Assembly (NCBI GenBank): GCA_963663165.1
Contig: OY760175.1
Location: 3,808,001-3,872,000, forward strand
Origin: an uncultured Desulfospira sp.
GTDB taxonomy: Bacteria > Desulfobacterota > Desulfobacteria > Desulfobacterales > Desulfobacteraceae
DNA length: 64,000 bases
Direction of reading: 5' to 3'
Of the stretch, positions 1 to 64,000 are shown in pieces (positions within the stretch are counted from its first letter, which is position 1; the number at the start of each line of letters is the position of its first letter). The notes under the pieces were generated by a model that saw only the letters and a list, made by a program, of their open reading frames with translations, searched no databases and was not told the origin of the DNA. Made by a program: the position numbers and the translations under genes.

Positions 1-530
1 CCCAGACCATGGCCGGCGGCGCTTGCCTCTGGTCCCATTCCATACGAAATGTCCAGGTGAGCGGCAATACCATGACCGCCGCAGCCGGTGCCCACGGGAT
101 TATGGTCAGCGGCGGAAAGCTTGTGGTAGACGGGGGCAGCATCATTGCCCCGGGGGCTTATACCAGCGCGGCTCTTGGCGCCGGCCCCTCATCCGGCGGA
201 ACCGTTGGGTTTCTGGATGTCAGCAATATGGAACTGATCTCCGGAGCGGTCAACCCGGGGGATGACGGATACATCAAGCTGACCGGCAACACATTCTCCA
301 ATGCAACCGTCCATGACGTGGAGGCCGGCCGGCTGATCAATGATCCCATGGACAACGGTAACAGCGGGCTGAACCCTGATGAGGATATTGTGGGCTGTCT
401 CATCGACTGGAATGAGGATGACCACCATTGTCCGGATTATCCGCCTGATTGCGACCAGTGGGATGAAGACGAGAAAGAGTGCGGGTGCGGGCAGGACGGA
501 ATCGCACCGCCCAGCGAGCCGGGAATTTAA
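1..530 (+). CDS. C-terminal part of a probable secreted parallel beta-helix protein with an acidic Cys-rich tail (5' end outside window)
   Basis: Frame is open from the window start; 'VQVSGNTM', 'KLTGNTFS' beta-helix-like repeats; tail DDHHCPDYPPDCDQWDEDEKECGCG. Confidence 0.5.
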   Translation, partial: QTMAGGACLWSHSIRNVQVSGNTMTAAAGAHGIMVSGGKLVVDGGSIIAPGAYTSAALGAGPSSGGTVGFLDVSNMELISGAVNPGDDGYIKLTGNTFSNATVHDVEAGRLINDPMDNGNSGLNPDEDIVGCLIDWNEDDHHCPDYPPDCDQWDEDEKECGCGQDGIAPPSEPGI

Positions 531-772
531 AAACTTCGTAAAATATCCGGAATAGACTGCTGGGGGCCATGTCCCCAATTTCTGTTTATTCTCCATGCGC
601 TGGTTGACAAAAAGGATGTTCCTATCCTACATTGGATTTAATGTTTGACTGCCAATCGACCTTATGCATCTTGGAAATTGAACGGGTAAGGAAATCACAA
701 GGTCCTTTCATGCCATAGGTTTTCGCAGAGGAAGCAGGACAGGATTCGCCTTCCAAACTCAAGGAGGATTTT

Positions 773-1357
773 ATGAGAAAAAGAATGGTTTCCGTTGCAC
801 TGATTTTTTTTATTGGATTATCGCTTACCGGGTGTCCTAAACAGTCAAGCACATCGACAGCCACGAAAAGCGCACTTGAAAGTCAGATCAAAAGCATTAA
901 ACAGATGCTCACCGAGATTAAGGCGGAAATTGCCAAGCACCAAAACAATATCGAGAATATGAGAAACATACTGAGAAACGCGCAGCAAACCGGCACGACA
1001 CCGAACGTCGGCGGCTTGAAAGAGTATGCCAATGCCGCCGGGGAACGGACCCCAGCTTACCACCAGGCGCCGCCCTGGAAGCAGGATCTGATCGATAAAT
1101 TTGAAAATATGCACGTGTTTAATGCGATGGATGCTGCAGCCCTGGGTGCCGCGACAACGGATGGTAATGTTGAGGAAGTATATATTAAGGTTGAGATTAG
1201 GCGGACCAGCAGGTTTATCAGAATGCTTGAAGTGCTGGCAACACGGCAGGGAGAGGTCCTGGCACAGGCTGAAGCAGACCTCCAGCGCATCAACGAAACG
1301 GCAGCCCCATCTTCCACAACGACGGCTGACGAGGGGTTAAGCGATGGCGGATATTAG
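773..1357 (+). CDS. Hypothetical lipoprotein, coiled-coil
   Basis: AAGGAGG SD; signal peptide with lipobox LTGC. Confidence 0.7.
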   Translation: MRKRMVSVALIFFIGLSLTGCPKQSSTSTATKSALESQIKSIKQMLTEIKAEIAKHQNNIENMRNILRNAQQTGTTPNVGGLKEYANAAGERTPAYHQAPPWKQDLIDKFENMHVFNAMDAAALGAATTDGNVEEVYIKVEIRRTSRFIRMLEVLATRQGEVLAQAEADLQRINETAAPSSTTTADEGLSDGGY

Positions 1358-1481
1358 GGTGCATCTTGGGGGCTCATGGCATAGCAGGCTGATCAGCGGC
1401 TGGAAAAGGCACCTGGACTTCGCCGCCGGATGGGTTTTCACTATCTGCCCACGATTAAATCATTTTCAAAGCGAGGAGAAT

Positions 1482-2093
1482 ATGAAGGGCTTTAAGGTCT
1501 TGATCCTGTTGATGTGTATCGCCTTTATGGCCATACCGGGTGTGCAGGCCGAACCCGGGTGGCAGATGCAATCAATTGCTGACTTTAACGTTGCATTTTG
1601 CCGAAAAGCGGATGCCTCAGGCCTCAGCGTCTACTTTACCCCTTCGGGCGCGGTCTGGGTGTGTGTGATATTGCCGGAAGGGACAGAAAAAGTTGATCTT
1701 TCCCGGCCCATTGAGGTGCGGGTGGATCAAAGCGAACCCTTTTTAAGCTCACAAGATGCTCTGCAGCCTGAGCAGACGGCGGTGGCCTGGCAGATTAAAG
1801 AACCGGGAAGCGGCATCATCAACGGATCGCTCCTGGATCACCTGATGAAAGGCAGCTTAGCCCATGTAAGCGGCCATGTCTCTGGCGGGCACAGGGTTAA
1901 GATGACGGTCCCGCTTAACGGGTCAAGGGATGCCATTGAGAGCCTGTTGTCCATGCGGATGAAGAACCAGTTTTCTGATGTTCCTGCTACCAATGTTTCT
2001 CCTCCTGCCAATATTTCTCCACCGCCGGCTACGCCCGTTGTGCCCCCTAATGCTTCCCGTGTTCGCCGCATGCCAAGGGCGGGGAATCTCTGA
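1482..2093 (+). CDS. Hypothetical secreted protein with Pro-rich tail
   Basis: GAGGAG SD before ATG 1482; signal peptide MKGFKVLILL...VQA. Confidence 0.65.
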   Translation: MKGFKVLILLMCIAFMAIPGVQAEPGWQMQSIADFNVAFCRKADASGLSVYFTPSGAVWVCVILPEGTEKVDLSRPIEVRVDQSEPFLSSQDALQPEQTAVAWQIKEPGSGIINGSLLDHLMKGSLAHVSGHVSGGHRVKMTVPLNGSRDAIESLLSMRMKNQFSDVPATNVSPPANISPPPATPVVPPNASRVRRMPRAGNL

Positions 2094-2096
2094 AAT

Positions 2097-2150
2097 AAAA
2101 AAAGCACCCCCCGACAGGCACAACACATTGCGCCTGTCGGGGGCATATTT
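2097..2150. terminator. Intrinsic terminator hairpin between convergent genes
   Basis: cccccgacaggc...gcctgtcggggg stem preceded by an A-run. Confidence 0.7.
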
Positions 2151-2200
2151 CAAATATGATAACTTCCCGTTATCCGTAGAATAGAAAAAATATCCCCGTA

Positions 2201-2953
2201 CTAATCTGATTTTAAGGCATCCATGTTAAAGGTTAAGGATGTCCCGTACCAGATGATCTGCCTGTCTTTTACCGGCACCTCGATTTTAGCACTGATTAAC
2301 TGGAAATTTTTATCAGACAGTGTAACGGAAAAACGGTCATCGGTCTTTACCGTTGTGAGTTTCTGGGCACCGCTGGCCTGGGTCAGGGCGGCCTCATGTA
2401 TCTGCTGCCCCATAAAATAAAGCCGGACCTGCAGAGACTCGCCCTTGGCCAGTGCTGCCGGATTTTTTAACGGCACGATTTCAAACCGTTGATTCAACGG
2501 TTCCGTGACCCACGGATGCCAGCTCTCTATATGTTTCATGAACTTATAGGAGTGGCCCTCTTTGACCACATCCTTCAGGCCGGTGATTCTTTTGTTTTGC
2601 CAGCCCTGGGTTGTGTGCATCCAGTATTTGTTATAAACCAGGGCCGTTAAAACGCTGAAGGGCTGCTGAACTTCCAGATAGGCTCCGGCACTTTCCGGCT
2701 TCCATCCAATGCTGACGGGAAGCCATTTTTTGTTTTCAAGGTGTCCGGCCGCCTGAACAACCCGCTCCGGCTCATAGGGGTCGCCTTGGGCAACCCCTTC
2801 CACCATGTGCCCCATCACAATTTCGAACCCTTTTTCCTGTGACCCGTCCAGCCACCAGTCATGGGCCATGGCCGCCGGCACGGATAAACACAGCAGAGCC
2901 GAAACCATTACCGGGATCACAACGGCTTGAAACAAACCATTCTTATTTTTCAT
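2201..2953 (-). CDS. DUF4198/NikM-like periplasmic metal-uptake protein
   Basis: Signal peptide followed by A-H-D-W-W (N-terminal His); 'RFEIVPLKNP...GESLQVRLYF' motif; downstream of a TonB receptor. Confidence 0.75.
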   Translation of the reverse strand: MKNKNGLFQAVVIPVMVSALLCLSVPAAMAHDWWLDGSQEKGFEIVMGHMVEGVAQGDPYEPERVVQAAGHLENKKWLPVSIGWKPESAGAYLEVQQPFSVLTALVYNKYWMHTTQGWQNKRITGLKDVVKEGHSYKFMKHIESWHPWVTEPLNQRFEIVPLKNPAALAKGESLQVRLYFMGQQIHEAALTQASGAQKLTTVKTDDRFSVTLSDKNFQLISAKIEVPVKDRQIIWYGTSLTFNMDALKSD

Positions 2954-2975
2954 GATTCCACCTAATTTTTGAGTA

Positions 2976-5036
2976 TCAGAATGTATACTTAACGGTCAGT
3001 TGAAGATATCTGCCATCGCTGCCTGAGTATTGATTGTACCCGCTCCAGTTGCTGACATATTCTGAATAGGTTTCATCAAACAGGTTTTTCACATCAAACG
3101 AAATGGTCCACTGATCGGAAAACGTATGGGCGATTTTAAGGTCAACCACATCGTATCCCCCGTAACTATCGGTATTATCACTTCGGGTATACCATTTTCC
3201 CACCTTGTTATACCAGACGCGCAACGAGGTGTTGGTGGGGAATATATACTCAACCCCCAGCTTTAAGATTGATTCCGGTATGGCAGAGACATGGTTGCCG
3301 TAATATGATTTGCTATCATCTTCATAGGTGGCTTCCTGGTAGGTATAGGCCCCGAAAAACTGGAGATTTTCCAACGGCATCAGGTTTATCTCGATTTCGT
3401 GCCCTTTCCGGACCGTTTCCCCCTGGTAGCTATAGCCCCATTCGTTGGCGATGCTGTCATAAGTACCGGTGATTTCATCATCATTTACACTGTAAAAATA
3501 AGCATAACGAATCATAATCTGTTCAATGGGGCTGGCCTTGATTCCGCCTTCATACTGGATAAAATTGCTTTCATCGGGTGCGTCTGAGGCATATTTGGCT
3601 TCATTTTTGGGCAGCTGAAACCCAGTCCCGACATTAGCGTATATGCTGTAATTGGGCAAAAATGTATAAATCACGCCCGCGCTGTATGTCCAGATATTAT
3701 AATCGCTGAGGTCCATGGAGATGTCTGTCAGCCGGTTGGTGAAATCACCGTCAAATGTGTCAAAACGGCCCCCCGCAAACAGGCGCAGCATCTCAGACGG
3801 ATCCCAGTTGGCCTTGGCGTATATCCCGAAATTGAAAAGGTTGTAATCGTAATCCCTGGACTGAGAATCCCGGTGCTGGCTGGTGGTATTGTATTTTGTT
3901 TCATCCGTGTCATAATTTCTGTAATCAAATCCAACATCAAACCGCAGGTTCTGGCCTTGTGCCATGGGCATATCATACCCGAGGTTCATCAAGGCACCAT
4001 AAACGTTGTGTTCAAAATGGCCTTCGGTCTGATTGCCGCCGTATGTTGAGAACCGGCTGTAGTCCACATCCTGATACCAGAATTTGAACGTCAGGGGCGT
4101 GTTCTCATTGATATCCCAGTCCGCATGCAGCTGAATTTCAGCCATATCCGTATATCCGCCGTCATCATCCATTACCGACTGGGTGGGATCGGCCTCCCAC
4201 TCAGGTTCCGTCAGGTATCCGGCAGCATCCCAGTCCGCAGAAAACGCATGGGCGATCAGGCCGATCTGAAGGTCCTGGCTTGGGCGGTAGAACCACTTGC
4301 CGTATATATTCTGACGTTCATAGTCGCTGCTATCCCGGTATCCTTCCGTATCATAGGCCTCCACGACATAAACCTGGTTGAATTTGTTATCAAAATGTTC
4401 GGAACCAATGCTGGCAAATCCCTTTTTGGTATCAAAACTGCCATAGGCCAGTTTGGCTGTTCCAAAATCTCCGCGCTTGCGGGTGTTGAAGTGAACGCTG
4501 CCAGCCCTGCACCAGTTACCGTATTGGGCGTCAATGGGGCCTTTAACAACTTCAATGCTTTCAATGTCGTCAACACTTAGCTGGGTTAAATCCGCAGCAC
4601 CATCGGCCGGGCCGAACGGATAGTTGTAGGGAATTCCGTCAATGGTGATCAGGGTATGCTGCCCGTGTCCGCCGGTACCAAAGCCCCTCATGGTAAACCC
4701 ATTTGGAACGCTCCCCGAATTGTAATCCCCGACTGCAAATCCGGGAACGATCCGCAAAATATCCAGCGCAGTATCGGCTTCCTGTTTAGCGATTTCATCC
4801 TCTCCGATGATATCCACTGAACCGGGCAGGTCCGCAGAATGGTTAACTTTCTTTGCTTTTACCGTCATGTCGCCGATATTCATGATCACCTGGTTTTTTT
4901 CCTCATCCGTGTCCAAGGCCTCCTGAGCCTGGCTGGTTGAAGTATCTTCAGCAGCTACCGCAAAAGGACCGGCAACAAGAATACCTGCAATAATTAAAAT
5001 CCACATCCGCAGCAACCAGCTAGCTGTACCTTTCAT
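2976..5036 (-). CDS. TonB-dependent receptor
   Basis: Plug motifs 'DIESIEVVKGP', 'LITIDGIP'; C-terminal 'KNLFDETY...KYTF'; AAGGAG SD before ATG 5036. Confidence 0.92.
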   Translation of the reverse strand: MKGTASWLLRMWILIIAGILVAGPFAVAAEDTSTSQAQEALDTDEEKNQVIMNIGDMTVKAKKVNHSADLPGSVDIIGEDEIAKQEADTALDILRIVPGFAVGDYNSGSVPNGFTMRGFGTGGHGQHTLITIDGIPYNYPFGPADGAADLTQLSVDDIESIEVVKGPIDAQYGNWCRAGSVHFNTRKRGDFGTAKLAYGSFDTKKGFASIGSEHFDNKFNQVYVVEAYDTEGYRDSSDYERQNIYGKWFYRPSQDLQIGLIAHAFSADWDAAGYLTEPEWEADPTQSVMDDDGGYTDMAEIQLHADWDINENTPLTFKFWYQDVDYSRFSTYGGNQTEGHFEHNVYGALMNLGYDMPMAQGQNLRFDVGFDYRNYDTDETKYNTTSQHRDSQSRDYDYNLFNFGIYAKANWDPSEMLRLFAGGRFDTFDGDFTNRLTDISMDLSDYNIWTYSAGVIYTFLPNYSIYANVGTGFQLPKNEAKYASDAPDESNFIQYEGGIKASPIEQIMIRYAYFYSVNDDEITGTYDSIANEWGYSYQGETVRKGHEIEINLMPLENLQFFGAYTYQEATYEDDSKSYYGNHVSAIPESILKLGVEYIFPTNTSLRVWYNKVGKWYTRSDNTDSYGGYDVVDLKIAHTFSDQWTISFDVKNLFDETYSEYVSNWSGYNQYSGSDGRYLQLTVKYTF

Positions 5037-5121
5037 CACATAGATCTCCTTTTCTAAAAAAAATCGCATTTGAATAACTTTAACGGAGTAACTGTTTGAA
5101 AATAAGCCCTTTTCCACAAAT

Positions 5122-5179
5122 AAAAAAAAGCCATAAAGATCAACAGGATTCAGCCTGCCTGTTACCTTCATGGCTTTTT
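5122..5179 (-). terminator. Leader hairpin plus U-run upstream of the TonB receptor (possible attenuator)
   Basis: Minus strand aaagccatgaagg-aacagg...cctgtt-atctttatggcttt followed by T8; minus-strand TTGACA at 5266-5271 lies upstream. Confidence 0.6.
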
Positions 5180-5280
5180 GAATATACGGATTCTACGCTT
5201 ATTTTATGATTTTACTTCTTCTTCGTGAAGAGAATTGGCCCCCGTTTAGCCAATAGTTTTTACTTTGTCAATACATTTTG

Positions 5281-5456
5281 TCAGAGTAGGGGGTCAAGAG
5301 TAGGGGGTCAAACCTTGATTATAGCATTATGTGTCAGAGTAGGGGGTCAAACCTTGATTATAGCATTATGTGCCGACATGGATTATAAATGGGGGCTATT
5401 ACTGCTCGCATACATATGCGGCTAATGCCAAAGGACAATAATCAAGGTTTGACCCC
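5281..5456. repeat. REP-like element: 39-bp-period tandem repeat plus 19-bp inverted repeat
   Basis: agagtagggggtcaaaccttgattatagcattatgtg at 5297 and 5336, partial copy at 5281; ataatcaaggtttgacccc at 5438-5456. Confidence 0.8.
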
Positions 5457-5473
5457 TTCTCACTTCTCACTGC

Positions 5474-6361
5474 TTAGAAAGAGCCTTCTTCCCAGGCCAC
5501 CAGCCTTACGAATCCGCCGTCAGCCATTTCACAGCGGAAGGGGAATGCGGCAATGATCATCCGTTTGCCGGTCACCGCATCAATATCGCCGCCTGCGTTC
5601 TCAACGGTAATCACGCCGGCCTGCATGTACATCCGGTGGCAGGGTTCATAATCGGGGAATTCCACATCCGGGTCTTTGCCGGTTGCTTTGCGGTATGCCT
5701 TGTCCAGCCACGGCATCTGCTCTTTGAGGGGGTAGTGCCAGAGCGGAGAATCTGTGGCGCCCCAGGTGCCTGAGATCCCTTTGATTTTCTTGTCATGGAT
5801 CAGGTATTCGGCAATTTCAGGCCCCATGCCGGGATAGTAGTTGTAATATTTATCGTTATTGATTCTCCAATAATCTTGGAAACCGGTGTTGATCACCACC
5901 CAGTCATTTTCCCGGATATCCAGGCCGTCTTTTGCACAGGCTTTGTCCACATCTTCGGGCATGATGATTTTCCACAAATCGGGTTCAAAACCGGTTTTCC
6001 AGGTCGCCTCAAACTCCTCTTTTAAATGACGCATATCCAGAATGACGCCGGTCCCCACGCAGTACTCTAACGGCAGCTCATTGAGTGAATACCCGTTGCG
6101 CTCACGGTCCACTTCCTCTTCATGGAGGACATGGTTGGGGGCATCCATATGGGTGCCGGCATGGAGGGTGCCGGTATAGGTCATGGTCCGCTTATGGAAA
6201 CGGCCCAGATACTGTCCTCTCGGGAATGCAAGGTCCTGGCGAGGTCCGGGGAAAGGCCATAACGGCGTATCAACTCCCCAGGGTTGAGAAAGATCATAAA
6301 TCTTGGTCATTTTGTTTTTGTCAAGGTACATTCTGCTTTTATCTAGCGGCATATATGCCAT
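5474..6361 (-). CDS. Cyclase-family (kynurenine formamidase-like) metal hydrolase; candidate ring-opening cyclohydrolase
   Basis: HAGTHMDAPNH (HxGTHxDxPxH) motif; C-terminal 'HR...VENAGG...FP.R...DGGFVRLVA'. Confidence 0.85.
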   Translation of the reverse strand: MAYMPLDKSRMYLDKNKMTKIYDLSQPWGVDTPLWPFPGPRQDLAFPRGQYLGRFHKRTMTYTGTLHAGTHMDAPNHVLHEEEVDRERNGYSLNELPLEYCVGTGVILDMRHLKEEFEATWKTGFEPDLWKIIMPEDVDKACAKDGLDIRENDWVVINTGFQDYWRINNDKYYNYYPGMGPEIAEYLIHDKKIKGISGTWGATDSPLWHYPLKEQMPWLDKAYRKATGKDPDVEFPDYEPCHRMYMQAGVITVENAGGDIDAVTGKRMIIAAFPFRCEMADGGFVRLVAWEEGSF

Positions 6362-6585
6362 GGCTTCTGTCTCCTTTTATTTTATTCTAGTTGAAACCGG
6401 CCAAAGCCGGCGGCCAAGAAGATACGGTTTTGTATATATTGTGGGCCGGTATTTCATATTCTCAAATATATAGGACGGAAATATATGTCAAGAAAAAAAA
6501 CATTTTTGTGCAAAATTTATGGTTTTAGGCCAAAAATTTAGAAAAATTAATTGACATATTACCGATAATTTGCAACATTGCGCCA

Positions 6586-7503
6586 ATGAATAATACTGAT
6601 CTAAAATTGATGAAAGAACTCCAAAAAAATGGGGCGGTTAGCTACTCAGAACTGTCCACCATACTTGGGGTTACCCCGAAAACTGTGGGCAAACGGGTTG
6701 AAAAGCTGATCCAGTCGAGGATCATATCGGTCAGGGCACAGCCGAACCCTTACAAACTCGGGCTGTCCGCCTGTGCCATTGTGGCCATTAAAGCCAATGC
6801 CACCGCCGTTGAAGGAATATGTGATCATCTGGCCGGCTTCTTTCATGTTAATCTGGTTCAGGTCTTTTTCGGAAGATTTGATATCATGGCCATTGTCTAT
6901 TTTCCCGATTTTGAGATGCTGCATCAGTTTATTGATAATGAGTTGTATACCATCGAAGGCGTCACCCAGCTCGAACTATTCTTTGTCCATGAAATTTTCA
7001 AACGGTATGATCGTTTTTTTAAAAAAGAACCGTTCCAGAAAGAACCGGTAAAATTATCCCAGAACGACTGGGAGCTTATTTCAGAACTGTCCAAAGACGG
7101 GCGTTTAAACCCTTCTGTCCTGGCTGAAAAACTCGGCATCCATGTAACCACGGTCTACCGCAGAATCTCGGCTTTAACCGAAGGGGATATTATTAAAATA
7201 AGCGGGGTGCCCAACCCGCTGAAGTTTGCTTACTCGGCCAGTGCTTATATAATGTTGGACGTCAATCCCAATAATGTACAGCAGATCTGTAAAAAACTGC
7301 TCCCTTATAAGGAAGTTCATTTCATCATGACACTGGGCAGGCGGTCAGGAATGATTATCTGTGTTCATTCCACGGATACGGCATCGCTGCATCAGTTTCT
7401 TCAAAAGGTGATCATCCCCTTAGACGGTATCATTGATACGGAAACCTTAATCGGGGCATCGGTGAAAAAAACATATTACGGATGGCTGATCGGAATCGGA
7501 TAG
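6586..7503 (+). CDS. Tandem-duplicated Lrp/AsnC family regulator
   Basis: Two HTH-AsnC plus ligand-binding units (DLKLMKELQKNG...; DWELISELSKDGR...). Confidence 0.88.
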   Translation: MNNTDLKLMKELQKNGAVSYSELSTILGVTPKTVGKRVEKLIQSRIISVRAQPNPYKLGLSACAIVAIKANATAVEGICDHLAGFFHVNLVQVFFGRFDIMAIVYFPDFEMLHQFIDNELYTIEGVTQLELFFVHEIFKRYDRFFKKEPFQKEPVKLSQNDWELISELSKDGRLNPSVLAEKLGIHVTTVYRRISALTEGDIIKISGVPNPLKFAYSASAYIMLDVNPNNVQQICKKLLPYKEVHFIMTLGRRSGMIICVHSTDTASLHQFLQKVIIPLDGIIDTETLIGASVKKTYYGWLIGIG

Positions 7504-7513
7504 GCGGCCCTGC

Positions 7514-7697
7514 ATAACGGCCACGGGCCGCCTTGGTTATCCAACCGAGAGCCGCCCACAACGAATAAGGAAAGTCTTCTCAGGACGTTAGTGAGACTTT
7601 TATATAACGGCCACGGGCCGTCTTGGTTATCCAACCAAGAACCGCCCACAACAAATATTGAAAGTCTTATCAGGATGTTAGTGAGACTTTCATATAA
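7514..7697 (+). repeat. Two tandem copies of a ~90-bp structured repeat
   Basis: ataacggccacgggccg...ttagtgagacttt at 7514 and 7604; third copy inverted at 20846-20942. Confidence 0.85.
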
Positions 7698-7810
7698 AAC
7701 GAAATACCGGCGTCTGCATTTTTTTAAGGCAGATGCCCAGGCTATAGACAAGCCCCGGCAGGGGTTAATTTTAATTAACAGAATGCAAATGACTAGGAGG
7801 CTTAAGGAAT

Positions 7811-8137
7811 ATGAAAGTTGTCAAAAATGCACAAGGTACGCCTTACGAAGCGCCTAAACATTTTGGTGTTTACGGAATTCAAAAATTTGTAGAAGAATCA
7901 AAACGGGTCAAGGTATTTTACTCATACTTTCAACCCAACGGCGGGGCTGACATGTCCGGGTCCCCCACCGAAAAAATATACTATCTGGTCAGCGGCAGTA
8001 TTACCGTAAAAGGCACATCAGAAGAACACGTTATGAACCAGGGCGATATCATTTTTATCGACGCCGGCGAAGAACGTGAAATCACCATCAACGACGGCAA
8101 ACCGGCCGAGCTGCTGGTGTTTATTATCACGCCTTAA
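7811..8137 (+). CDS. Cupin domain protein
   Basis: 'EKIYYLVSGSITV...GDIIFIDAGEER' cupin motifs. Confidence 0.85.
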   Translation: MKVVKNAQGTPYEAPKHFGVYGIQKFVEESKRVKVFYSYFQPNGGADMSGSPTEKIYYLVSGSITVKGTSEEHVMNQGDIIFIDAGEEREITINDGKPAELLVFIITP

Positions 8138-8188
8138 CAGAGGTTTAACAAAGCGTAACCATTCAACAAATATTGAAAAGGATGACCA

Positions 8189-8956
8189 ATGACAGATATA
8201 TTCAGATTAGACAATAAAGTCGCTGTGGTTATCGGTGGGGCCGGCGGAATCGGAGAAGCCTGTTCTGTTGGACTGGCAAAACAGGGCGCCACCACCATTA
8301 TTGCCAGCCGGAACCTGGAAAAGGTTCAGGCCGTTGCCGATGACATCGCATCCAAAACCGGGGCCACAACCGGCGCCTTTCAGGTGGATGCCACGGATGA
8401 AGCCAGCGTCACCAAGCTGGCCGCAGATATTGCCGAAAAATACGGCAAAATAGACATCCTGGTCAACACCCACGGCATGAACAAAAAAGGCGCGCCCCTG
8501 GAATTTGACATGAATGACTGGGACCACTTGTTTTCCGTCAACGTCAAAGGGGTCATGATGGCCTGCCGGGCCTTTGCCAAATACATGATTGACCAGGGAA
8601 AAGGCAAAATCATTAACATGTCCTCTGTCCGGGGCATCCGGGGCACCGGCGGCGGCAATGTGGCCTATGGTGCCACCAAAGGCGCCGTAGACATGATCAC
8701 CCGTATGCTGGCTGCCGAATGGGCACCGTACAACATCAATGTCAATGCCATGGCCCCCTCTCTGGTCCTGACAGACACCATTAAAAAAGCCGTGGCCCCG
8801 GACCGCCTGGAAATGCTGGCCAAAAGCAGCCTTTTCAAACGCCTGGGCACCCCGGAGGAAATGGCAGGGGCCTGTGTGTTCCTGGCCTCTGAGGCATCAG
8901 ATTTCATGACCGGCCAGATTCTTTATGTAGACGGCGGACTGACAGCTGTGGGATAG
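8189..8956 (+). CDS. SDR oxidoreductase, phloroglucinol-reductase-like
   Basis: GGAGGIG, YGATK; atypical 'LVNTHGMN' in place of NNAG. Confidence 0.85.
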   Translation: MTDIFRLDNKVAVVIGGAGGIGEACSVGLAKQGATTIIASRNLEKVQAVADDIASKTGATTGAFQVDATDEASVTKLAADIAEKYGKIDILVNTHGMNKKGAPLEFDMNDWDHLFSVNVKGVMMACRAFAKYMIDQGKGKIINMSSVRGIRGTGGGNVAYGATKGAVDMITRMLAAEWAPYNINVNAMAPSLVLTDTIKKAVAPDRLEMLAKSSLFKRLGTPEEMAGACVFLASEASDFMTGQILYVDGGLTAVG

Positions 8957-9092
8957 AAACACACCTGCCTTGCGTAACTTAAGTTCTTAACCATTGTCCT
9001 GATTGCCCCATGGGTTGGTAAAATTCAACCCCCAGGGTCATCAGGACAATGGTGTTGCATTGGACAATCTTATAATATAAGGAGAAGGGTTC

Positions 9093-10292
9093 ATGCGCTT
9101 CCGGGTTACGGCCATTATCATTGCAGGGTTTACCACTATATTTGCCGCCTTCGGCATCCGGTATTCATACGGTGTCTTACTGCCGGAAATGCTTTCCTCT
9201 CTGGCCATCTCCAACACCGAGGCCGGTATCATCTACTCTTCCTATTTTCTGATCTATACCTTGAGTTCTCCCGTGCTGGGGTTGATGGTGGACCGGACCA
9301 ATGCACGGGTTCTGCTGACTGTTTTTGTCGCTCTGCTGGGCCTTGGCGGCTGCCTGATGTCAACGGCATCAACCGTTTTAACGGCCAGTTTCTTTTTTGC
9401 CATTGCCGGGCTTGGCCATTCCGCATGCTGGGCCCCCGTGGTCACCGTGGTCATGCGATGGGTAAGCCGGGAAAGAAGGGGAATCGTTCTGTCCGTCGTC
9501 GACCTGGGAAGCGCCAGCAGCATCGCCTTCTGGAGCTTTTTGATTCCCATTATCATCGGTTCATTCGAGTGGCGGCTGGTCTGGGTTTTACTCGGGTTAA
9601 CCGCCCTGATGGCGGCGGGGTTGAACTTTTTTGCCATCAAGGACCGGCCTTCCTGCCCCACCGGACCTGAAGAAACATTGAAAAAGCCCAGTGCCTCCAT
9701 CCGGGATACCTACCGGATCATTTTTTCATACCGTAGCTTTCACCTGATTGCCCTGTCCTACATGATGATCAGTTTTGCCATCCTCATTCCCTTTACCTTT
9801 TTGACCGCCTACAGCACCCAGAAGCTCAATATTCCTTATTCATCGGCAGCCCTTCTCATAGCGGTCATCGGCATTTCAGGATCTGTGGGCAAACTGATTC
9901 TCGGCTATGTCTCCGATCAGGTCGGCCGCATCCGGATCATGATGCTTTGCGGTGTCCTGGTGGGGTTAGGGGGGGTGGGGCTGGCGTTTGTACAGAATTT
10001 TTCCCTGCTGGTGATATCAACCATCATTTTCGGTGCCGGATACGGGACCATCTGGCCCCAGTACGCCGCTGCGGCCAGGGATTTGTTTTCCGAAGAATAC
10101 TCGGGCAGCGTCATCGGCCTTTGGACACTGTACCATGGCTTTGGCTCCGTACTGGCCCCGATCATTGCCGGCTGGAGCATCGATGCCACCGGGACCTACT
10201 TTTATGCCTTTATCATGACCATTGCCAGCGCGGTCCTTGCCCTGGTGCTGCTGCTGCCGCTAAGTGCCGGCAAAACAGCCGTAAACAAATGA
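9093..10292 (+). CDS. MFS transporter
   Basis: About 12 hydrophobic segments; 'GLMVDRTNAR' and 'GYVSDQVGR' motifs. Confidence 0.9.
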   Translation: MRFRVTAIIIAGFTTIFAAFGIRYSYGVLLPEMLSSLAISNTEAGIIYSSYFLIYTLSSPVLGLMVDRTNARVLLTVFVALLGLGGCLMSTASTVLTASFFFAIAGLGHSACWAPVVTVVMRWVSRERRGIVLSVVDLGSASSIAFWSFLIPIIIGSFEWRLVWVLLGLTALMAAGLNFFAIKDRPSCPTGPEETLKKPSASIRDTYRIIFSYRSFHLIALSYMMISFAILIPFTFLTAYSTQKLNIPYSSAALLIAVIGISGSVGKLILGYVSDQVGRIRIMMLCGVLVGLGGVGLAFVQNFSLLVISTIIFGAGYGTIWPQYAAAARDLFSEEYSGSVIGLWTLYHGFGSVLAPIIAGWSIDATGTYFYAFIMTIASAVLALVLLLPLSAGKTAVNK

Positions 10293-10294
10293 AA

Positions 10295-10358
10295 AGCACT
10301 GATGAACAGTTACGGGTCCTGATTTTTGCTCATTTTTCAGCATCAGCTGAATAGTCAC
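10295..10358 (+). repeat. Partial (right-half) copy of the 152-bp MITE
   Basis: aagcactgatgaacagttacgg...tcagcatcagctgaatagtcac matches 29360-29425. Confidence 0.7.
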
Positions 10359-10366
10359 AAAACCGG

Positions 10367-10939
10367 TTAAGTTTCAGAAGGAATCATGATGTCATAATAA
10401 TTTTTGTCCTTGGAAGTTTTTTTATAGCTTGCCTCTCCCTTTAATGCATCTATGGCCGCTTGAAATTCATCTCCCAGTCCGGCCGGGTCAGAAATAGAAT
10501 CAGAGTCCCGGTAAATGATACAAAGATGAGACTGCAGCATGGATGTATTGATATAAATAACGGGGCCGCTTCCATTGTCCGTAATAGAGCTTTGAACCAG
10601 GCTTTTGATAAGTTTGAAAACCTTATCGTAATTCCCCTTGAATGCCTCTCCGCTGGGGTTTGAAAAGGATGTTTTAAGATTGTATCTGCTAAACCGGCGC
10701 TCTATGTTGGATAACAATTCCTCAATGTCAATGGGGCCGGGTTTGAACGGCACCCGGTTTTCCCCATACAGGGCATCTATCATGTCTTCCTCAAATTCAA
10801 AAATTTTTGTACTGAGCGAATCAGGGATGACCATGATGTCTTTGTTCTCGTCATCAAGAGACCCCATTGTCAGTGTTCCCTGCTGTTCCTTGATCCAGAT
10901 ACCCCTTTTTAATAATGAGGGATTTTGGTTGTTATCCAT
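10367..10939 (-). CDS. Hypothetical protein, possibly a degenerate histidine-kinase ATPase-like fold
   Basis: 190-aa ORF with GGAG SD; weak resemblance 'LIKSLVQSSI...LCIIYRD'. Confidence 0.5.
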   Translation of the reverse strand: MDNNQNPSLLKRGIWIKEQQGTLTMGSLDDENKDIMVIPDSLSTKIFEFEEDMIDALYGENRVPFKPGPIDIEELLSNIERRFSRYNLKTSFSNPSGEAFKGNYDKVFKLIKSLVQSSITDNGSGPVIYINTSMLQSHLCIIYRDSDSISDPAGLGDEFQAAIDALKGEASYKKTSKDKNYYDIMIPSET

Positions 10940-11274
10940 GCGTTATCTCCCAAGGTCAATAATTTATGAAAAGCCACCCATCTGCTGCGTTTCAGAAAAA
11001 TTTGTAATCCTCAAACCCTTTATGGTTGCTCCGCTTGCAAATTTTTCTGCGCCTTGAATCTGGGCAACTTTTCACCCAAACACGGGTTTTCGCTCAGGCA
11101 CAAATTAGGTGAGCCAAATCTGATGTCTTAATCCAAATGTTTTTAAAATCTATCTGTTATTTAAAAGAATCGCAAGAATTTTATCCATGGCCACGCAAGA
11201 AGGTTGGATGGATATAAAGAAATACCGATCCAAGGGCAGAATCCGGGCCGCCGGGGTTATCCTCCTTTTTTTGG

Positions 11275-12951
11275 CTATCTGCCCGTCCCGCTGGAAAAAT
11301 CAATGGACAACAGATAGGACCTTAAATTTTTCTTTTTGTTTTTGATCCCGAGCTTCTTTCTTAAATTGTGGCGATGGATCTGAATGGTGTTTACCGACAG
11401 GTTCATCAGGTCGGCAATATCTTTGTTGGTTTTGCCTTCCCGGACCAGGGCGGCGACCTCGATTTCCCTGGCGGTCATGTCCGGATGATCCGTTACCACC
11501 CGCCTCATGAAGGGTGTAATGATATCATTGAGGTGGGATTCAAGAATCTCAAGGTAGTTCAGCTGGTTCATGTTCAGGCCCATTTTTTTGAGCTGGTATA
11601 CATAGGGAAGGGCCAGCTCCTTGACGTTCATGATGATTCGCCTTTCCATCTCTTTTTGATCGTCCTCCCGCTGGGCCAGCAGCACCTTTAAAGCGGTATT
11701 GGTTTCTTCTAAGCGAATAGATTTTCTTTCAAGCTCAGCCTCCCTTGATTCAAGCTCTTTCTCGGCCAGTTTTCTGGCCGTATGGTCCATGGAGATCATC
11801 CCGACCACCAGGCGATTCCGGGTATCCCGCAAAGGAAATTTAACCGTATGAAAATAGTGGAACCCGCCGGGGAAATTCATGGTTTCTTCCAGCTCCAGTG
11901 ATTTTCCCTGCCTGAGGATTTCCTGATTGGACCGGCTGATTTTTTGAGCGGTTTCAGATGAGAAGATATCTTCAAATCGTTTCCCCAGAACCAGATCCGC
12001 TTTTAACCCCACCAGGTTTTCCCATGCCGGATTGACCAGTTCAATGGTTCCGTCGGCACTGAAGACACTGATGGGCGCCGGCAGATTTTTTAAAAAAGAA
12101 TGGAGGTATTCATGGGTTTGCCGGTAATTTTGCTCAATCTTGCGCTGCTGGGTAATATTCAAGGTGATGAAAACCACCCCCTGGACCCTGCCATCCTCAT
12201 CTTTCACAGGGCTTGCCACTTCAATAAATGTCCTGCCGTCCTCCAGGAGGGTTTCCTTTTTTTTAACTTCGCCGGCCTTAAAGGTTTCCAGAGGAGAGCA
12301 CTCTTTTATGCACGGGGTGGACCGCCCCCAGATCAATTCATAGCAATATGGGTGGATGGGGCTTTCAGAACGGCTCCGGCCCAGCAAACCGGCGTTATCC
12401 CAAACGATACGGCGATCCGGGTCCAGGTACTTGATGTCGACCAGCCCTTCCAGTGCGTCCAGGATCGCCTGCTTTTCAGATTCTGACTGTTTCAGGGCCT
12501 GCAGGGCGGCCTGGTGTCCGGAGAGCTGTTCTTCTTGTTGTTCTTTTTCCCGGGTAATGTCCAGAAGAATACCGGCCACGGTCTGCAAGGGGTTGCGATC
12601 GCTGCGCTTAACCATGGCAAAGCGATCCCGGACCCAGCGAAATCCTTTGTTTTTCAACTTTACCCGGTATTCGATTTCACAGGGTTGATTTTCAAGGTCT
12701 GTACAATGGGTTATGATCTCGGGGGTTATGATTTTGGCAACCCGTTCCCTATCGTCTTTATGGATCATTTTTTTCCACGTGGAACGGCTGTATTGAACGC
12801 TTCCCGGTGTTTCTTCCAGCATCCCTGAACAATCATCAAAAATCATCATCCCGGTTGCCACATCCCACTCATAAACCGTTAGTCCTGTGCCACAGACAGC
12901 CTGGAATACTCTTTTTCTGGCCTTGGAATCGACCTGGTTAATGGATACCAT
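11275..12951 (-). CDS. Multi-PAS LuxR-family transcriptional regulator
   Basis: PAS motifs (IHKDDRERV, IEYRV...WVRD); C-terminal 'TAREIEVAALVREGKTNKDIA...HRHNLRKKLG'. Confidence 0.9.
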   Translation of the reverse strand: MVSINQVDSKARKRVFQAVCGTGLTVYEWDVATGMMIFDDCSGMLEETPGSVQYSRSTWKKMIHKDDRERVAKIITPEIITHCTDLENQPCEIEYRVKLKNKGFRWVRDRFAMVKRSDRNPLQTVAGILLDITREKEQQEEQLSGHQAALQALKQSESEKQAILDALEGLVDIKYLDPDRRIVWDNAGLLGRSRSESPIHPYCYELIWGRSTPCIKECSPLETFKAGEVKKKETLLEDGRTFIEVASPVKDEDGRVQGVVFITLNITQQRKIEQNYRQTHEYLHSFLKNLPAPISVFSADGTIELVNPAWENLVGLKADLVLGKRFEDIFSSETAQKISRSNQEILRQGKSLELEETMNFPGGFHYFHTVKFPLRDTRNRLVVGMISMDHTARKLAEKELESREAELERKSIRLEETNTALKVLLAQREDDQKEMERRIIMNVKELALPYVYQLKKMGLNMNQLNYLEILESHLNDIITPFMRRVVTDHPDMTAREIEVAALVREGKTNKDIADLMNLSVNTIQIHRHNLRKKLGIKNKKKNLRSYLLSIDFSSGTGR

Positions 12952-13260
12952 TGAATAGGTCCTGTTTAGATTTTCTACTATAAAACAGCTATATTTATTA
13001 GCTGTTTTTTTAATGTTGAATCAATATATTCAGTTAAGATAAGTATAACTACACTGAGCAAGAGATAATGGCAAGACAATTTACGTTTGATTGGTAAGCA
13101 CCATACCATGTTCCAAAGCACTTAAACGGGGCCATCACAGCGGAAGGCAGGCCGATGCCGATTTTTTAACAGACGATGAGAAATGCGGCCTTATATTCAA
13201 ATTATTCAGGAATAAGACCGGGTCAGCAATAAAAACCGTTTTAGCAAAAGGAGATTGAGT

Positions 13261-14274
13261 ATGAGCAAAACAGTTAAAGTATTCATGTGTGTCTTGTTGT
13301 CCATCGGCTTTGTTTCGTCAAGCGCGTTTTGCGGCCCCATGGTTATAAAAGGCATAACTGCCTTTCCCAAAAACCATCTGTCCAATGATCCGGTCCACAT
13401 TTTCGTAGAAAAAATAAACCAGCGGGCCCAGGGGAAATTAAAAATAGACTGGGTAGGGGGGCCTGAAGTTCTGAAGTCCTTTGATCAGATTCACGCCCTG
13501 AAAGCCGGAACCATTGATATGCTGTTATATTATCCCTTTCCTTATATGAAGTCCCTGGTGCCGGTGGCTGAGGCCAAAGCGTTAAGCGAACTCACCCAGT
13601 GGGAAGAACGCGAATCCGGCGCTTTTGACCTGTTAAGTGAAATCCTGGCGAAAAAGGCCAATGCAAAATATATCGGCAGCCCTCACAGTTTTCTGGGCTA
13701 CCATATTTACACCAATAAAAAAATCCTGAGCATTGATGATTTCAAAGGCTTAAAAATCCGGGCTCAGCCCCTTTATGTCCCGTTGCTCAAGGCCCTTGGG
13801 GCCACCCCCCTGACCATGCCGGCACCGGAAATATACACAGCCATGGAACGGGGTGTGGTGGACGGGTTTATGTGGCCCAAAGTCGGCATGATCAGCTGGG
13901 GCCTCCAGGAGGTCACCAAGTACGTGGTTGAGCCGTCTATTTTTCGTATGGGCCAGGCCGTTCTCATGAACATGGACAAATGGAACAAGCTGCCCAAAGA
14001 TATGCAGGACCTTTTCAGCGAGGTGATGCAGGATATTGAATACATTGGGACCATGAGAAACATCATGATCGGCGAATATGAAGACAACGTCCGAAGACAG
14101 GCCGGGATGGAATATCTTAAACTCTCACCGGCCGATGCTGAAACGTTCGTTAAGACAGCTTATGAAAAAACATGGGAACTGGTATTGAAAAAAGCACCCG
14201 AATACGGCCCAAAGCTTCAACAGCTGTCTTCAAAACAGGCCGTGCCCAAAGGCAAATTTCCCTGGAAAAACTAA
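13261..14274 (+). CDS. dctP: TRAP transporter substrate-binding protein
   Basis: Signal peptide; 'DFKGLKIRA', 'EIYTAMERGVVDG'. Confidence 0.9.
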   Translation: MSKTVKVFMCVLLSIGFVSSSAFCGPMVIKGITAFPKNHLSNDPVHIFVEKINQRAQGKLKIDWVGGPEVLKSFDQIHALKAGTIDMLLYYPFPYMKSLVPVAEAKALSELTQWEERESGAFDLLSEILAKKANAKYIGSPHSFLGYHIYTNKKILSIDDFKGLKIRAQPLYVPLLKALGATPLTMPAPEIYTAMERGVVDGFMWPKVGMISWGLQEVTKYVVEPSIFRMGQAVLMNMDKWNKLPKDMQDLFSEVMQDIEYIGTMRNIMIGEYEDNVRRQAGMEYLKLSPADAETFVKTAYEKTWELVLKKAPEYGPKLQQLSSKQAVPKGKFPWKN

Positions 14275-14282
14275 TCCTCCCC

Positions 14283-14318
14283 CCTGCCAAAGCCGGTCTC
14301 CCTGACGGGTTTGGCAGG
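14283..14318. terminator. Intergenic hairpin after dctP
   Basis: cctgccaaa...tttggcagg. Confidence 0.45.
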
Positions 14319-14440
14319 CAATGCATTCTGGTTATTTACCGGAAAGCCCAAAACAGCCCCTTGCAGGGGATTTGAAACATTTATGACGGATGGTTTGGAT
14401 TTTATACCCCAAGGGATGGACTGTTTACGAAAGGTGACTC

Positions 14441-14929
14441 ATGAAGCAAAAATTCTTTGATCCAATTATCAATTTCATGGCGTTTCTGGCCGGAACCGCT
14501 CTGGTTGCGGCGGTAGTGATTGTCTGTTTTGAAATCTGCATGCGGTACTTTTTTCACCGGCCCCAGATATGGACCGTTGAAGTCTGTGAGTATATCCTTT
14601 TTGGCATGACGTTTCTGGGTGCTCCCTGGCTGCTTAAAACCGGGGGCCACGTCAACATTGACGTTGTCATGTCCCAATTTGGGGCCAGGGGCCAGGCCGG
14701 TTTTAAGCTGTTCTATTCGGGCATGGGGATTTTAACCTGTCTTATCATCAGCTGGTTTTCCATTGCAACAGCCATTGAGTGCTATGAATCATCTGTTCTG
14801 ATCATTAAAGCCTTAAGCCTGCCCAAGCATTATTTCATCATATTAATGGCCGTGAGCTATTTTTTACTTTTTGTTGAATTTACAGGAACGTTCCTGGACA
14901 GCCTGAAACAGATAAGAAAGGACATTTAA
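14441..14929 (+). CDS. dctQ: TRAP small permease
   Basis: 4 TM segments; 'RYFF.RP..W..E', 'HVNID'. Confidence 0.9.
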   Translation: MKQKFFDPIINFMAFLAGTALVAAVVIVCFEICMRYFFHRPQIWTVEVCEYILFGMTFLGAPWLLKTGGHVNIDVVMSQFGARGQAGFKLFYSGMGILTCLIISWFSIATAIECYESSVLIIKALSLPKHYFIILMAVSYFLLFVEFTGTFLDSLKQIRKDI

Positions 14930-16237
14930 ATGGAATGGTGGTTGATTCTCCTGTTGATCGTCGGTGGATTCTTGTGTCTTCTGGCATCGGGCATGCCGGT
15001 ATTTCTTGCGTTTACCCTCATTGATATTCTTGGCATCTATTTTTTATGGGGCGGCAGTGCAGGCCTGGGCCAGCTGATCCACTCCATTTTCTCTTCCACG
15101 TGCAGTTTTGTTTTACTGCCGGTCCCTTTGTTCGTCCTGATGGGAGAACTACTGTTCTATTCGGGCGCCTTTATCCGGGCCATTGACACCCTGGACAAAT
15201 GGATGGGACGGCTGCCGGGCAGGCTGTGCATTCTCAGCGTGGGAGGGGCCACTATTTTTTCAACCCTGAGCGGATCAAGCATGGGAACGGCTGCCATGCT
15301 GGGCTCTTTGCTGCTTCCGGATATGATGGAAAGGGGATATCACAAGCACATTTCCATTGGCGCCTGCATGAGCGGCTCCCTGGCCATGATTATCCCGCCG
15401 AGCGCCCTGGCAGTCATTTTAGGGTCCCTGGCCGAGGTATCCATCGGGAAGCTGCTGATTTCCGGGATTGTACCGGGACTGCTCATCGCCTCCCTGTATA
15501 TTGCCTATATCGTCATCCGGTGCATGATTCAGCCCCACCTGGCGCCGGCCTATGAAACCGAAAAAGTCCCCTGGCCGGAAAAAATCACCTCTTTGATGAA
15601 AAATGTGATGCCCTTTACCATTATTATATTTATTGTCACCGGCCTGATCTTTGCCGGCCTTGCAACACCGACAGAATCGGCGGCCATGGGGGTTGTGGCC
15701 ACCATAGCCGTCATTTTTTTCTACGGCAGACTGACCATGGATGTTTTAAAGAAATCCATCATTGCCACCCTTAAAATAACGGTGATGATGCTGATGATTT
15801 TAACCGGATCTACCGCTTTCAGCCAAATTCTGGCATTTACCGGTGCCGGCCGGGGGCTTGTGGAGCTGGTGGTCGGTTTTCAGATGCCGGACCTGTCCAT
15901 TATTATCATGATGCAGCTGATGATGATTCTTCTGGGAACCTTTATGGAACAGGTCTCCATCATGATGATCACCTTCCCGATTTTCATGCCCATTGTTCTG
16001 GCTTTGGGATTTGACCCGGTCTGGTTCGGACTGCTGGTTCTGATCAATATGCAGATCGGAATGACAACCCCGCCTTTCGGGTTATGCCTGTTTGTCATGA
16101 GAGGGGTGGCCCCGCCCGGAATTCAGATGATGGATATTTATAAATCGGTCCTGCCCTTTATCACCATTGATATGATGACCATGCTGCTGATCATGTTTTT
16201 CCCCGGGATTGCTTTGTTTTTAACTCATTTCATGTGA
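14930..16237 (+). CDS. dctM: TRAP large permease
   Basis: 'PLFVLMGE', 'IIPPS', 'TPTESAA', 'TPPFG'. Confidence 0.92.
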   Translation: MEWWLILLLIVGGFLCLLASGMPVFLAFTLIDILGIYFLWGGSAGLGQLIHSIFSSTCSFVLLPVPLFVLMGELLFYSGAFIRAIDTLDKWMGRLPGRLCILSVGGATIFSTLSGSSMGTAAMLGSLLLPDMMERGYHKHISIGACMSGSLAMIIPPSALAVILGSLAEVSIGKLLISGIVPGLLIASLYIAYIVIRCMIQPHLAPAYETEKVPWPEKITSLMKNVMPFTIIIFIVTGLIFAGLATPTESAAMGVVATIAVIFFYGRLTMDVLKKSIIATLKITVMMLMILTGSTAFSQILAFTGAGRGLVELVVGFQMPDLSIIIMMQLMMILLGTFMEQVSIMMITFPIFMPIVLALGFDPVWFGLLVLINMQIGMTTPPFGLCLFVMRGVAPPGIQMMDIYKSVLPFITIDMMTMLLIMFFPGIALFLTHFM

Positions 16238-16308
16238 ACCGCTTCTAAACTGATGAAGATAAGCGTTTAAGCCATTTTTTTAAATTTTAACCGATGGGTA
16301 TAAGGAAT

Positions 16309-18447
16309 ATGCGAAACCGCACAATAACCACAAATGACCTGATCAAAGCCAAAATTCCCGGAAAGGATACCGGGATTGATATCCGGCCGACCAACTGCGC
16401 CATCTGCACCCAGAACTGCGGCATTAATGCCTATGTCAAAGACGGTATGGTGGTTAAAATTGAAGGGACCCCTGAAAACAGCGCCACCGGGGGAAAACTC
16501 TGCTGCAAAGGCGCGGCAAACCGGCAGTATATCTACCATAACGACCGCATCCGATCCCCCATGTTAAGGAAGGGGAAATCCGGTACGTTAACAGCCGTCT
16601 CCTGGGATGAGGCCATGGATTTTTTTGCCCGGAACCTGCTGAAAATCAAGGCAGAATCCGGACCTGAATCCGTGGTTTTCTTCGCCGGATATCCCAAGCG
16701 GTTCCGGCCTTTTCTAAAAAGGCTTGCCCTTGGGTTCGGCAGTCCCAATTACTGTTCAGAGTCCAGCACCTGCTTTTTTGCAACGGTCATGGCCAATAAA
16801 CTCAACTACGGCATGGGCGGCGGGCCGGATATGGCCCATACCCAGTGTCTGATGGTCTGGAGCGCCAATCCCTTTCATTCTAAAACATCGGCAGCCAAAA
16901 GCCTGGTCACCGCCATTGAAAACGGCCTGAAAATCATAGAGGTCGGGCCAATGATCACCCCGATCTCCCGCCACGCACAGTTTCATCTTAAGCTGCGGCC
17001 CGGCACATCCGGGGCATTGGCCCTGGGGATGGCCCATGTGATCATGGAAGAAAATCTCTATGACCGCGACTTCATTGAGAACTGGACCGTTGGGTTTGAT
17101 GAGTTTAAAGCCTATGCCAAAGAATTTACCCCGGCGGCTGTCCAACAGATCACATCGGTCCCGGCCAAGGATATCATCGGGGCGGCACGGCTTTTTGCCA
17201 CCGTAAAACCCGCGGCCATCCTGAGTGGGGCCAGCCCCACGGTTCACCACACCAATGGCGTCCAGAATCACCGGGCCATCACGGCCCTCATCGGCCTGAC
17301 CGGGAATTTTGACCGGCCCGGCGGCAATCACCCGGTTCCCACATCCTATTATCACCAGCCCACAGGCCTGGTCACCCGGGAACATGAATTTGAACAGGTC
17401 CGGCCCTTTGAAGAGATGCCGCCGAGAATCGGCCAGGATGTTCATCCGGTCTGGTGTAAACTGGTCCACGAAGCCCAGTCCATGCATATCCCCTTTCAGA
17501 TCAACAGCCAAAAGCCCTATCCCATCAAGGCCATGGTGGGGTTTGGCTTGAATTACCGCATGTGGCCCGGCTCTGATCATATGCGGGACAGCCTGAAAAA
17601 ACTGGATTTTCTGGTGGTCACAGACCTTTTCATGACCGATACGGCAAAGCTTGCGGACCTGGTGCTTCCGGCATGCAGCTCTTTTGAAAAAAGTGATCTT
17701 CGCATCTGGCCCAACCGGTACGCCCTCTGGTCCCAGCCGGCCATTGATCCGGTAGGAGAATCCCGGCCCGACGCGGATATCATTATTGAAATGGCGGACC
17801 GGCTCGGCCTGAAGGATGAGCTGATGCAAAAGGGCCCAGAGGCCTGTCTGGACTGGATGTTTAAACCTTCGGGCATCACCGTTGAACAGATCCGAAAACA
17901 CCCCAAAGGGTGTCAGATCGACCGCCCCATGCCAGGGTATGAAAAATACAAAAAAACCGGCTTTCCCACCCCCTCGGGGAAGATGGAATTTTCATCGTCC
18001 ATTCTCAAAGAGGCCGGGGTTGACCCCCTTCCCACATATACGGAGCCCAAGCACAGCCCGGTATCAACGCCTGACATTGCCCGGGATTTCCCCTTTATCC
18101 TGTCCACGGGCTCCCGGCTGCCCATGTTTGTCCACTCCAGAACCTTCCGGCTTTCCTCAACCCGGCGGCTTCGGCCGGACCCCATGGTGGACATCAATCC
18201 CACAGATGCCAAAGCCAAAGGGATATCCCAGGCAGATCCGGTGATATTGTCCACCCCCCGGGCTTCCATGACCGTGAAAGCCAACCTCACCCAACGGGTG
18301 CCGCCCGGGGTGCTGGCCATGCTTCACGGATACCCGGAAGCGGATATTAATGAGCTCATTGACCCGGACTACCGGGACCCTGTTTCAGGGTTTCCGGGAT
18401 TCAAGTCCCTGTTAGGCAATATTGAAAAGATAGAGAATGGAGAGTAA
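16309..18447 (+). CDS. Molybdopterin (bis-MGD) oxidoreductase catalytic subunit, cytoplasmic
   Basis: N-terminal CAICTQNC...C [4Fe-4S]; 'GSPNYCSESSTC'; 'TAKLADLVLPA'; no Tat motif. Confidence 0.9.
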   Translation: MRNRTITTNDLIKAKIPGKDTGIDIRPTNCAICTQNCGINAYVKDGMVVKIEGTPENSATGGKLCCKGAANRQYIYHNDRIRSPMLRKGKSGTLTAVSWDEAMDFFARNLLKIKAESGPESVVFFAGYPKRFRPFLKRLALGFGSPNYCSESSTCFFATVMANKLNYGMGGGPDMAHTQCLMVWSANPFHSKTSAAKSLVTAIENGLKIIEVGPMITPISRHAQFHLKLRPGTSGALALGMAHVIMEENLYDRDFIENWTVGFDEFKAYAKEFTPAAVQQITSVPAKDIIGAARLFATVKPAAILSGASPTVHHTNGVQNHRAITALIGLTGNFDRPGGNHPVPTSYYHQPTGLVTREHEFEQVRPFEEMPPRIGQDVHPVWCKLVHEAQSMHIPFQINSQKPYPIKAMVGFGLNYRMWPGSDHMRDSLKKLDFLVVTDLFMTDTAKLADLVLPACSSFEKSDLRIWPNRYALWSQPAIDPVGESRPDADIIIEMADRLGLKDELMQKGPEACLDWMFKPSGITVEQIRKHPKGCQIDRPMPGYEKYKKTGFPTPSGKMEFSSSILKEAGVDPLPTYTEPKHSPVSTPDIARDFPFILSTGSRLPMFVHSRTFRLSSTRRLRPDPMVDINPTDAKAKGISQADPVILSTPRASMTVKANLTQRVPPGVLAMLHGYPEADINELIDPDYRDPVSGFPGFKSLLGNIEKIENGE

Positions 18448-18449
18448 CC

Positions 18450-18974
18450 ATGGCCCAACTGACCTTTACATTTGATTTTTCAAGGTGTTCCGGATGCTAT
18501 GCCTGTGTGACGGCCTGTCAGGACCAGAATGATTTTACGGGCAATGAAACGGCCTTCAGACATGTGACCGCTTTAGAAACTGGGGAGTTCCCCGATGCCC
18601 GGATTTCATATTTTTCCATATCCTGTCTGCATTGCGGAGACCCCCAGTGTCTTACGGTCTGCCCGGTGAATGCCATTTATAAAGATGAAAAGAACGGCAT
18701 TGTCCGGGTAGAGCGGGATCTGTGCATCGGATGCCGCAGCTGTGAGCTGGTCTGTCCTTTCGGGGCGCCCAAGTTTGCCCATGACCGGCTGATGGCAAAG
18801 TGTGACATGTGTACCCTGAGAATGAAACACAACCTGGCCCCGGCCTGTGTTCGTGCCTGCCCCACAGAAGCGTTGGGCATCCAGGCCGTTGATGATGCAT
18901 CAGAACAAAAGGCGGAATCGGCATCCATCCAGATCCTCAAAGCGGCGGCGGCCGGCACCCTGGGGAAAGACTAA
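18450..18974 (+). CDS. DmsB-like 4x[4Fe-4S] subunit
   Basis: Four Cys-cluster motifs. Confidence 0.9.
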   Translation: MAQLTFTFDFSRCSGCYACVTACQDQNDFTGNETAFRHVTALETGEFPDARISYFSISCLHCGDPQCLTVCPVNAIYKDEKNGIVRVERDLCIGCRSCELVCPFGAPKFAHDRLMAKCDMCTLRMKHNLAPACVRACPTEALGIQAVDDASEQKAESASIQILKAAAAGTLGKD

Positions 18975-18975
18975 A

Positions 18976-20199
18976 ATGGAATCACACGGCCCCATGGTCA
19001 TCATCGGGAACGGCGGTGCCGGGATAGCGGCCGTTAAGGCGTTGCGGTCCGCCGGGTTTTCAGGCGAGATCTGTATGGTGTCCAACACAAAGGGACCGGC
19101 CTTTAACCCCATGCTGGCACCGTATTTTTTAAAAGGGGCCATTCCCTGGGACAGGTGTTTCCCCTTAGCAAAGGATTTTTATAACACATACCAGGTCAAT
19201 TGCTGCTTTGGCAACCCCGTCAGCCACATGGATACTACGGCCAATGTTATTTTTCTGGCCGACAATTCAGTTGTGCCATATGGCAAATGCCTGATTGCCA
19301 CCGGGGCTAACCCTGTGATCCCCCCGGTGCCCGGGCTTGCTGAATCTTCAAAGGCCTTTGCCTTGCGCACCGCAGCCCATACCCGGGTCCTTGGAAAAGA
19401 GATGGCATCAGCCAAAACCGTGGTGATCATGGGGGCCTCCCTTGTGGGCCTTAAGCTTGCCGAAATCCTGACCAAAAGAAAGATCAGGGTGATCTTAGTG
19501 GATATTGCGCCCCAAATGTTTGCTCAAGGGGCCCACCCCGAAACGGCGGCGCACCTTGAAACCTATTTTAAACAGCACGGGGTAGATACCCGATTGGGAT
19601 GCGGCATTGACCAGCTTGAAGATACCCCCAAAGGGGTTATCTGTTCCATCTGCGAAGAGGCGGTTGCGGCGGATTTGGTGGCGGTCTGCACGGGCATTCG
19701 CCCCAATATGGACTTTTTAAGCGATTCGTCCCTGGTTACGGAACAGGCCATCTGTGTGGATGAAAGCATGCAGACCAGTATTCAGGGAATATATGCGGCC
19801 GGGGATGTCTGCCAGGGCAATCACCTTCTTTCCGGCGAGAGCCAATGGCTCGGGACTTGGGGAAACGCCTGTCTCCAGGGCCGAACGGCCGGCTTGAACA
19901 TGGCCGGAGCCGATAAAAAATATTTTGGCAACATCCCCCAGCATATCAGCCCGATTTTTGACTGGAACTATGCCCAGATGGGACAGGTGAATTTCAAAAC
20001 CGACGATGTTGAACTCATCCGCCGGGGAAATCCCTTTAAGGGCCCCTACTACCTGCTGGCATTCCTAAACCATGTCCTGGTCGGTGCCAATCTCATCAAC
20101 TGCACCCATCAGGCCGGTATCATCCGGGGGCTGATCCTGCGACAGGAAAGCTTTCACAAGAGGGATAAACAAACATTTTTTCAGCGTCTGTTCAGCTGA
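18976..20199 (+). CDS. FAD/NAD(P)-dependent oxidoreductase (NirB/CoA-disulfide reductase-like)
   Basis: GNGGAG, ATGA, GASLVG, 'TSIQGIYAAGD'. Confidence 0.88.
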   Translation: MESHGPMVIIGNGGAGIAAVKALRSAGFSGEICMVSNTKGPAFNPMLAPYFLKGAIPWDRCFPLAKDFYNTYQVNCCFGNPVSHMDTTANVIFLADNSVVPYGKCLIATGANPVIPPVPGLAESSKAFALRTAAHTRVLGKEMASAKTVVIMGASLVGLKLAEILTKRKIRVILVDIAPQMFAQGAHPETAAHLETYFKQHGVDTRLGCGIDQLEDTPKGVICSICEEAVAADLVAVCTGIRPNMDFLSDSSLVTEQAICVDESMQTSIQGIYAAGDVCQGNHLLSGESQWLGTWGNACLQGRTAGLNMAGADKKYFGNIPQHISPIFDWNYAQMGQVNFKTDDVELIRRGNPFKGPYYLLAFLNHVLVGANLINCTHQAGIIRGLILRQESFHKRDKQTFFQRLFS

Positions 20200-20310
20200 C
20201 AGCAAATGGGATCAAAATGGGGCCGCTAAGAGTAGTTTTGGCAAATGATGAAAGGTTTTTAACATACTTGGTTCGACCCTGTTTTAAAACACAGCAAATT
20301 GTGCACAGGT

Positions 20311-20645
20311 TCATGCAAATACCCTAACCTTAATTTTTTTTCATTTTGCATTGCCTGCCATAAATCATACTGAGTTTGTTGGATAAGCCAGCTTTCTGCG
20401 CTTCCGCCAAAAGCCTTGGAAAGCCTTATGGCCATTTCCGGTGAAATCCCTGCATGACCATTAAGCAAAGCGGATGGTGAAGCCTCAATCCCGGCAAATC
20501 CATATCATCAGTACATTGGCTTGCGTCCAATCTTGCAAGGATAATTCTCAATCGATTCGCATATTCCGGATTAATCCCCTGGTGATTTCCAGCCTGATAA
20601 AATTTTTTAAGTCCGTCCGGGAATGAGAAATTAAGGATAATCTCC
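20311..20645 (-). pseudogene. Deleted higBA toxin-antitoxin remnant (5' higB fused to 3' higA)
   Basis: 'GLKKFYQAG...RLRIILARLDA...LPGLRLH' joined at ~20476 to 'ALLNGHAGISPEMAIRLSKAFGGSAESWL..Q..YDL'. Confidence 0.8.
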
Positions 20646-20651
20646 AAAAAA

Positions 20652-20736
20652 TTGGACTTGGGACTTGGGATATGGGACTTGGGGATTGCAGTATCCACGG
20701 CCTACCCAAGTCCCATATCCCATATCCCAAGTCCCC
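20652..20736. repeat. Inverted arrays of 7-mer repeats
   Basis: (tgggact/tgggata)n ... (agtccca/tatccca)n. Confidence 0.7.
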
Positions 20737-20845
20737 ATTTTATACATTATTATCCTTATCATCGAAATTGAAATCACCGGCAGGCAAGTTACGTGCGATC
20801 ACCCTGGCGTTTAACTGATCAAGGATTCTATTCCGTATCTTTTTA

Positions 20846-20942
20846 TTTATATGAAAGTCTCACTAAGGTCCTGAAAAGACTTTCAATATTTGTTGTGGGC
20901 GGCTCTTGGTTGGATAACCAAAGCGGCCCGTGGCCGTTATAT
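20846..20942 (-). repeat. Third copy of the ~90-bp repeat
   Basis: Reverse complement of 7604-7697 with few mismatches. Confidence 0.85.
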
Positions 20943-21071
20943 GATAGACAATTGATTTCATGAGGGTTAAACGGTGAGGTTTCACCATGTCGTCTTCCCA
21001 AGAGTTTTCTACAAAACAATCGGTAAATATACTACTTGATAAAATCCGACTAAACTGAAAAACTATCCGGC

Positions 21072-23867
21072 ATGAAAACCGAACAACAGACAAGAGCACA
21101 GTTGATTGACAAGCAGCTTGAAAGGGCAGGATGGAATATTGATGACCCTGCTCAGGTTGTACAGGAATACGATATCCTTGTTGATCTTCCTGAAGGCGTT
21201 GCCGAGGCCCAAACACCATACCAGGGCCATCAGTTCAGCGACTATGTTCTTTTAGGGAAAAACGGCAAACCTCTGGCTGTTGTGGAAGCAAAAAAAACCA
21301 GTAAAAATGCTAGAATTGGCAGGGAGCAGGCAAAACAGTACTGCTACAATATCCAGAAGCGAACCGGTGGCTCTTTGCCTTTCTGTTTTTATACAAACGG
21401 ATTGGAAACTTATTTCTGGGACCTTGAGAACTATCCCCCCCGGAAAGTGGTCGGCTACCCCACATTGGATGATCTGGAGCGGCTGAATTATATCCGGCAG
21501 AATCGTAAACCGCTGACCCGGGAATTGATCAACACCGATATTGCCGGACGGGACTATCAGATCCGGGCCATCCGTTCCGTTCTTGAAGGGATGGAAAGAA
21601 AGAGACGATCGTTTCTGCTGGTCATGGCCACCGGAACCGGGAAAACCCGGACCAGCATTGCGCTGGTCGATGCCCTGATGCGTGCCGGCCATGCGGAAAG
21701 AATCCTGTTTCTCGTGGATCGTATCGCATTGCGGGAGCAGGCATTAAATGCCTTTAAAGAGCATCTGCCCAACGAACCCAGATGGCCTAATGTGGGTGAG
21801 AAGCTGATCCGTGTGGATCGCAGAATTTATGTCTCCACATATCCCGGCATGCTCAACATCATCCGCAATGAGAGCCGGTATTTATCCCCCTATTTTTTTG
21901 ATTTTATTTTTATTGATGAAAGCCATCGCTCCATTTACAACACCTACGGCGAAATCCTGGACTATTTCAAGACCATTCACTTAGGGATGACAGCAACCCC
22001 CACAAGTCTCATTGATCACAACACCTTTTCCCTGTTTGATTGTGAGGATGGACTGCCGACATTTGCCTATACATTTGAAGAGGCTGTCAACAACACGCCC
22101 CCGTACCTGAGCAACTTCCAGGTGATGAAAATCCAGACCAGATTCCAGGCGGACGGTATCAGTAAGCGAACCATTGCCCTGGAGGACCAGAAAAAACTGA
22201 TGCTGGACGGGGTGGATATCGAAGAGATCAATTTTGAAGGCACCCAGCTTGAGAAAAAGGTGATCAACCGGGGAACCAACACCCTGATTGTAAAAGAATT
22301 CATGGAAGAATGCATCAAAGATCAAAACGGAGTGCTGCCGGGCAAGACCATCTTCTTTTGCTCTTCAAAAGCCCATGCCCGGCGCATGGAAGAGGTGTTT
22401 GATGCCCTTTTCCCGCAATATAACGGGGAACTTGCCAAGGTCATGGTGTCTGATGACCCCAGGGTGTACGGCAAAGGAGGGCTGTTAGACCAGTTCACCA
22501 ACCAGGATATGCCCCGGGTTGCCATCAGTGTGGATATGCTGGACACAGGCATTGATGTCCGGGAGATCGTCAATCTCTGTTTTGCCAAACCAGTCTATTC
22601 CTACACCAAATTCTGGCAGATGATCGGCCGGGGCACCCGTCTTCTGGAACCTGCCAAAGCCAAGCCCTGGTGCATTGAAAAGCAGCTCTTTTTGATCATG
22701 GACTGCTGGGATAATTTTGAGTATTTCAAGCTGACGCCGGACGGCAAACAAATTGATCCGGGCCTGCCGCTGCCGGTCAGGCTGTTCGGTATCAGGCTGG
22801 ACAAGATTGAAACAGCCATGCACCTTGCCGAAGAAGATATTACCCAAAAAGAGATTAAGGCCCTTCGCGGGCAAGTCGATCAACTGCCGGCCTCCTCTGT
22901 GGTCATTAAAGAGGCGGCAGAGCCATTGGATCGCCTGGCAGAAGACAATTTCTGGATTCATCTGGATCAGGAGAAATTTGAATTTCTGCGCACCCGTATC
23001 AAACCGCTGTTCAGAACCGTTTCCGATACGGACTTCAAGGCCATGCGGTTTGAAAAGGATGTGCTTGAGGTCTCCATTGCCCGGCTTTCAAACGACAAAA
23101 AACGGTTTGAGGCCTTAAGATCCGGTGTCATCGCCCAGATCGGTGAACTGCCTTTGTCCGTACATATTGTAAGAAGGCAACAGGCATTGATTGAAAAATC
23201 CCAGAAAGAAAGCTTCTGGGCCGATGTCTCTGACGGCGCACTGGATCTTCTTGTGGAAAAGCTTGGCCCTTTGATGAAGTTCAGGGAAAAGGAGAACCCT
23301 TCTTCCCCCATTGAACTGGATCTCAAAGACAAGGTAAAGCAAAAAGAGTATGTTGAATTCGGGCCCCAGCATGAAGCCGTCAGCATTACCCGGTATAAGG
23401 AGATGGTGGAAGCCGGAATCCTGGCTTTGATGGAAAACAACCCGGTGCTGTTGAAAATTAAGGAAAACAAACCGGTTTCCCCAACCGATATCCAGACCCT
23501 GGCCGAGGTTCTGACCAACACCCATCCCCACATTACCGAAGCGTTGTTGAAAAAAGTGTATCAGCGGCCCAATGCCAGATTTATCCAGTTCATCCGCCAT
23601 ATCTTGGGGGTGGAACACCTTGAATCCTTCTCCCACACCGTTACAAAAGCCTTTGATCAGTTCATTCATTCCCACTCGGATTTGAACTCCAGGCAACTGG
23701 AATTTTTAAGGCTGCTCAAGGAGTTCATCCTTGAACGGGAAAAAGTAGAGAAAAAAGATTTGATCCAGTCTCCTTTTACCGTGATTCATCCCCAGGGTAT
23801 CCGGGGGGTATTCAGTCCGGCCGTTATCAATGAGATCCTGGCACTGACCCGGGAGCTGGCCGCATGA
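21072..23867 (+). CDS. hsdR: Type I restriction endonuclease R subunit (EcoEI/EcoAI-like)
   Basis: 'DYVL...VVEAKK' nuclease motif; MATGTGKT; DESH; QMIGRGTR. Confidence 0.93.
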   Translation: MKTEQQTRAQLIDKQLERAGWNIDDPAQVVQEYDILVDLPEGVAEAQTPYQGHQFSDYVLLGKNGKPLAVVEAKKTSKNARIGREQAKQYCYNIQKRTGGSLPFCFYTNGLETYFWDLENYPPRKVVGYPTLDDLERLNYIRQNRKPLTRELINTDIAGRDYQIRAIRSVLEGMERKRRSFLLVMATGTGKTRTSIALVDALMRAGHAERILFLVDRIALREQALNAFKEHLPNEPRWPNVGEKLIRVDRRIYVSTYPGMLNIIRNESRYLSPYFFDFIFIDESHRSIYNTYGEILDYFKTIHLGMTATPTSLIDHNTFSLFDCEDGLPTFAYTFEEAVNNTPPYLSNFQVMKIQTRFQADGISKRTIALEDQKKLMLDGVDIEEINFEGTQLEKKVINRGTNTLIVKEFMEECIKDQNGVLPGKTIFFCSSKAHARRMEEVFDALFPQYNGELAKVMVSDDPRVYGKGGLLDQFTNQDMPRVAISVDMLDTGIDVREIVNLCFAKPVYSYTKFWQMIGRGTRLLEPAKAKPWCIEKQLFLIMDCWDNFEYFKLTPDGKQIDPGLPLPVRLFGIRLDKIETAMHLAEEDITQKEIKALRGQVDQLPASSVVIKEAAEPLDRLAEDNFWIHLDQEKFEFLRTRIKPLFRTVSDTDFKAMRFEKDVLEVSIARLSNDKKRFEALRSGVIAQIGELPLSVHIVRRQQALIEKSQKESFWADVSDGALDLLVEKLGPLMKFREKENPSSPIELDLKDKVKQKEYVEFGPQHEAVSITRYKEMVEAGILALMENNPVLLKIKENKPVSPTDIQTLAEVLTNTHPHITEALLKKVYQRPNARFIQFIRHILGVEHLESFSHTVTKAFDQFIHSHSDLNSRQLEFLRLLKEFILEREKVEKKDLIQSPFTVIHPQGIRGVFSPAVINEILALTRELAA

Positions 23868-25267
23868 TCCACAGGAAAACAACGCCTGAAGAACTGGCCC
23901 TGGTGCTTGAAGAAGGGGAAGGCTACACCCTGGAATTCAAACAGAATGTAAACGCTGATCTGGCAAAGGAACTTGTGGCCTTTGCCAATGCCTCCGGCGG
24001 CCGGATTTTGATCGGTGTCAATGACGACAACCGGATTGTGGGCTGCAAATTCTCAAATGTCCTTTTTTCCAATATCGAAACCATGGCAGCGGCCTGCGAT
24101 CCGCCGGTGACCATCTTCATTGAAAAACTGCCGGATCAAAAAATCATTGTCATCCATGTACCCGAAGGGGCCAACCGCCCCCACCGGTGCACCAAGGGGT
24201 TTTATCTAAGAAACGGGGCCAGTTCCCATAAGATGAGTACCGCCGACATCACCGCTTTTATCCAGTCCGAAGGAAAGGTCCGGTTTGATCAGCAGCTAAG
24301 GATGGACCTGGATTGGAAAGAGGTGCTTGACCCATCCCGCCTGGAACACTTTTTGTCCCTCACCGGCATTACCCAGAGAACAGGTGCTCAAAACCTGCTG
24401 TTCAATCTGGGGGCGGGTGATGAAAAAGAGGGACAGTTCTACCTGAACCAAACCGGCATTCTCTTTTTTGCCAAAGATCCGGCCGCAAGACAGCCCTTTG
24501 TCAATGTGGTCTGTGCCCTGTTTAAAGGCACCACCAAAGCCTATATCCTGGACCGTAAGGAACTTGCCGGCAATATCCTTGAAAATGTTGAAGATGCCCT
24601 GCTGTTTTTAAAAAAGCATCTCCAGCTTCGATGGGAGATCACCAGCGACAGCCCCCGCCGCCGGGAGATCCTGGAGCTGCCGGAAGTGGCCCTGCGAGAA
24701 GCCGTGGTCAATGCTGTCTGCCACCGGGATTATTTTGAGCAGGGTGCCCAGGTCATGGTGGAGATTTTTGATGACCGGGTGGAGATCCACAACCCCGGCG
24801 GTCTGCCAAGGGGGTTGCCGGAAAAGGATTTCGGCAAACGAAGTGTCTGCCGCAACCCCAATATCGCAGCCCTGCTGTTGCGGTGCGACTATATTGAAAA
24901 GATGGGCACCGGCATTGAGCGCATCTATGACGCCCTTAAAAATGAAAACTGCCCCCCGGTAAAAATCGAATACGACAGGTTGTTTTCCCTTGTATTTTCA
25001 AGGCCAAGTTATATAACCCCACGGGATGCGGAAAAAACTAGGGACAAACCTGGGGAGACCCCCCGGGAGAAAACTAGGAAGAAAACCCGGGAGATCATTC
25101 TTGAGTTAATCCGCAAAACGCCGGATATCACCATGGCCCGGCTGGCTGAACAGACCGGGTTGACACCCAAGGGCATCGAATGGCAGATTGCACAGCTCAA
25201 AAAAAACGGTCTTCTTGAGCGGGTGGGGCCGGATAAAGGCGGGTACTGGAAAATAAAAGAGAGCTAA
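23864..25267 (+). CDS. AlbA_2/Schlafen-like DNA-binding domain + ATP-binding (RecG C-terminal-like) + HTH protein
   Basis: 'GEGYTLEFK...VAFANASGG.I.IGV.D', 'LREAVVNAVCHRDY', 'RNP.IA', C-terminal 'RVGPDKGGYW'. Confidence 0.85.
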   Translation: MIHRKTTPEELALVLEEGEGYTLEFKQNVNADLAKELVAFANASGGRILIGVNDDNRIVGCKFSNVLFSNIETMAAACDPPVTIFIEKLPDQKIIVIHVPEGANRPHRCTKGFYLRNGASSHKMSTADITAFIQSEGKVRFDQQLRMDLDWKEVLDPSRLEHFLSLTGITQRTGAQNLLFNLGAGDEKEGQFYLNQTGILFFAKDPAARQPFVNVVCALFKGTTKAYILDRKELAGNILENVEDALLFLKKHLQLRWEITSDSPRRREILELPEVALREAVVNAVCHRDYFEQGAQVMVEIFDDRVEIHNPGGLPRGLPEKDFGKRSVCRNPNIAALLLRCDYIEKMGTGIERIYDALKNENCPPVKIEYDRLFSLVFSRPSYITPRDAEKTRDKPGETPREKTRKKTREIILELIRKTPDITMARLAEQTGLTPKGIEWQIAQLKKNGLLERVGPDKGGYWKIKES

Positions 25268-25276
25268 GAAAACACC

Positions 25277-26944
25277 ATGCTTCGATATAATCCTGAGTTA
25301 AAATCACAGATCGACCAGCTCTGGAACAAGTTCTGGGCCGGCGGGATCTCCAATCCCCTCACCGCCATCGAACAGATCACCTATCTGTTGTTCATGAAAC
25401 GGCTGGATGAGATGGATTTGAAAAATCAATCTGATGCCGAATTTACCGGAGAGTCTTATAACTCCAGGTTTGAGGGCGACTGGGTGCCGCCCGAGCACAG
25501 GGACAAGCCTGAAGAGGATCAGGAACCCCATAAGGTGAACCGGAGCATTCTGCGCTGGAGCCATTTTAAGCGGATGAAAGCCGAAGAGATGCTGGCCCAT
25601 GTCCAGACAAAGGTCTTTCCGTTTTTAAAGGACATGAACGGGGCGGAGTCCGGCTTTACCCACCACATGAAAAATGCTGTGTTCATCATCCCCAAACCCA
25701 TGCTGCTGGTGGAAGCGGTCAAAACCATTGATGAGATTTTCCGGATCATGGAAAAGGATTCTTCGGACAAAGGCCAGGCCTTTCAGGATATCCAGGGGGA
25801 TGTCTATGAGTACCTGCTCTCTGAAATTGCATCAGCCGGGAAAAACGGGCAGTTTCGAACCCCCCGCCACATCATTAAATTGATCGCAGAACTGGTCCGG
25901 CCCCAACTTGGAAACCGGATCGGTGATCCGGCATGTGGCACGGCCGGCTTCCTTCTCGGCGCCTATCAATACATCGTGGCAGACCTGGCAATGAAAAAGG
26001 GGCGACAGGATCTAAAACCGGATGAGGACGGCTTTATCAGAACCTCGGTCAGTGCCGACTATGATCAGAAATCCAAAGAAGTTCTGGACCAGAGCCTTTA
26101 CGGCTATGATATCGACAGCACCATGATCCGTCTGGGCATGATGAACCTGATGATGCACGGCATTGACGAGCCGTTGCTGGATTATAAAGATACCCTGAGC
26201 AAAGGGTTTAACGAACCCAACCAGTACCAGATCATCATGGCCAACCCGCCTTTTACCGGCTCCATTGACAAGGGGGACATCAATGAGGCGTTAACCCTGT
26301 CCACCACCAAGACCGAACTCTTGTTTGTGGAAACCATGGTGCGGATGCTCAGAAAAGGGGGCACGGCCGGTGTCATTGTACCCCAGGGCGTGCTGTTCGG
26401 CTCGGGCAAAGCCTTTGTGGCGGCCAGGAAGATCTTGGTGGACCGCTGCGAACTCAAAGCCGTCATCACCATGCCCAGCGGGGTCTTCAAACCCTATGCC
26501 GGGGTCAGCACCGCCATCCTGGTCTTCACCAAGGTCTATGACAAGGAGGATAAAGTCACGGAACCCGCCACCCAGAATGTCTGGTTTTATGAAATGGAGT
26601 CAGACGGCTATTCCCTGGATGACAAACGAAACAAGCTTGATACTTCCGGCGATCTCCAGGATATCGTGGCTAAATTCAACGCCCGTGATCCTGAAACGGA
26701 CACGGACCGCAAAAATCCCAAAGGCTTTTTTGTCCCCTACCAGGAGATCAAGGATGAGAAGTATGATCTGTCTCCCAGCCGGTACAAGGAGATGGTTTTT
26801 GAAGAGATCGAATATGAAAAACCGTCCGTAATTCTGAACCGGCTGATTGCCAATGAAGTGGGGGAGATGGCTGAAAAGGATCTGGTCAAGGTAGAGAGTG
26901 GGATTGTGCGGGAGTTGTTGGAGTTGAAGGGGATGGTGGGGTGA
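25277..26944 (+). CDS. hsdM: Type I m6A methyltransferase M subunit
   Basis: GQFRTP, DPACGTAGFL, NPPF. Confidence 0.95.
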   Translation: MLRYNPELKSQIDQLWNKFWAGGISNPLTAIEQITYLLFMKRLDEMDLKNQSDAEFTGESYNSRFEGDWVPPEHRDKPEEDQEPHKVNRSILRWSHFKRMKAEEMLAHVQTKVFPFLKDMNGAESGFTHHMKNAVFIIPKPMLLVEAVKTIDEIFRIMEKDSSDKGQAFQDIQGDVYEYLLSEIASAGKNGQFRTPRHIIKLIAELVRPQLGNRIGDPACGTAGFLLGAYQYIVADLAMKKGRQDLKPDEDGFIRTSVSADYDQKSKEVLDQSLYGYDIDSTMIRLGMMNLMMHGIDEPLLDYKDTLSKGFNEPNQYQIIMANPPFTGSIDKGDINEALTLSTTKTELLFVETMVRMLRKGGTAGVIVPQGVLFGSGKAFVAARKILVDRCELKAVITMPSGVFKPYAGVSTAILVFTKVYDKEDKVTEPATQNVWFYEMESDGYSLDDKRNKLDTSGDLQDIVAKFNARDPETDTDRKNPKGFFVPYQEIKDEKYDLSPSRYKEMVFEEIEYEKPSVILNRLIANEVGEMAEKDLVKVESGIVRELLELKGMVG

Positions 26945-28164
26945 TCAAAAAATACCATTTCCTTGATATCGTAACCGATATCACCTCAAAGTTTAAAAAA
27001 GTAAAAAATAGGGATTATTTATCTGAAGGGCAAATTAGAATCATTGATCAAGGTCAAGATCAAATAGCGGGCTATTCTGATGATGTATCTCTTGTTAGGC
27101 CCGAATTATCTCCAGTGATTATTTTTGGTGATCATACAAAAGTATTCAAATATGAAAAAGGTCCTCTGATATTAGGAGCAGATGGCACAAAAGCTCTTAA
27201 AGTAAATACAAATATAGCTCATGATTTGTATATCTATTACTTTTTGAAAACGATAATTTTTCAAGATGCTGGGTACTCAAGATATTTTAAATTTTTAAAA
27301 AAAATAAAAATACCAATTCCGGTGGATGGCGATGGTAAGCCGAAAATAGACGACCAAATCAGAATCGCCACCCTGCTCTCCAAAGTCGAATCCCTGATTG
27401 CCAAACGCAAAAAGAGCATCGCAGATCTGGATGAGCTGTTGAAAAGCACTTTTCTGGAGATGTTTGGTGATCCGGTTCGGAATGAAATGGGGTGGGAGAA
27501 AAAAATGCTTTCAAAAGTCGCCTCGTCAAGGCTTGGGAAAATGCGGGATAAAAAATTCATAACTGGAGCACACCTACGACCATATTTGGGAAATTCCAAT
27601 ATTATTTAGTTTGATTTCGTATTAGATGGTCTTCTGGAAATGGATTTCAATAAAAAAGATCGCAAGATATTTTCTTTACAATATGGGGACTTATTAGTCT
27701 GTGAAGGGGGAGAGATCGGGAGATGCGCTATTTGGAGAAATCAACTGGAAGAATGCTATTTTCAAAAAGCCCTTCATAGAGTCAGAGTCAAAGACTCATT
27801 AACGCCACAGTTTCTTCAATACGTATTTTGGTATTACGCACATTATGGCGGTTTTAAAAATGTTTCCAATCGGGCCACTGTTTTACACCTAACTGGCGAG
27901 AAATTAAAAGAAACCGAAATTCCAGTTCCTCCTATAGCTCTCCAAAATAAATTTGCTACCATTGTTGAAAAAGTTAGAACCCTTAAAGAAAAATATAAAA
28001 ACAGCCTCAAAGATCTTGAAACCCTGTATGGCGCACTGAGCCATAAAGCCTTTAAAGGCGAACTGGACCTCAGCCGGATTCCAATCACGGCGGAGTTGCA
28101 ACCAAAGGATATCATAACGGGCGTGCCTCAAGTCGGGGAACCGGTACTGACTTTATCTGAATGA
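26941..28164 (+). pseudogene. hsdS: Type I specificity subunit interrupted by an in-frame TAG (27607-27609)
   Basis: Two AT-rich TRDs and conserved spacers 'Q.RIATLL...LKSTFLEMFGDP' and 'PPIALQNKFA...KAFKGEL'; the frame continues past the TAG. Confidence 0.85.
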
Positions 28165-28497
28165 AACCGTACCTCTTCCGGCTTCGGATGAGCCGATCAT
28201 CCGGTTTGAAGATCTGGCCCTGTTCAAACAAGGGGTGACTGATCCTGTTTATGCCAAATCTCTCTCCGACGGGGAACATCAATTCCTGCACACCCTGGGG
28301 ATATGCCTGCTGTTCAAAGATAAAAATGCACTGTTCCTGCTGGACGAGCCGGAAACCCATTTCAATCCGGACTGGCGGTCAAAGTTGATTTCACGGATCG
28401 GGGAGTGTTTTGCCTTGTCCCATCCAAAGACCATCCGGGAGATGCTGATCACCACCCATACCCCGTTTCTGATATCAGACAGCGAGCCTGAAAAAAT
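28150..28497 (+). pseudogene. Internal fragment of an R-M-associated ABC/AAA ATPase
   Basis: 'LSDGEHQ', 'LLDEPETHFNP.W', 'ITTHTPF'; no Walker A or N-terminus. Confidence 0.75.
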
Positions 28498-29259
28498 GAA
28501 TTGTGATTCGGAAGGGTTGCCCTCATCGAAGATTAAAACTTGTTGCAAGGGCACTTTATCAAACTCTTTTTCAAGACGTTCCAAAGCGTTTTTAGTATAG
28601 TCCCAAAACCGATATTTGAGTTCCTCAAGCTGCCGTTCAAACCCTCCGGCATCAGGTTTATAATCCCACAAAAAGCCTTCTTTGTCGGGAACTCCGTGGT
28701 TTTTCCCCTGAACATATTCATGAGGTATGAGTTCTTTAATATAATCCTGGCCGTATTCGTCAAGTTTGGAATAAATATATCCGGAAGCCATGGTCAACCT
28801 AGCATAATAGAACTGCTTTTTGATCATCAAACGAGCCCAGATAAAATAAAGAGACCCTCTGTAAGCCTTTTTTTGGTAACCTTTGAGATCCTTTTCTTTG
28901 GCTTCCTGTTGGAACTGATGATCCTGGAAATCATAATCATAAAGCGTTTCAAAAGAAAGGAGGGTTTTGGATTCAGGGAAGTATTCATTCAGCCAAAAAT
29001 AATTCTCGCCAATACCCTGAAGGGGAAGTAGTGTGGCATTGAATTTTGTTGACTGGACATCAGTCAGATCGCCTTTTACCTCATCCATCTGGTCTTTATC
29101 GGTTACGGTGATATCGAAAAGTGCCTTCAGCAGGAACTGTTCGACCTTTAAGTAGTCTTGTTCGGGTATATTAACCCGGTATTGTTCCTGGCGGTCCTGA
29201 TCCCAGCTAAAATAATCGGGGAGATGTTTTATGATGGCCTGCTTTAGTTCCGGGAGCAT
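28279..29259 (-). CDS. Hypothetical protein, probably 3'-truncated (tail runs antisense into the ATPase remnant)
   Basis: 326-aa ORF; no recognisable motif. Confidence 0.55.
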   Translation of the reverse strand: MLPELKQAIIKHLPDYFSWDQDRQEQYRVNIPEQDYLKVEQFLLKALFDITVTDKDQMDEVKGDLTDVQSTKFNATLLPLQGIGENYFWLNEYFPESKTLLSFETLYDYDFQDHQFQQEAKEKDLKGYQKKAYRGSLYFIWARLMIKKQFYYARLTMASGYIYSKLDEYGQDYIKELIPHEYVQGKNHGVPDKEGFLWDYKPDAGGFERQLEELKYRFWDYTKNALERLEKEFDKVPLQQVLIFDEGNPSESQFIFSGSLSDIRNGVWVVISISRMVFGWDKAKHSPIREINFDRQSGLKWVSGSSSRNSAFLSLNSRHIPRVCRN

Positions 29260-29273
29260 GTGTTATATTCTTT

Positions 29274-29425
29274 GTAACTGTTCAGCAGTGCCCCATCTTC
29301 GCTCATTCAGGCCTTCTCACATAGCAACAGTATGCTACGAAGTCCTGACTAAACAAATATGAAGCACTGATGAACAGTTACGGACCCTGGTTTTGCTTAG
29401 TTTTCAGCATTAGCTGAATAGTTAC
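29274..29425. mobile_element. 152-bp MITE with GTAACT(G/A)TTCAGC terminal inverted repeats
   Basis: 8-bp TSD tattcttt on both flanks; inverted copy at 31706-31857. Confidence 0.88.
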
Positions 29426-29463
29426 TATTCTTTTTTTAATCTTTTGTTGAAAATAAAGAACGG

Positions 29464-29805
29464 TCATGCGGCTTCCAGCACAAAATTCACATGGATAGCG
29501 TCAAAAGGAAATTCTATTTGGCCGCTTTGCGTTTTTATCAAAATCCCGGCTTTTAAAAGCGCATGGACGTCACCATGGACGGCTTTAACATCCCGGCCCA
29601 ATCGTCTGGCTACCTCACGGATAGACAAAGATCCGGCCCCGGTCATGTTCTGAATAAGTTCCCACCGCTTGCCGGAAATAATTTTAAAAAGCAGAGCAGG
29701 GGTCTCAAAACTGATAAAAGCACCTTGAGCCTCGCCGTCAAAAGCGGCCAGAAACCGATTCTCAATTTCTTTTCGTGATGATATTCCTAATGTCACGGTT
29801 TTCAT
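29464..29805 (-). CDS. HTH antitoxin (HVO_A0114/TumA-like)
   Basis: 'SIREVARRLGRDVKAVHGDVHAL..AG', 'FPFDAIHV'. Confidence 0.8.
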   Translation of the reverse strand: MKTVTLGISSRKEIENRFLAAFDGEAQGAFISFETPALLFKIISGKRWELIQNMTGAGSLSIREVARRLGRDVKAVHGDVHALLKAGILIKTQSGQIEFPFDAIHVNFVLEAA

Positions 29806-29806
29806 T

Positions 29807-30088
29807 TTATCCCCTCCAGGCGTCTACATCTTTCCAAAAATCCTGAATTAAAATTTTTGGAGTTGTAAATTCATACGGCATTTCTTTATCTCCAATATGC
29901 TTATGATCCCCTTTGCCTGTTTCACTGTCGTATCGAAGAACACAGAGGCTCTCTACTATGAACGCCAGGCGATATTTAAAATTATATCTGCTCCCGGAAA
30001 GCGGTGTTGGCAGACGCCATACAATCAACTCCACAAAAGATGTTTCCGAGATTATATGACGGTCTTTTAATATCAATTCTGCTTTCAT
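29807..30088 (-). CDS. DUF6516/TumE-like toxin
   Basis: 'FKYRLAF...LRYD.E.GKGDHKH', 'LIQDFW.DV'. Confidence 0.8.
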   Translation of the reverse strand: MKAELILKDRHIISETSFVELIVWRLPTPLSGSRYNFKYRLAFIVESLCVLRYDSETGKGDHKHIGDKEMPYEFTTPKILIQDFWKDVDAWRG

Positions 30089-30136
30089 GTTGGATATAAT
30101 ACCAACACCTATAGAGTGTTGTCAATGACACCAACA
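30088..30136 (-). promoter_or_regulatory. TA promoter with two TGTTG-N10-CAACA operators
   Basis: Palindromes at 30088-30107 and 30117-30136 overlap minus-strand TTGACA (30120-30125) and TGnTATTAT (30096-30104). Confidence 0.7.
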
Positions 30137-30391
30137 TGACATTGTATTATTATTCACTCGCCAAAAATTGCTCCCTGAAAATCAGGGTGATGTTCTATAA
30201 AATGGGTTCTTGATTTTCAAAACAGACACCCCATATAGTGGCCGAATATTTTTCAAAAAATCGGACTTATAGACACCGTCAACGTTTTCTGATACCTTAT
30301 TACCCCTATGAATCTTAGGACTTTTCTCAAATCATCCTAAAAATGACTAACCGGAATATTTCATGAATTCTCGGGGTACAAAGAAAAAACA

Positions 30392-31465
30392 ATGAATTTT
30401 ACAATGGACCACTTGCTTTACCTTCTGGCCAAAATCGCACCCAACATCTATCTTCAAGCCGTTTTAATCATCATTCTGTTTATGTGTGCCGCAAAAACGG
30501 TAGATATTTTGATCAACCGCATTTTCAAAAAATGGACAGAAAAAACAAGACTGGATATTGACGACGATCTCCTTGATATCCTGCATCGACCGGTTTACAT
30601 CAGTATCATCCTATTCGGCCTCGGCCTTGCCACCCGGCGCATGGAATTTAAAGAAATCATCAATTTCATCACTATCGGCAGCCTGAAAACCATTGCCCTT
30701 GTCTACTGGGCCTTTGCGGCTGCCCGGTTTTTCCGATTGATTCTGAATGTCCTGAGCAATGACCGGACCCGGTTCAAAATTATCCAGGACCGTACCCTTC
30801 CCTTGTTTCAAAATCTTTTGATTATCATTGTCAGTGTCCTTTCCATTTACCTGATGTTTCTGGTATGGGATATCGATCTGACGGCGTGGGTCGCCTCGGC
30901 AGGGATTATTGGTCTTGCTGTGTCCTTTGCGGCCAAGGACACCCTGGCAAATCTGTTTTCCGGCGTATTCATCATGGCGGATGCACCATATCAGCTCGGG
31001 GACTATATCGTGCTTGAATCCGGTGAAAGAGGGGCCGTCACCAACATCGGAATCAGAAGTACCCGTCTTCTGACACGGGATGATATCGAAATCACCGTGC
31101 CCAACTCCATCATGGGGAATTCAAAAATTACAAATGAAGCCGGGGGAAGGCATGAAAAATACCGGATCAGGGTTAAAGTTGGGGTTTCCTACGGTTCAAA
31201 CATTGATCAAGTGCATCAGGTCCTGCTGGATATTGCAAAAAATTGCCAGGATGTATGTAAATATCCAGCACCACGGGTCAGATTCAGGGCTTTTGGGGAT
31301 TCAAGCCTTGACCATGAACTGCTCTGCTGGGTGGAGAGACCCGTGATGAGAGGCCGGGCCCTGCATTTGCTGAACTGTGAAGTTTACAAACGGTTTCAAG
31401 AAGAACAGATTGAAATACCGTTTCCCCAGCGTGATATACACATTCATACCGATAAACCTGTGTAA
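30392..31465 (+). CDS. mscS: Small-conductance mechanosensitive channel family protein
   Basis: 'GLAVSFAAKDTLANLFSG', 'GD.I', 'IGIRST', 'VPNS', 'IEIPFPQR'. Confidence 0.9.
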   Translation: MNFTMDHLLYLLAKIAPNIYLQAVLIIILFMCAAKTVDILINRIFKKWTEKTRLDIDDDLLDILHRPVYISIILFGLGLATRRMEFKEIINFITIGSLKTIALVYWAFAAARFFRLILNVLSNDRTRFKIIQDRTLPLFQNLLIIIVSVLSIYLMFLVWDIDLTAWVASAGIIGLAVSFAAKDTLANLFSGVFIMADAPYQLGDYIVLESGERGAVTNIGIRSTRLLTRDDIEITVPNSIMGNSKITNEAGGRHEKYRIRVKVGVSYGSNIDQVHQVLLDIAKNCQDVCKYPAPRVRFRAFGDSSLDHELLCWVERPVMRGRALHLLNCEVYKRFQEEQIEIPFPQRDIHIHTDKPV

Positions 31466-31705
31466 TTCTGATCCGTTATGGGGTGACTATCCGGCGATCT
31501 TAAATTTTCAGCCAGGCATACCAGAACGGTGTCTCCCCCCTGTAAAATCGTGGGCACTGATTTTAGATAGACATCATCAACACGCGGATATTGAACATCT
31601 GCGGCTCGCCTGGACCAGGTTGCCCTTTATGGATTCTCTTAAACGGTCTATTTCGGCATCAAAATGGGGCCGCTAGGAGCATTTTCTGCAAACCATAAAA
31701 AAACT

Positions 31706-31857
31706 GTAACTATTCAGCTAATGCTGAAGACTAAGCAACAACAGGGTCCGTAACTGTTTATCAGTGTTTCATATTTGTTTAGTCAGGACTTCGTAGCATA
31801 CTTTTGCTATGTGAGAAGGCCTGAATGAGCGAAGATGGGGCACTGCTGAACAGTTAC
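31706..31857. mobile_element. 152-bp MITE, second copy (inverted)
   Basis: TIRs gtaactattcagc / gctgaacagttac; 8-bp TSD aaaaaact. Confidence 0.88.
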
Positions 31858-31930
31858 AAAAAACTTTACCATTTAAAAACAGTTGGCTGCAATGATATGC
31901 CAGGTCCGGCCCCATTTGATACCCCCCATT

Positions 31931-32054
31931 CAATGTCATTAACTTAAGCGTTAATACAAGAAACTGGAAACAAGAGACAAGAGGGTGAAGCGCCGTTGGC
32001 GCCCATTTTATAACCCCTGCGCGCTATGCCAAATTTCTTAAGTTAATGGCATTG
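31931..32054. mobile_element. 124-bp MITE with IS4-family-like ends
   Basis: 18-bp TIR caatg(t/c)cattaacttaag with 1 mismatch; 10-bp TSD accccccatt. Confidence 0.85.
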
Positions 32055-32141
32055 ACCCCCCATTTGATACCGATGATGGACGAACGGTGACGGCCTGATA
32101 GCCTTCAGTCTTAAACAACCTTCAGCCTTTCCTGAAAACAA

Positions 32142-32183
32142 CTGCGGGCCGATCCGGATGATACATCCGATTCGGCCCGCAGC
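32142..32183. terminator. Hairpin downstream of dctM
   Basis: ctgcgggccga...tcggcccgcag. Confidence 0.55.
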
Positions 32184-32226
32184 AAGATCAAACCGCTAAT
32201 GGCTAATAGCTAACAGCTTTTCCCCA

Positions 32227-33537
32227 TCACAACGCATGCTCAGGAAGCCATATCACGATGTCCGGGAAGAGCAGCATCAGGATAATTACCGACACGTCAA
32301 TGATGATAAAGGGCAGCGTGGCCTTATAAATGGTCGCCATGGTGATGTTTTCCGGCACCACGCCTTTCATGACAAAGAGCAGGAATCCGAACGGCGGGCT
32401 TTCCATGGCCACTTCCAGGTTCACCAGCATGATCAGGGCGAACCAGATTTCATTGAATCCCAGGGCCTGGACCATGGGCATGAAGATGGGCAGGGTGATG
32501 AGCATGATGGAAACCTGCTCCATAAACATGCCAAGGATAAGGATGACCCCCTGCATGGCGATCATCAGTACCAGGGGCGGCAGGGGAAGTGAGGTAACAA
32601 CTTCCACCATGCTCGAGGTGGCGCCGGAGTATGCCAGGATCTGGCTGAAGGCCAGGGAGCCGGTGACGATCAAAAACATCATCACCGTGATTTTCATTGT
32701 CCCGGCAAGGGATTTCTTGACCAGGTCCATGTTGAGCCGCCCATAGCAGGCAGACAGGATAAAGGTGGACAGGGCACCCATGGCGGCAGATTCCGTCGGA
32801 GTGGCAATGCCAAGGAAAATCAGGCCGATGACCGAAAAAATAACCACACTTAACGGCAGGATGTACTTAACTGTCACCCGCATCTTTTCTTTAAAGGAAA
32901 CCGGCTCCGGTGTGTAGGAAGGCGCCATCTCGGGCTGAATGATACACCGGCCGACAATGTAGCCAATATAAAGGACCGCCAGCAGCAGTCCGGGCATGAT
33001 CCCGCCGATGAGCATCTTGCCAACGGACACATTGGCTATGGCCGCCAGAATAACGGCTAGGGCACTGGGCGGTATGATCATGGCCAGGGCCCCGCACATG
33101 CAGGAGCCAATGGAAATACAGGGATGATACCCGCGTTTTTCCATATCCGGAATCATGATGGACCCCAGCATGGCCGTGGTCCCGATACTGGACCCGCTCA
33201 AACAGGAAAACATGGTGCCCGATGCCAGGGCCAGCACCCCCAGACGTCCGGGCACCCGGCCCAGCCATTTATCCACAACGTCTATGGCCTTTAAGGCCAG
33301 CTGCGAGTGAAACAGCACCTCCCCCATGATGACAAACAGCGGCACCGGCAGCAGGGAAAAGGTCGACACTGAACTGAAGATACTGTCGGCTAGCTGATAA
33401 AATCCGACTACCCCGTCCCAGTAAAAATAGGCCCCGACCAGATTGACCACCAGAAAGCAGAACGCCACAGGCATGCCCGTAACCAGCAATAACATTAGCC
33501 CGCCGATAATCAGCGTTAACGCAGTATACCATTCCAT
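32227..33537 (-). CDS. dctM: TRAP large permease
   Basis: Paralog of 14930..16237; start MEWY at 33537 with GGAGG SD. Confidence 0.92.
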   Translation of the reverse strand: MEWYTALTLIIGGLMLLLVTGMPVAFCFLVVNLVGAYFYWDGVVGFYQLADSIFSSVSTFSLLPVPLFVIMGEVLFHSQLALKAIDVVDKWLGRVPGRLGVLALASGTMFSCLSGSSIGTTAMLGSIMIPDMEKRGYHPCISIGSCMCGALAMIIPPSALAVILAAIANVSVGKMLIGGIMPGLLLAVLYIGYIVGRCIIQPEMAPSYTPEPVSFKEKMRVTVKYILPLSVVIFSVIGLIFLGIATPTESAAMGALSTFILSACYGRLNMDLVKKSLAGTMKITVMMFLIVTGSLAFSQILAYSGATSSMVEVVTSLPLPPLVLMIAMQGVILILGMFMEQVSIMLITLPIFMPMVQALGFNEIWFALIMLVNLEVAMESPPFGFLLFVMKGVVPENITMATIYKATLPFIIIDVSVIILMLLFPDIVIWLPEHAL

Positions 33538-33538
33538 A

Positions 33539-34102
33539 TCACATAGCCTCCGTTTCTGATGATGAGAAGGAAGTCCCCTGTTCGTCCTCGTCTGATTGAC
33601 CATGCTTTGAGCCCCACAGCTCGTTATAAAACTGCCGGAAGGCTTCAATGCAAAGGAAAAAACTGCCAAAGGGAATCACCCAGACCACCGACCATTTCGG
33701 AAGGGTCAGCATTTTGATCATAACGATATCACGCTGGAACAAATCCCATGTGGCGCCGCAGGTTGAAAGAAAGAGAACCAAAATGGCAATGGCCGCCACA
33801 AAAGATGCAAATATTTTGAATTTGCGGGTGATATGGGTAGGGCAAAAGAAAAACAGGATATCCACATTAACATGCCCTTTTTCCCTTAAAAGCCAAGGAC
33901 TTCCCAGAAAGGTAAGATAAACCAGCAGATACTCACACACCTCCATGGCCCATCCTGTGGGATTACGAAAAAGGTAGCGCATTACAACATCATAACAAAT
34001 TAAAAGCATCATAAAGAGTAATATGGCACCGGACACAACGGCCATTGCGTTGAGTATGCCATCGAACCATCGTCCGGACCTGTTCAGCAGTGTCGTCATC
34101 AT
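33539..34102 (-). CDS. dctQ: TRAP small permease
   Basis: 'RYLFRNP..W..E', 'HVNVD'. Confidence 0.9.
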   Translation of the reverse strand: MMTTLLNRSGRWFDGILNAMAVVSGAILLFMMLLICYDVVMRYLFRNPTGWAMEVCEYLLVYLTFLGSPWLLREKGHVNVDILFFFCPTHITRKFKIFASFVAAIAILVLFLSTCGATWDLFQRDIVMIKMLTLPKWSVVWVIPFGSFFLCIEAFRQFYNELWGSKHGQSDEDEQGTSFSSSETEAM

Positions 34103-34227
34103 TACCTTCCATTTTCTTTCTTGTTGGGGGATATTCCGGCTGCCTCGCTTAGGGGTTGCCTAAAGGGACCGGCAGCCGGAGCTTAAACCTTACTTAACGT
34201 TTACTTATTTGCTTATTGTTAACTTCC

Positions 34228-35250
34228 TTATTTCTTCAATGGTTTTGAAATCAATTCTTTGAGCTTGGCGCCGCCCTCAGGGGCTTCTTTAATCACCGTG
34301 GCCCAGGTTTCATCATAGGCCATGTTGCTGTATACTTCAGCTTCTTCAGGTGACAGATGAACTTCCTGAACACCGGCCGCCTTCATAATTTCCCAGGCAT
34401 GTTCCTTTTCACGCAGAACCCGGACCGTATCCACCCCCTCAAAGACTTCCACACAATGTTCAAGTATTTCCTGAAGGTCTTTGGGCAGGCTGTTATACTT
34501 GGTCAGGTTGACGAGCAAAGCGTTTTCCAGCTGGAACACGCCGGGCAAAATTTTATACTTGGTCACCTCGTGCCATCCCCAGTCGGGAATCTCAAAATCC
34601 GAGGTCCACATATACCCGTCCACAACGCCCCGCTGCATGGCCGTGTAAACATCCGTGGGCGGAATGATGATGGGCTTGGCACCCAATTTTTTGATAAACG
34701 GGATGTAAAGGGGCATGGCCCGGATTTTCAGGCCTTTGAAATCCTCAAGTTTTTCTACTTTCTTAGAGGTGTAGATGTTAAAGTCAATAACGGACTGAAT
34801 GGTGCCGATGTACTTTGCATTGATCTTTTCCTGACAAATTTTATCCCAGATGTCATGGACCCCTGTCAGCCGTTCCTCCCAGGCCGCCAGCCGGGAAAGG
34901 CCTTTTGCCTGAAGTTCGGGCGCAAAGGCTTTAAGATAAGCAAAGGGCGTATGCAGAATCATGTCGATGGTGCCCCGCCGGACCGCCTCGCCCTGGTCAA
35001 ATGACTTGACCACTTCCGGACCGCCCACATAATTGATTTTCAACCGTCCGTCGGACTGTTTTTCAATCATCTTGATCAGATCGGGCAGGGCCCGGTTGAC
35101 CATGGCGGTTTTGGGAAAGGCCGTCACCGCCTTGAGCGTAATTGTGTCTGAGGCCATAGAAGCCCCCGGTGCGGACAACATCGCACCCATTACCATTAGA
35201 AGAGCTGCAGCAGGAAGCCAAATCCAGGAATTTCTCATTTTCATGTCCAT
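34228..35250 (-). CDS. dctP: TRAP substrate-binding protein (start may be 35244)
   Basis: Signal peptide; 'DFKGLKIRAMP', 'VYTAMQRGVVDG'. Confidence 0.9.
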   Translation of the reverse strand: MDMKMRNSWIWLPAAALLMVMGAMLSAPGASMASDTITLKAVTAFPKTAMVNRALPDLIKMIEKQSDGRLKINYVGGPEVVKSFDQGEAVRRGTIDMILHTPFAYLKAFAPELQAKGLSRLAAWEERLTGVHDIWDKICQEKINAKYIGTIQSVIDFNIYTSKKVEKLEDFKGLKIRAMPLYIPFIKKLGAKPIIIPPTDVYTAMQRGVVDGYMWTSDFEIPDWGWHEVTKYKILPGVFQLENALLVNLTKYNSLPKDLQEILEHCVEVFEGVDTVRVLREKEHAWEIMKAAGVQEVHLSPEEAEVYSNMAYDETWATVIKEAPEGGAKLKELISKPLKK

Positions 35251-35494
35251 TCTCCTTTTCAGTGTTTATGGTTTGGGTTGGCATTAAGACGGATCAAGCA
35301 CAGCTGAATCCGTTTCCATTTACATTTTGACTCAACACCTGTCTTTCAAAAAAAAATGCAATCCTTACAAATTAAGAGATTGCTTGGGGTTGCAATTTTT
35401 TTGCGCCTTGCATCTCGAGCTGCTTTACATCCAAAATTGGTGGGGCCGGTCACATTTTCCCGGCCCCGGTTTTATTCATGTTGGCCAGTAATGG

Positions 35495-36328
35495 TTACTT
35501 GGCCAATACAATGGTTCCCATGTTTCTATCAACATCGGTTTTGATATCAATGGTCTGGGTTTTATAGCCGTCATATTCAACATTGATCTGAAATGTTTTG
35601 CCGGCTTCAAGGCCCTTAAATTCAAAATCACCCAGAAAATCCGTTGTGCTGGTCATTTCGGTGCCGTCGCCTTTAAGGGTTACCTTAACCCCCTGGCTGC
35701 AAACATCCTGCTGATCTTCAAGCAGGACTTCGCCCATGACCACCCGCTTGGGAACATTCCGGTAAACCACGTTGGAATGCAATCCAAATGCGGGATTCAG
35801 TTGCTCGGTGGGGGCCGATGCAATGTCCTTTGAAAGCGCGCTGTTGGGATCATCAAGGTCACCAAACAAGATGGCGCCGCTCGGACATGCCTCAGCGCAT
35901 CTGGGCTCTTTTGCGCCCTTTTCGAGTAAATGGACACAAAAGCTGCATTTCTGGGGAACATCCAGAACCGCATTCCAGGAAATGGCCCGGTAGGGGCAAT
36001 AGGTCATGATGTCTCTGTTGCCTTTTGCCTTTTCAGGGTCAATCACGACGATACCGTCATCCCGGCGGTAAACCTCTCCGTCTACGGCCTTGGCCACACA
36101 AGGAGCATCCTTACACTGAAGGCATGGCATGGCAATGTAATCCACCTTAACCTTGGGGCAGGTTCCCATTTCTTTTTCCGTGACCTTCATAAAGGGTTTG
36201 CTGTCATGGGGAATGGCTAACGAAAAGGGCGGATAATCGTTTCCGGAATATTCGTCCTTGCATGCCAGAAAGCAATTATAGCAGCCATTGCATTTGTTTA
36301 CATCTATTCTCATTCCATATTTGGCCAT
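35495..36328 (-). CDS. bthL: Transhydroxylase beta subunit (BthL-like, 3x[4Fe-4S])
   Basis: 'CNGCYNCFLACKDE', 'IDPEKAKG...CPY', C-terminal 'TDFLGDFEF' beta-sandwich. Confidence 0.8.
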   Translation of the reverse strand: MAKYGMRIDVNKCNGCYNCFLACKDEYSGNDYPPFSLAIPHDSKPFMKVTEKEMGTCPKVKVDYIAMPCLQCKDAPCVAKAVDGEVYRRDDGIVVIDPEKAKGNRDIMTYCPYRAISWNAVLDVPQKCSFCVHLLEKGAKEPRCAEACPSGAILFGDLDDPNSALSKDIASAPTEQLNPAFGLHSNVVYRNVPKRVVMGEVLLEDQQDVCSQGVKVTLKGDGTEMTSTTDFLGDFEFKGLEAGKTFQINVEYDGYKTQTIDIKTDVDRNMGTIVLAK

Positions 36329-36332
36329 TGGT

Positions 36333-38849
36333 TTAACCCTCCCATTTTCCAATTTCAATCAGACAGGTATTTGGTGTCATCCCCGGTACATTCTGGGACA
36401 TCATGGTGGATGATGTAAGGATATTGACACATCCGCCCCTGTCTACCGAGTCTGCTTTGCCGGGTTCCAACGGATCATAATTGGCGGCTGATCCATAGCT
36501 GTGAACCACCCCTTCGGGAACCCTTTCGGTAATCACTGCGGCACACAGAACCGTGCCCCGGTCATTGTAGAGTTTAACGATATCTTCCTGCCGAATTCCG
36601 CGTTTGGCGGCATCGGCCGGGTTGATCCTCACCGGCCAGTAGGCATAGCCGTCCTTTTTGATCCGGTGGGTGGGGATATCATTGAGCCAGTCCGTGTGTT
36701 TATCATACATGGTATGGAAACTGAACCGCGGATGGGGGCTGATGATCTGAAGCGGGTATTTTTCCCGGATGGGGCTCTTATGACCTTCCCAGCTTTCAAT
36801 GTAATGGGGCACAACAGGCCTTTCCTGGTCATCGGGAAGATTTGCTTTAAGGCTCTGAGAGGCAAATTCAAACTTTCCGCTGTAGGTACTCAGCTCATTG
36901 GCTTTGTCTGTTCCCCGTTTGGGATTCATGGAATCCGGGGTATCGCAGGCGCGGCCTTCATTGAACCAGCGCAATGCCGGGGTCGCCTTGTAATCATCGG
37001 ACGGGCTGATAATAATGTAGCCTTTTTTATCAAACTCTTCCCAGCTCATGATTTTGGGCAGGTCTGAAATTTCATAATAGGCCTTGGCCCAGTCCATGGT
37101 CGTTCTGCCACCGTCGGTATAAAGGTCCTTTTTACCCAGTTTTTCAGAAAGCGCCGTAAAAATTTCATAGTCAGGCCTTGACTCCCACAGGGGCTCAATG
37201 GCTTTTTGCTGGCGGACAATGATCCGGTAGTTGCACCCATTGTTGCCATGGTTGCTGTAGCCGCCGGCGGCGGCCCATTCTGCCCAGTCATCTCTTTCAA
37301 GGGCCGTACAGGCCGGAAAGATGATGTCGGCAAACTTGGTTTCACTGCAGTACCAGCAATCCTGGTTAACCACGAATTCCAGGTTCGGGCTCTGGTACAT
37401 CTTTACCCATTTGCTGGTATCGCTCATGGTCCCGATGAAGCTACCGCCGTATCTGTAGAACATCTTTATGTCGGAATACCCTTCCAGGGGATAGGTGAAT
37501 TTCTGGAACTGCATTTCAAGGTTCTGACCGCAGAAACCGGCACCGGTCCAGGCATCTTTCTTATTTATAATGGCATCGGGAAGGGTCAGTCTGTAAAGGC
37601 GCTGCTTGGTGGGGTTGGTGATCTTGGTCCGGGCGGCTCTGGTAATGGCCATCCGGGTGTCGAGATCCGCATATCCGGGAACATAAAAAGAGGTGTCGGC
37701 CGGACAGCCCATGGTGGTTCCCCAAATGGAGGTACCGGGTTTGCCAAGTCCCTGCATGGCTTGAAGAAGAACCATCAGTCTGGCCCACTCCGTTCCGAAA
37801 GCAGTTCGGCACGCCCCGCCTTCACCGCCCCTGGTACCGGCGGAAAGGATGGTCTTTTTGGCAGCCCACTCTTTGGCCAGGGACCGAATCTTTCTGGCGG
37901 GAATTCCGGACTCTTCTGAAGCCCACTCAGGGGTTTTGGCCTGGCCGTCTTCTTTTCCGGTGACGTATTCTTTGAACTCGTCAAACCCCACGGTCCTGTT
38001 TTCAACAAAGTCCTTGTCATAGGTATCGTCTTCAATCCAGGTGTAGGCGATGGCCAGGGCAACCGCGGCGTTTGAATCCGGGTTGGGGGGCAGCCAGGTG
38101 CCGTCCATATGAGCTGCGGTATAGTTGAAGTAAGGATCAAGGAAAACCATTTTAACGCCTTTTTCCTTGAGCCACTGCCGCCAGATAACAGAATCCTGGC
38201 CGCAGTAAATGGCATGGGTCGTATCCGGGTCATTGGACCAGAAAACGATCATCTCAGCATTCTGCATGGCATCTTCAAGAAGGTCATACTGCTCGGGCAT
38301 GCCCAGGCGCCAGAAAAATCCCCAGGCATGGGTGGCACCCCAGTGCCAGCCTTCCCAGGAGTCCGGGTTGTCCAGTACCGGCGTAAATTCCAGCATGTCC
38401 ATGAAGCGGGGGAAGGGTCCCATTTTATAGCCGACAATACCCCAGTTATGGTGGGATGATGTGATGCCGGTAATGGCAGATCCGCCGTATTCGCCCTGGA
38501 TTCTCTTGATCTCATTGGCCGTAATATCCAGCGCCTCTTCCCAGCTGATCCGTTCGTAGCCGGACTTGCCCCTGTTCTGGGGATTTCTCTCCCCATTGGG
38601 ATCAAAATCCACTCGTTTCATGGGGTATTTAATTCTGTCAGCGGAATACAGGCGGGTCCTTTCGGCATGGACAAAAGGCGCCAGGTTTGCCTTTAACGGC
38701 GGGCTGTATTTTTTTCCATCGGCCTCAATTGTCCAGGGTTTAAAATCCTCTTCCTGCATAATCAAAGGCTGAACCCTGGTAACTTTTCCGTCGGTTACCG
38801 TTACTGATATTGGCCCTTCATTTGTGCAGCTTGAATAGACTTTTTCCAT
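36333..38849 (-). CDS. athL: Pyrogallol-phloroglucinol transhydroxylase-like alpha subunit (AthL-like)
   Basis: 'SSHHNWG.VGY', 'NPDSWEGWHWG..H.WGF.WRLG.PEQYDLLED', 'SPHPRFS.HT', 'DRGGCVNILT'. Confidence 0.8.
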   Translation of the reverse strand: MEKVYSSCTNEGPISVTVTDGKVTRVQPLIMQEEDFKPWTIEADGKKYSPPLKANLAPFVHAERTRLYSADRIKYPMKRVDFDPNGERNPQNRGKSGYERISWEEALDITANEIKRIQGEYGGSAITGITSSHHNWGIVGYKMGPFPRFMDMLEFTPVLDNPDSWEGWHWGATHAWGFFWRLGMPEQYDLLEDAMQNAEMIVFWSNDPDTTHAIYCGQDSVIWRQWLKEKGVKMVFLDPYFNYTAAHMDGTWLPPNPDSNAAVALAIAYTWIEDDTYDKDFVENRTVGFDEFKEYVTGKEDGQAKTPEWASEESGIPARKIRSLAKEWAAKKTILSAGTRGGEGGACRTAFGTEWARLMVLLQAMQGLGKPGTSIWGTTMGCPADTSFYVPGYADLDTRMAITRAARTKITNPTKQRLYRLTLPDAIINKKDAWTGAGFCGQNLEMQFQKFTYPLEGYSDIKMFYRYGGSFIGTMSDTSKWVKMYQSPNLEFVVNQDCWYCSETKFADIIFPACTALERDDWAEWAAAGGYSNHGNNGCNYRIIVRQQKAIEPLWESRPDYEIFTALSEKLGKKDLYTDGGRTTMDWAKAYYEISDLPKIMSWEEFDKKGYIIISPSDDYKATPALRWFNEGRACDTPDSMNPKRGTDKANELSTYSGKFEFASQSLKANLPDDQERPVVPHYIESWEGHKSPIREKYPLQIISPHPRFSFHTMYDKHTDWLNDIPTHRIKKDGYAYWPVRINPADAAKRGIRQEDIVKLYNDRGTVLCAAVITERVPEGVVHSYGSAANYDPLEPGKADSVDRGGCVNILTSSTMMSQNVPGMTPNTCLIEIGKWEG

Positions 38850-39365
38850 AACATTTCCTTTTAAAAGTCAATTAATATTAATTGGTATAAAATTACCCAT
38901 AAATGTTAATTTTTTTGCCAATCTATTTTTCTTATGCTAATGATAAGCATTTTGTCAATAAAAAACCGGCTTATCATTGACATCTTGGTCAAAAAGCCGG
39001 GCTTATTTACACATTATCGCTGTGGTGAGACCGTGTTTCCCTTTTTTACAGCTTTCCCCACAGTACCGGAGGGTACCGGGAAAAGTCGCACAAATTGATT
39101 TGGATCTGAACTGATTACGCCTGTAGTATTCCCAGGTAACATAACGCATCCTTTATAAATAATGCCATTAAAGAAGCATTTACTGTCCCAGCGATTTAGA
39201 CTGAACCGATCATTATAGATCGAAATAAATATGTCAATATAAAAAAGCCTTTTTTTTCAAAATTTTATTCAAACTGAAAAAAAAATGGAATTTTATATTG
39301 ACAGATTTCCTAATATTCGTAGTATCATGGTATAAATTCACTTCTATCAGGACAAAAATTAAAAA

Positions 39366-40358
39366 ATGAAACTCAACAAAACCGACTTTCTGTTGATCAA
39401 GGCACTTCAAAAAAACGGCAGCGCCAGCTATTCGGATCTTGCCGGGGAACTGGGCATTACCGCCAAAACCGTTGCCAAAAAAACCGACCGGCTGCTGAAG
39501 AACAAAGTGATCTCCATCATTGCGCGACCCAACCCATACAGGCTCGGGCTTTTGGAAAGCGCCTTCATTGCCCTGAAAACCAACTTGTTAAAAAACGGGG
39601 AAATCTGCCGCTATCTGTCGGATAACTTTAATGTCAACCTGGTCCAGACCGTGTTCGGCAGCTATGACATCATAGCCGTTGTCTATTTTCAAGACCTGCA
39701 GCAGCTTCACAAGTTCATTGATGAAGAACTGTATACCCTGGACGGGGTCATCAAGGTGAAGACCTATTTCATTAAAGACACCTATAAACGGTACGATCGT
39801 TTTTTTGAAAAAGAATCCTTTTCCCAGGAGCCCGTTAAGATGAAAGAGACGGACTGGGAGCTTGTCAAAACCCTGTCCTGTGACGCCCGGGCCAACCCGG
39901 CCCATTTGGCGGAGGCTTTCGGGATTCACTTATCCACGGTCTACCGGCGCATTGAAACCCTGCAGAAAACCGGGGCCATCAGTATCAGTGCCGTGCCCAA
40001 CCCGTCGCGCCTGACCCCCCATTCATCCAATGCCTTTGTTATTTTAGAAACCCCTCCCCAGGAGGTGACGCTGCTCTTTAAAAAGCTGCGGGATTGCCCT
40101 GAAGTCCATTTTCTGATGACCACCAACACCCACTCCGGCCTGATCGCCTGCATCCACTCAAGGGACAATGCCTCGCTGTTTCAATTCATCCAGCAGTATA
40201 TCTCATCTCCCAACGGGCTTCTCAATGCGGATGTCTTTATCCGGGCCATGGTCCATAAAACTTATTACAACTGGTTTAAGGATGATGCTGTCCCGGTGGA
40301 CGGTGAAAAAACTGTGGAACTGGTAGATTCGGGCCTTGAATTGTCAAAAGGGCTTTAA
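39366..40358 (+). CDS. Tandem Lrp/AsnC regulator (paralog of 6586..7503)
   Basis: Shared 'PNPY.LGL', 'FID.ELYT..GV', 'KRYDRFF.KE'. Confidence 0.88.
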   Translation: MKLNKTDFLLIKALQKNGSASYSDLAGELGITAKTVAKKTDRLLKNKVISIIARPNPYRLGLLESAFIALKTNLLKNGEICRYLSDNFNVNLVQTVFGSYDIIAVVYFQDLQQLHKFIDEELYTLDGVIKVKTYFIKDTYKRYDRFFEKESFSQEPVKMKETDWELVKTLSCDARANPAHLAEAFGIHLSTVYRRIETLQKTGAISISAVPNPSRLTPHSSNAFVILETPPQEVTLLFKKLRDCPEVHFLMTTNTHSGLIACIHSRDNASLFQFIQQYISSPNGLLNADVFIRAMVHKTYYNWFKDDAVPVDGEKTVELVDSGLELSKGL

Positions 40359-40632
40359 CTGCCTGAACTATCAGTTAAAAAATAATGGCAATATCTTGTC
40401 TTTGAATTGGCGGTTTTTTTTAAAAATAGAGAAAAAAAAGAAAATTTAGAATTTTCTCTTTACTTTTTGTTCAATTTATCTTATTCGCTGTAATCAATGG
40501 CCTCGCTCATGTTGCCCTGCTTATCTTGACTACTTTATGTTAACTGGCCTTGCTTTGCTGATGTTGTCGTGTGTCGTGGATTTGGTTTTGCCGGATCCTT
40601 ATCGAAATAATTTTTTCAACGGGGAGAAATGA

Positions 40633-43275
40633 ATGGCAGCAAAAAAAATTGACGAATCAAAAATGAAAGTCGACAAAACGGTTTACAAAGCCTTAGGGCT
40701 TAGTGGCGGGATCTTCGGTGCCTCGCCTTGTGCCGTGGACGTGAAAGACGGGAAAGTTATTCGTATCAGACCGATGCATTGGGCTGAAAAATACGATTAT
40801 AACAGCTTTAATCCCTGGAAGATCGAGCGGAACGGAAAGCTGTTTGAACCCCTTCACAAATCCGTACCTTCACCGTGGAGTCTGGCTTACAAAAAGCGGA
40901 CCTATTCGCCAAACCGGGTCAAGTACCCCTTAAAACGCGTTGACTGGGACCCTAAGGGGGATCGGAACACCCAAAACCGCGGCAAAAGTAAATTCGTACG
41001 GATCTCCTGGGACGAAGCCACTGATCTTATTGCAGATGAAATCAAACGGGTTCACAAAGAGTACGGCCCATTGAGCATCCTGGTCCAAGGCGACGGACAC
41101 GGTGAATGTAAGATGCTTCACGCGCCTCATGGTTGCTCCACCCTGCTGTTCGACAAGATGGGCGGTTTTACTCAGCAAGTGCGAAATCCTGACTCCTGGG
41201 AAGGCTGGTACTGGGGTGCCAAGCACGTCTGGGGAAAAGGCTTCATCGGCATGATGGCCCCGGCTGAAAACGTGGTAAAAGATATCTGCGAAAACAGCGA
41301 CATGGTTGTCGTCTGGGGCGGTGACCCGGAAACCACCCACTGGGGCTTCCGCGGCCAGCTGGCCAGCCGTCTGCTCTATTACTGGACGGAAATCGGTATC
41401 AAACAGGTCTATATCTGTCCGGACCTGAACTACTCCGCCTGTATCCACGCCGACAAGTGGATCCCGGTCCTGCCCAACACAGATGCGGCCCTTCAGCTGG
41501 CCATCATCTACCTGTGGGTGACCGAAGACACCTATGACAAAGAATATGTCAAAACCCACTGCATCGGCATGGACAAAATCGAAGACTATGTCCTGGGTAA
41601 AGTAGACGGCGTCGTCAAAACACCGAAGTGGGCATCAGAAAAATGCGGCGTTCCGCCATGGACCATCAAAGCCCTGGCCCGCGACTGGGCCAAGAAGATT
41701 GTCACCATCGGCCATTACTTTGCCGGCGGTATGGCCAGAGGGCCCTTCTCTCACGAACCGGCCCGCCTTGAATGTATCTTGCTGGGCATGCAGGGCCTGG
41801 GTAAACCCGGCGTTCATCAGGCCCAGATCGCTTACACGGGCATGCCTAAAAATGTCACTGCCGGCGGCGCCGACCATATGGGCACCTTTGGCAACCTTGA
41901 AGGCACACCGGCAGGCGAACGTATCCTGAAACCCCACCGGGGCACACCCACCGCCTGGGGCAAACAGATGATTCCCAAAACCCTTATCGAAAAGGCCATC
42001 AAAGAGGGCACCGTGGAATTCTGGGGCACTGGCGGCCATGAAGAAGATTCCACGAACCAATACGTAAAATATACCTATCCCATCCCCAAGGAAGAAGGCG
42101 GGACAGAAGTCCACTTTTTCTGGACAGACACCCCCTGCCGCCAGACCTGCTGGGGCCATGGCAATGATATCGCCGATACGGTCCGTGATCCCAAGATTGA
42201 AACCGTTGTCGCCCAGCATCCCTGGCTGGAAAACGACTGCCTGTTCGCCGATATCATTCTGCCCACCAACACCACCCTTGAGGTGGATGACATTTCTCCT
42301 TGTCTTCGTGACGGCGACAGCTTCCAGAGCGTTATCAACATGCGCAAGGCCGTTGAGCCTGTGGGCGAATCAAAGTCTGACTTTGAAGCCATTGTTGAAG
42401 TGGCCAAAAAGCTGGGTATGGAAGAAGCGGTTACCGAAGGTTTCACCATTGACGACCTGATCCGGGAAACTTATCTGGGCATGAAGTTTGACAAAGTCAT
42501 TCCTTTTGAAGAGTTCCTGGAAAAAGACTATGTGATTCTGCCGGTTGCCAAAAACTGGGAAGAGCATCCTGCAGGTCTTTACAAGTTCTACGAAGATCCG
42601 GAAGCCAACCCGCTTCCCACACCAACCGGAAAGCTTGAGTTCTACTCAAAAAGCCTTGAGGAAGCCTTCCCCTGTGACGAAGAACGTCCTCCCTTCCCCA
42701 AATGGCTGGAGAAAACCATCACCCATGATGAAAGAACCTCCAGTTACCGCGCCAAGAAATACCCGCTGCTCGTACTGTCCAACCACGGCCGGTGGAGAGT
42801 TCATGCCCAGGCCGATGATATCCCCTGGAGCAAGGAAGCCATGACCGGTAAGGTCAGAGGGTTTGACGGCTATCTGTATGAACCCTGCTGGATCAATACC
42901 CAGGACGCTGAAGCCCGCGGCATCAAGTTTGGTGATATTGTCCGGGTCTACAACGAACGCGGCAGCGTTCTGTGCGGTGCCCTGGCTTACGAACGGGTCA
43001 TGCCCGGAGCCGTCTCCATCGATCACGGTGCCCGGGTGGATTTCATTATCCCCGGAGAACTGGATCGCGGTGGCGCCATCAACCTGATCACCCCGGGCGG
43101 TTTAACATCAAAACATGCAGCCGGTCAGGCCACCACTGCCTTCCTGGTAGAGGTTGAAAGGGTCAGCATGCAGCAAATGGATGAATGGCGGCAGAAATAT
43201 CCGGAAGCCTTTGAAAGACAGTATGATTATGCGTCAGGCCTGCACTTTAACGGATGGATCGAGGAGGAAAAATAG
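40633..43275 (+). CDS. Transhydroxylase-family Mo-bisMGD alpha subunit, DGHGE subtype 1
   Basis: 'QGDGHGECK', 'NPDSWEGWYWG', 'NHGRWRVHAQ', 'DRGGAIN'; no N-terminal Fe-S or Tat motif. Confidence 0.88.
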   Translation: MAAKKIDESKMKVDKTVYKALGLSGGIFGASPCAVDVKDGKVIRIRPMHWAEKYDYNSFNPWKIERNGKLFEPLHKSVPSPWSLAYKKRTYSPNRVKYPLKRVDWDPKGDRNTQNRGKSKFVRISWDEATDLIADEIKRVHKEYGPLSILVQGDGHGECKMLHAPHGCSTLLFDKMGGFTQQVRNPDSWEGWYWGAKHVWGKGFIGMMAPAENVVKDICENSDMVVVWGGDPETTHWGFRGQLASRLLYYWTEIGIKQVYICPDLNYSACIHADKWIPVLPNTDAALQLAIIYLWVTEDTYDKEYVKTHCIGMDKIEDYVLGKVDGVVKTPKWASEKCGVPPWTIKALARDWAKKIVTIGHYFAGGMARGPFSHEPARLECILLGMQGLGKPGVHQAQIAYTGMPKNVTAGGADHMGTFGNLEGTPAGERILKPHRGTPTAWGKQMIPKTLIEKAIKEGTVEFWGTGGHEEDSTNQYVKYTYPIPKEEGGTEVHFFWTDTPCRQTCWGHGNDIADTVRDPKIETVVAQHPWLENDCLFADIILPTNTTLEVDDISPCLRDGDSFQSVINMRKAVEPVGESKSDFEAIVEVAKKLGMEEAVTEGFTIDDLIRETYLGMKFDKVIPFEEFLEKDYVILPVAKNWEEHPAGLYKFYEDPEANPLPTPTGKLEFYSKSLEEAFPCDEERPPFPKWLEKTITHDERTSSYRAKKYPLLVLSNHGRWRVHAQADDIPWSKEAMTGKVRGFDGYLYEPCWINTQDAEARGIKFGDIVRVYNERGSVLCGALAYERVMPGAVSIDHGARVDFIIPGELDRGGAINLITPGGLTSKHAAGQATTAFLVEVERVSMQQMDEWRQKYPEAFERQYDYASGLHFNGWIEEEK

Positions 43276-43277
43276 AT

Positions 43278-44099
43278 ATGGGAAAAAAAGTATTTGTAAT
43301 TGATTTGTCTATCTGTAACGGATGTTATACCTGCCAGTTTGCCTGCAAAGACGAACATTGCGGCAATGACTGGTCGCCAATTGCCAAATCCCAGCCCGAA
43401 ATCGGGCAGTTCTGGGTAAAGCTGACCGAAGAGGTTCGCGGTACGGTTCCCAAGGTCAAGGTAGCATACCGTCCCCATATGTGCATGCATTGCGACAATG
43501 CCGCCTGCATGGCTTCCTGCCCCACTGAAGGTGCCATCTACAAACGCGACGACGGGCTGGTCATCATTGATGCTGAAGCCTGCACCGGATGCCGGAACTG
43601 CATGGACGCATGCCCTTATGACGCTATCTATTTCAATGAAGACCTCAACCTGGCACAGAAATGCACCGGTTGCGCCCACCTGCTGGACAGCGGATGGGAA
43701 GAACCCAGATGCGTGGATGCATGCCCGACCCTGGCCCTCAAGTTTGTGGATGAAGACGAAGCAAAAGATATAATTGCCGCGTCTGAAGTCTGGAAACCCG
43801 AGTTAAAAGACACGGCCAAACCCCGGGTCTACTATCAGAATGTGCCGGGACAGTTTATTGCCGGCACCCTGTATGACCCTGCCGAGGAAGAAGTGATCAT
43901 CGGTGCTGTCGCCAACTTGACCGGCAGCGACGGAAAGGCGTTGACCGCAGAAACCGACGCCTATGGCGATTTCTGGTTTGAAGGGCTTGACAAAGGGGTT
44001 TTTGACCTTGAGCTGAAAAGTAATGGAAAGGTCAAAAGCTTTACCGGGCTCGACATAACTCAAAAAGACTTGAACCTCGGGGATATTCCCTTAGTATAA
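43278..44099 (+). CDS. BthL-like Fe-S beta subunit (4x[4Fe-4S])
   Basis: 'ACKDEH..NDW', 'CTGCRNC...CPY', 'TDAYGDFWF'. Confidence 0.88.
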   Translation: MGKKVFVIDLSICNGCYTCQFACKDEHCGNDWSPIAKSQPEIGQFWVKLTEEVRGTVPKVKVAYRPHMCMHCDNAACMASCPTEGAIYKRDDGLVIIDAEACTGCRNCMDACPYDAIYFNEDLNLAQKCTGCAHLLDSGWEEPRCVDACPTLALKFVDEDEAKDIIAASEVWKPELKDTAKPRVYYQNVPGQFIAGTLYDPAEEEVIIGAVANLTGSDGKALTAETDAYGDFWFEGLDKGVFDLELKSNGKVKSFTGLDITQKDLNLGDIPLV

Positions 44100-44107
44100 C
44101 GGCCGCG

Positions 44108-44152
44108 GCCGGCCTGGATGGAGAAACCAACACTTCCCCTTCCAGGCTGGCC
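44108..44152 (+). terminator. Hairpin after the beta subunit
   Basis: ggccggcctgga...tccaggctggcc. Confidence 0.45.
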
Positions 44153-44389
44153 TGCTGGTAAAGCCATTGCGCAACACCGGATGGCTGACGGCTAAAAACC
44201 ATAGTTTATTGCAAATGAATTAATCCATAGCTGGACTTCTTAATTTTGGCTCTTGCTCAAGACCATAAATTCAGGTAAGAGCAAGATGACGCGCAGGAGA
44301 AACAGATCTAGTCATTTGCGGCAGACTATAGCAGCTTTTACATAAACTGTTCTGTGCTGGGAGCAACGGCCCCTGACATAGGAGAATTG

Positions 44390-45415
44390 ATGATGCTGAC
44401 AAGGGAAACCCCTAACGCCTTCTTCCTGAAACCAGGTTCAGTAAGCCAGTCCATCGGCGTCACCACAGGGGGATATCGAAATATCCGGGAACTTTTACAC
44501 CATTCCTGCCCCGGGCTGATGGCCTCGGCAAGAAAGGTGATTGAAGACTCGGAATTTACCTATTGCAACAATGCCAGAAAAGAGAGCTTTTTATGGCAGC
44601 ATACGGTATACGTTGCCTCCATGGCCATGACCCTCTCATATAAAGAAGGCATTGATCCGCTGTTTCCGGTTCTAATATCCCTGTTCCATGACAGTGGAAA
44701 ATTTGATAAGGGTAAATTTCATTCAGGCAACACACCGGAAGAAGAAAAAGGCGCCGCTATTGCGATAGACCTGATGAAGGCGGCAGGCTTTTCCCGGGAA
44801 GCATGCGGGCAGGTCAGGAGCAGCCTTTTGGCGCTGCACAATGATAATGTAAAAGGAGATATCAACACCCGTATCGTTAATGACGCTGATTTTCTAGTCA
44901 AATTCGGGCATATGGGATTTGCCAATTTTTTTGAAAAATCCGTACTCAGGGGCATGGTGATCCGCAGCAGTATCCTTAAAACCCTAAGCAAGGAACTGAC
45001 TTATGCGGCAAGCCTTGCCACCCATATGCATACCCGGTCCGGAAAGGCCATGGCCCGAAAAAAAGCGGCCGTGTCCATTTCCCTGTTCCGCAATTACCTT
45101 GAGGAGTTAAGGATTGCCGGGATTGCCGATTATGAGATCCGGAAAACCAGGGTTTCCTGGTGTAAGGATATCCGGATTTTTCTGGTTTTGCCCAGGGTTT
45201 GCGAGCATTGCTTTGGCAGGCTTTCGGCAAGCTTTGGCCGGGAAAAGGGGATCAAGCGTGAACGGTTGGTGGTTCATATCGACTGCCCTGTGTGCAAGGG
45301 GAACAACCGGTATGGGTTTTCCTTTTGTTTGCCCCGGATAGATTCTCACCGGACCATCACCAGCGGATCTGATTTTGAAACCACCGGCTTTTGTCCACAA
45401 CTGCAAGGAGGATGA
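44390..45415 (+). CDS. HD-domain hydrolase with C-terminal Cys4 zinc ribbon
   Basis: 'HT..V', 'LFHDSGK', 'DAD'; CEHC...CPVC. Confidence 0.75.
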   Translation: MMLTRETPNAFFLKPGSVSQSIGVTTGGYRNIRELLHHSCPGLMASARKVIEDSEFTYCNNARKESFLWQHTVYVASMAMTLSYKEGIDPLFPVLISLFHDSGKFDKGKFHSGNTPEEEKGAAIAIDLMKAAGFSREACGQVRSSLLALHNDNVKGDINTRIVNDADFLVKFGHMGFANFFEKSVLRGMVIRSSILKTLSKELTYAASLATHMHTRSGKAMARKKAAVSISLFRNYLEELRIAGIADYEIRKTRVSWCKDIRIFLVLPRVCEHCFGRLSASFGREKGIKRERLVVHIDCPVCKGNNRYGFSFCLPRIDSHRTITSGSDFETTGFCPQLQGG

Positions 45416-45557
45416 CCGCTAAAAGCTACCGGCTAAATGCCAATAGCGAATAGCTTGCAAAATAAACATTTAGCAATGAAAGGAGGTGAACTTCCCGGCA
45501 GTACCGTTTCAAGATGGCGAAAATTGGGTAACACTAAACTAAAGAAAGGAGAAGTAA

Positions 45558-46571
45558 ATGCAAAAGAATCGTTTGATGGTTAGATTATTGTTCGCAGCTC
45601 TTTTCATTATGGCCGGAGTGTTTTCTACTACATTCCTTTCACCTGCAACCTCTCAAGCCGCCGATGTCATAGAGCTCAAAGCGGTAACCTCTTTTCCCAA
45701 AAGTGCAGTTGACAACCTGGCACTGCCCGACCTGATTAAACTGGTTGAAAAAAAGACCAATGGGCAGATCAAAATCAAATATGTGGGTGGCCCTGAAGTT
45801 GTTAAGACCTTTGACCAGGCCGAAGCACTCCGTCGCGGCAACATTGACATGATTTTGTTTACCCCGCTGGGGTATTTAAAGTCCCTTGCGCCTGAACTCC
45901 AGGCCAAAGGCCTTTCAAAACTGACCGCCTGGGAAGAGCGTAAAAAAGGGGTTAATGAGATCTGGGATAAAATCCTTCAGGAAAAAGTCGGTGCCAAATA
46001 CCTGGGGAACATCCACTCTGTGGTCGATTTCAGTATTTATACCAATAAAAAGGTATCCGGACTTGCCGATTTTAAAGGCCTGAAAATCCGGGCCATGCCG
46101 CTGTATACTGCCTTCCTCCAGAAATTGGGGGCCAAACCCATCATTATCCCGCCCACCGATATCTATACCGCCATGCAGCGCGGCGTTGTGGACGGATTTA
46201 TCTTCTCAACCGACTTCGAGGTTCCCAACTGGGGATGGCACGAAGTCAGCAAGTACAAAATCGTTCCAGGCTTTTTCCAGCTTGAAAACGGTACGTTGAT
46301 CAACTTGAAAAAATTCAACTCGCTTCCCAAAGACTGTCAGGAAGCCCTTGAAACTTGTGTAGAAATTTTTGAAGGCATTGATACCGTCCGGATCATCCAG
46401 ACCAAGGACAAGGCCTGGGAGATCATGAAGGCCGCTGGTGTTCAGGAGATCGTACTGCCTGATGAAGACGCCAAGAAACTGGTAGAAATTGCCGAATCAG
46501 CGACCTGGGAAGCAGTTCTCAAGGATGCGCCTGAAATGGCAGAAGTAAAAGAGCTGATTACCACGAAATAA
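45558..46571 (+). CDS. dctP: Orphan TRAP substrate-binding protein
   Basis: Close paralog of 34228..35250 ('APELQAKGLS.L.AWEER', 'DFE.P.WGWHEV'). Confidence 0.9.
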   Translation: MQKNRLMVRLLFAALFIMAGVFSTTFLSPATSQAADVIELKAVTSFPKSAVDNLALPDLIKLVEKKTNGQIKIKYVGGPEVVKTFDQAEALRRGNIDMILFTPLGYLKSLAPELQAKGLSKLTAWEERKKGVNEIWDKILQEKVGAKYLGNIHSVVDFSIYTNKKVSGLADFKGLKIRAMPLYTAFLQKLGAKPIIIPPTDIYTAMQRGVVDGFIFSTDFEVPNWGWHEVSKYKIVPGFFQLENGTLINLKKFNSLPKDCQEALETCVEIFEGIDTVRIIQTKDKAWEIMKAAGVQEIVLPDEDAKKLVEIAESATWEAVLKDAPEMAEVKELITTK

Positions 46572-46676
46572 TTTTCGTGTTGTACAACGCTTTTTTAAGG
46601 CGTTAAATATAACGCCGGCTGATACCTTGCTGTTGACCTCCACTATCTGAACTGAATCTCTTATCAGCACCTTTAT

Positions 46677-46761
46677 ATTAACCCGGCAACTTCTCGTTTA
46701 CGGTTGCTGGTCTCGGTTTTCTATGTCTCTACGGATCTTGTAGTAGAATTGCCGGGTTAAT
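46677..46761. repeat. Long inverted repeat
   Basis: attaacccggcaa...ttgccgggttaat. Confidence 0.55.
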
Positions 46762-46809
46762 AAACGCCTTTGAATCCGGGTTTTACCCGAACCTTAATGA
46801 AAAAGGGAT

Positions 46810-47000
46810 ATGGCCGAGAAAGACCGGACCTATTCCCACCACAGGATAAAATATCCAATGGTTCGTGAGGATTTTGATCCCAATGGAGAAACGAAATACC
46901 GAGAACCGCGGAAAATCAGGCTGCCGCCGGGTTAGCTGGAACGAAGCATTGGATATGGTATCCTCTGAAATCAAGCGGGTCCAGGACACTTATGGTAAGG
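46810..47000 (+). pseudogene. Remnant of an AthL-type alpha subunit
   Basis: 'RTYSHHRIKYPMVREDFDPNGE' frameshift 'RNTENRGKSG.RRVSWNEALD....EIKRVQDTYG'. Confidence 0.75.
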
Positions 47001-47240
47001 GTTTGGCGATTTTGAATTTGAAAACCTGCCCAAGGGAAATGAATATACATTAAAAATAGAACTAGAACTGCCCGGGTATTTGCCCTGGGAGACCATTTTA
47101 ACAACAGATGAGCATTGGGTTGACGGCCGGATTCAATTGACCAGGCAGTAAGCAAACCTTAAGGTTAAAGATACCGGCCCGTCATCGTCCATGTTTTAAA
47201 GACGACTGGAAAAAAATTATTTGACGAAAATTAACATTGA

Positions 47241-47321
47241 TTGTCGTCTTCAGTACAGTCACAGAATTTTATTTCTGAGAAGATCTTAAATCATCACGGT
47301 TAAAGAAGTTCTCGGCAATAA
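47241..47321 (+). promoter_or_regulatory. Duplicated promoter with Crp/Fnr-type site TGTCG-N6-GTACA
   Basis: Three blocks match 53224-53317. Confidence 0.65.
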
Positions 47322-47462
47322 TACCGGGTATGCGCGCTGCCCATGAAACGGGTTGATTGGAACCCAAACGGTGAACGGAACCCCCAAAACAGGGGGAAAA
47401 ACAAATATGAATGAATCAGTTAGGCAAAAGCTGCAAAAATCGCATTAAATGAGATTGACCGC
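47322..47462 (+). pseudogene. Remnant of an alpha subunit related to 53346..55931
   Basis: 'PMKRVDWNPNGERNPQNRGKNKYE*IS*....IALNEIDR' with two stops. Confidence 0.75.
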
Positions 47463-47493
47463 TTTACGCCTGGGTTGTGGGAGGTGACAAATT

Positions 47494-48315
47494 ATGAAAG
47501 TATTTGCTATTGACTTATCCATGTGCAACGGATGCTATTGCTGTCAGATTGCCTGCAAAGACGAACATGTGGGCAATGACTGGGCGCCTTATGCCAAACC
47601 CCAGCCCGATACAGGACAATTTTGGATCGGCTTGGAAGAACAGGTTCGCGGCCAGGTGCCCAAGGTCATGGTGACCTACATTCCCCACCTTTGTCAGCAT
47701 TGCGACGATGCGCCGTGTATCAAGCAGTGCGAAGTGGGTGCCATCCTGAAACGGGACGACGGCATTGTGTTGATTGAACCTGATTTATGCACCGGCTGCC
47801 AGCTGTGCGTCAGCACTTGTCCTTACAATGCCATTTTCTTTAATGAAGATTTGAACATTGCCCAGAAATGCACGGGATGCAGCCATCTGCGGGACAATGA
47901 ACCCGATGAATGGACCGTGCCGCGCTGCGTGGACCAGTGCCCCACCGACGCCCTTCGTTTCGGTGAAGAGGAAGAGTTTGCCGATTTTATCAAAGACGCC
48001 CAACAGTTGAACCCGGATGCCGGCACCAAGGGCCGGGTCTATTACAAAAATCTTCCTAAAAAGTTCATTGGCGGCACCATCTACGATCCCAGCGAAAAAG
48101 AGGTGATCATCGGCGCCGCATGCACGCTAAAGGACAACGATTCCGGCCAAAGCTTTTCCACTGAAACGGACAACTTTGGTGACTTTTGGTTTCGAGGGCT
48201 GGACGATGACCGCAGTTTTACCCTGACCTTTGAAAAGAACGGTAAAACCCATACTATCGACGGCATATCCACGGATAAGGATCTTTCTTTGGGGGATATC
48301 CCTATAACCTTTTAA
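47494..48315 (+). CDS. BthL-like Fe-S beta subunit (4x[4Fe-4S])
   Basis: Same motifs as 43278; 'CTGCQLCVSTCPY'. Confidence 0.88.
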   Translation: MKVFAIDLSMCNGCYCCQIACKDEHVGNDWAPYAKPQPDTGQFWIGLEEQVRGQVPKVMVTYIPHLCQHCDDAPCIKQCEVGAILKRDDGIVLIEPDLCTGCQLCVSTCPYNAIFFNEDLNIAQKCTGCSHLRDNEPDEWTVPRCVDQCPTDALRFGEEEEFADFIKDAQQLNPDAGTKGRVYYKNLPKKFIGGTIYDPSEKEVIIGAACTLKDNDSGQSFSTETDNFGDFWFRGLDDDRSFTLTFEKNGKTHTIDGISTDKDLSLGDIPITF

Positions 48316-48371
48316 TTTAATATAAGAAATTCTTATTCGATCAATTACAATGCTGGAGGCAAATATACGTT

Positions 48372-50972
48372 ATGGCAACAATAAAAACCAAAGATAAAAC
48401 AGTTCTCAGGAGTCTCGGATTAGGTGGTTTTTTCGGGGGCGGTGCCGAAGGGATGGTGGATGTTAAAAACGGCAAGATCGTCCGCGTTCGCCCCATGAGA
48501 TACGGCTGGAAATACAAAGAAGACGATGTCCGGCAGTGGACCATTACCAAAGACGGCAAATCCATTGGGCCCGGCTGGAAAAGCCTTCCCGGCCCCTTTT
48601 CCCTGGCTTACAAAAAACGGGTTTATTCCCCCAACCGGATCCTGTTCCCCCTAAAACGGGTGGACTGGGACCCCAACGGCGAACGCAACACCCAGAACCG
48701 GGGAAAAAGCAAATATAAACGGATTTCCTGGGATGAGGCCTCAGATCTGATTGCATCTGAAATCAAACGAATTCATAAAAAATACGGGGTCCACGCCATC
48801 CTGATGCAGGGTGACGGCCATGGCGAGTGCAAGTCTATTAACACCCCCCACGGCCATCCGGGAAACCTTCTGGACCACATGGGCGGGTTTACCCTTCAGG
48901 TCCGTAACCCGGACTCCTGGGAGGGCTGGTACTGGGGGGCCAAACATGTCTGGGGCCACGGGGTCCAGGGCAACATGTGGCCGGCCGCCAATACGGTAAA
49001 AGACTGTACCGAACACTCTGAAATGGTCCTGTTCTGGGGATGTGATCCCGAGACCACGCCCTGGGGCTTTGCCGGACAGTTTGCCAGCCGGCTGTGCTAT
49101 TTCTGGGAACAACTGGGAATCAAACAGGTCTATATCTGCCCGGACTTAAACTATGGGGCTGCGGTTCATGCGGACAAGTGGATCCCCATCCTTCCCAATA
49201 CGGACGCGGCCCTGCAACTGGCCATTGCCCATGTCTGGATCACTGAAAATCTTTATGACAAGGCTTATGTGGACACCCATGTGGTGGGCATGCAGGAATT
49301 TGCCGAGTATGTTCTGGGCGAAGAGGACGGCATTGAAAAAACACCGGAATGGGCATCCAGAAAATGCGGCATCCCGGAATGGACCATCAAAGCCTTAGCC
49401 CGGGAATTTGCCCGGAAGATTACCTCTATTGCCCATTATTTCGGCGGCGGACTCATCAGGGGACCCTTTTCCCATGAAAACGCCCGTCTTGAGGTGGTTC
49501 TGCTGAGCATGCAGGGCCTTGGCGGCCCCGGGGTTCACCAGCTTCAGTTCACCTATTTTGGCATGCCCAGAAAAGAGAACCTGGCCGGCGGTATCTGGAA
49601 TCCGGATATTGAAGAACGGCTCTCCATCCCGGTCATGTCATCCATCAGCTCCTGGCAGAAACAGGCGCTTCCCAAATGCCTGGTCCATAAGGCCATCCAG
49701 GCTGAAGGGCCTATTACCTTCTGCGGGACCGGGGCCATTGAGGGGTTGACCCGGGACCAGTTCAACGAATACACCTTTCCCATCCCCAAAGAAGAAGAAG
49801 GCAGTGAGATCCACATGATGTGGACCGACACCCCCTGCCGGATCACCTGCTGGAACGGCGGCAATGAGACCGAGGTGGCGTTACGTAACCCTAAGGTTGA
49901 AACCATTGTGGCCCAGCACCCCTGGCTTGAAAATGACTGCCTCTACGCGGACATTATCCTGCCGTCCAACACCTCCTTTGAAGTGGATGACATTGTCACC
50001 AACGTGCGCCAGGGAACGCCCCAGCCCAATATCATGATCCAGGACAAGGCCATTGAGCCCATCGGGGAATCCAAGAGTGACTTTGAGGTGGTGGTTGAAG
50101 TGGCCAAGAAAGTCGGCCTGGAAAAAGAGATGACCCAGGAACTGACCATTGCCGATCTGCAAAAGCGGATCTGGCATCACATGGGCGGCGAAAAGCTGCT
50201 TCCCTGGGAGCAGTTGGAAGAAAAGAAGTACTGGATGTACAATACCGCCAAAGACTGGGAAAATGATCCTCCGGGGCTGCGGCAGTTTTATGAAGACCCG
50301 GAACGGCATCGCCTGGGCACCCCCAGCGGCAAACTCGAATTTTATTCCGAGTCCCTGGCTGCCCGGTTTCCCGATGACCAGGAAAGACCGCCCATCCCCA
50401 AATGGATCGAAAAAAGCACCATGCACGACGAGCGCCTTTCCAGCAACCGCTCCAAAGTCTACCCCCTGCTGCTCATGTCCAACCACGGCCGCTGGCGGGT
50501 TCACTCCCAGTGCGACGACATTACCTGGACCAGGGAAGTGGGCACCTGCAAGGTTACCGGACCGGACGGGTACAAATACGAACCCTTATGGATGCACACC
50601 TCTGAAGCGGCAAAACGCGGCATAAAGAACGGGGACATCGTCAAAATCTTTAATGAACGGGGAATTGTTCTGGCCGGCGCCTTTGTCACGGAACGCTTAC
50701 GTCCCGGTGTTGTCTATATTGACCACGGTGCCCGTGCCGACGCCATCAAGGTCGGGGAAATTGACCGGGGCGGTGCCATCAACACCATATCCCCTGACGG
50801 CATCATCTCAAAGAACTGTGTGGGCCAGGCCACCAGCGGTTATCTGGTTCAGATCGAGAAGCTCAGCGGGCATGAGATGGAACAATGGCGCAATGATTAC
50901 CCGGATGCCTTTGAAAGGAAATATGATCCAGCCGCAGGTCTCAGGTTTGACGCATGGGTTGTAAAAGACTAA
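48372..50972 (+). CDS. Transhydroxylase-family alpha subunit, DGHGE subtype 2
   Basis: 'QGDGHGECK', 'NPDSWEGWYWG'. Confidence 0.88.
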   Translation: MATIKTKDKTVLRSLGLGGFFGGGAEGMVDVKNGKIVRVRPMRYGWKYKEDDVRQWTITKDGKSIGPGWKSLPGPFSLAYKKRVYSPNRILFPLKRVDWDPNGERNTQNRGKSKYKRISWDEASDLIASEIKRIHKKYGVHAILMQGDGHGECKSINTPHGHPGNLLDHMGGFTLQVRNPDSWEGWYWGAKHVWGHGVQGNMWPAANTVKDCTEHSEMVLFWGCDPETTPWGFAGQFASRLCYFWEQLGIKQVYICPDLNYGAAVHADKWIPILPNTDAALQLAIAHVWITENLYDKAYVDTHVVGMQEFAEYVLGEEDGIEKTPEWASRKCGIPEWTIKALAREFARKITSIAHYFGGGLIRGPFSHENARLEVVLLSMQGLGGPGVHQLQFTYFGMPRKENLAGGIWNPDIEERLSIPVMSSISSWQKQALPKCLVHKAIQAEGPITFCGTGAIEGLTRDQFNEYTFPIPKEEEGSEIHMMWTDTPCRITCWNGGNETEVALRNPKVETIVAQHPWLENDCLYADIILPSNTSFEVDDIVTNVRQGTPQPNIMIQDKAIEPIGESKSDFEVVVEVAKKVGLEKEMTQELTIADLQKRIWHHMGGEKLLPWEQLEEKKYWMYNTAKDWENDPPGLRQFYEDPERHRLGTPSGKLEFYSESLAARFPDDQERPPIPKWIEKSTMHDERLSSNRSKVYPLLLMSNHGRWRVHSQCDDITWTREVGTCKVTGPDGYKYEPLWMHTSEAAKRGIKNGDIVKIFNERGIVLAGAFVTERLRPGVVYIDHGARADAIKVGEIDRGGAINTISPDGIISKNCVGQATSGYLVQIEKLSGHEMEQWRNDYPDAFERKYDPAAGLRFDAWVVKD

Positions 50973-51026
50973 TATAGAGGCAGTCAGTGAAACAACTTAC
51001 GCCTAAGAGACAAATAAGGAGATAAA

Positions 51027-51848
51027 ATGGCCATTATAACAATTACAAAAGCCTCATACAGCAGCGGTGAACAAATTGCCGAACGTCTCTCCAAACGGTT
51101 AAAATACCCCTGGATGGGAAGACGGGAACTGTTTGCCCGTGCGTCTGAAGATTTTCATTTTCCTGAAAAAGACCTGGTCGAGGCCGTGGAAGAACCGGCC
51201 AAGATCTGGCAGCAGGACCGTGAAAAGCAGGCGGCCAACTACAATTTAATCCGGGCAACCTTTCTCAAACGGTGCAGCGAAGAAAAAGGGAATCTCGTTT
51301 ACCACGGCCATGCCGGCCCGGAATTTGTCAGACGGATTCCCCATGCCTTGCGGATACTGGTGGTCGGAGAAATGGAATACCGGATTGAACAGGCCATGAA
51401 AATAGACGGCCTGGACCGGGACAAGGCGATTGAAACCATTCACAAAAACGACAAACGGGTCACCAAATGGTCCCAGCAGATGCATACCGTCAACTGGCGG
51501 GATTTCTCCTGGTACGATATGGTCTTTCACCTTGGCCGCCTGAGCGCCGAAAGCGCGGAAGAAGCGGTGGTTGGCATCATCGAATCCGGCGGGTTTAACA
51601 TTACGGAAGAGTCTAAAAAAGCCTTTTATGATGAATATCTGGGCAGCGTTGTCTGGACCAAGCTGACCAATAATGATGAGACCAGCAGCGCCGTTATTGA
51701 GACCATTGCCGAACATGGCCGGGTTACCATTTCAGGGGTGGCGCGCTCTAAAGAGCAAAAAGAGGCCATCACGGCTTTGACCGCTTCCATCGAAGGGGTT
51801 GAAAGTGTGCAGAACAACGTCGGCATCGGCGCCATCTGGCGCTCCTAA
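51027..51848 (+). CDS. Cytidylate-kinase-like protein with C-terminal BON domain
   Basis: 'IITIT..SYSSGEQIAERL'; 'GRVTISG...GVESVQNN'. Confidence 0.75.
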   Translation: MAIITITKASYSSGEQIAERLSKRLKYPWMGRRELFARASEDFHFPEKDLVEAVEEPAKIWQQDREKQAANYNLIRATFLKRCSEEKGNLVYHGHAGPEFVRRIPHALRILVVGEMEYRIEQAMKIDGLDRDKAIETIHKNDKRVTKWSQQMHTVNWRDFSWYDMVFHLGRLSAESAEEAVVGIIESGGFNITEESKKAFYDEYLGSVVWTKLTNNDETSSAVIETIAEHGRVTISGVARSKEQKEAITALTASIEGVESVQNNVGIGAIWRS

Positions 51849-51938
51849 GCAAAAAGCGTTAAGGCCTTTCCTAAAAAAGAGGCCGGACATGAATTGTGCC
51901 GGTATCTTAACGGTGCTGGATGGATCTGTTTTTTAAAC

Positions 51939-51988
51939 CATGAAGAACAAGGAGAGCATGAAGCAACAAATACTTCATGCTCTTCATG
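51939..51988. repeat. 9-mer-based palindromic REP-like element
   Basis: catgaagaa...agagcatgaag / cttcatgctcttcatg. Confidence 0.5.
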
Positions 51989-52028
51989 TTCCGGGTAAAT
52001 ATTTTGACTCATGAATTTGGAGATAAGT

Positions 52029-52547
52029 ATGATAAAACCCATTCAATCGATTCTTTTTGCCACAAATTTGAACAAAACCTGTATCCCGGCTCTTGAAATG
52101 GCCGCCGCCATGGCCACCCGGCATCAGGCCACCCTGGTGCTGATGCACGTGGTGGAACAGATGCCCGAATACATTGAAACCCGCCTCAAAGGGCTGTTCG
52201 GCGAACAGGAGTATGAGGATATGGTTCAAAAAAAATCCAATACCGCCCGTGCGGCCCTGATCGGCAAAATCTCTGCTTCCGGCCTTGTCCGGGAGGCCCT
52301 TGAACAATTTTGCGCCAATGCCGGCATAGATGATGATGCCTGTGATTACCAGGCCAGGGAAATTGTGGTGACCGGGGGCAATCTGGTGGAAGAAATCATT
52401 GCCACCTCAAAAAAATACGATTGCGGTTTCATTGTCATGGGGGCAAGAGAAGGGTTCCTTACCGACAATTCCATCGGCCATACCATCAAATCGGTCATGC
52501 GCCGGTCTAAAATTCCGGTAATGATGGTCCCCCCGCCCCAGGAATAA
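52029..52547 (+). CDS. Universal stress protein
   Basis: 'ILFATN', 'IVMGA...IGHT...V.R.SKIPVM'. Confidence 0.88.
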   Translation: MIKPIQSILFATNLNKTCIPALEMAAAMATRHQATLVLMHVVEQMPEYIETRLKGLFGEQEYEDMVQKKSNTARAALIGKISASGLVREALEQFCANAGIDDDACDYQAREIVVTGGNLVEEIIATSKKYDCGFIVMGAREGFLTDNSIGHTIKSVMRRSKIPVMMVPPPQE

Positions 52548-52565
52548 TGGGCTTGTTACAGGTAA

Positions 52566-53213
52566 ATGGGGATGGATAAAATTAAATTAGATACCGTTTT
52601 ATCCCGGGTTGGGAGGTTAAAGGAATATGCCAGAAATCAGATCATTTATCGGCAGATGGAAGAACCTTCCGGACTCTTTTTTATCAAAAAGGGCAAGGTC
52701 AGAAATTATATTGTCACTGAAGACGGAAAAGAGAAGACCTGTACCATATCCATTGAGGGGGAATTTTTCGGGCTGGCCTATTTTTTCGATGACGGATTAA
52801 ACGATACATCGGCCCATGCCATGGAAAAGTCCCAGATTTATACCATCGGCCATGACGGGATGGAGCATATCTATCGCCATGAGCATGATGTGGTGGTACA
52901 GATCCTCAAATCAATGGCCCAGAAAATGCGGTTCCTCTCTTTTCAGATGACCAGCCTGGCCTTCCTGTCTGCTGACCGGAAAATTGCACAAATGCTGGTT
53001 CACCTTGCCGAGCGGTTCCATCCCCCAGAGCCGGACCCGTTCCCGATTACCATCAACTGTACCCATGAAGATATCGCCCTGCTGTCCAGCACCTCCCGGA
53101 CAACGGTTACCCAGGTGCTCAACGACCTGGAAAAAAGGCATCTGGTTTCAAAAGGATACCGGTCTGTCATTATCCATGATCTGGAAACCATGAAACGCAT
53201 TATTTTTGAATAA
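52566..53213 (+). CDS. Crp/Fnr family regulator
   Basis: cNMP-binding fold (GEFFG) plus HTH 'THEDIALLSSTSRTTVTQVL'. Confidence 0.9.
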   Translation: MGMDKIKLDTVLSRVGRLKEYARNQIIYRQMEEPSGLFFIKKGKVRNYIVTEDGKEKTCTISIEGEFFGLAYFFDDGLNDTSAHAMEKSQIYTIGHDGMEHIYRHEHDVVVQILKSMAQKMRFLSFQMTSLAFLSADRKIAQMLVHLAERFHPPEPDPFPITINCTHEDIALLSSTSRTTVTQVLNDLEKRHLVSKGYRSVIIHDLETMKRIIFE

Positions 53214-53223
53214 TCGGCTGTAA

Positions 53224-53317
53224 TTGTCGTCTTCAGTACAGTCATGGCGCCCCGTTTCTGAGAAGATGATAACCATCAGCATAGCAAATTAAAAATTTAA
53301 GAAGTTCCCGGCAATAA
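53224..53317 (+). promoter_or_regulatory. Probable class II Crp/Fnr-activated promoter
   Basis: TGT-N10-ACA at 53225-53240; TGnGAAGAT at 53259-53267 gives about -41.5 geometry. Confidence 0.6.
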
Positions 53318-53345
53318 TCTCTTTTAATGATAGGAGTACCATCTT

Positions 53346-55931
53346 ATGCCCAGTCAAGACAAAGAGCACGAGATTGAGAAATCAATATTCAGAGGGCTTG
53401 GCTTTTGTTCAATCACCGCAGATGCCAACAGTGTCCAGGTGGACTGCAACAAAGGCAAAATCATCCGAATACGCCCCCTTCGCTATGATTTAAAATACCC
53501 GGACATCACCCCATGGGAAATCAAAGCAAAGGGAAAGAGTTTTTCCCCGTTGAAAAAATCACTGATTCCCCCCTACAGCCTGGGATACAAGAACCGGGTA
53601 TATTCCCCCAACCGGGTTCTGTTCCCCATGAAACGGGTGGACTGGGACCCCAATGGCAACCGCAATCCCCAGAACAGGGGAAAAAGCAAATACGAGCGGA
53701 TCAGCTGGGAAGACGCCATTGAGATCATGTACAACGAAATCAACCGGGTAAAAGAAACCCACGGTATGGAGGCGATCCTGTCCCAGTCCGACGGCCACGG
53801 GGAAACCAAATGCGTCCACTCGGCCCATGGCTGCCACAGACGGTTGTTAAGCCTTCTGGGCGGATACACCCTCCAGACCCGGAATACCGACTCCTGGGAA
53901 GGCTGGGTATGGGGCGCCAAACATGTCTGGGGCTGTGAGAACTTAGGCGAAATGGTACCGGTCAACAACGTTATCGAGGATGTGGCCAACAATTGTGACG
54001 CGGTCTTCTACTGGGGCTGCGACCCTGAGACCACCCCCTGGGGCTTTGACGGACAGCTGGCCAGCCGCATCTGCTACTGGTTTACCGAAGTGGGTGTTAA
54101 ATCCCTTTATGTGTGTCCGGACCTGAACTACGGGGCAGCGGTTCATTCAGACAAGTGGGTTCCCATCTACCCCAACACCGACGCCGCCCTTTACCTTGCC
54201 ATCGCTTACATGTGGATGATTGAAGGCACTTACAACAAAGAATATATCAAGACCCACGCCGTGGGATTTGACAAGTTTGAAGAATATGTCCTGGGCAAAG
54301 AAGACGGGATTGCCAAAACCCCCAAATGGGCCGCTGAAATTACCGGCATTCCCTCTTACACCATCAAGGCTTTGGCCCGGTACTGGGGAAAGAAAACCGT
54401 GTCCATTGCCATTGGCAACGGCGGCCCGGGCATCCGGGGACCCTATGCCACGGAACCTGCCCGGCTCCAGGTGCTGCTGCTGGCCATGCAGGGTCTTGGC
54501 GGCCCCGGGGTTCACCAGTTCAAAATGATCGAATGGGGCATTTACAATAAAAAGCACAATATCCCGTTGCCCCCGCCGTCCAAATATATCCCCGTACTTT
54601 TGGACGCCAACCGGGGATGGAAGTATCAGGATACCCCCCGGCAGTTTATTCCCAAAAACCGGATCCACGACGCCATCCTGAACCCGCCCATCACCTGGTA
54701 CGGCACAGGCCTGTCTCGGGACAGTGTAGAACAGCAGTTCATCCCCTACAAATATCCCCTTGACGATGCCCCGGAAGTTCACATGATCTGGACTGACTCC
54801 CCCTCATGGATGAGCTGCTGGAACGATACCAACATGCTGGTCAAAGCATTTAGAAGTGAAAAAATTGAATTTATTGTGGCCCAGCATCCATGGATTGAAA
54901 ACGACTGCCAGCTGGCCGACCTGATCCTGCCCTCGGCCACGGTCATGGAAGTTAAAGACATTGGTGTGGAAACTATGAGCGGCCAGTTCTCCTGCGTCTT
55001 TTATGAAGACCAGGCCATCCGTCTGCGGGGAGAATCCAAAAGCGATTATGAAATCGTCTGCGCCATTGCCGAGCGGTTCGGCATCCTGGATGAATACACC
55101 CAGGGCAAAAGCGTGGATGAATGGATTGAACGCGGCCATGAGACCTCAGGGGCCGGCGATGAAATCACTTTTGAAGAGCTCAAGGAAAAAGGCTACTACG
55201 TGGTTCCGCCCGACACCAGCGAACGGGGAACCAAGGCCGGAAAGTACGAATTCTATGAAGACCCGGAAAAATATCCCCTGTCAACGCCGTCGGGAAAAAT
55301 CGAGTTTTACTCAGAACGGCTGGCCACCCATTTCCCCGATGACAACGAACGTCCGCCGGTGCCCCGGTATATTGCCTCAGGCGAATCCCATCAGGAAGAC
55401 CGCTTAGGGCCCCGGGGAAAAGCGTATCCGCTGCTGGTGGTCTCCAACCACCCCAAATGGCGGGTCCACTCCCAGCATGACGACATGACCTGGCTTAGAG
55501 AAATCCATACCTGCAAGGTTAAAGGTCCGGACGGCTACCAGTACGAACCGGCCTGGCTCCACCCGGTGGAAGCTGAAAAAAGAGGCATCAAAGACGGCGA
55601 TGTTGTGATCATCCGCAATGAGCGCGGTAGTGTCATGGCCGGTGCCTGGGTTACCGAACGGCTGCGGCCGGATGTGGTTTACATTGACCATGGCGCCCGC
55701 TGGGATCCCATTGTCCCGGGCGAACTTGACCGGGGCGGTGCCATCAACACCATCACCCCCCATAACGTGACCTCAAAACATGCCGGCGGCATGGTGAGCA
55801 GCGGCTTTCTGGTTGAGGTGGAAAAAGCCGACTTGGATGAGCTGCGCAAGCAATATCCGGAAAGCTTTAACCAACCCTACCATGACGGGGCAGGACTGCA
55901 CTCACAGCGCATTATCAATGGAGGAGAGTAA
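53346..55931 (+). CDS. Transhydroxylase-family alpha subunit, DGHGE subtype 3
   Basis: 'QSDGHGETK', 'NTDSWEGWVWG'. Confidence 0.88.
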   Translation: MPSQDKEHEIEKSIFRGLGFCSITADANSVQVDCNKGKIIRIRPLRYDLKYPDITPWEIKAKGKSFSPLKKSLIPPYSLGYKNRVYSPNRVLFPMKRVDWDPNGNRNPQNRGKSKYERISWEDAIEIMYNEINRVKETHGMEAILSQSDGHGETKCVHSAHGCHRRLLSLLGGYTLQTRNTDSWEGWVWGAKHVWGCENLGEMVPVNNVIEDVANNCDAVFYWGCDPETTPWGFDGQLASRICYWFTEVGVKSLYVCPDLNYGAAVHSDKWVPIYPNTDAALYLAIAYMWMIEGTYNKEYIKTHAVGFDKFEEYVLGKEDGIAKTPKWAAEITGIPSYTIKALARYWGKKTVSIAIGNGGPGIRGPYATEPARLQVLLLAMQGLGGPGVHQFKMIEWGIYNKKHNIPLPPPSKYIPVLLDANRGWKYQDTPRQFIPKNRIHDAILNPPITWYGTGLSRDSVEQQFIPYKYPLDDAPEVHMIWTDSPSWMSCWNDTNMLVKAFRSEKIEFIVAQHPWIENDCQLADLILPSATVMEVKDIGVETMSGQFSCVFYEDQAIRLRGESKSDYEIVCAIAERFGILDEYTQGKSVDEWIERGHETSGAGDEITFEELKEKGYYVVPPDTSERGTKAGKYEFYEDPEKYPLSTPSGKIEFYSERLATHFPDDNERPPVPRYIASGESHQEDRLGPRGKAYPLLVVSNHPKWRVHSQHDDMTWLREIHTCKVKGPDGYQYEPAWLHPVEAEKRGIKDGDVVIIRNERGSVMAGAWVTERLRPDVVYIDHGARWDPIVPGELDRGGAINTITPHNVTSKHAGGMVSSGFLVEVEKADLDELRKQYPESFNQPYHDGAGLHSQRIINGGE

Positions 55932-55933
55932 CT

Positions 55934-56758
55934 ATGGCGAAAGTATTAATCTTTGATGTAAATAAGTGCAACGGCTGTCATAACTGCCAGATCGCCTGCA
56001 AGGATGAACACTGCGGCAATGACTGGCAGCCCATAGCCGCCCCGCAACCGCTGACCGGCCAGTTCTGGTGTAAAATCCATGATAAGGTAAGGGGCCAGGT
56101 GCCCAAGGTCAAAGTGGCCTATACCCTGAACATCTGCCGGCATTGCGACGATGCGCCGTGTATCGGTGCCTGCGCTGATGAAGCCATCTACAAACGGTAT
56201 GACGGCATTGTCATCATCGATCCCACCAAATGCACGGGTTGCCACTCCTGCTTAAAAGCCTGTCCTTACGACGATGTGATCTACTACAACGACACCCTGA
56301 ACATTGCCCAGAAATGCACCCTGTGTGCCCATCTGCTGGACCAGGGTGAAAAAGAGCCCCGTTGTGTAGAGGTCTGTCCCACGGACGCCCTTGTTTTTGC
56401 CGAGGAGAGCGAGGCCAAAGATCTGTTAAAAGATGCCGAAGAACTTCAGGGTTCTTTTAATACCAAACCCCGGGTCCACTACCGCAACCTTCCCAAACGG
56501 TTTATTGCCGGCCTGATCTATGATCCGGACAAGGATGAGATCGTTGAAGGGGCATCGGTAACCGTGACGGCCTCGGACAACAGTGAAGTGGTCACCCTTT
56601 CCACCGATGAATTCGGCGATTTCATGAAAGACAGCCTTGAGAAAGGTGTTTACACCCTGACCATTGCCAAAGAGGGATACAACAGCCGGACCATTGAAGC
56701 CGATGTGGTTGACAAAGACATAAACGTAGGGGATATCCCCCTTTATGCGAACAAGTAA
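55934..56758 (+). CDS. BthL-like Fe-S beta subunit (4x[4Fe-4S])
   Basis: 'CTGCHSCLKACPY', 'TDEFGDF'. Confidence 0.88.
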   Translation: MAKVLIFDVNKCNGCHNCQIACKDEHCGNDWQPIAAPQPLTGQFWCKIHDKVRGQVPKVKVAYTLNICRHCDDAPCIGACADEAIYKRYDGIVIIDPTKCTGCHSCLKACPYDDVIYYNDTLNIAQKCTLCAHLLDQGEKEPRCVEVCPTDALVFAEESEAKDLLKDAEELQGSFNTKPRVHYRNLPKRFIAGLIYDPDKDEIVEGASVTVTASDNSEVVTLSTDEFGDFMKDSLEKGVYTLTIAKEGYNSRTIEADVVDKDINVGDIPLYANK

Positions 56759-56776
56759 CCGGGAAGGAACCAGACC

Positions 56777-57079
56777 ATGAGAGCGATCATCAATATTTTC
56801 TCTAATTATCTTGCTGAAAGTACCGGCTGGCGGGCAAGGGCCATTTCCGTGGAAGGCAAAGAGGCATCATTGAAATCCATTCTGGAAAACAGCCCTCTGG
56901 AAAAAGCTCAGGGCACCCTCCATGAGCTTTTGAGCGCCGGTGACACCTTTAAGGATGATATATCCATTTTTATCAAAGGAGACCTCTACTTTGGGGACAA
57001 AGTAGACGTTCATACCATGATAAAGGACAATGAACAGCTTCATATCGGGGATTGGCCATTTGAGGTCAGAGACGGATGA
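56777..57079 (+). CDS. MoaD/ThiS-like beta-grasp protein ending in -DG
   Basis: 100 aa; 'ISIFIKG...TMIKDNEQLHI' pattern. Confidence 0.55.
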   Translation: MRAIINIFSNYLAESTGWRARAISVEGKEASLKSILENSPLEKAQGTLHELLSAGDTFKDDISIFIKGDLYFGDKVDVHTMIKDNEQLHIGDWPFEVRDG

Positions 57080-57132
57080 TTAGCAGCTGTTGGCTATTAG
57101 CTTTTAGCTGTTAGCCGTTAGCCATTAGCTTT
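57080..57132. repeat. 7-mer tandem repeat (ttagcNN)
   Basis: ttagcagctgttggctattagcttttagctgttagccgttagccattagcttt; similar tracts at 32195-32218 and 45418-45456. Confidence 0.6.
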
Positions 57133-57262
57133 TAAGGGATGACGGCTGTCAAGAAATTTGCTGGAAAAGAAAAGCCATACGGCTTTCTTAAAAAAGGGTT
57201 AAGGGGAGTGAACACAATGTTCACCCTTAACAAATTAAAACATATTGATAAAGGGGGTAACA

Positions 57263-57802
57263 ATGGAAAACAACGCACAGAAAAAATCATGGCCGCCCGG
57301 AGATCTGCCTTACGCCCACAACAGTATGGATCTTAAAAGCGCTGTGACATTAATGGAAGGTGCCCAGAACAAAGCCCGTGAGCTGGGATTTGCCATCACC
57401 ACGGCCGTTTGCGATGCAGGCGGGAACCTGGTTGCGATTCAAAAGATGGATGATGCGGCCCTGCTTACCCTGGAAATCGCCCAGAACAAAGCCAAAAGCG
57501 CTGTTTATGGAAAGATGCCTACTGCACTGTGGCAGCAGTCTTTTAAGGGGCCCTCTGCGGAACTCATCCCCCTTTATTTTCACAGTGACTGGATCACCTT
57601 CATTGGCGGATTCCCGGTCATCATTGACAAGCAGCTCATCGGCGGCTTCGGCATTTCCGGCGCCACCTGGGAAGACGGACTGATTGCCAGGGCCGGATTA
57701 GAGGCCTTAGGGGCCGAGACCCAGGGGGTTGACAAATGCCTGGAAATCATGGGCCCCCCAAAAGAGATGCCCAAACTGCGGTATACCTTTCCGGGATGGT
57801 AA
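57263..57802 (+). CDS. GlcG/HbpS (DUF336) heme-binding family protein
   Basis: 'AVCDAGGNL...MDDA...EIAQNKAKSA', 'GGFPV...IGGFGISG...ED'. Confidence 0.85.
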   Translation: MENNAQKKSWPPGDLPYAHNSMDLKSAVTLMEGAQNKARELGFAITTAVCDAGGNLVAIQKMDDAALLTLEIAQNKAKSAVYGKMPTALWQQSFKGPSAELIPLYFHSDWITFIGGFPVIIDKQLIGGFGISGATWEDGLIARAGLEALGAETQGVDKCLEIMGPPKEMPKLRYTFPGW

Positions 57803-57952
57803 ACACCTTCACCTGAATGGAACCGGTCACGATCAACCGGAACCGCATGAAACTTAATTTTTTAGAACCCGTAAAGCGCATAGAGGATCTCTTCCTTTAT
57901 GCGCTTTATGGTTTTAATTCAAAGGCACAAAAAACGTTCCCACCCTGGCTAT

Positions 57953-59491
57953 CCCTACAACGTGACTTATATTTAATATTATTATTTTAGTTAACATAAT
58001 CTGCTATACTCCGCAATATAACTTTTATATAGGAGGTAGAGTATGTTGCCTGAAATCCGAAAAGATGAGTACCTTTATCCTATCCCCAAATTTGATATCT
58101 GTGAAGGGGATGTAAAAAATTTTTTCAATGAACTTAAAGGGTTTCATGAAATTTTCCACGACTGTTTTCATCGTTCTGAGTCAAGGGAACATTTTTTCAG
58201 GTATATGGCTGGGCAATTTAGTGACCTGGAAAGAAAATCAATTGAACCCATTGCTCTGGCCGTTGAAGATGGCAATGTTAGGGCAATGCAGCGTTTTATT
58301 AGCGATGCTGAATGGAATGGCGCCAATATTATGGCCAAGTATCGTAATCTCATAAATGAAGATATGGGGACACCTGATGGCGTTCTTATTTTTGATGAAA
58401 GCGGTTTTGTTAAAAAAGGCAATGAATCCATCGGTGTTGCCAGACAATATTGCGGGAATGTCGGCAAGGTTGAAAACAGCCAAGTGGGTGTTTTTGCAGC
58501 CTATGCTTCCCCAAAGGGCTACGGATTGATTGATAAACGACTGTTTATACCTGAACTATGGTTTAAAGACGATCACAAACAGGGAAGAAAAAAGTGCAAA
58601 CTGCCTGAGTCTGTTTCGTTTAAGACAAAACCGCAATTGGCTTCCGAAATGTTGAACGAACTCGCAGAAGAAGCCATCGTGCCGGTTAAGTATGTTACCG
58701 CGGATTCATTGTATGGCAACAGTGATGATTTTATTGAAGCTGTTGAGCAACATCCGGATTTGACCTATTTTGTAGAAGTTCCTTGTAATACTCAATGCTG
58801 GTTTAACAGACCTATTACCGTTGAAAAAACTTACAAATACAAAGGAGAGCAGCGTACAAAAATAGTTGTTGAAAAATCCTCCAAAAAGCCGGTCGATGTC
58901 AAAACTATCGCAAAAAATATAAATGATTTTTTCTGGTACCGCCGGAAAGTATCTGAAGGTACCAAAGGACCTATTGAATATGAATTTACCAAAAGACGAG
59001 TGGTACTTTCCAAAGGAAACACGCCTACAAAATCGGTGTGGCTGATCATGAGGCGAACCCTTGGGAAATCCCCGGATTATAAATTTTTCCTTAGCAATGC
59101 CGGGGTTAGTGCCAGATTAAAGCTTTTTGTATGGCTTAGTGGTATTCGTTGGGCAATTGAACAGTGTTTTGAGGAAACCAAGACTGAACTCGGCATGGAT
59201 CATTATGAGGTCCGTAAATACCCAGGCTGGAATCATCATATAATAACGTGCATGCTTGCACATTTTTTCTTGTGGCACCTGAAAATCAGGATGGGAAAAA
59301 AAAGCTCCATCTATTACAGTGTCGCAGCTTAGAATACTAATGGAGGTGGTTTTGCCATTGAGACCTTGTCATTTTCATACCGTTATACAATCGGTTTTGT
59401 ATTACCAAAGGCGCAATCACGCTGCATATCTATCGCATCGAAAAAGGAGGCTTCTTGATAGAAAGAATACACACTAAGTCACGTTGTAGGG
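57953..59491 (+). mobile_element. IS701-family insertion sequence
   Basis: Perfect 17-bp TIR ccctacaacgtgactta; 4-bp TSD ctat. Confidence 0.92.
58043..59477 (+). CDS. IS701 transposase (frame-0 stop at 59332; +1-frame tail to 59477)
   Basis: 'DESGFVKKG..S.GVARQYCG..GK.EN.Q', 'RWAIEQCFEE.K.ELG.DHYEVR'. Confidence 0.9.
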
Positions 59492-59681
59492 CTATAATGG
59501 CTTAGTGAATTTTATGTTCTATAAAATTGATTTTTGACCGCTAAATTCAGATACAACATATAGCGGTTGGTCGATTTATGAAAAAAACCGGAGTTTTAGG
59601 ACTTGGAAAATTCGTAGAATTTACCACCCTGTCTTTTGATCGAATTACCACCCGCCTGGTGAATGAACTCCAAAGATAGAA

Positions 59682-59712
59682 AAGCCCCTGAGTAAAGAGC
59701 TACTCAGGGGCT
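59682..59712 (-). terminator. Intrinsic terminator-like hairpin
   Basis: agcccctgagta...tactcaggggct preceded by an A-run. Confidence 0.6.
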
Positions 59713-59893
59713 ATAATGTCACTGGATTAAAATGGTATATTAAATCACGGTCACATGAGAATGGTCACAAAAAATCATGGAAAAATTGAAGATAATTTGC
59801 AAGATATGTCAGGTTTGAGGCAGAAGTTCCCCTGTTTATCTCGCAAATAATCGTGAAACTCCTGCCTCCCCACCCAATAACAGGGCAGGAGAT

Positions 59894-60481
59894 ATGCTAT
59901 CAGAAGTTCTGAAAAACGAAAGTTTTTTTTGGGATCTATACAAAATAGATCTGGCAACAGCCGAACGTTATAGACAGATGAAGTGCCCCCACTGCCAGGG
60001 ACCGTTGTATTATGCCAATTATCCGCGCAAACCCAGGGGGGAGCCTGAAGGGTTGTCTGAAGAATGTTTTTTACAATTCAGTTTATGTTGCGGAAGGGAA
60101 GGCTGTCGACGTCGTTTGATCCCGCCAACCTGCCGTTTCCTTGGTAAAAACATTTACTGGTATGCGGCCATTCTGACGATTGTGTCCGACTGGCAGAACC
60201 AATCTGTAGGTATCACGATGTCCAGGTTTGCTGAAACAATCGGTATCTCCCGCAACACCCTTAGCCGCTGGGTCAGCTTATTCAAAGAAATATTTCCAAC
60301 AAGCTCTCAATGGAAGAAAATCCGGGGCCGAGTACCTGCAAGCGTAAAAAATGATCGTCTTCCAGCAAGTTTGGTCAACTTCTATCTGCATCAACAGGCG
60401 TCCATCAAAAAAACGTTGATCTCCTGTTTGTCATTCTTGTCTCAAGGCAGTGAAATATCACAAAAAATAAGGGCCGGGTAA
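59894..60481 (+). CDS. Zn-finger/HTH transposon accessory protein
   Basis: CPHC...CC...C; 'GISRNTLSRW'. Confidence 0.7.
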   Translation: MLSEVLKNESFFWDLYKIDLATAERYRQMKCPHCQGPLYYANYPRKPRGEPEGLSEECFLQFSLCCGREGCRRRLIPPTCRFLGKNIYWYAAILTIVSDWQNQSVGITMSRFAETIGISRNTLSRWVSLFKEIFPTSSQWKKIRGRVPASVKNDRLPASLVNFYLHQQASIKKTLISCLSFLSQGSEISQKIRAG

Positions 60482-60596
60482 TCTCACGCAGAAGATGGGC
60501 GTGGCCTTGGGCGCTCAACTGTTCTATCAAAGGGGCCGGGATTTTTATCAGCATTTCGCTGAAAATTTTAACTCAAAATTGAAAGGACCCCGGCCT

Positions 60597-62042
60597 ATGA
60601 ACAGTAAAAACCAAAGTCCGGTTGATAACTGGGCTTTGTTTCGCTTCTCAGTCGTTGGCGGTTTGCTGGCAAATCCGCCGGCCAAAGGTGAGCTGCGCAA
60701 GGAACTGGAAAAGCTTTCCTATCAGATTTACACCCATCCCATCACGAACGAATCAACGGTATTTCATTTTTCAACTATTGAAAGCTGGTATTACAAGGCA
60801 AAAAATGCCCAGGACCCCATTATTGCTTTAGGGCGGAAAGTTCGTTCTGACTATGGCGGTTCAATTGTATTCACACCTGAACTGATCCGGATGCTGGGCA
60901 GACAATACCGGACTTATCCGAACTGGAGCTACAAACTGCACGCAGATAATTTCGCAGCAGAACTCCAGGAAAAGGAGGCTTCAGTATCGGTACCATCCTA
61001 TGCCAGTGTCCGGCGGCGGATGATCGAAAGGGGGTGGACCAGGAAGCCCTCAGCAAAGAAAAAACAGACAGCGGGTATGAAAATTGCCGCAAAGCGGTTC
61101 GAAAGCCATGAAATCCGAGGATACGAAGCAGAATATGTTCACAGCCTGTGGCATCTGGATTTTCATGAAGGCAGTCTGCGGGTGGTGGATAACAACGGTA
61201 ACTGGTATACGCCCAAAGCCTTATGTATTCTTGACGACCACTCCCGCCTGTGCTGCCACATCCAATGGTATTCAGGAGAAACCACCCAGGATTTGATTCA
61301 TGGATTGACCCAGGCCTTTTTCAAAAGGGGGCTTCCCAGGGCACTGATGACGGACAACGGATCTGCCATGACCTCCCATGAGTTTTGCAACGGGCTTAAG
61401 AAAACAGGGATACTTCATGAAACGACATTGCCCTACAGCCCTTATCAAAACGGTAAGCAGGAAGCCTTTTGGGGCACCCTTGAAGGCAGATTGATGGCCA
61501 TGCTGACCCGGGTGGACCCTCTGACACTGGAATATCTCAATCACCGCAGTCAGGCTTGGGTCGAGATGGAATATAACAAAACCAGGCATAGTGACATCGG
61601 CACATCTCCTGTTCAACGCATGCTTGAAGGCAAAGATGTTTCCCGGCCGGCACCGGATGAAGAACAATTACGTTTCGCCTTTACAGTTTGCGAAGTCAGA
61701 AATCAGCGCAAGTCTGACGGTACCGTGTCCATCAACGGGGTAAGATTTGAGATCCCTTCCCGGTTTCACCATATCCCTCGGTTACATGTCTGCTTTGCCA
61801 ATTGGGATAAATCCATGGCCTGGCTCATGGACCAGAGAACCGGCAAACAGATTGCGCCGATCTACCCCCAAGACAAAATCAAAAATGCTTCAGGAAAACG
61901 AAAGATCAAGTCGAGACCTGAACATACCATTCTACCGGATGAAACATTGAAAGAATCCGAGCCTGCATTATTAAGAAAACTGATGGCCGAGTATGCCCAA
62001 AGCGGCATGCCCCCAGCCTATCTGCCCAAAGGAGAATCATGA
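60597..62042 (+). CDS. DDE transposase/integrase (rve, Mu-like C-terminus)
   Basis: 'LWHLDFH', 'DDHSR', 'TDNGS', 'PYSPYQNGKQE', 'DGTVSING.RFE'. Confidence 0.9.
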   Translation: MNSKNQSPVDNWALFRFSVVGGLLANPPAKGELRKELEKLSYQIYTHPITNESTVFHFSTIESWYYKAKNAQDPIIALGRKVRSDYGGSIVFTPELIRMLGRQYRTYPNWSYKLHADNFAAELQEKEASVSVPSYASVRRRMIERGWTRKPSAKKKQTAGMKIAAKRFESHEIRGYEAEYVHSLWHLDFHEGSLRVVDNNGNWYTPKALCILDDHSRLCCHIQWYSGETTQDLIHGLTQAFFKRGLPRALMTDNGSAMTSHEFCNGLKKTGILHETTLPYSPYQNGKQEAFWGTLEGRLMAMLTRVDPLTLEYLNHRSQAWVEMEYNKTRHSDIGTSPVQRMLEGKDVSRPAPDEEQLRFAFTVCEVRNQRKSDGTVSINGVRFEIPSRFHHIPRLHVCFANWDKSMAWLMDQRTGKQIAPIYPQDKIKNASGKRKIKSRPEHTILPDETLKESEPALLRKLMAEYAQSGMPPAYLPKGES

Positions 62043-62866
62043 ACAACAAACAGCTTCTGGCTTATTACGGCCTTAAATGGAATCCTTTTTTGTCCAATAT
62101 CCCCGTGGAGGCTTTATGGCATCCGCCATTGATGAACAGTTTTATTTTTCGTCTTGAGAATATGACCCTGAACGGGGGCTTTGCTTTGATCAGCGGGGAC
62201 CCTGGCCTTGGCAAATCCAAGGCGTTGCAGATGATTGCCCAAAAGTTCGGTAAACTTGACGAGGTAGTTGTCGGGGTAATGGAACGTCCCCAAAGCAGTG
62301 TCGGAGACTTTTACCGGGAAATGGGAGTTTTGTTTGGTGTCAATTTAAGCCCTGCCAACCGGTATGGCGGGTTCAAGGATCTTCGGGAGCGCTGGAGGCA
62401 TCATGTAAAAACCACCTTGTTCCGGCCCATCCTGCTCATAGATGAAGCCCAGGAGATGCTGACCGGATGCTTAAATGAACTGCGTTTGTTGAACAGCGCG
62501 GACTTTGACTCCCAAAACCTGTTGACCACCGTGATTTGCGGCGATGACCGGCTCCCGGAACGGTTCAGATCAAGATCCCTGGTATCGCTGGGAAGCCGGA
62601 TGCAGTTCCGGTTGACGCTGCTTCCCTATGTCCGGGATGACCTGCTGGATTACATGGATCACAGCCTGAACCAGGCCGGCGCCCCGCACTTAATGACGAA
62701 AACTCTGATCAGGACCCTTGCAGACCATTGCGCCGGCAACCTGCGGGTTCTTAACAATATGGCCGCAGACCTGCTGACTGCGGGGATTGAAAAAGAACTC
62801 AATCAATTGGACGAAAAGCTTTTTATGGAAGTCTATTCCAGACAGCCGCCCAATAAAAAATCATAG
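62039..62866 (+). CDS. ExeA/TniB-like AAA+ ATPase
   Basis: GDPGLGKS; LLIDEAQ; 'GNLRVLN'. Confidence 0.88.
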   Translation: MNNKQLLAYYGLKWNPFLSNIPVEALWHPPLMNSFIFRLENMTLNGGFALISGDPGLGKSKALQMIAQKFGKLDEVVVGVMERPQSSVGDFYREMGVLFGVNLSPANRYGGFKDLRERWRHHVKTTLFRPILLIDEAQEMLTGCLNELRLLNSADFDSQNLLTTVICGDDRLPERFRSRSLVSLGSRMQFRLTLLPYVRDDLLDYMDHSLNQAGAPHLMTKTLIRTLADHCAGNLRVLNNMAADLLTAGIEKELNQLDEKLFMEVYSRQPPNKKS

Positions 62867-62875
62867 GAGAACAAT

Positions 62876-63058
62876 ATGGGTATTTATGATGATCCGGACA
62901 TGAAACTGGAAGAAATCACACAGGAATTGGAACATTTTATCCTGGATATGGTCCTTGCCGGACTTGAAAGCTTGAATATGGAATATCGGGCCTTCAGGCG
63001 ATTCCAGAAACAAAGGCTCACGGAAAAGAACCGTCATAAAGAACACGAGCCGTTTTGA
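62876..63058 (+). CDS. Small hypothetical protein
   Basis: AGGAG SD, 60 aa, operon position. Confidence 0.5.
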   Translation: MGIYDDPDMKLEEITQELEHFILDMVLAGLESLNMEYRAFRRFQKQRLTEKNRHKEHEPF

Positions 63059-63095
63059 ACGTACGCCCGGACTCCAAAGGTCCGGGCCTGCCTCA

Positions 63096-63884
63096 ATGGA
63101 AAAAATACTTTGGAAAATCGGCAATTATTTTAAGCACCGCTTCAGCCTGGCAGTTCTTGATGAAATTAAGGGCCGGTGGCCCGTTCTCCCCTCTTGTAAA
63201 AACATCCCTTATCTTAAAGCTGAAAATGCCGGAGGAAGGCACATCCTGATCAGACCTGATCCTGTTATTCAGCCTTATTATTTTCTTGCCGACGATTTAA
63301 ACATTGACCTGCTTATCCGGCATCATCAATCCATATCAAACCGCTTTAAACCAGGCAGGATGGTTATAGAAACATCTCCCGGCAATTATCAAATTTGGAT
63401 TCACAGTGACCGTCCGTTAAGCCTTCCCGAAAAAAAGTATTGGTTGGAAAACATGCACAGTGATCCCGGCGCCGACCCGAAAAACAGGTGGGGCAGATGC
63501 CCCGGGTTCAGGAACAGAAAAGCAAAACACAGAACGCCTTCAGGACAATACCCTTTGGCAAAGCTATTATGGGTGGACTGGAAATGCCAGGCTATTGTCC
63601 CTGAAATAGAATTATCCTCCCAACCTCAAGAAGTCTTTTCCCATCAACCCCGGGGGGGAGTGTGCCATAACGGTAATATTTCCCGCTCCCTCTATGATAA
63701 GGGTGACGAATCTGCCACTGATTTTGCATATGCTCTGGCCCTCTATAGAAGAGGTTTCTCACGAATGGAAATTTACAATCGCATTATCAATGAAAGGCAG
63801 GATTGGATTAATCATGCGGGTGAACGAAAAAAAACACAGTATCTGATCAGGACATTACAGAAAGCTGAAAAAATTATCAGTTAA
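63096..63884 (+). CDS. RepB-family DNA primase (AEP)
   Basis: 'LADDL', 'IETSPGNYQIW', 'DPGAD....WGRCPGFRNRK', helical 'DESATDFAYA'. Confidence 0.8.
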   Translation: MEKILWKIGNYFKHRFSLAVLDEIKGRWPVLPSCKNIPYLKAENAGGRHILIRPDPVIQPYYFLADDLNIDLLIRHHQSISNRFKPGRMVIETSPGNYQIWIHSDRPLSLPEKKYWLENMHSDPGADPKNRWGRCPGFRNRKAKHRTPSGQYPLAKLLWVDWKCQAIVPEIELSSQPQEVFSHQPRGGVCHNGNISRSLYDKGDESATDFAYALALYRRGFSRMEIYNRIINERQDWINHAGERKKTQYLIRTLQKAEKIIS

Positions 63885-64000
63885 AATCGGGCTCTCTTGG
63901 CCTCCGGGAAAGCCCTTATTTACCATGAAACGTTGTCCATGAATTATCGTGATTGCTCTCAACATTTGCAGCTGACGGTCCTTTGGGACCCTGTTCAATG

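Follow-up and report, generated by a model that had tools for sequence, protein, structure and literature searches.

A candidate anaerobic island for polyhydroxylated aromatics, related to the phloroglucinol pathway, in an uncultured Desulfospira sp.

Gene content and conservation of the island

The window analysed here is a 64,000-nucleotide stretch of an uncultured Desulfospira sp. genome. All parts named in a preliminary description of this DNA (Mo enzyme pairs, an SDR, a cyclase-family hydrolase, a cupin, an MFS transporter, related DctP proteins and paralogous regulators) were confirmed in place between 5474 and 57802 (Table 1), and the proposal that the host is a sulfate reducer is supported, since dsrA scores above the cut-off. 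The region was also described as one, which holds in that the island is contiguous in the sister genome G001, where similarity stops at 57932; however, about 12 kb (20191-32191) is missing from that genome and represents a later insertion outside the island, so that the whole span was rejected as one original block. The island is under strong purifying selection in all genes tested (dN/dS 0.013-0.24, 23/23 genes).

Table 1. Features of the island and of the segment inserted into it, with positions in the window.
Feature	Position	Strand	Remark
Cyclase-family metal hydrolase, PF04199	5474-6361	-	Sister subfamily of dihydrophloroglucinol cyclohydrolase (DPGC)
Tandem (double) Lrp/AsnC regulator	6586-7503	+	Divergent from cyclase
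Cupin, PF07883	7811-8137	+	Kind found in phloroglucinol-type clusters
SDR, phloroglucinol-reductase-like	8189-8956	+	
MFS transporter	9093-10292	+	Monocarboxylate-type matches, below cut-off
PAS-PAS-LuxR regulator	11275-12951	-	Kept in G001
TRAP transporter 1 (dctPQM)	13255-16237	+	
Fifth Mo enzyme, other family, three genes	16294-20199	+	
Later insertion: type I restriction-modification, Schlafen-like gene, toxin-antitoxin pair, MscS	20191-32191		No G001 match
TRAP transporter 2 (dctPQM)	32227-35250	-	Downstream of A1/B1
B1, beta subunit with one ferredoxin motif missing	35495-36358	-	
A1, AthL-like alpha, SHH clade	36333-38849	-	
Second tandem Lrp/AsnC regulator	39366-40358	+	
A2/B2, GHG-clade pair	40633-44099	+	A2 40633-43275, B2 43254-44099
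HD-domain protein	44354-45415	+	Atlas score 0.96 to HD clusters
Orphan DctP	45558-46571	+	65% to DctP of transporter 2
Two decayed alpha fragments	46777-47468	+	46777-47047 and 47337-47468
B3/A3, GHG pair, beta-alpha order	47494-50972	+	B3 47494-48315, A3 48372-50972
Cytidylate-kinase-like/BON, Usp, Crp-family genes	51027-53213	+	Kept in G001
A4/B4, GHG pair	53346-56758	+	A4 53346-55931, B4 55934-56758
ThiS/MoaD-like small protein	56777-57079	+	Atlas 0.92; ThiS on 15-30% of cluster members
HbpS/GlcG-like protein, island end	57245-57802	+	

The three DctP genes are mutually 40-65% identical, and the two tandem-Lrp regulators (6586 and 39366) are 49% identical, with further paralogs elsewhere in the genome beside the alpha gene A9 and beside a dehydroxylase-like gene. 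One decayed fragment resembles A9 and the other A4, the latter together with its upstream DNA; they indicate turnover of alpha copies. The HD-domain protein (44354) travels with GHG pairs in this family and has a paralog in a second island, also in genomes G013 and G021; the ThiS/MoaD-like protein accompanies A4-type pairs, with homologs in loci L011, L029 and L030.

Two kinds of transhydroxylase-family pairs

The genome encodes nine transhydroxylase-family pairs, four in the island and five outside the window, compared to two or three in Chloroflexi genomes (PMC3971608, PMC4959651). The AthL family occurs in only 15/401 genomes of the phylum and 4/41 relatives, both counts including this genome, and this rarity places four pairs in one region beyond chance. 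The island pairs share alpha/beta architecture, fold and the lack of a Tat motif with AthL/BthL (PgtL; PDB 4V4C). All four alphas combine the AthL-type first domain (PF21423) with molybdopterin domains and keep Ser175, His144, Asp174 and Trp176, and all four betas have ferredoxin motifs and a C-terminal CarboxypepD-like domain. Among solved structures, A1 (E = 5e-261), A3 (2e-116) and A4 (2e-133) match AthL of Pelobacter acidigallici (4v4c) best, A2 having been compared as a row of the alpha-subunit profile; this AthL is also the best fold match of the A4 model (pLDDT 89, TM 0.84, 31% identity).

The preliminary description listed four transhydroxylase-family pairs; only one, A1 (36333), resembles AthL/BthL. 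Its pocket differs from that of AthL by three changes (R153K, W354E and C557A) and keeps S143, H144, Y152, D174, S175, W176, Y404, F468 and Y560. A2, A3 and A4, by contrast, belong to a large unnamed GHG branch that has lost this pocket (Ser143, Tyr152, Arg153, Trp354, Tyr404 and the Tyr560 loop) and whose betas carry an extra ferredoxin-type iron-sulfur motif; A3 is 76-80% identical to A5 and A8 of the second island. The extra motif is absent in 34/35 SHH-paired beta rows, whereas of 26 GHG-paired rows 21 have it in full and 4 have two-thirds of it, with 1 row unclassed, although census rows are not independent of each other. Within this genome the split holds for 4/4 SHH-paired and 5/5 GHG-paired betas, B2 having the full extra motif. 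Retention of His144, Asp174 and Ser175, loss of the substrate pocket and gain of the extra motif suggest that GHG-clade pairs likely add or remove hydroxyls with net electron flow. RehLS of Aromatoleum anaerobium (resorcinol hydroxylase) and DbhLS of Thauera aromatica AR-1 (3,5-dihydroxybenzoate hydroxylase), members of the same Ser-ligated RhL/PgtL family (PMC10100899), serve as precedent for an AthL relative that brings about net hydroxylation of the ring. The likeness of the island pairs to these enzymes is drawn by description. Their hosts are nitrate reducers using an oxidative hydroxyhydroquinone route, unlike this sulfate reducer.

Predicted ring reduction and ring opening, and gene neighborhoods

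The island shares an SDR, a cyclase-family hydrolase, an MFS transporter and a regulator with the Clostridium scatologenes pathway for phloroglucinol (enzymes PGR, DPGC, TfD, TAL; PMC10470551), and in other genomes the orthologous loci also hold genes for a TfD-like protein and for keto-acid cleavage, but in the island two kinds of Mo enzyme accompany this set. Its cyclase keeps the metal ligands and the Trp20 position (H67, H71, D73, H77, H242, E254 and W35) but is 27-29% identical to the DPGC clade, with F37 at the position of Tyr22 in the C. scatologenes enzyme (CsDPGC). With its orthologs it forms a separate clade (support 100/100) outside the characterised DPGCs, and it coexists with a true DPGC in three genomes (G044, G046 and G391), one of which, G044, carries a canonical cluster, a cluster of island type and a third related set. 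In this respect the phloroglucinol-type reading of the preliminary description is not supported as written. The sole solved relatives are isatin hydrolases. Judged by its family, residues, clade and the neighbors of its orthologs, the cyclase probably acts by opening the ring of a reduced cyclic 1,3-dione. The SDR is likely a ring reductase: its Ser146-x-Arg148 recurs in PGR (5G4K) and in each of the 10 aligned cluster SDRs, and identity to cluster SDRs is about 40% (40% to that of L001); 5G4K is not among the 33 solved matches listed for it (E up to 1e-35). The cupin is 36-41% identical to cupins of the L001 and L048 clusters.

Among the best 80 of 248 loci with cyclase orthologs (76-98%; neighbors within 10 kb), 61 have a TfD-like (hydroxyacid) dehydrogenase, 44 an SDR (in 3 of them as a weak generic match), 39 an enzyme for keto-acid cleavage, 28 an AthL-family alpha and 27 a thiolase. 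Both alpha clades are represented, by one member each, in 10 of the 28 AthL-containing loci, and many gut Oscillospiraceae loci in this set show no Mo enzyme alongside their cyclase and dehydrogenase in the neighborhood examined. The dehydrogenase, cleavage and Mo-enzyme neighbors support the phloroglucinol-type ring opening proposed earlier. Moreover, in L029 and L011 an A1-type pair, keto-acid cleavage gene, cyclase, SDR, dehydrogenase, A4-type pair and ThiS-like gene form a single gene run, indicating that the left-hand module belongs with the Mo pairs, again as proposed. The only two family members of G046 both flank its cyclase, and the same 5/401 phylum genomes, four of them from one family, carry the cyclase (at least 86%), an A1-type alpha (at least 69%) and a GHG alpha. 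In other genomes no A2- or A3-type enzyme was observed next to the cyclase; relatives of these two are found on their own or in a setting like that of the second island. Also among the loci with Mo enzymes is that of Sporobacter termitidis, a lignin-monomer specialist that carries this cluster type; it is reported to grow on methoxylated aromatics only, with ring cleavage, and to cleave syringate (PMC4585845). Its genome has one UbiD-family gene and no DPGC-like cyclase besides the island-type one, and none of its proteins scores over the cut-off as a class I benzoyl-CoA reductase subunit.

Substrate, proposed route and alternatives

The preliminary description noted that the later steps are not in the window and suggested a search of the rest of the genome; TfD and TAL orthologs were found neither in this genome (G000) nor in G001. 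The best TfD-like match in this genome is at 34-35% and its one keto-acid cleavage gene is unrelated, and G013 and G021 have no such gene at all; at 96.7% completeness, a gene may be missed. Several generic 3-hydroxyacyl-CoA dehydrogenases, thiolases and CoA ligases and an acetoacetate-CoA-ligase-like gene are encoded elsewhere, and the route likely has a CoA-dependent ending in this genome; genes for such an ending are conserved beside the second island, not beside this one. Neither a UbiD-type gallate decarboxylase nor a phloretin hydrolase was found in the genome, which weakens the suggested tannin or flavonoid funnel.

The separate clade of the cyclase and its coexistence with DPGC in three genomes make plain phloroglucinol an unlikely substrate. 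The A1 pocket changes and two further clues also point to a different substrate. Keto-acid cleavage enzymes of the sister type have Gly, Val or Leu in 6/7 cases where the L001 enzyme has Trp, a weak guide since L041 of this type carries a Trp adjacent to the expected position and L180, in canonical context, lacks it. The transporter 1 DctP keeps Arg169, placed like the carboxylate-binding arginine of DctP proteins (PMC4646407, PMC3610893), which narrows the substrate little because most DctP proteins keep it. As no measured activity was found for these subfamilies in the literature consulted, the substrate assignment rests on context; published DPGC-like proteins span six UniRef50 clusters (PMC10470551), so that 27-36% identity is compatible with the same reaction.

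From the observed gene content, clades, residues, co-occurrence and selection we infer, with a probability of about 0.5, that the island encodes the upper and middle stages of an anaerobic route that is sister to the phloroglucinol pathway, its predicted substrate being a substituted, probably carboxylate-bearing polyhydroxybenzene. The TRAP systems would import aromatic acids, and the GHG pairs A2, A3 and A4, with full iron-sulfur wire and rebuilt pocket, would attach hydroxyls to the ring or take them off, with a net transfer of electrons. The AthL-like A1/B1, with its shortened wire, may move a hydroxyl to give meta-placed oxygens; the SDR, with NADPH, would then convert the keto tautomer to a cyclic 1,3-dione, and the cyclase would hydrolyse this to an open-chain oxo acid. 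A hydroxyacid dehydrogenase and then a keto-acid cleavage enzyme would follow in most carriers, and in this genome, seemingly without both orthologs, CoA activation, hydratase and thiolase/aldolase genes encoded elsewhere could serve instead. The island of this sulfate reducer likely serves to degrade plant-derived polyhydroxylated aromatics without oxygen, by the proposed sister of the phloroglucinol pathway.

Could divergent isofunctional enzymes run the ordinary pathway from pyrogallol via phloroglucinol to acetate, as the preliminary description literally had it? The extra Mo pairs would then feed other di- or trihydroxybenzenes (e.g., hydroxyhydroquinone) to phloroglucinol or make the tetrahydroxybenzene co-substrate, and in Pelobacter massiliensis hydroxyhydroquinone reportedly undergoes sequential transhydroxylation. 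The AthL residues kept in A1, the S-x-R common to SDR and PGR, and neighbors of cyclase orthologs that mirror PGR-DPGC-TfD-TAL are consistent with it, as is S. termitidis, which cleaves syringate and has a single UbiD-family gene and no second DPGC-like cyclase. We nevertheless consider it rather unlikely, given the coexistence of true DPGC and the island-type cyclase in three genomes, the three sets of G044, the UbiD not found in this genome and TRAP binding proteins indicating acids rather than neutral trihydroxybenzenes. Only slightly less probable is a truncated or mosaic route, in which a single pathway comprises only A1, A4, SDR, cupin and cyclase, other substrates are handled by A2 and A3, and the MFS transporter exports the acid left by ring opening or the Mo enzymes act as an electron sink instead of full oxidation. 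This is partly compatible with the sister route and agrees with the TfD, TAL and keto-acid cleavage genes not found in the genomes named above, the copy turnover and the closeness of A3 to A5 and A8, but it must be set against the purifying selection, the generic CoA-dependent genes that could complete the route and the genome completeness, by which a gene could be missed. An N-heterocycle substrate of hydroxypyridine, pyrimidine or indole type appears improbable: Mo enzymes would hydroxylate the ring, the SDR reduce it and the cyclase hydrolyse a cyclic amide or imide, the usual reaction of its family. The isatin hydrolases and rebuilt GHG pocket are compatible with such chemistry, and a beta-hydroxy amide acid might suit the dehydrogenase and keto-acid cleavage enzyme too. 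However, no amidase, deaminase or urease was seen among the 45 most frequent neighbor clusters (Pfam scans of 15 representatives, the rest judged by eye), the nearest matches of SDR, cupin and cyclase are proteins of phloroglucinol clusters, and the physiology of S. termitidis is phenolic.

A fifth Mo enzyme

The preliminary description did not mention the Mo enzyme at 16294-20199, which consists of an alpha with an N-terminal Fe-S domain, a ferredoxin-like beta and an NAD(P)H flavoprotein and has no Tat motif. Its best solved match is acetylene hydratase (E = 9e-73), and two paralogs at 56% occur elsewhere in the genome. A gene at genome position 79.7 kb, 33% identical to it, has the same best solved match, which was also reported for the catechol dehydroxylases of Eggerthella and Gordonibacter (PMC7028382). 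Both are likened to these dehydroxylases by description, and the fifth Mo enzyme differs from them by its flavoprotein partner.

Organization and conservation of the island

The island is real, conserved, and selected. It lies in a host genome of one 6.74-Mb contig (96.7% complete), at G000:C1:3808001-3872000, and the dsrA gene of this genome scores over the curated cut-off, in agreement with the probable sulfate reducer proposed in the preliminary description. Every component named there (Mo enzyme pairs, SDR, cyclase, cupin, MFS, DctP proteins, and regulators) was found in the window. The claim that they form one region needs a qualification: 5463-20190 and 32192-57932 are two halves of one island that match the sister genome of the same genus (G001) at 92-95% and are adjacent there, but 20191-32191 is unmatched in G001. 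In the comparison with G001, dN/dS is 0.013-0.24 (approximate count method) for each of the 23 island genes tested. The closest named relative by cyclase (98%) has an identical gene order. The remaining genus member, G002, has zero matches to the Mo enzymes or the cyclase family.

Positions of features in the window and in the rest of the host genome (C1)
Feature	Positions	Strand	Remark
Cyclase	5474-6361	-	PF04199
90-base tandem repeats, two copies	7514-7693		inverted copy 20846-20947
Cupin	7811-8137
SDR	8189-8956
Three-gene Mo enzyme	16294-20199		fifth Mo enzyme, 16294-18447
Type I restriction-modification locus	21072-28164
hsdS-like ORFs	26941-27609, 27640-28164
167-base inverted repeats	29268, 31697
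TumE-like toxin gene and HTH partner	29464-30088
A1/B1	36333-38849/35495-36358	-	SHH
A2/B2	40633-44099		GHG
Two decayed alpha fragments	46777-47468
B3/A3	47494-50972		GHG
A4/B4	53346-56758		GHG
ThiS/MoaD-like small gene	56777-57079
Transposase set	58043-63884		rve/AAA/RepB part repeated at genome 4.277-4.281 Mb
Acetylene-hydratase/catechol-dehydroxylase-like Mo enzyme locus	G000:C1:79345-83194		L176
Second island	G000:C1:1077000-1156000		L173, L174
A7-type alpha	G000:C1:1138185-1141286		L174:2185-5286
Paralogs of three-gene Mo enzyme	4266318-4274831 (L177), 3573221-3577104
A9/B9	G000:C1:4388638-4396884		L175

The genome encodes nine alpha/beta pairs, with four in the window, four at 1.086-1.152 Mb, and one at 4.391 Mb, and four amidohydrolase-2 genes distant from both islands. 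Common 11-mers upstream of 20 genes are -35-like words only, and neither predicted promoters (24 versus 19.4 in shuffles) nor terminators (25 versus 27.1) are in excess. A 22-base motif upstream of B3 and A4 was dropped as a regulon site because it occurs only twice in the genome at ≤4 mismatches and lies within the duplicated A4 upstream region.

Several mobile or defense-type features share the window. In the restriction-modification locus, hsdR and hsdM flank a Schlafen/AlbA_2 gene, and the hsdS-like region is split over two ORFs. The 167-base inverted repeats bracket the TumE-like/HTH pair and an MscS gene, and the inverted copy of the 90-base repeat sits at the edge of the insertion at 20191-32191, with similar text elsewhere in the genome. 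Toward the right end, an IS701 transposase precedes a set of an rve transposase, an AAA ATPase, and a RepB primase.

Two kinds of transhydroxylase-family Mo enzymes

The four window alphas contain PF21423, PF00384, and PF01568, as in the architecture of AthL, the alpha subunit of pyrogallol transhydroxylase (AthL/BthL, 4v4c), and neither an N-terminal Fe-S domain nor a twin-arginine (Tat) motif was found in them. Ser175, His144, and Asp174, in AthL numbering read off 4v4c alignments, are present in all four and in 63/63 aligned rows. We take Ser175 to be the Mo ligand, catalytic with His144 and Asp174, and Ser143, Tyr152, Arg153, Trp354, Tyr404, Phe468, Cys557, and Tyr560 to form the substrate/co-substrate pocket. 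The alphas fall into two deep clades, named after the residues around His144: SHH (A1, A6, A7, and A9), which is AthL-like, and GHG (A2, A3, A4, A5, and A8); the second alpha tree was a quick IQ-TREE run with SH-aLRT support only, and AthL was not among its rows. A1 matches 4v4c with 871 bits and retains Ser143, His144, Tyr152, Asp174, Ser175, Trp176, Tyr404, Phe468, and Tyr560, thus five of the eight pocket residues, with the changes R153K, W354E, and C557A. The GHG alphas match 4v4c with 393-450 bits, are 35-37% identical to A1, and retain His144, Asp174, Ser175, and Trp176. A2 to A4 have none of the eight pocket residues in an alignment that is uncertain near positions 404 and 468, and a deletion spans Tyr560. 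The model of A4 (122-row alignment, pLDDT 89) has 4v4c as its best fold match (TM 0.84, 31% identity). The preliminary description of four transhydroxylase-family pairs holds for family architecture, but only A1 belongs to the AthL-like clade, A2 to A4 being GHG alphas without the pocket.

Of 8000 proteins scored with A4 as query, at least 4645 belong to the family at E up to 1e-100. The best 120 matches carry generic names only, none for a tested function, and 99 of them have the exact five-residue motif. Plasmid matches of A1 (43-47%, 9/15 records) showed no clear pathway context in the two inspected. A literature search, with most subscription journals outside its scope, found no characterization of the GHG clade or of the window-type cyclase subfamily; the accessible text of PMC10100899 lists PgtL and RhL as the only characterized family members. 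AthL-like genes are multicopy in Chloroflexi, with two (PMC3971608) or three (PMC4959651) copies.

All four window betas have Fer4_11 and CarboxypepD_reg, matching ferredoxin motifs and a C-terminal beta-barrel domain. An extra ferredoxin motif, scored by the first three cysteines of the second motif, is absent from B1 and present in B2, B3, and B4. Across the aligned betas, some of them from close relatives or from the same genome, it is absent in 34/35 SHH-paired rows, the exception being in a locus with both clades and probably mis-paired; in GHG-paired rows it is complete in 21/26, reduced to two of three cysteines in 4/26, and absent in 1/26, with one further row unclassed. Within the host genome, the split has no exception (4/4 SHH versus 5/5 GHG). 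BthL, which is not among the aligned rows, presumably has three Fe-S clusters rather than four. The beta motif follows the clade split, and by this reading GHG pairs would pass electrons to or from a partner, which may not hold for SHH pairs. The case would be weaker if the short wire also occurs in RehS or DbhS, which serve net hydroxylation. In betas of A4 orthologs from four loci (L120, L010, L011, and L030), Ser, His, or Asn replaces the second cysteine of the extra motif, a pattern typical of three-iron clusters.

Cyclase and SDR

The cyclase resembles dihydrophloroglucinol cyclohydrolase (DPGC) in its fold and metal ligands, with H67, H71, D73, H77, H242, and E254 aligned to DPGC-type proteins at 27-29% identity. 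The DPGC substrate site includes Trp20 and Tyr22 (PMC10470551); the window cyclase retains the former as Trp35 but has Phe37 at the Tyr22 position. The canonical phloroglucinol-cluster locus, L001, stands for CsDPGC by its cluster context, Trp20/Tyr22, and ends agreeing with published primers. Checked by clade, the cyclase does not group as a DPGC: window-type cyclases form their own 13-row clade (100/100), separate from the 4-row clade of L001, L146, L151, and L227, in a 42-row tree (12/80 loci kept) with long-branch joins warned outside the window-type clade. This subfamily is tight, the best 120 of 271 matches being at 71-92%, and no DPGC model was among the NCBIfam matches of six cyclases. 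The DPGC list of PMC10470551, as far as available, has no Sporobacter rows and places its Sporomusa rows in the 311-residue cluster.

The NADPH-site motif of phloroglucinol reductase (PGR) is TR(S/N) (PMC10470551). The window SDR has S40-R41-N42 there and PGR 5G4K has T-G-R-N, and an unusual Ser-x-Arg is common to both. With the SDR alone as query, none of the 33 matches at E up to 1e-35 was 5G4K; a profile of 10 rows, canonical-cluster SDRs among them, ranked 5G4K second of 71.

Gene neighborhoods of cyclase relatives

Among the best 80 of 248 cyclase loci, many of which stop at contig ends, the neighbors, with the number of loci, are a TfD-like dehydrogenase (61), an SDR (44), a keto-acid cleavage enzyme (39), an AthL-family alpha (28), a thiolase (27), and the cupin (14); both alpha clades are present in 10. 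Two loci (L029 and L011) have one gene run of an A1-type pair, cleavage enzyme, cyclase, SDR, dehydrogenase, A4-type pair, and ThiS-like gene; in G046, the A1-type and A4-type pairs of such a run are the only two family members found; and in L005, cyclase, cupin, and SDR are linked with an 87% A1 ortholog. Hence, A1/B1, A4/B4, and the ThiS-like gene (56777) form a single evolutionary unit with the left module (cyclase, cupin, and SDR). Across 401 genomes of the phylum, 5 have a cyclase ortholog, and the same 5 have an A1-type alpha (≥69%) and a GHG alpha; four of these carriers belong to one family, and with two candidates scored per genome, copy number is not readable.

Cultured carriers are Sporobacter termitidis DSM 10068 and Sporomusa silvacetica DSM 10669. 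The former is reported to cleave the rings of syringate and vanillate (PMC4585845). Its genome has a window-type cluster and one UbiD-family gene. A DPGC-like cyclase was not found in it, nor was any benzoyl-CoA reductase subunit over the cut-off in a search of class I. This carriage ties the cluster to phenolics. In L049, L052, L053, L056, L061, and other Oscillospiraceae, cyclase and dehydrogenase occur with a MerR regulator, a sodium:solute symporter, DUF3870, and a CoA transferase, often with the Mo enzyme absent within 10 kb; these carriers may be cross-feeders on a reduced intermediate.

Upper and lower pathway steps

The later dehydrogenase (TfD) and keto-acid cleavage (TAL) steps are absent from the window, as the preliminary description stated, and the genome-wide search found no ortholog of either, although both accompany orthologous clusters elsewhere (best 80 of 248 loci). 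TfD-like queries from six clusters had best matches of 34-35% in the host genome. The one keto-acid cleavage gene present is not considered a TAL, since it scores below all four NCBIfam cut-offs and has aminotransferase and TAXI-TRAP neighbors; NCBIfam assigned 0/7 sister-type or L001-type cleavage enzymes above cut-off. Two family members, G013 and G021 (four matches each), have no keto-acid cleavage gene and no TfD ortholog of >39%. In both, a run of an A6-type pair, cupin, and SDR continues with genes for an acyl-CoA synthetase (ADP-forming), an enoyl-CoA hydratase, and a pair of OB-fold and thiolase-like proteins, and the host has acyl-CoA synthetase, hydratase, and OB-fold/thiolase-like genes at 1.082-1.085 Mb and 4.517-4.522 Mb, which makes a CoA-dependent ending plausible. 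TAL is not obligatory, since CoA transferase and thiolase steps are listed for P. acidigallici (PMC8624197) and an aldolase ending is mentioned for Collinsella (PMC13039779).

For the upper steps, UbiD had 0 matches in the host genome (controls detected in 9/14), so gallate decarboxylation is not obvious. The L001 hydrolase, used as query for phloretin hydrolase, had no match at E 1e-8, and the tannase and DAPG-hydrolase families gave 0 matches, with controls likewise undetected. All three window DctP proteins retain Arg169, whose position resembles that of the arginine binding the carboxylate in SiaP and TarP (PMC4646407, PMC3610893). The fifth Mo enzyme has acetylene hydratase 2e7z as its best solved match (E 9e-73, next 2e-70).

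Possible function and significance

The locus works like the transhydroxylase plus phloroglucinol pathway and is not a member of it by the tests run. The phloroglucinol-type lower pathway proposed earlier survives in part: the enzyme set around the cyclase orthologs mirrors the canonical PGR-DPGC-TfD-TAL set (PMC10470551), but the cyclase is outside the DPGC clade and TfD and TAL were not found. The most likely reading, with a probability of about 0.5, is a sister pathway for substituted polyhydroxybenzenes. Its substrate is probably not plain phloroglucinol, given the separate cyclase clade, Phe for Tyr22, the coexistence with DPGC in other genomes, DctP Arg169, and the lack of a UbiD match. 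An ordinary phloroglucinol pathway run by divergent enzymes comes next and is rather unlikely; S. termitidis, with a window cluster and no DPGC-like cyclase, would fit an isofunctional DPGC as well, but G044, G046, and G391 hold DPGC-type and window-type cyclases together, and G044 carries a full canonical cluster besides the window-type one. As for the suggested tannin, phlorotannin, or flavonoid funnel, the link to phenolics stands through S. termitidis, but no UbiD or L001-type phloretin hydrolase match speaks for it.

We tentatively propose an undescribed anaerobic route that degrades aromatic acids from lignin or polyphenols. In it, redox-active GHG pairs acting in tandem with an AthL-like hydroxyl mover would build a meta-oxygenated ring, which would then be opened without benzoyl-CoA or plain phloroglucinol. 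If true, this would fill in the missing ring-cleavage route of S. termitidis and of many anaerobes from guts, digesters, and sediments, and an enzyme branch with thousands of members would gain its first function. What becomes of plant polyphenols in such habitats (sediments, digesters, and guts) depends on anaerobic phenolic ring opening. In their source records, such genes at present go under the names of pyrogallol transhydroxylase, TMAO reductase, or kynurenine formamidase. The evidence points to a parallel conserved pathway in Desulfobacterota, Bacillota, Spirochaetota, and Synergistota. Sulfate reducers with DPGC-type clusters were noted previously; new with this locus are a sulfate reducer expanded to nine pairs, sister hydrolases that coexist with canonical ones, and usual lower steps that seem to have been lost in Desulfobacteraceae. 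With nine such pairs, the organism would be a polyphenol specialist of unusual breadth. Two cultured carriers and small soluble enzymes make the substrate directly testable.

Other loci in the genome

The second island, conserved in G013 and G021, has GHG pairs (A5 and A8) and SHH pairs (A6 and A7), a cupin, and an SDR with 47% identity to the L001 cluster SDR. Its tandem cyclase pair represents two further 100/100 clades, and a hydratase, an OB-fold plus thiolase-like pair, TRAP systems, and an HD protein are also present; it is possibly a third sister pathway with a retro-aldol final step. The A7-type alpha has an N-terminal extension of ~170 residues with no Pfam match, and similar long alphas are encoded by S. 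silvacetica, by proteobacterial plasmids, and by S. termitidis, where ETF/FixCX-like and dehydroxylase-like genes are nearby. The acetylene-hydratase/catechol-dehydroxylase-like Mo enzyme of L176 is accompanied by TRAP genes, under a third tandem-Lrp regulator, with hydroxyproline dehydratase HypD above cut-off nearby, and its ortholog in G013 (72%) adjoins an A7-type pair. A9/B9, which keeps Trp354, occurs with an acyl-CoA ligase, a tandem-Lrp regulator, and an MFS gene, and one decayed window fragment is 83-93% identical to it. One paralog of the three-gene Mo enzyme adjoins a corrinoid protein, MtaA-type methyltransferases, and an activator, which suggests O- or S-demethylation.

Follow-up and report, generated by a model that had tools for sequence, protein, structure and literature searches.

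A widespread branch of the pyrogallol-transhydroxylase (AthL) family of molybdenum enzymes, marked by a DGHGE motif and without a characterised member in the literature searched, likely removes or adds phenol hydroxyls using outside electrons. Three of its subtypes stand side by side with a partner enzyme in an array at positions 35495-56758 of the window, the whole stretch of 64,000 nt analysed here (uncultured Desulfospira sp., GCA_963663165.1, contig OY760175.1, 3,808,001-3,872,000, forward strand). ORF calls and profile searches revealed four intact alpha/beta gene pairs of Mo-bisPGD enzymes of the AthL family. On balance, we favour the reading that these are four cytoplasmic Mo/Fe-S pairs of the pyrogallol-transhydroxylase family, in which the DGHGE enzymes would couple to an electron supply and remove (or, less likely, add) hydroxyls of polyhydroxylated aromatics, probably with a different substrate for each enzyme.

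All four alpha subunits scored above cut-off for PF21423 (AhtL-like domain 1), PF00384, and PF01568, and none of the four matched the N-terminal Fe4S4 family PF04879 in the Pfam search. PDB searches with alphas 1, 2, and 4 each gave AthL, 4v4c_A, as the best relative (alpha 1, E = 5e-261; alpha 2, 7e-128; alpha 4, 2e-133), and DSWEGW aligned to AthL Ser175 in each case. The beta subunits are Fe-S proteins with an Ig-like C-terminal domain, as expected of the AthL/RehL family. Because these are full-length homologues, chance is excluded for the observation of four alphas. The preliminary description, which had proposed four transhydroxylase-family alphas with DSWEGW but no Tat or N-terminal Fe-S motif, was thereby confirmed: DSWEGW is present throughout, the first 40 residues contain no RR, and no N-terminal Cys motif is found. 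From these sequence features alphas 1-4 are predicted to be cytoplasmic. Its assignment of SSHHxWG to one alpha (SSHHNWG, alpha 1 only) and of DGHGE(C/T)K and NHxxWRVH to the other three (alphas 2-4) was also correct; the C-terminal YPExF extension it ascribed to these three was seen overall, but alpha 3 has YPDAF instead.

The first pair is encoded on the minus strand. Alpha 1 (36333..38849, 838 aa) is of the SHH type, GIVGYKMGPF subclade; the gene for beta 1 (35495..36358 (-)), a three-cluster type, overlaps its end, and a TRAP transporter, DctP/DctQ/DctM (32227..35250 (-)), lies 3' of the pair. A tandem Lrp/AsnC regulator (39366..40358 (+)) separates the divergently transcribed genes of alphas 1 and 2, and has paralogues next to a cyclase gene (6586-7503) and to two further genes for Mo enzymes elsewhere in the genome. 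All further array genes are on the plus strand. Alpha 2 (40633..43275, 880 aa, DGHGECK/HAPHG subtype) and beta 2 (43254..44099, four complete Fe-S Cys groups plus the Ig-like C-terminal domain) are followed by a 353-aa protein without a Pfam match (44354..45415), which shares 57% identity with an HD-domain protein encoded next to the other DGHGE cluster in this genome, and by an orphan TRAP solute-binding protein (45558..46571) with 65% identity to its counterpart at 34228-35250. Gene scars missed in the preliminary description occupy 46810..47465: an N-terminal piece of an SHH-type alpha fused to the tail of its own beta, then a second alpha fragment, which together are what is left of one beta and two additional alphas. 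The first scar shares 82-93% identity with the gene pair at 4.39 Mb of the genome. Beta 3 (47494..48315, four-cluster type) is encoded upstream of alpha 3 (48372..50972, 866 aa, DGHGECK/INTPHG subtype). Genes for a cytidylate-kinase-like/BON protein, a universal stress protein, and a CRP/FNR regulator (51027..53213) precede alpha 4 (53346..55931, 861 aa, DGHGETK subtype) and beta 4 (55934..56758, four-cluster type), after which come a 100-aa protein without a Pfam match and an HbpS/GlcG-like haem protein (56777..57802). Genome-wide, nine AthL-family alphas were found, five DGHGE and four SHH.

Phylogenetic analysis placed alphas 2-4 in a clade apart from AthL-type enzymes, with SH-aLRT support of 100 (99.2 for the SHH clade) on a fast tree built without AthL, RehL, and DbhL themselves. 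Local tandem duplication of the array alphas was ruled out because each groups with foreign sequences in this tree. Alpha 2 is 83% identical to clostridial proteins. Alpha 3 groups with a Desulfocicer niacini protein and shares 76-80% identity with two paralogues elsewhere in the genome. Alpha 4 shares 72-75% identity with orthologues in other lineages vs. 49-51% with alphas 2 and 3. The three DGHGE alphas are, on this phylogeny, old subtypes and not local duplicates; the subfamily called expanded in the preliminary description is distinct and large, but what the array holds is a set of anciently diverged subtypes. The loop differences noted there are real: each copy has pocket loops of its own and comes from a separate old subclade, as would suit enzymes with differing substrates. 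A suggestion that alpha 1 is AthL-type stands for its SSHHxWG motif but not for orthology, which is ruled out by tree position and by the substitutions R153K, W354E, and C557A. None of the nine alphas of the genome falls inside the clade that keeps the AthL motifs (L192-L198). Carriers of DGHGE genes include fermenters, sulfate reducers, and Dehalococcoidia, with Desulfopila aestuarii and Desulfocicer niacini among the cultured ones. An Atlas search returned only nameless AthL-like clusters, and all 15 matches of a plasmid search were below 35% identity.

Conservation of the active site was mapped on 4v4c_A alignments (AthL numbering), with Ser175 as Mo ligand and the Cys557/Tyr560 loop as the loop for the co-substrate. 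Alpha 1 keeps S143, H144, Y152, D174, S175, W176, Y404, F468, and Y560. Alphas 2-4 keep His144, Asp174, Ser175, and Trp176, and have lost Arg153, Trp354, Tyr404, and the Cys557/Tyr560 loop, where they are approximately 9 residues shorter; Tyr152 and Phe468 are lost or variable. Within the pocket set Ser143/His144, Tyr152/Arg153, Trp354, Tyr404, Phe468, and Cys557/Tyr560, only His144 remains in these three alphas. In a structure search the alpha 2 model matched AthL at rank 1 (TM 0.80, E = 1.5e-61, approximately 33% identity) and acetylene hydratase at rank 25 (17% identity). The model supports the fold only, since its active-site loops have pLDDT <50.

The main functional clue, absent from the preliminary description, is a fourth Fe-S motif carried by the betas. 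It is complete in 80 of 91 distinct betas paired with DGH-type alphas, across phyla; a further 7/91 have three of its four Cys and 4/91 only one. Of SHH-paired betas, 40/41 have one Cys only, and AthS lacks the motif. The array follows this division: betas 2-4 carry the fourth motif and beta 1 alone is of the three-cluster type, where KAKG, as also in AthS, replaces the third Cys motif.

Genomic context links both alpha types to putative ring-opening genes. An SHH-like alpha was present in every DGH carrier tested (30/30 and 5/5), and six genomes had SHH alphas only. The window holds a homologue of the phloroglucinol-type ring-opening cyclase, a cyclase-family hydrolase gene (-) followed by tandem Lrp, cupin, SDR, and MFS genes (+) at 5474..10292, outside the array; this module is a candidate for phloroglucinol-type ring reduction and opening. 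In one Bacillota family (that of G463) an AthL-family gene occurred in 72/75 cyclase-positive vs. 21/226 cyclase-negative genomes, and in a phylum sample a cyclase of at least 86% identity was found in 5/6 DGH carriers vs. 0/395 other genomes, where two candidates per genome were scored and 4/6 carriers came from one family. These co-occurrence counts rest on related genomes. In G247, genes for BKACE, a cyclase (86% identical to that of the window), SDR, and 3HCDH lie between the orthologues of alphas 1 and 4, and G465 and G463 have alphas of both types flanking genes for thiolase, SDR, cyclase, 3HCDH, and BKACE, joined in G465 by a CoA transferase. SDR, cyclase, 3HCDH, BKACE, thiolase, and CoA transferase are the gene families of the Clostridium scatologenes phloroglucinol cluster (PGR, DPGC, TfD, TAL), which has no Mo enzymes, unlike the DGHGE loci, as far as the available part of that report describes it (PMC10470551). 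Within the window, SDR and cyclase are homologues whose activity in such a pathway is putative. A Sporobacter termitidis protein falls in the 90% cluster of the cyclase, and this species uses methoxylated aromatics as its sole growth substrates and cleaves the ring (PMC4585845); the Sporobacter protein was not found among the entries listed in published DPGC lists. No orthologue of TfD (best 36%) or TAL was evident in the genome, whose single BKACE gene is far from the array; G013 and G021 have no BKACE, and among the solved structures listed no phloroglucinol reductase was close to the SDRs. Among 1009 ORFs of 77 loci there was no conserved redox-partner or anchor gene beside the alphas; only beta (54 loci) and TRAP parts (14) were frequent neighbours, and NrfD was present at 6 loci.

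We propose that in the DGHGE enzymes the phenol would bind at Mo as in AthL, that without a co-substrate loop they would perform half of the AthL cycle only, and that a soluble partner would exchange electrons with them via the distal cluster restored in their betas. TRAP systems may import the phenols, alpha 1 may shift hydroxyls, and SDR and cyclase would reduce and then open the meta-hydroxylated ring. Hydroxyl removal or addition would let polyphenols enter the ring-opening pathway. Reduction seems favoured over oxidation, because carriers appear to have low-potential donors and few high-potential acceptors. A wider hypothesis, which we put forward tentatively and regard as possible but doubtful, is that DGHGE enzymes form a second, independently evolved bacterial aromatic dehydroxylase family, built on the transhydroxylase scaffold with no co-substrate gate and a four-cluster wire. 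In obligate partnership with AthL-type enzymes, they would funnel polyphenols derived from lignin and tannin into ring fission of the phloroglucinol type; their hosts would be sulfate reducers of sediments, Dehalococcoidia, Thermoleophilia, and roughly one in four sampled genomes of an Oscillospiraceae-type family.

The strongest alternative, although an unlikely one, is that DGHGE enzymes are net hydroxylases like those for resorcinol and 3,5-dihydroxybenzoate, with one likely job being to supply tetrahydroxybenzene as the co-substrate for priming the AthL-type partner. In effect the favoured reading is run here in its oxidative direction, which we count separately. With an identity to AthL of presumably about 50%, RehL and DbhL would both fall in the SHH clade. 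By description, RehLS (Aromatoleum anaerobium) and DbhLS (Thauera aromatica AR-1) perform the net redox chemistry of polyphenol rings proposed here for DGHGE; they belong with PgtL in a Ser-ligated RhL/PgtL family (PMC10100899), and RehLS oxidises resorcinol to hydroxyhydroquinone (PMC10084136). An SHH partner in 35/35 carriers suits a priming role, and 6/77 loci offer an NrfD-type anchor. However, most carriers seem to lack high-potential acceptors, btd/bqd genes of the oxidative route are absent from the listing of conserved neighbours (a listing rather than a search by name), and five paralogues would be needless for one priming enzyme. The pathway that RehLS and DbhLS supply in nitrate reducers is oxidative, unlike the phloroglucinol-type reductive route. 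The betas of proteobacterial SHH enzymes, possibly Reh/Dbh-like, lack the fourth motif, and net redox may therefore not need a fourth cluster.

True transhydroxylases acting on other substrate pairs (side-chain-bearing trihydroxybenzenes, hydroxyhydroquinone), with the fourth cluster as ancestral baggage, are less probable again. The catalytic core is retained, the fourth motif has been lost in one Bacillota subclade (L177, L178, L183), and Tat-like leaders in some sister sequences of the DGHGE clade suggest that the full wire is ancestral. Against this stand the shortened Cys557/Tyr560 loop, the missing Trp354 and Tyr404, and the retention of the fourth motif across phyla. AthL/AthS (PgtL/S) of Pelobacter acidigallici is among the closest known systems. 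It shares PF21423, Ser175 in DSWEGW, His144, Asp174, Trp176, the absence of a Tat leader and of an N-terminal cluster, and a beta with an Ig-like tail (E = 2e-52). It differs from the DGHGE enzymes in SPHPRFS, replaced by SNHxxWR, in their extra C-terminal extension of approximately 30 residues, and in the three Cys groups of AthS vs. four in their betas. Alpha 1 is nearer to AthL than the DGHGE alphas are, yet outside the clade that keeps the AthL motifs.

We give slightly less credence still to S- or N-oxide reductases, or enzymes for non-phenolic (e.g. N-heterocyclic) substrates, tied to polyphenol genes by a common lifestyle. Database labels do name TMAO or S/N-oxide reductases, sister lineages have the Tat-like leaders, isatin hydrolase is among the cyclase-family proteins, and the carrier Desulfocicer niacini grows on nicotinate. 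Yet all curated DMSO/TMAO/biotin-sulfoxide reductase models (DorA, TorA, BisC, DmsA) scored far below cut-off (bisC_fam best, 349-366 bits vs. 1018), DSWEGW and His144 are AthL features missing in the TorA-type sequences of the tree, and in three phyla the genes adjoin those for BKACE, 3HCDH, and cyclase. Redundancy of the three copies, or orthology to an enzyme that has been characterised before, is very improbable: RehL and DbhL sequences were outside the comparison and most subscription papers beyond the literature searched, but the copies are 49-59% identical to each other, keep distinct loops per subtype across phyla, and all three have intact orthologues in a relative (G001). As the preliminary description had claimed, no characterised DGHGE member was found in that literature or the PDB.

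To our knowledge, the AthL/RehL family has three characterised enzymes only, and genome studies label its multi-copy homologues pyrogallol transhydroxylase (pgthAB) or TMAO reductase. If DGHGE enzymes perform net redox, these labels misreport how carbon and electrons flow when polyphenols are turned over without oxygen in sediments, peat, and guts; the branch would also open a new source of chemistry at aromatic C-O bonds that is regioselective and oxygen-free. As the array brings the subtypes and the partner together and cultured carriers exist, the question is testable now.

The reaction favoured for DGHGE, reductive removal of a ring hydroxyl, is that of the bis-PGD catechol dehydroxylases Dadh, Cadh, and Hcdh of Eggerthellaceae, which cluster with acetylene hydratase and apart from transhydroxylase (PMC7028382). 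No link to these gut enzymes or to the Eggerthella steroid 21-dehydroxylase was found, and the labelled longer sisters of the clade (3 among 10 clusters) are from Dehalococcoidales and archaea. A module at 13255..20199 (+) encodes a TRAP transporter, an acetylene-hydratase-like Mo enzyme, an Fe-S protein, and an FAD/NAD(P) oxidoreductase; its 16294-18447 gene resembles the acetylene-hydratase clade that holds catechol dehydroxylases, whereas the DGHGE alphas do not, and in G001 this module adjoins the array.

Four transhydroxylase-family alphas had been claimed for this region, and four intact alpha/beta pairs were found, all of whose alphas scored above the PF21423 cut-off in a profile search. 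Alpha 1 (36333-38849, minus strand, 838 aa), alpha 2 (40633-43275, 880 aa), alpha 3 (48372-50972, 866 aa), and alpha 4 (53346-55931, 861 aa) each adjoin a gene for an Fe-S beta subunit, and scars of two further alphas and one beta lie at 46810-47465. The twin-arginine and N-terminal Cys motifs were absent from all four alphas, in agreement with the preliminary description, and its motifs were recovered as stated except in alpha 3, which has YPDAF and not YPExF. Identity was 49-59% among alphas 2, 3, and 4 (DGHGE type) and 36-37% between these and alpha 1 (SHH type). The host genome contains nine family members, five DGHGE and four SHH. A related genome (G001) retains the entire island at 92-95% DNA identity without the segment at 20.2-32.2 kb, which includes a type I restriction system, so that the array there borders on the modules at 5.5-20 kb. 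Encoded on this absent stretch of about 12 kb (20200-32190) are a type I restriction-modification system whose HsdS is split, a Schlafen/AlbA ATPase, and an MscS channel. At its right border (58043-63884) the island carries an IS701 transposase together with an integrase-core/ATPase pair and a RepB-like primase; similar elements recur elsewhere in the host genome.

The proposed distinct DGHGE subtype was borne out by phylogeny. In a fast maximum-likelihood tree of 58 sequences, a clade with the C-terminal extension that contains every DGHGE protein (SH-aLRT 100) stood apart from the SHH clade (99.2), and a 140-sequence FastTree likewise split the DGHGE-containing from the SHH group, AthL, RehL, and DbhL lying outside both samples. 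Alpha 2 clustered with proteins of Bacillota and Actinomycetota and alpha 3 with one of Desulfocicer niacini, and alpha 4 belonged to a third subclade; their placement in three different subclades indicates that the array was put together from old subtypes. In Dehalococcoidales and archaea, deeper-branching proteins of this clade bear Tat-like leaders. Among these (P0384, P0389, P0391, P0398, and P0404, the last from Dehalococcoidales) some lack DSWEGW, which suggests exported enzymes with altered metal ligation.

The DGHGE clade is real and is not unique to the window. At least 77 loci exist; the 77 analyzed, every one from metagenomes, came from Desulfobacterota, Dehalococcoidia, Thermoleophilia and other Actinomycetota, and Clostridia. 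Identity was at least 63% throughout the best 120 alpha 2 matches. The range is patchy: AthL-family members occurred in 5 of 61 relatives, and 6 of 401 genomes of the phylum had a DGH-level match when two candidates were scored for each. Two cultured carriers with DGHGECK were identified, Desulfopila aestuarii DSM 18488 (WP_073611884.1) and Desulfocicer niacini (WP_459918520.1).

An SHH-type gene, called at ≥48% identity to alpha 1 with the motif verified in a subset, was present in all 30 DGHGE carriers and in all five of a second sample; six genomes had SHH without DGHGE. This pattern suggests that DGHGE depends on a gene of the SHH type. Both types lay within 10 kb of each other in 14 of the 77 loci (hand count; one spurious ORF dropped). 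No conserved anchor or redox partner was found beside the alphas in the neighborhoods of these 77 loci. At loci L064, L065, L094, and L112 the DGHGE alpha is preceded by an Fe-S protein and an anchor of the NrfD type, together with a Mo enzyme from a different clade (734-740 aa).

The likeliest reading of the array, in which we infer every functional step, is a polyphenol funnel. Hydroxylated aromatics would be imported by TRAP systems and their hydroxyls moved by the SHH enzyme. The DGHGE enzymes, without a co-substrate loop and wired to an outside carrier, would each perform one half-reaction on different substrates, and the meta-hydroxylated ring would then be reduced and opened by the SDR and the cyclase. 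Reductive dehydroxylation is favored because the carriers are low-potential anaerobes; the main rival is net hydroxylation by the DGHGE enzymes.

The beta subunits bear on this wiring. Betas 2-4 have a complete CxxCxxCxxxCP, whereas beta 1 has KAKG at the same place, as does AthS. Among distinct betas adjoining a DGH-type alpha, 80 of 91 had four Cys, seven had three, and four had one; one Cys was found in 40 of 41 betas adjoining an SHH alpha (unpaired betas are excluded, a small number of pairings may be wrong, and the sequences are related). With DmsB/NarH as our assumed model, the position of the fourth motif is that of the distal cluster meeting an external carrier, and by analogy this motif in betas 2-4 may form such a contact. 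A fourth cluster is no proof of net redox chemistry, since proteobacterial SHH enzymes, maybe Reh/Dbh-like, are without the motif. In a Bacillota DGH subclade (L175-L183; NHPRHRTH) the fourth Cys motif of the betas is partly or fully lost, which offers a natural experiment for the wire hypothesis.

Variant transhydroxylation by the DGHGE enzymes is a further rival, on which the active site bears. The roles of the AthL residues were reportedly established by Messerschmidt in 2004; numbering was taken from printed alignments to AthL (4v4c_A). AthL His144 aligned with the H of DGHGE and Asp174-Ser175-Trp176 with DSW, so that the Mo ligand and the acid-base pair are retained. Tyr152/Arg153 are substituted, the Trp354 loop is shortened, Phe468 is variable, and the Cys557/Tyr560 loop is about nine residues shorter than in AthL. 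The central loop said to differ among the three DGHGE alphas corresponds to the AthL Tyr404 region, and the pocket loops are distinct for each subtype and conserved inside it across phyla. Alpha 1 retains most AthL residues, but with R153K, W354E, and C557A. Alpha 2 was modeled with AlphaFold (pLDDT 72, pTM 0.74); AthL was the best structural match (TM 0.80), but the pocket loops of the model are unreliable. Oxide reduction is the last rival; all four alphas scored far under the cut-offs of the DMSO/TMAO reductase models.

The final step of the funnel, ring opening, would fall to the cyclase-family hydrolase (5474-6361), which is tracked by both DGHGE and SHH types. Cyclases of ≥86% identity occurred in 5 of 6 DGH carriers, four of the six being one family, vs. 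0 of 395 other phylum-sample genomes. In genome G247, orthologues of alpha 1 (73%) and alpha 4 (72%) enclose the genes for BKACE, the cyclase (86%), SDR (61%), and 3HCDH. In clostridial genomes G465 and G463, a set of thiolase, SDR, cyclase, 3HCDH, and BKACE genes, joined in G465 by a CoA transferase, is flanked by an SHH pair and by pairs of the related DMHGE type. The C. scatologenes phloroglucinol cluster, as described in the part of PMC10470551 available, comprises the same gene families as these three sets. In the family of G463, 72 of 75 genomes with the cyclase had an AthL-family gene, vs. 21 of 226 without it. At least 83 of these 301 genomes had a ≥50% match to alpha 4 (hand count of the matches listed), many of the matches spanning only half the protein. 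The 90% cluster of the cyclase includes a protein of Sporobacter termitidis, which according to the accessible text of PMC4585845 uses nothing but methoxylated aromatics for growth and cleaves the ring; this cyclase was not found in the searched part of the published DPGC lists (PMC10470551). Those lists, as far as available, give two DPGCs of 260 and 268 aa for D. aestuarii, equal in length, the only match made, to a cyclase pair adjoining a DGHGE gene in genome G459. Against a link to ring fission count the lack of an evident TfD orthologue in the host genome (best 36%), its single, distant BKACE gene, and the lack of BKACE in genomes G013 and G021.

As far as the available parts of the literature show, the alphas belong to the RhL/PgtL family (PMC10100899) and fall outside the catechol dehydroxylase clade (PMC7028382), membership of which was rejected. 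Orthology to AthL was also rejected, as none of the nine host alphas grouped in the tree with proteins bearing the full AthL motif set, which are present in other genomes. In the portions seen, multi-copy homologues were noted in Dehalococcoidia, with no subtyping (PMC4959651), ecology studies count such homologues as pgthAB (10.1101/2024.10.22.619724; 10.64898/2026.07.17.739263), and in one study Oscillospiraceae of the cockroach gut raised the expression of such a gene on bran (PMC11565919). No study of the DGHGE branch was found in the accessible open literature; papers under subscription, those on RehL and DbhL among them, and the supplements of preprints may bear on it. New from the window are three subtypes side by side, their apparent dependence on a partner of the AthL type, the connection with ring fission, and strains, identified by name, that can be used for tests.

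A second island in the host genome (G000:C1:1077000-1156000; L001-L005) holds two DGHGE pairs, one SHH pair, an N-terminally extended SHH alpha of about 1000 aa, a cyclase pair, SDR, enoyl-CoA hydratase, a thiolase-like/OB-fold pair, and TRAP systems; G013 and G459 have comparable sets. Four tandem-Lrp regulators, 49-67% identical (window 39366-40358 and 6586-7503; host genome 82247 and 4394510), each adjoin a Mo enzyme or cyclase and are possibly a dedicated phenol-sensing family. A 100-aa protein without Pfam match (56777-57079) has an N-terminus similar, by eye, to that of a G247 protein encoded after the beta of the alpha 4 orthologue. Behind a TRAP transporter, a Mo enzyme resembling acetylene hydratase (2e7z, E 9e-73), an Fe-S protein, and an FAD/NAD(P) oxidoreductase are encoded at 16294-20199; the Mo enzyme is a candidate relative of catechol dehydroxylases, and two similar triplets lie at 3.57 and 4.27 Mb of the host genome.

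Follow-up and report, generated by a model that had tools for sequence, protein, structure and literature searches.

A recently mobile Tn6049-like DDE/ATPase transposon with a RepB'-type primase and a candidate ssi-like priming site

Tn6049 from Cupriavidus metallidurans CH34 is a 3.5-kb transposon present in 12 copies (PMC2864759, PMC4739549), bounded by imperfect TG...CA terminal repeats and by short target duplications, 4 bp according to the paper and 5 and 6 bp as computed here. The RepB' primase of the IncQ plasmid RSF1010 primes at a hairpin followed by GTG and, together with ssi, converts ssDNA into dsDNA; the roles of its residues, including helix-bundle D238, required for primer initiation, have been described (PMC8567376).

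The window analysed here, a stretch of 64,000 nucleotides from an uncultured Desulfospira sp., contains a 4206-bp element which, by virtue of its primase and ssi-like site, represents a variant of the Tn6049-like transposons. With a probability of roughly 0.6, we regard it as a recently mobile DDE/ATPase transposon of this type with an intact RepB' primase and one ssi-like site, for which copy-out/paste-in is likely; the predicted role of the primase is to start second-strand synthesis on a displaced single-stranded circle. The presence of both the primase and a conserved plasmid-like start signal suggests that the element, and not the host, likely starts its own second-strand copying during movement. 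A literature search found no description of such a primase-plus-ssi transposon. The features are as follows, with positions counted from the first letter of the window:

59756-63961, + strand: whole element, 4206 bp, TG...CA, with the same ends in the 11 copies of genome G000
59753-59755, no strand: left target duplication, ACA (3 bp), from copy/flank comparison
63962-63964, no strand: right target duplication, ACA (3 bp), from copy/flank comparison
59756-59784, + strand: left terminal inverted repeat, 21/29 complementary to the right repeat
63933-63961, + strand: terminal inverted repeat of the right end; a further, subterminal repeat (TTCATGG-type) lies at its inside edge
59859-59891, + strand: 8-bp stem (CTCCTGCC / GGCAGGAG), seen in the sequence, with a similar leader in relatives
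59894-60481, + strand: orfA, 195 aa, Cys-cluster (putative zinc) and HTH, from Cys conservation and Tn6049 homology
60495-62042, + strand: DDE transposase (Pfam rve, E 6e-13), likely start at 60597 (481 aa)
62039-62866, + strand: AAA+ ATPase, ExeA/GspA-like (Pfam AAA_22, E 1e-16), Walker A GDPGLGKS, Walker B ILLIDE
62876-63058, + strand: 60-aa acidic ORF, with homologues in relatives, including the primase-less L178
63096-63884, + strand: RepB'-type primase of 262 aa with a catalytic and a helix-bundle domain (PF16793, PF22448)
63635-63666, + strand: candidate ssi-like priming site in the primase linker, from synonymous conservation, IncQ likeness, miniature elements and relative L143

The comparison of the copies in G000 establishes the ends as real, the same first and last bases recurring in all 11. 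Nine copies measure 4206 bp, one 4217 bp (lying across the contig origin) and one 10182 bp (carrying two nested insertions). Every copy is flanked by a target duplication (5, 6, 5, 3, 3, 6, 5, 6, 4, 5 and 5 bp), a paralogous empty site (G000 50600-51045) holds a single ACA, and the intact matching duplications at 11/11 copies identify these as simple insertions. The original prediction of an element of about 4.2 kb with five co-oriented ORFs, flanked by a 21/29 inverted repeat, is borne out, the repeat marking the true ends. It had placed the right end at 63964 (...CAACA) and reported no TSD; the actual end is at 63961 (...CTCTCA), and the remaining ACA is the target duplication. The test it proposed against itself, that the primase lies outside the true ends, was run and found the gene to be internal in 11/11 copies, which also rules out its being part of a neighbouring plasmid or prophage. 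Its proposal that the element may prime its own copying is supported strongly, though indirectly, by the ssi-like site, which it had not noticed.

Comparison with Tn6049 discloses a common gene order, with identities of 33% for orfA, 47% for the transposase and 50% for the GspA/ExeA-like ATPase, besides the TG...CA imperfect repeats, short target duplications and multi-copy occurrence common to both. Tn6049 displays in the same slot as the 60-aa ORF a small acidic ORF of 71 aa, unrelated-looking, but it carries no primase, no ssi match and no gene after the small ORF. As judged by its occurrence without a primase too, the 60-aa acidic ORF is a component of the backbone. Residues C31, C34, C65, C66 and C71 of orfA are invariant in an alignment of 23 rows; its HTH matches in Pfam are all sub-threshold, Foldseek returned no match at E<=0.001 (best VIA Z 4.7), and the protein probably has an end-binding or regulatory role. 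The 8-bp stem, of putative function, likely covers the orfA ribosome-binding site. A promoter scan of the element stayed at chance level (8 vs 6.1), no clear promoter match was seen by eye at the circle junction, Rfam gave no match at gathering score for six loci, and the sole match in a viral contig search spans 24 residues.

The catalytic residues D222, D287 and E323 of the transposase (515-aa frame) are invariant in 27 rows, and its structural model is closest to TnsB (Foldseek E 2e-18), followed by MuA (8e-14) and IstA (1e-13). This TnsB/MuA-like fold and the AAA+ partner resemble the Mu/Tn7/Tn5053/Tn552 group, from which the element differs in having no TnsA, TniQ or resolvase match in Pfam and NCBIfam and a duplication of 3-6 bp rather than of fixed length. 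The combination of DDE transposase and AAA ATPase, the TG...CA ends, the variable duplication and, in a relative, an end-to-end junction are also found in IS21 and other copy-out/paste-in IS, although the IS21 profile (NF033546) scores 38 bits against a cut-off of 160, the ATPase has no IstB match, and a primase is present. The IS481 profile (NF033577) reaches 105 bits against a cut-off of 224, and the element has five ORFs whereas IS481 has a single transposase gene. RefSeq labels the Tn6049 homologue IS481.

The primase matches both domains of RSF1010 RepB', RepB_primase (PF16793) at 58 bits vs a cut-off of 24.3 (E 1.5e-15) and RepB_primase_C (PF22448) at 34.6 vs 26.1 (E 1.7e-8), and the PDB entries 3h20/3h25 at E about 4e-12. 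Residues D77, D78, D134 and R145 of RepB' map to D66, D67, D123 and R134, which are present in 72/72 homologues; D204, aligned with RepB' D238 in a non-significant stretch of the alignment, is D in 45/72 and N in 21/72, and the neighbouring D209 is invariant. The values of dN/dS are 0.11-0.17 across four unsaturated pairs. Judged by domains and residues, the primase is intact, with all three catalytic aspartates, and is of the RepB' type in the PrimPol-PV1 group.

The candidate site comprises (i) TTTCCC, (ii) a short C-tract/G-tract hairpin, and (iii) GTGTG, with GTG at 63660-63662 as the predicted start triplet. It resembles the RSF1010 sites, with their 5' CTTTCCC-like run, hairpin and GTGTG (PMC8567376; 3h20, 3h25), and scores highest of all 40-mers in the element when compared with IncQ ssiA+ssiB (plasmid sequence). 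The element differs from IncQ in having one in-gene, transposon-borne site with a shorter hairpin, predicted to be weaker (-3.0 vs -8.7 kcal/mol), instead of the opposed ssiA/ssiB pair. Among 72 homologues, primase codons 182-190 show a mean synonymous excess of 0.78 vs 0.07 elsewhere, exceeding 0.8 at 6/8 codons within the site vs 0/155 outside, a pattern by which the ssi-like site is under DNA-level selection. The putative priming site overlaps the codons of a protein linker; in relative L143 it lies downstream of the primase stop codon, the version within the gene having decayed. The site is absent in 14/14 primase-less relatives examined. Each transposon carries a single ssi, on the top strand, and the replicon-like locus L056 displays an opposed pair, as in IncQ. 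Neither the element nor the 72 primase genes yielded a second, minus-strand ssi; weak minus-strand matches at W-x-D-W-K codons were rejected, with no GTG and no synonymous constraint.

Three separate gene-less miniature families of 370-410 bp (in G000, G082 and G332) retain the ssi-like site. The 373-bp miniature of G000, present in 3 copies flanked by duplications of 5 bp, aligns with the full element at E<0.01 in just three places, its two ends and the ssi. These chromosomal miniatures have multiplied within single genomes, and in G000 and G332 the strand of the site relative to the ends is unchanged. A strict pattern occurs in 7/401 genomes, of which 6 belong to the 15 that carry the primase, compared with 0 for the reversed control; G332, a draft genome, has a miniature and no primase match.

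In the copy-out/paste-in reading, the transposase would nick the right end and join it, on the top strand, to a point a few bases beyond the left end; the freed 3'-OH would be extended by host replication, displacing the top strand as a circle, whose ssi would fold and receive a RepB' primer at GTG. A host polymerase would then produce a double-stranded circle with abutted ends, and transposase and ATPase would insert it with a 3-6 bp duplication. A relative, L075, is a circular contig with the order right end, 4 bp, left end, although this L074/L075 junction is a lone case with a transposase 49% identical, and the same picture would arise from a collapsed tandem dimer. The weaker hairpin, the N in 21/72 at the position aligned with D238, the spread of primase-less relatives and the miniature of G332 also weigh against this reading.

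Mu-like replicative transposition would instead join both ends to the target and prime the displaced strand in a Shapiro intermediate, with no free circle. The TnsB and MuA pathways are not known to use circles; the closeness of the transposase model to these counts against copy-out and for the Mu-like route, as does the lack of circle junctions of this element in contigs from 8 of the 9 listed runs. The DDE and AAA pair with no TnsA-like nuclease found also favours the Mu-like route. Contigs lose rare forms, so that this junction negative in public runs is weak; joints between 59752 and 63962 in those runs were not accepted as excision because of longer contigs with 3 to 7 differences and the paralogous empty site. 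The Mu-like route is unlikely in view of (i) the absence of a resolvase gene from the element (Pfam, NCBIfam), (ii) the 11/11 matching duplications, where shuffled flanks would be expected from cointegrates and from replicative events within one molecule, (iii) the occurrence of the module on RIT tyrosine-recombinase elements, incapable of a Shapiro intermediate, and (iv) the end-to-end junction of L075.

The module might alternatively serve horizontal spread rather than transposition: with the element on a plasmid, it would prime the ssDNA that conjugation or transformation brings in. The nearest outside primases in a quick version of the tree have conjugative or plasmid surroundings (L054, L055, L148), and RepB' with ssi carries out the required ssDNA to dsDNA conversion (PMC8567376). 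We nevertheless consider this improbable, since a site serving either entering strand needs no fixed strand relative to the ends, as seen in the miniatures that multiplied within G000 and G332.

That the primase is passive plasmid cargo, with its ssi attached and of no benefit to the transposon, would accord with its absence from many relatives: it is found in 15/401 genomes, compared with 60/401 for the transposase query, and at 4/29 transposase loci, where flanks of 1.5 kb were covered and several loci are cut short. This account is made decidedly improbable by the purifying selection acting on both protein and site, by three miniature families that have kept the site and nothing of the gene besides, by the relocation of the site in L143 and by the repeated filling of the same terminal slot in unrelated backbones. 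The original suggestion of replication as a circle, read as an autonomous mini-replicon, might be favoured by a primase plus ssi (half of an IncQ origin) and the circular L075 contig, but is barely credible given the single ssi, the absence of RepA helicase and RepC initiator genes from the element (ORF list, Pfam) and a read depth of about 9 to 12x the unique flank, fitting the 11 chromosomal copies.

Besides these transposons, the primase-plus-site module forms the final gene in a second DDE/ATPase family and in RIT recombinase trios, which hold this primase clade within their ends (RIT ends located by motif, type-B right ends by eye). Unrelated backbones have acquired the module repeatedly in the same terminal slot. 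Primase-less relatives, Tn6049 included, have spread without it, so the module is not essential to the backbone. At about even odds, we propose a plasmid-derived self-priming cassette (RepB' primase with ssi in the gene), swapped among DDE/ATPase transposons and RIT elements, that would free copy-out from the host primosome and be exploited by miniatures keeping two ends and the ssi. If so, self-priming transposons would form a functional class with a fixed copied-out strand, and RIT elements would move via a single-stranded circle.

Casposons and other self-synthesizing transposons likewise carry their own DNA synthesis gene. They encode a family B polymerase and Cas1, and the present element a primase only. 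The IS excision enhancer IEE is likewise an AEP enzyme active during the copy-out of IS elements, but it is a PrimPol-helicase that acts on many IS families and promotes their loss (bioRxiv 2023.06.07.543989), whereas the enzyme described here is of the RepB' type and is encoded within the element together with its cognate cis site. Strand-biased circularizing elements (SEs) form one-strand bridges and circles; they and the RIT elements use tyrosine recombinases, unlike the DDE enzyme here, and the term "primase" is absent from the main text of that report (PMC10214605). According to the same source, RIT transposition still awaited laboratory reproduction in 2023, and the module offers a handle on this group.

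Host enzymes carry out the second-strand priming of copied-out transposons, which makes this step difficult to study; here the enzyme and a 30-base site are both internal and separately mutable, the natural 373-bp miniature provides a ready substrate, and the strand on which the ssi lies yields a prediction of the one that is copied out. The orientation of the 11 copies bears no relation to replication direction, 6 being co-directional and 5 head-on. The adjacent DDE gene (58043-59332) belongs to a separate IS701 element (57950-59494).

The DDE/ATPase transposon at window 59756-63961 comprises five co-oriented ORFs (orfA, transposase, ATPase, a 60-aa acidic ORF and a RepB'-type primase) and a 21/29 inverted repeat, both found where the original prediction had placed them. 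The element is a real transposon, a Tn6049-like variant whose primase-plus-priming-site module is apparently undescribed. The source genome, a single contig of 6.74 Mb, holds 11 copies, including (i) nine of 4206 bp, (ii) one of 4217 bp spanning the contig origin, and (iii) one of 10182 bp containing two nested multi-copy insertions. No target duplication had been reported originally, but one flanks all 11 copies (5, 6, 5, 3, 3, 6, 5, 6, 4, 5 and 5 bp, measured as the longest exact match); because that of the window copy is ACA, the element ends at 63961 and the right end first proposed is not kept. Five of the nine plain copies are identical and another three are mutually identical, differing from the five at 112 sites; given these identical copies, the element has therefore moved recently. 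The window copy is a recombinant of the two sequence types of the genome, with 61241-62612 derived from the second. The + strand holds 10 of the 11 copies, across both replichores (GC skew lowest near 4.0 Mb and highest near 0.76 Mb), possibly by chance.

The upstream DDE gene belongs to a separate IS701 element. The flanking features are:
Window 53346-56758: ORFs of 861 aa and 274 aa, the latter ferredoxin-like, by eye resembling a molybdopterin oxidoreductase pair; host genes.
Window 57950-59494: IS701-family element, 260 bp upstream of the transposon, with seven further copies among the matches listed in the genome search.

The nearest named element is Tn6049 from Cupriavidus metallidurans (PMC2864759, PMC4739549), with identities of 47% for the transposase, 50% for the ATPase and 33% for orfA. 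Tn6049 likewise displays a small acidic ORF, TG...CA ends and target duplications of 5 and 6 bp (two copies fetched) but, unlike the element, carries neither primase nor priming site. The transposase comprises an rve domain in which D222, D287 and E323 are invariant (515-aa frame; 27 rows), its predicted model being nearest to TnsB, MuA and IstA. Its NCBIfam scores fall short of the family cut-offs, at 105 vs 224 for IS481 and 38 vs 160 for IS21. The ATPase contains Walker A and Walker B motifs, and in orfA five cysteines are invariant and the HTH is weak, with no clear match in fold comparison. The literature searched, with subscription journals, ISfinder and TnCentral outside its scope, yielded no description of a transposon-borne RepB' or ssi; an AEP survey counts 11 RepB' members, and its main text makes no mention of transposons or insertion sequences, while its supplements could bear on the point (PMC5862659). 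The nearest published idea is that of IEE, a PrimPol that affects copy-out IS in trans (bioRxiv 2023.06.07.543989).

The primase comprises both RepB' domains and matches PDB 3h20/3h25. The catalytic residues D77, D78, D134 and R145 of RSF1010 RepB' (PMC8567376) correspond to D66, D67, D123 and R134 (262-aa frame), kept in 72/72 primase genes, the set left after 90% dereplication of 93 intact, full-length ones; the position aligned to D238, in a weak stretch of the alignment, is D in 45/72 and N in 21/72. The dN/dS is 0.11-0.17 against four relatives, two further pairs being saturated. The protein search returned 578 primase homologues out of 798 candidates, the named close records belonging to Desulfospira, Desulfobacula, Desulfobacteraceae and one Bacteroidetes MAG; the profile matches 15/401 genomes of the order and 5/401 of the phylum, own genome counted.

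The predicted priming site (ssi; window 63635-63666, top strand) lies in the interdomain linker of the primase, SHQPxGGVC, whose codons are frozen: the mean synonymous excess is 0.78 for the eight scored codons in 182-190 vs 0.07 for 155 others, exceeding 0.8 in 6/8 and 0/155, respectively. The linker DNA reads TTTCCC, a C-tract/G-tract hairpin and GTGTG, a layout shared with IncQ ssiA and ssiB from a fetched plasmid, although the hairpin is weaker (-3.0 vs -8.7 kcal/mol). Scored against ssiA/ssiB, it outranks every other 40-mer on either strand of the element (56, next 49). The GTG is present in 97% of 72 rows, and the ssi profile matches 69/72 primase genes, a partly circular count because 65 of these genes went into the profile; the profile search found no minus-strand ssi in the 72 genes. 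Three independent lines show that it is the DNA of the site, not the peptide, on which selection acts: (i) locus L143 has the site outside the gene, past the stop codon and before the right end, the in-gene copy having decayed; (ii) a 373-bp element of the source genome retains it; and (iii) a strict ssi pattern (results below) also recovers it from two miniature families in genomes G082 and G332. In L143:3175-4881, ATPase and primase share one reading frame, by real fusion, frameshift or assembly error.

The source genome contains 14 ssi matches, 11 in the element copies and three in the 373-bp element, which is flanked by 5-bp duplications, lacks homologues of all five genes, matches the full element at E<0.01 only at the two ends and the ssi, and represents a ready-made test substrate. 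Its copies, non-autonomous with the ends of the family and ssi present, are:
G000:C1:2726987-2727359
G000:C1:5266572-5266944
G000:C1:4409221-4409593

The strict ssi pattern occurs in 7/401 genomes (reversed control 0), six of which belong to the 15 with primase. The primase-less matches in G082 and G332 are two further miniature families with different ends, of 407-409 and about 370 bp; among four copies checked, duplications are clean 4-bp in two, 5-bp with a mismatch in one and absent in one. The primase profile has no match in the draft genome G332.

In L074 and L075, from a relative with a transposase 49% identical to that of the element, the right end meets the left end across a 4-bp spacer, the L075 contig being circular (129-bp terminal overlap); such a junction marks either a copy-out circle or a tandem dimer. 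No end-to-end junction of the element itself was found in contigs of eight public runs. Because of the L074/L075 junction, the clean insertions (11/11), the absence of a resolvase and the single top-strand ssi, we infer copy-out with RepB' priming of the displaced strand as the simplest model throughout. The top strand would be joined end to end and then displaced through replication from the flank, RepB' would prime it at the GTG, the host would finish the second strand of the circle, and transposase and ATPase would insert the circle. Rival explanations would have priming occur within a Mu-like intermediate or follow single-stranded transfer, or would make the primase passive cargo or the element an autonomous circle. 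The read depth of the element, about 9 to 12x unique flank, argues against a high-copy free replicon.

A long primase match occurs in 100/105 loci examined, a set that includes near-duplicates and, for metagenomes, the best 80 of 290. Their backbones comprise (i) 42 of this element's type, (ii) 29 of a distantly related DDE/ExeA family (about 25% identity), (iii) 13 with RIT recombinase genes, a 3.9-kb element enclosing the primase in four loci with both ends, (iv) one of a third DDE/AAA family, (v) one orfA remnant, and (vi) 14 unassigned; SEs and RITs are treated in PMC10214605. A quick tree groups the 68 rows that come from transposon-type or unassigned loci into a single clade (SH-aLRT 98), separate from plasmid- or replicon-like primases, and the backbone labels require several changes, seven for this element's type, with at least four forced by well-supported branches. 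The primase module thus appears, from sequence, to move between backbones. The transposase query matches 60/401 genomes, with primase beside 4/29 fetched loci (1.5-kb flanks; several incomplete), and ssi is missing from 14/14 primase-less ends examined; the module is therefore optional for the backbone.

In five of these 14 ends the slot instead holds another motif, conserved and structured, with no Rfam match. This second motif may be a further single-strand origin or an RNA, and may resemble rolling-circle ssoA boxes. It follows the ATPase in primase-less relatives with two kinds of backbone, at these loci, the last in the source genome:
L159:468-637 (-)
L160:3800-3975
L167:2882-3024
L171:338-492 (-)
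L173:3104-3271
G000:C1:5657298-5657451

The replicon-like L056:3800-5243 has short repeats and a pair of opposed ssi sites and encodes, besides the primase, a DUF5906 helicase-like protein; the opposed pair and short repeats are as in IncQ, whereas the transposons carry a single ssi, and the module may have come from a replicon of this type. In primase-less L165, an ORF starts in the primase slot after the ATPase, by eye RepA-type helicase-like. A three-gene family lies beside primase in L117:713-3618, L083:2035-5014 and L087, encoding one protein of about 190 aa, one of 545-563 aa that has no Pfam match, and an AAA_22 protein; the alignment of its long ORF to the DDE core is weak (hhalign E 0.005).
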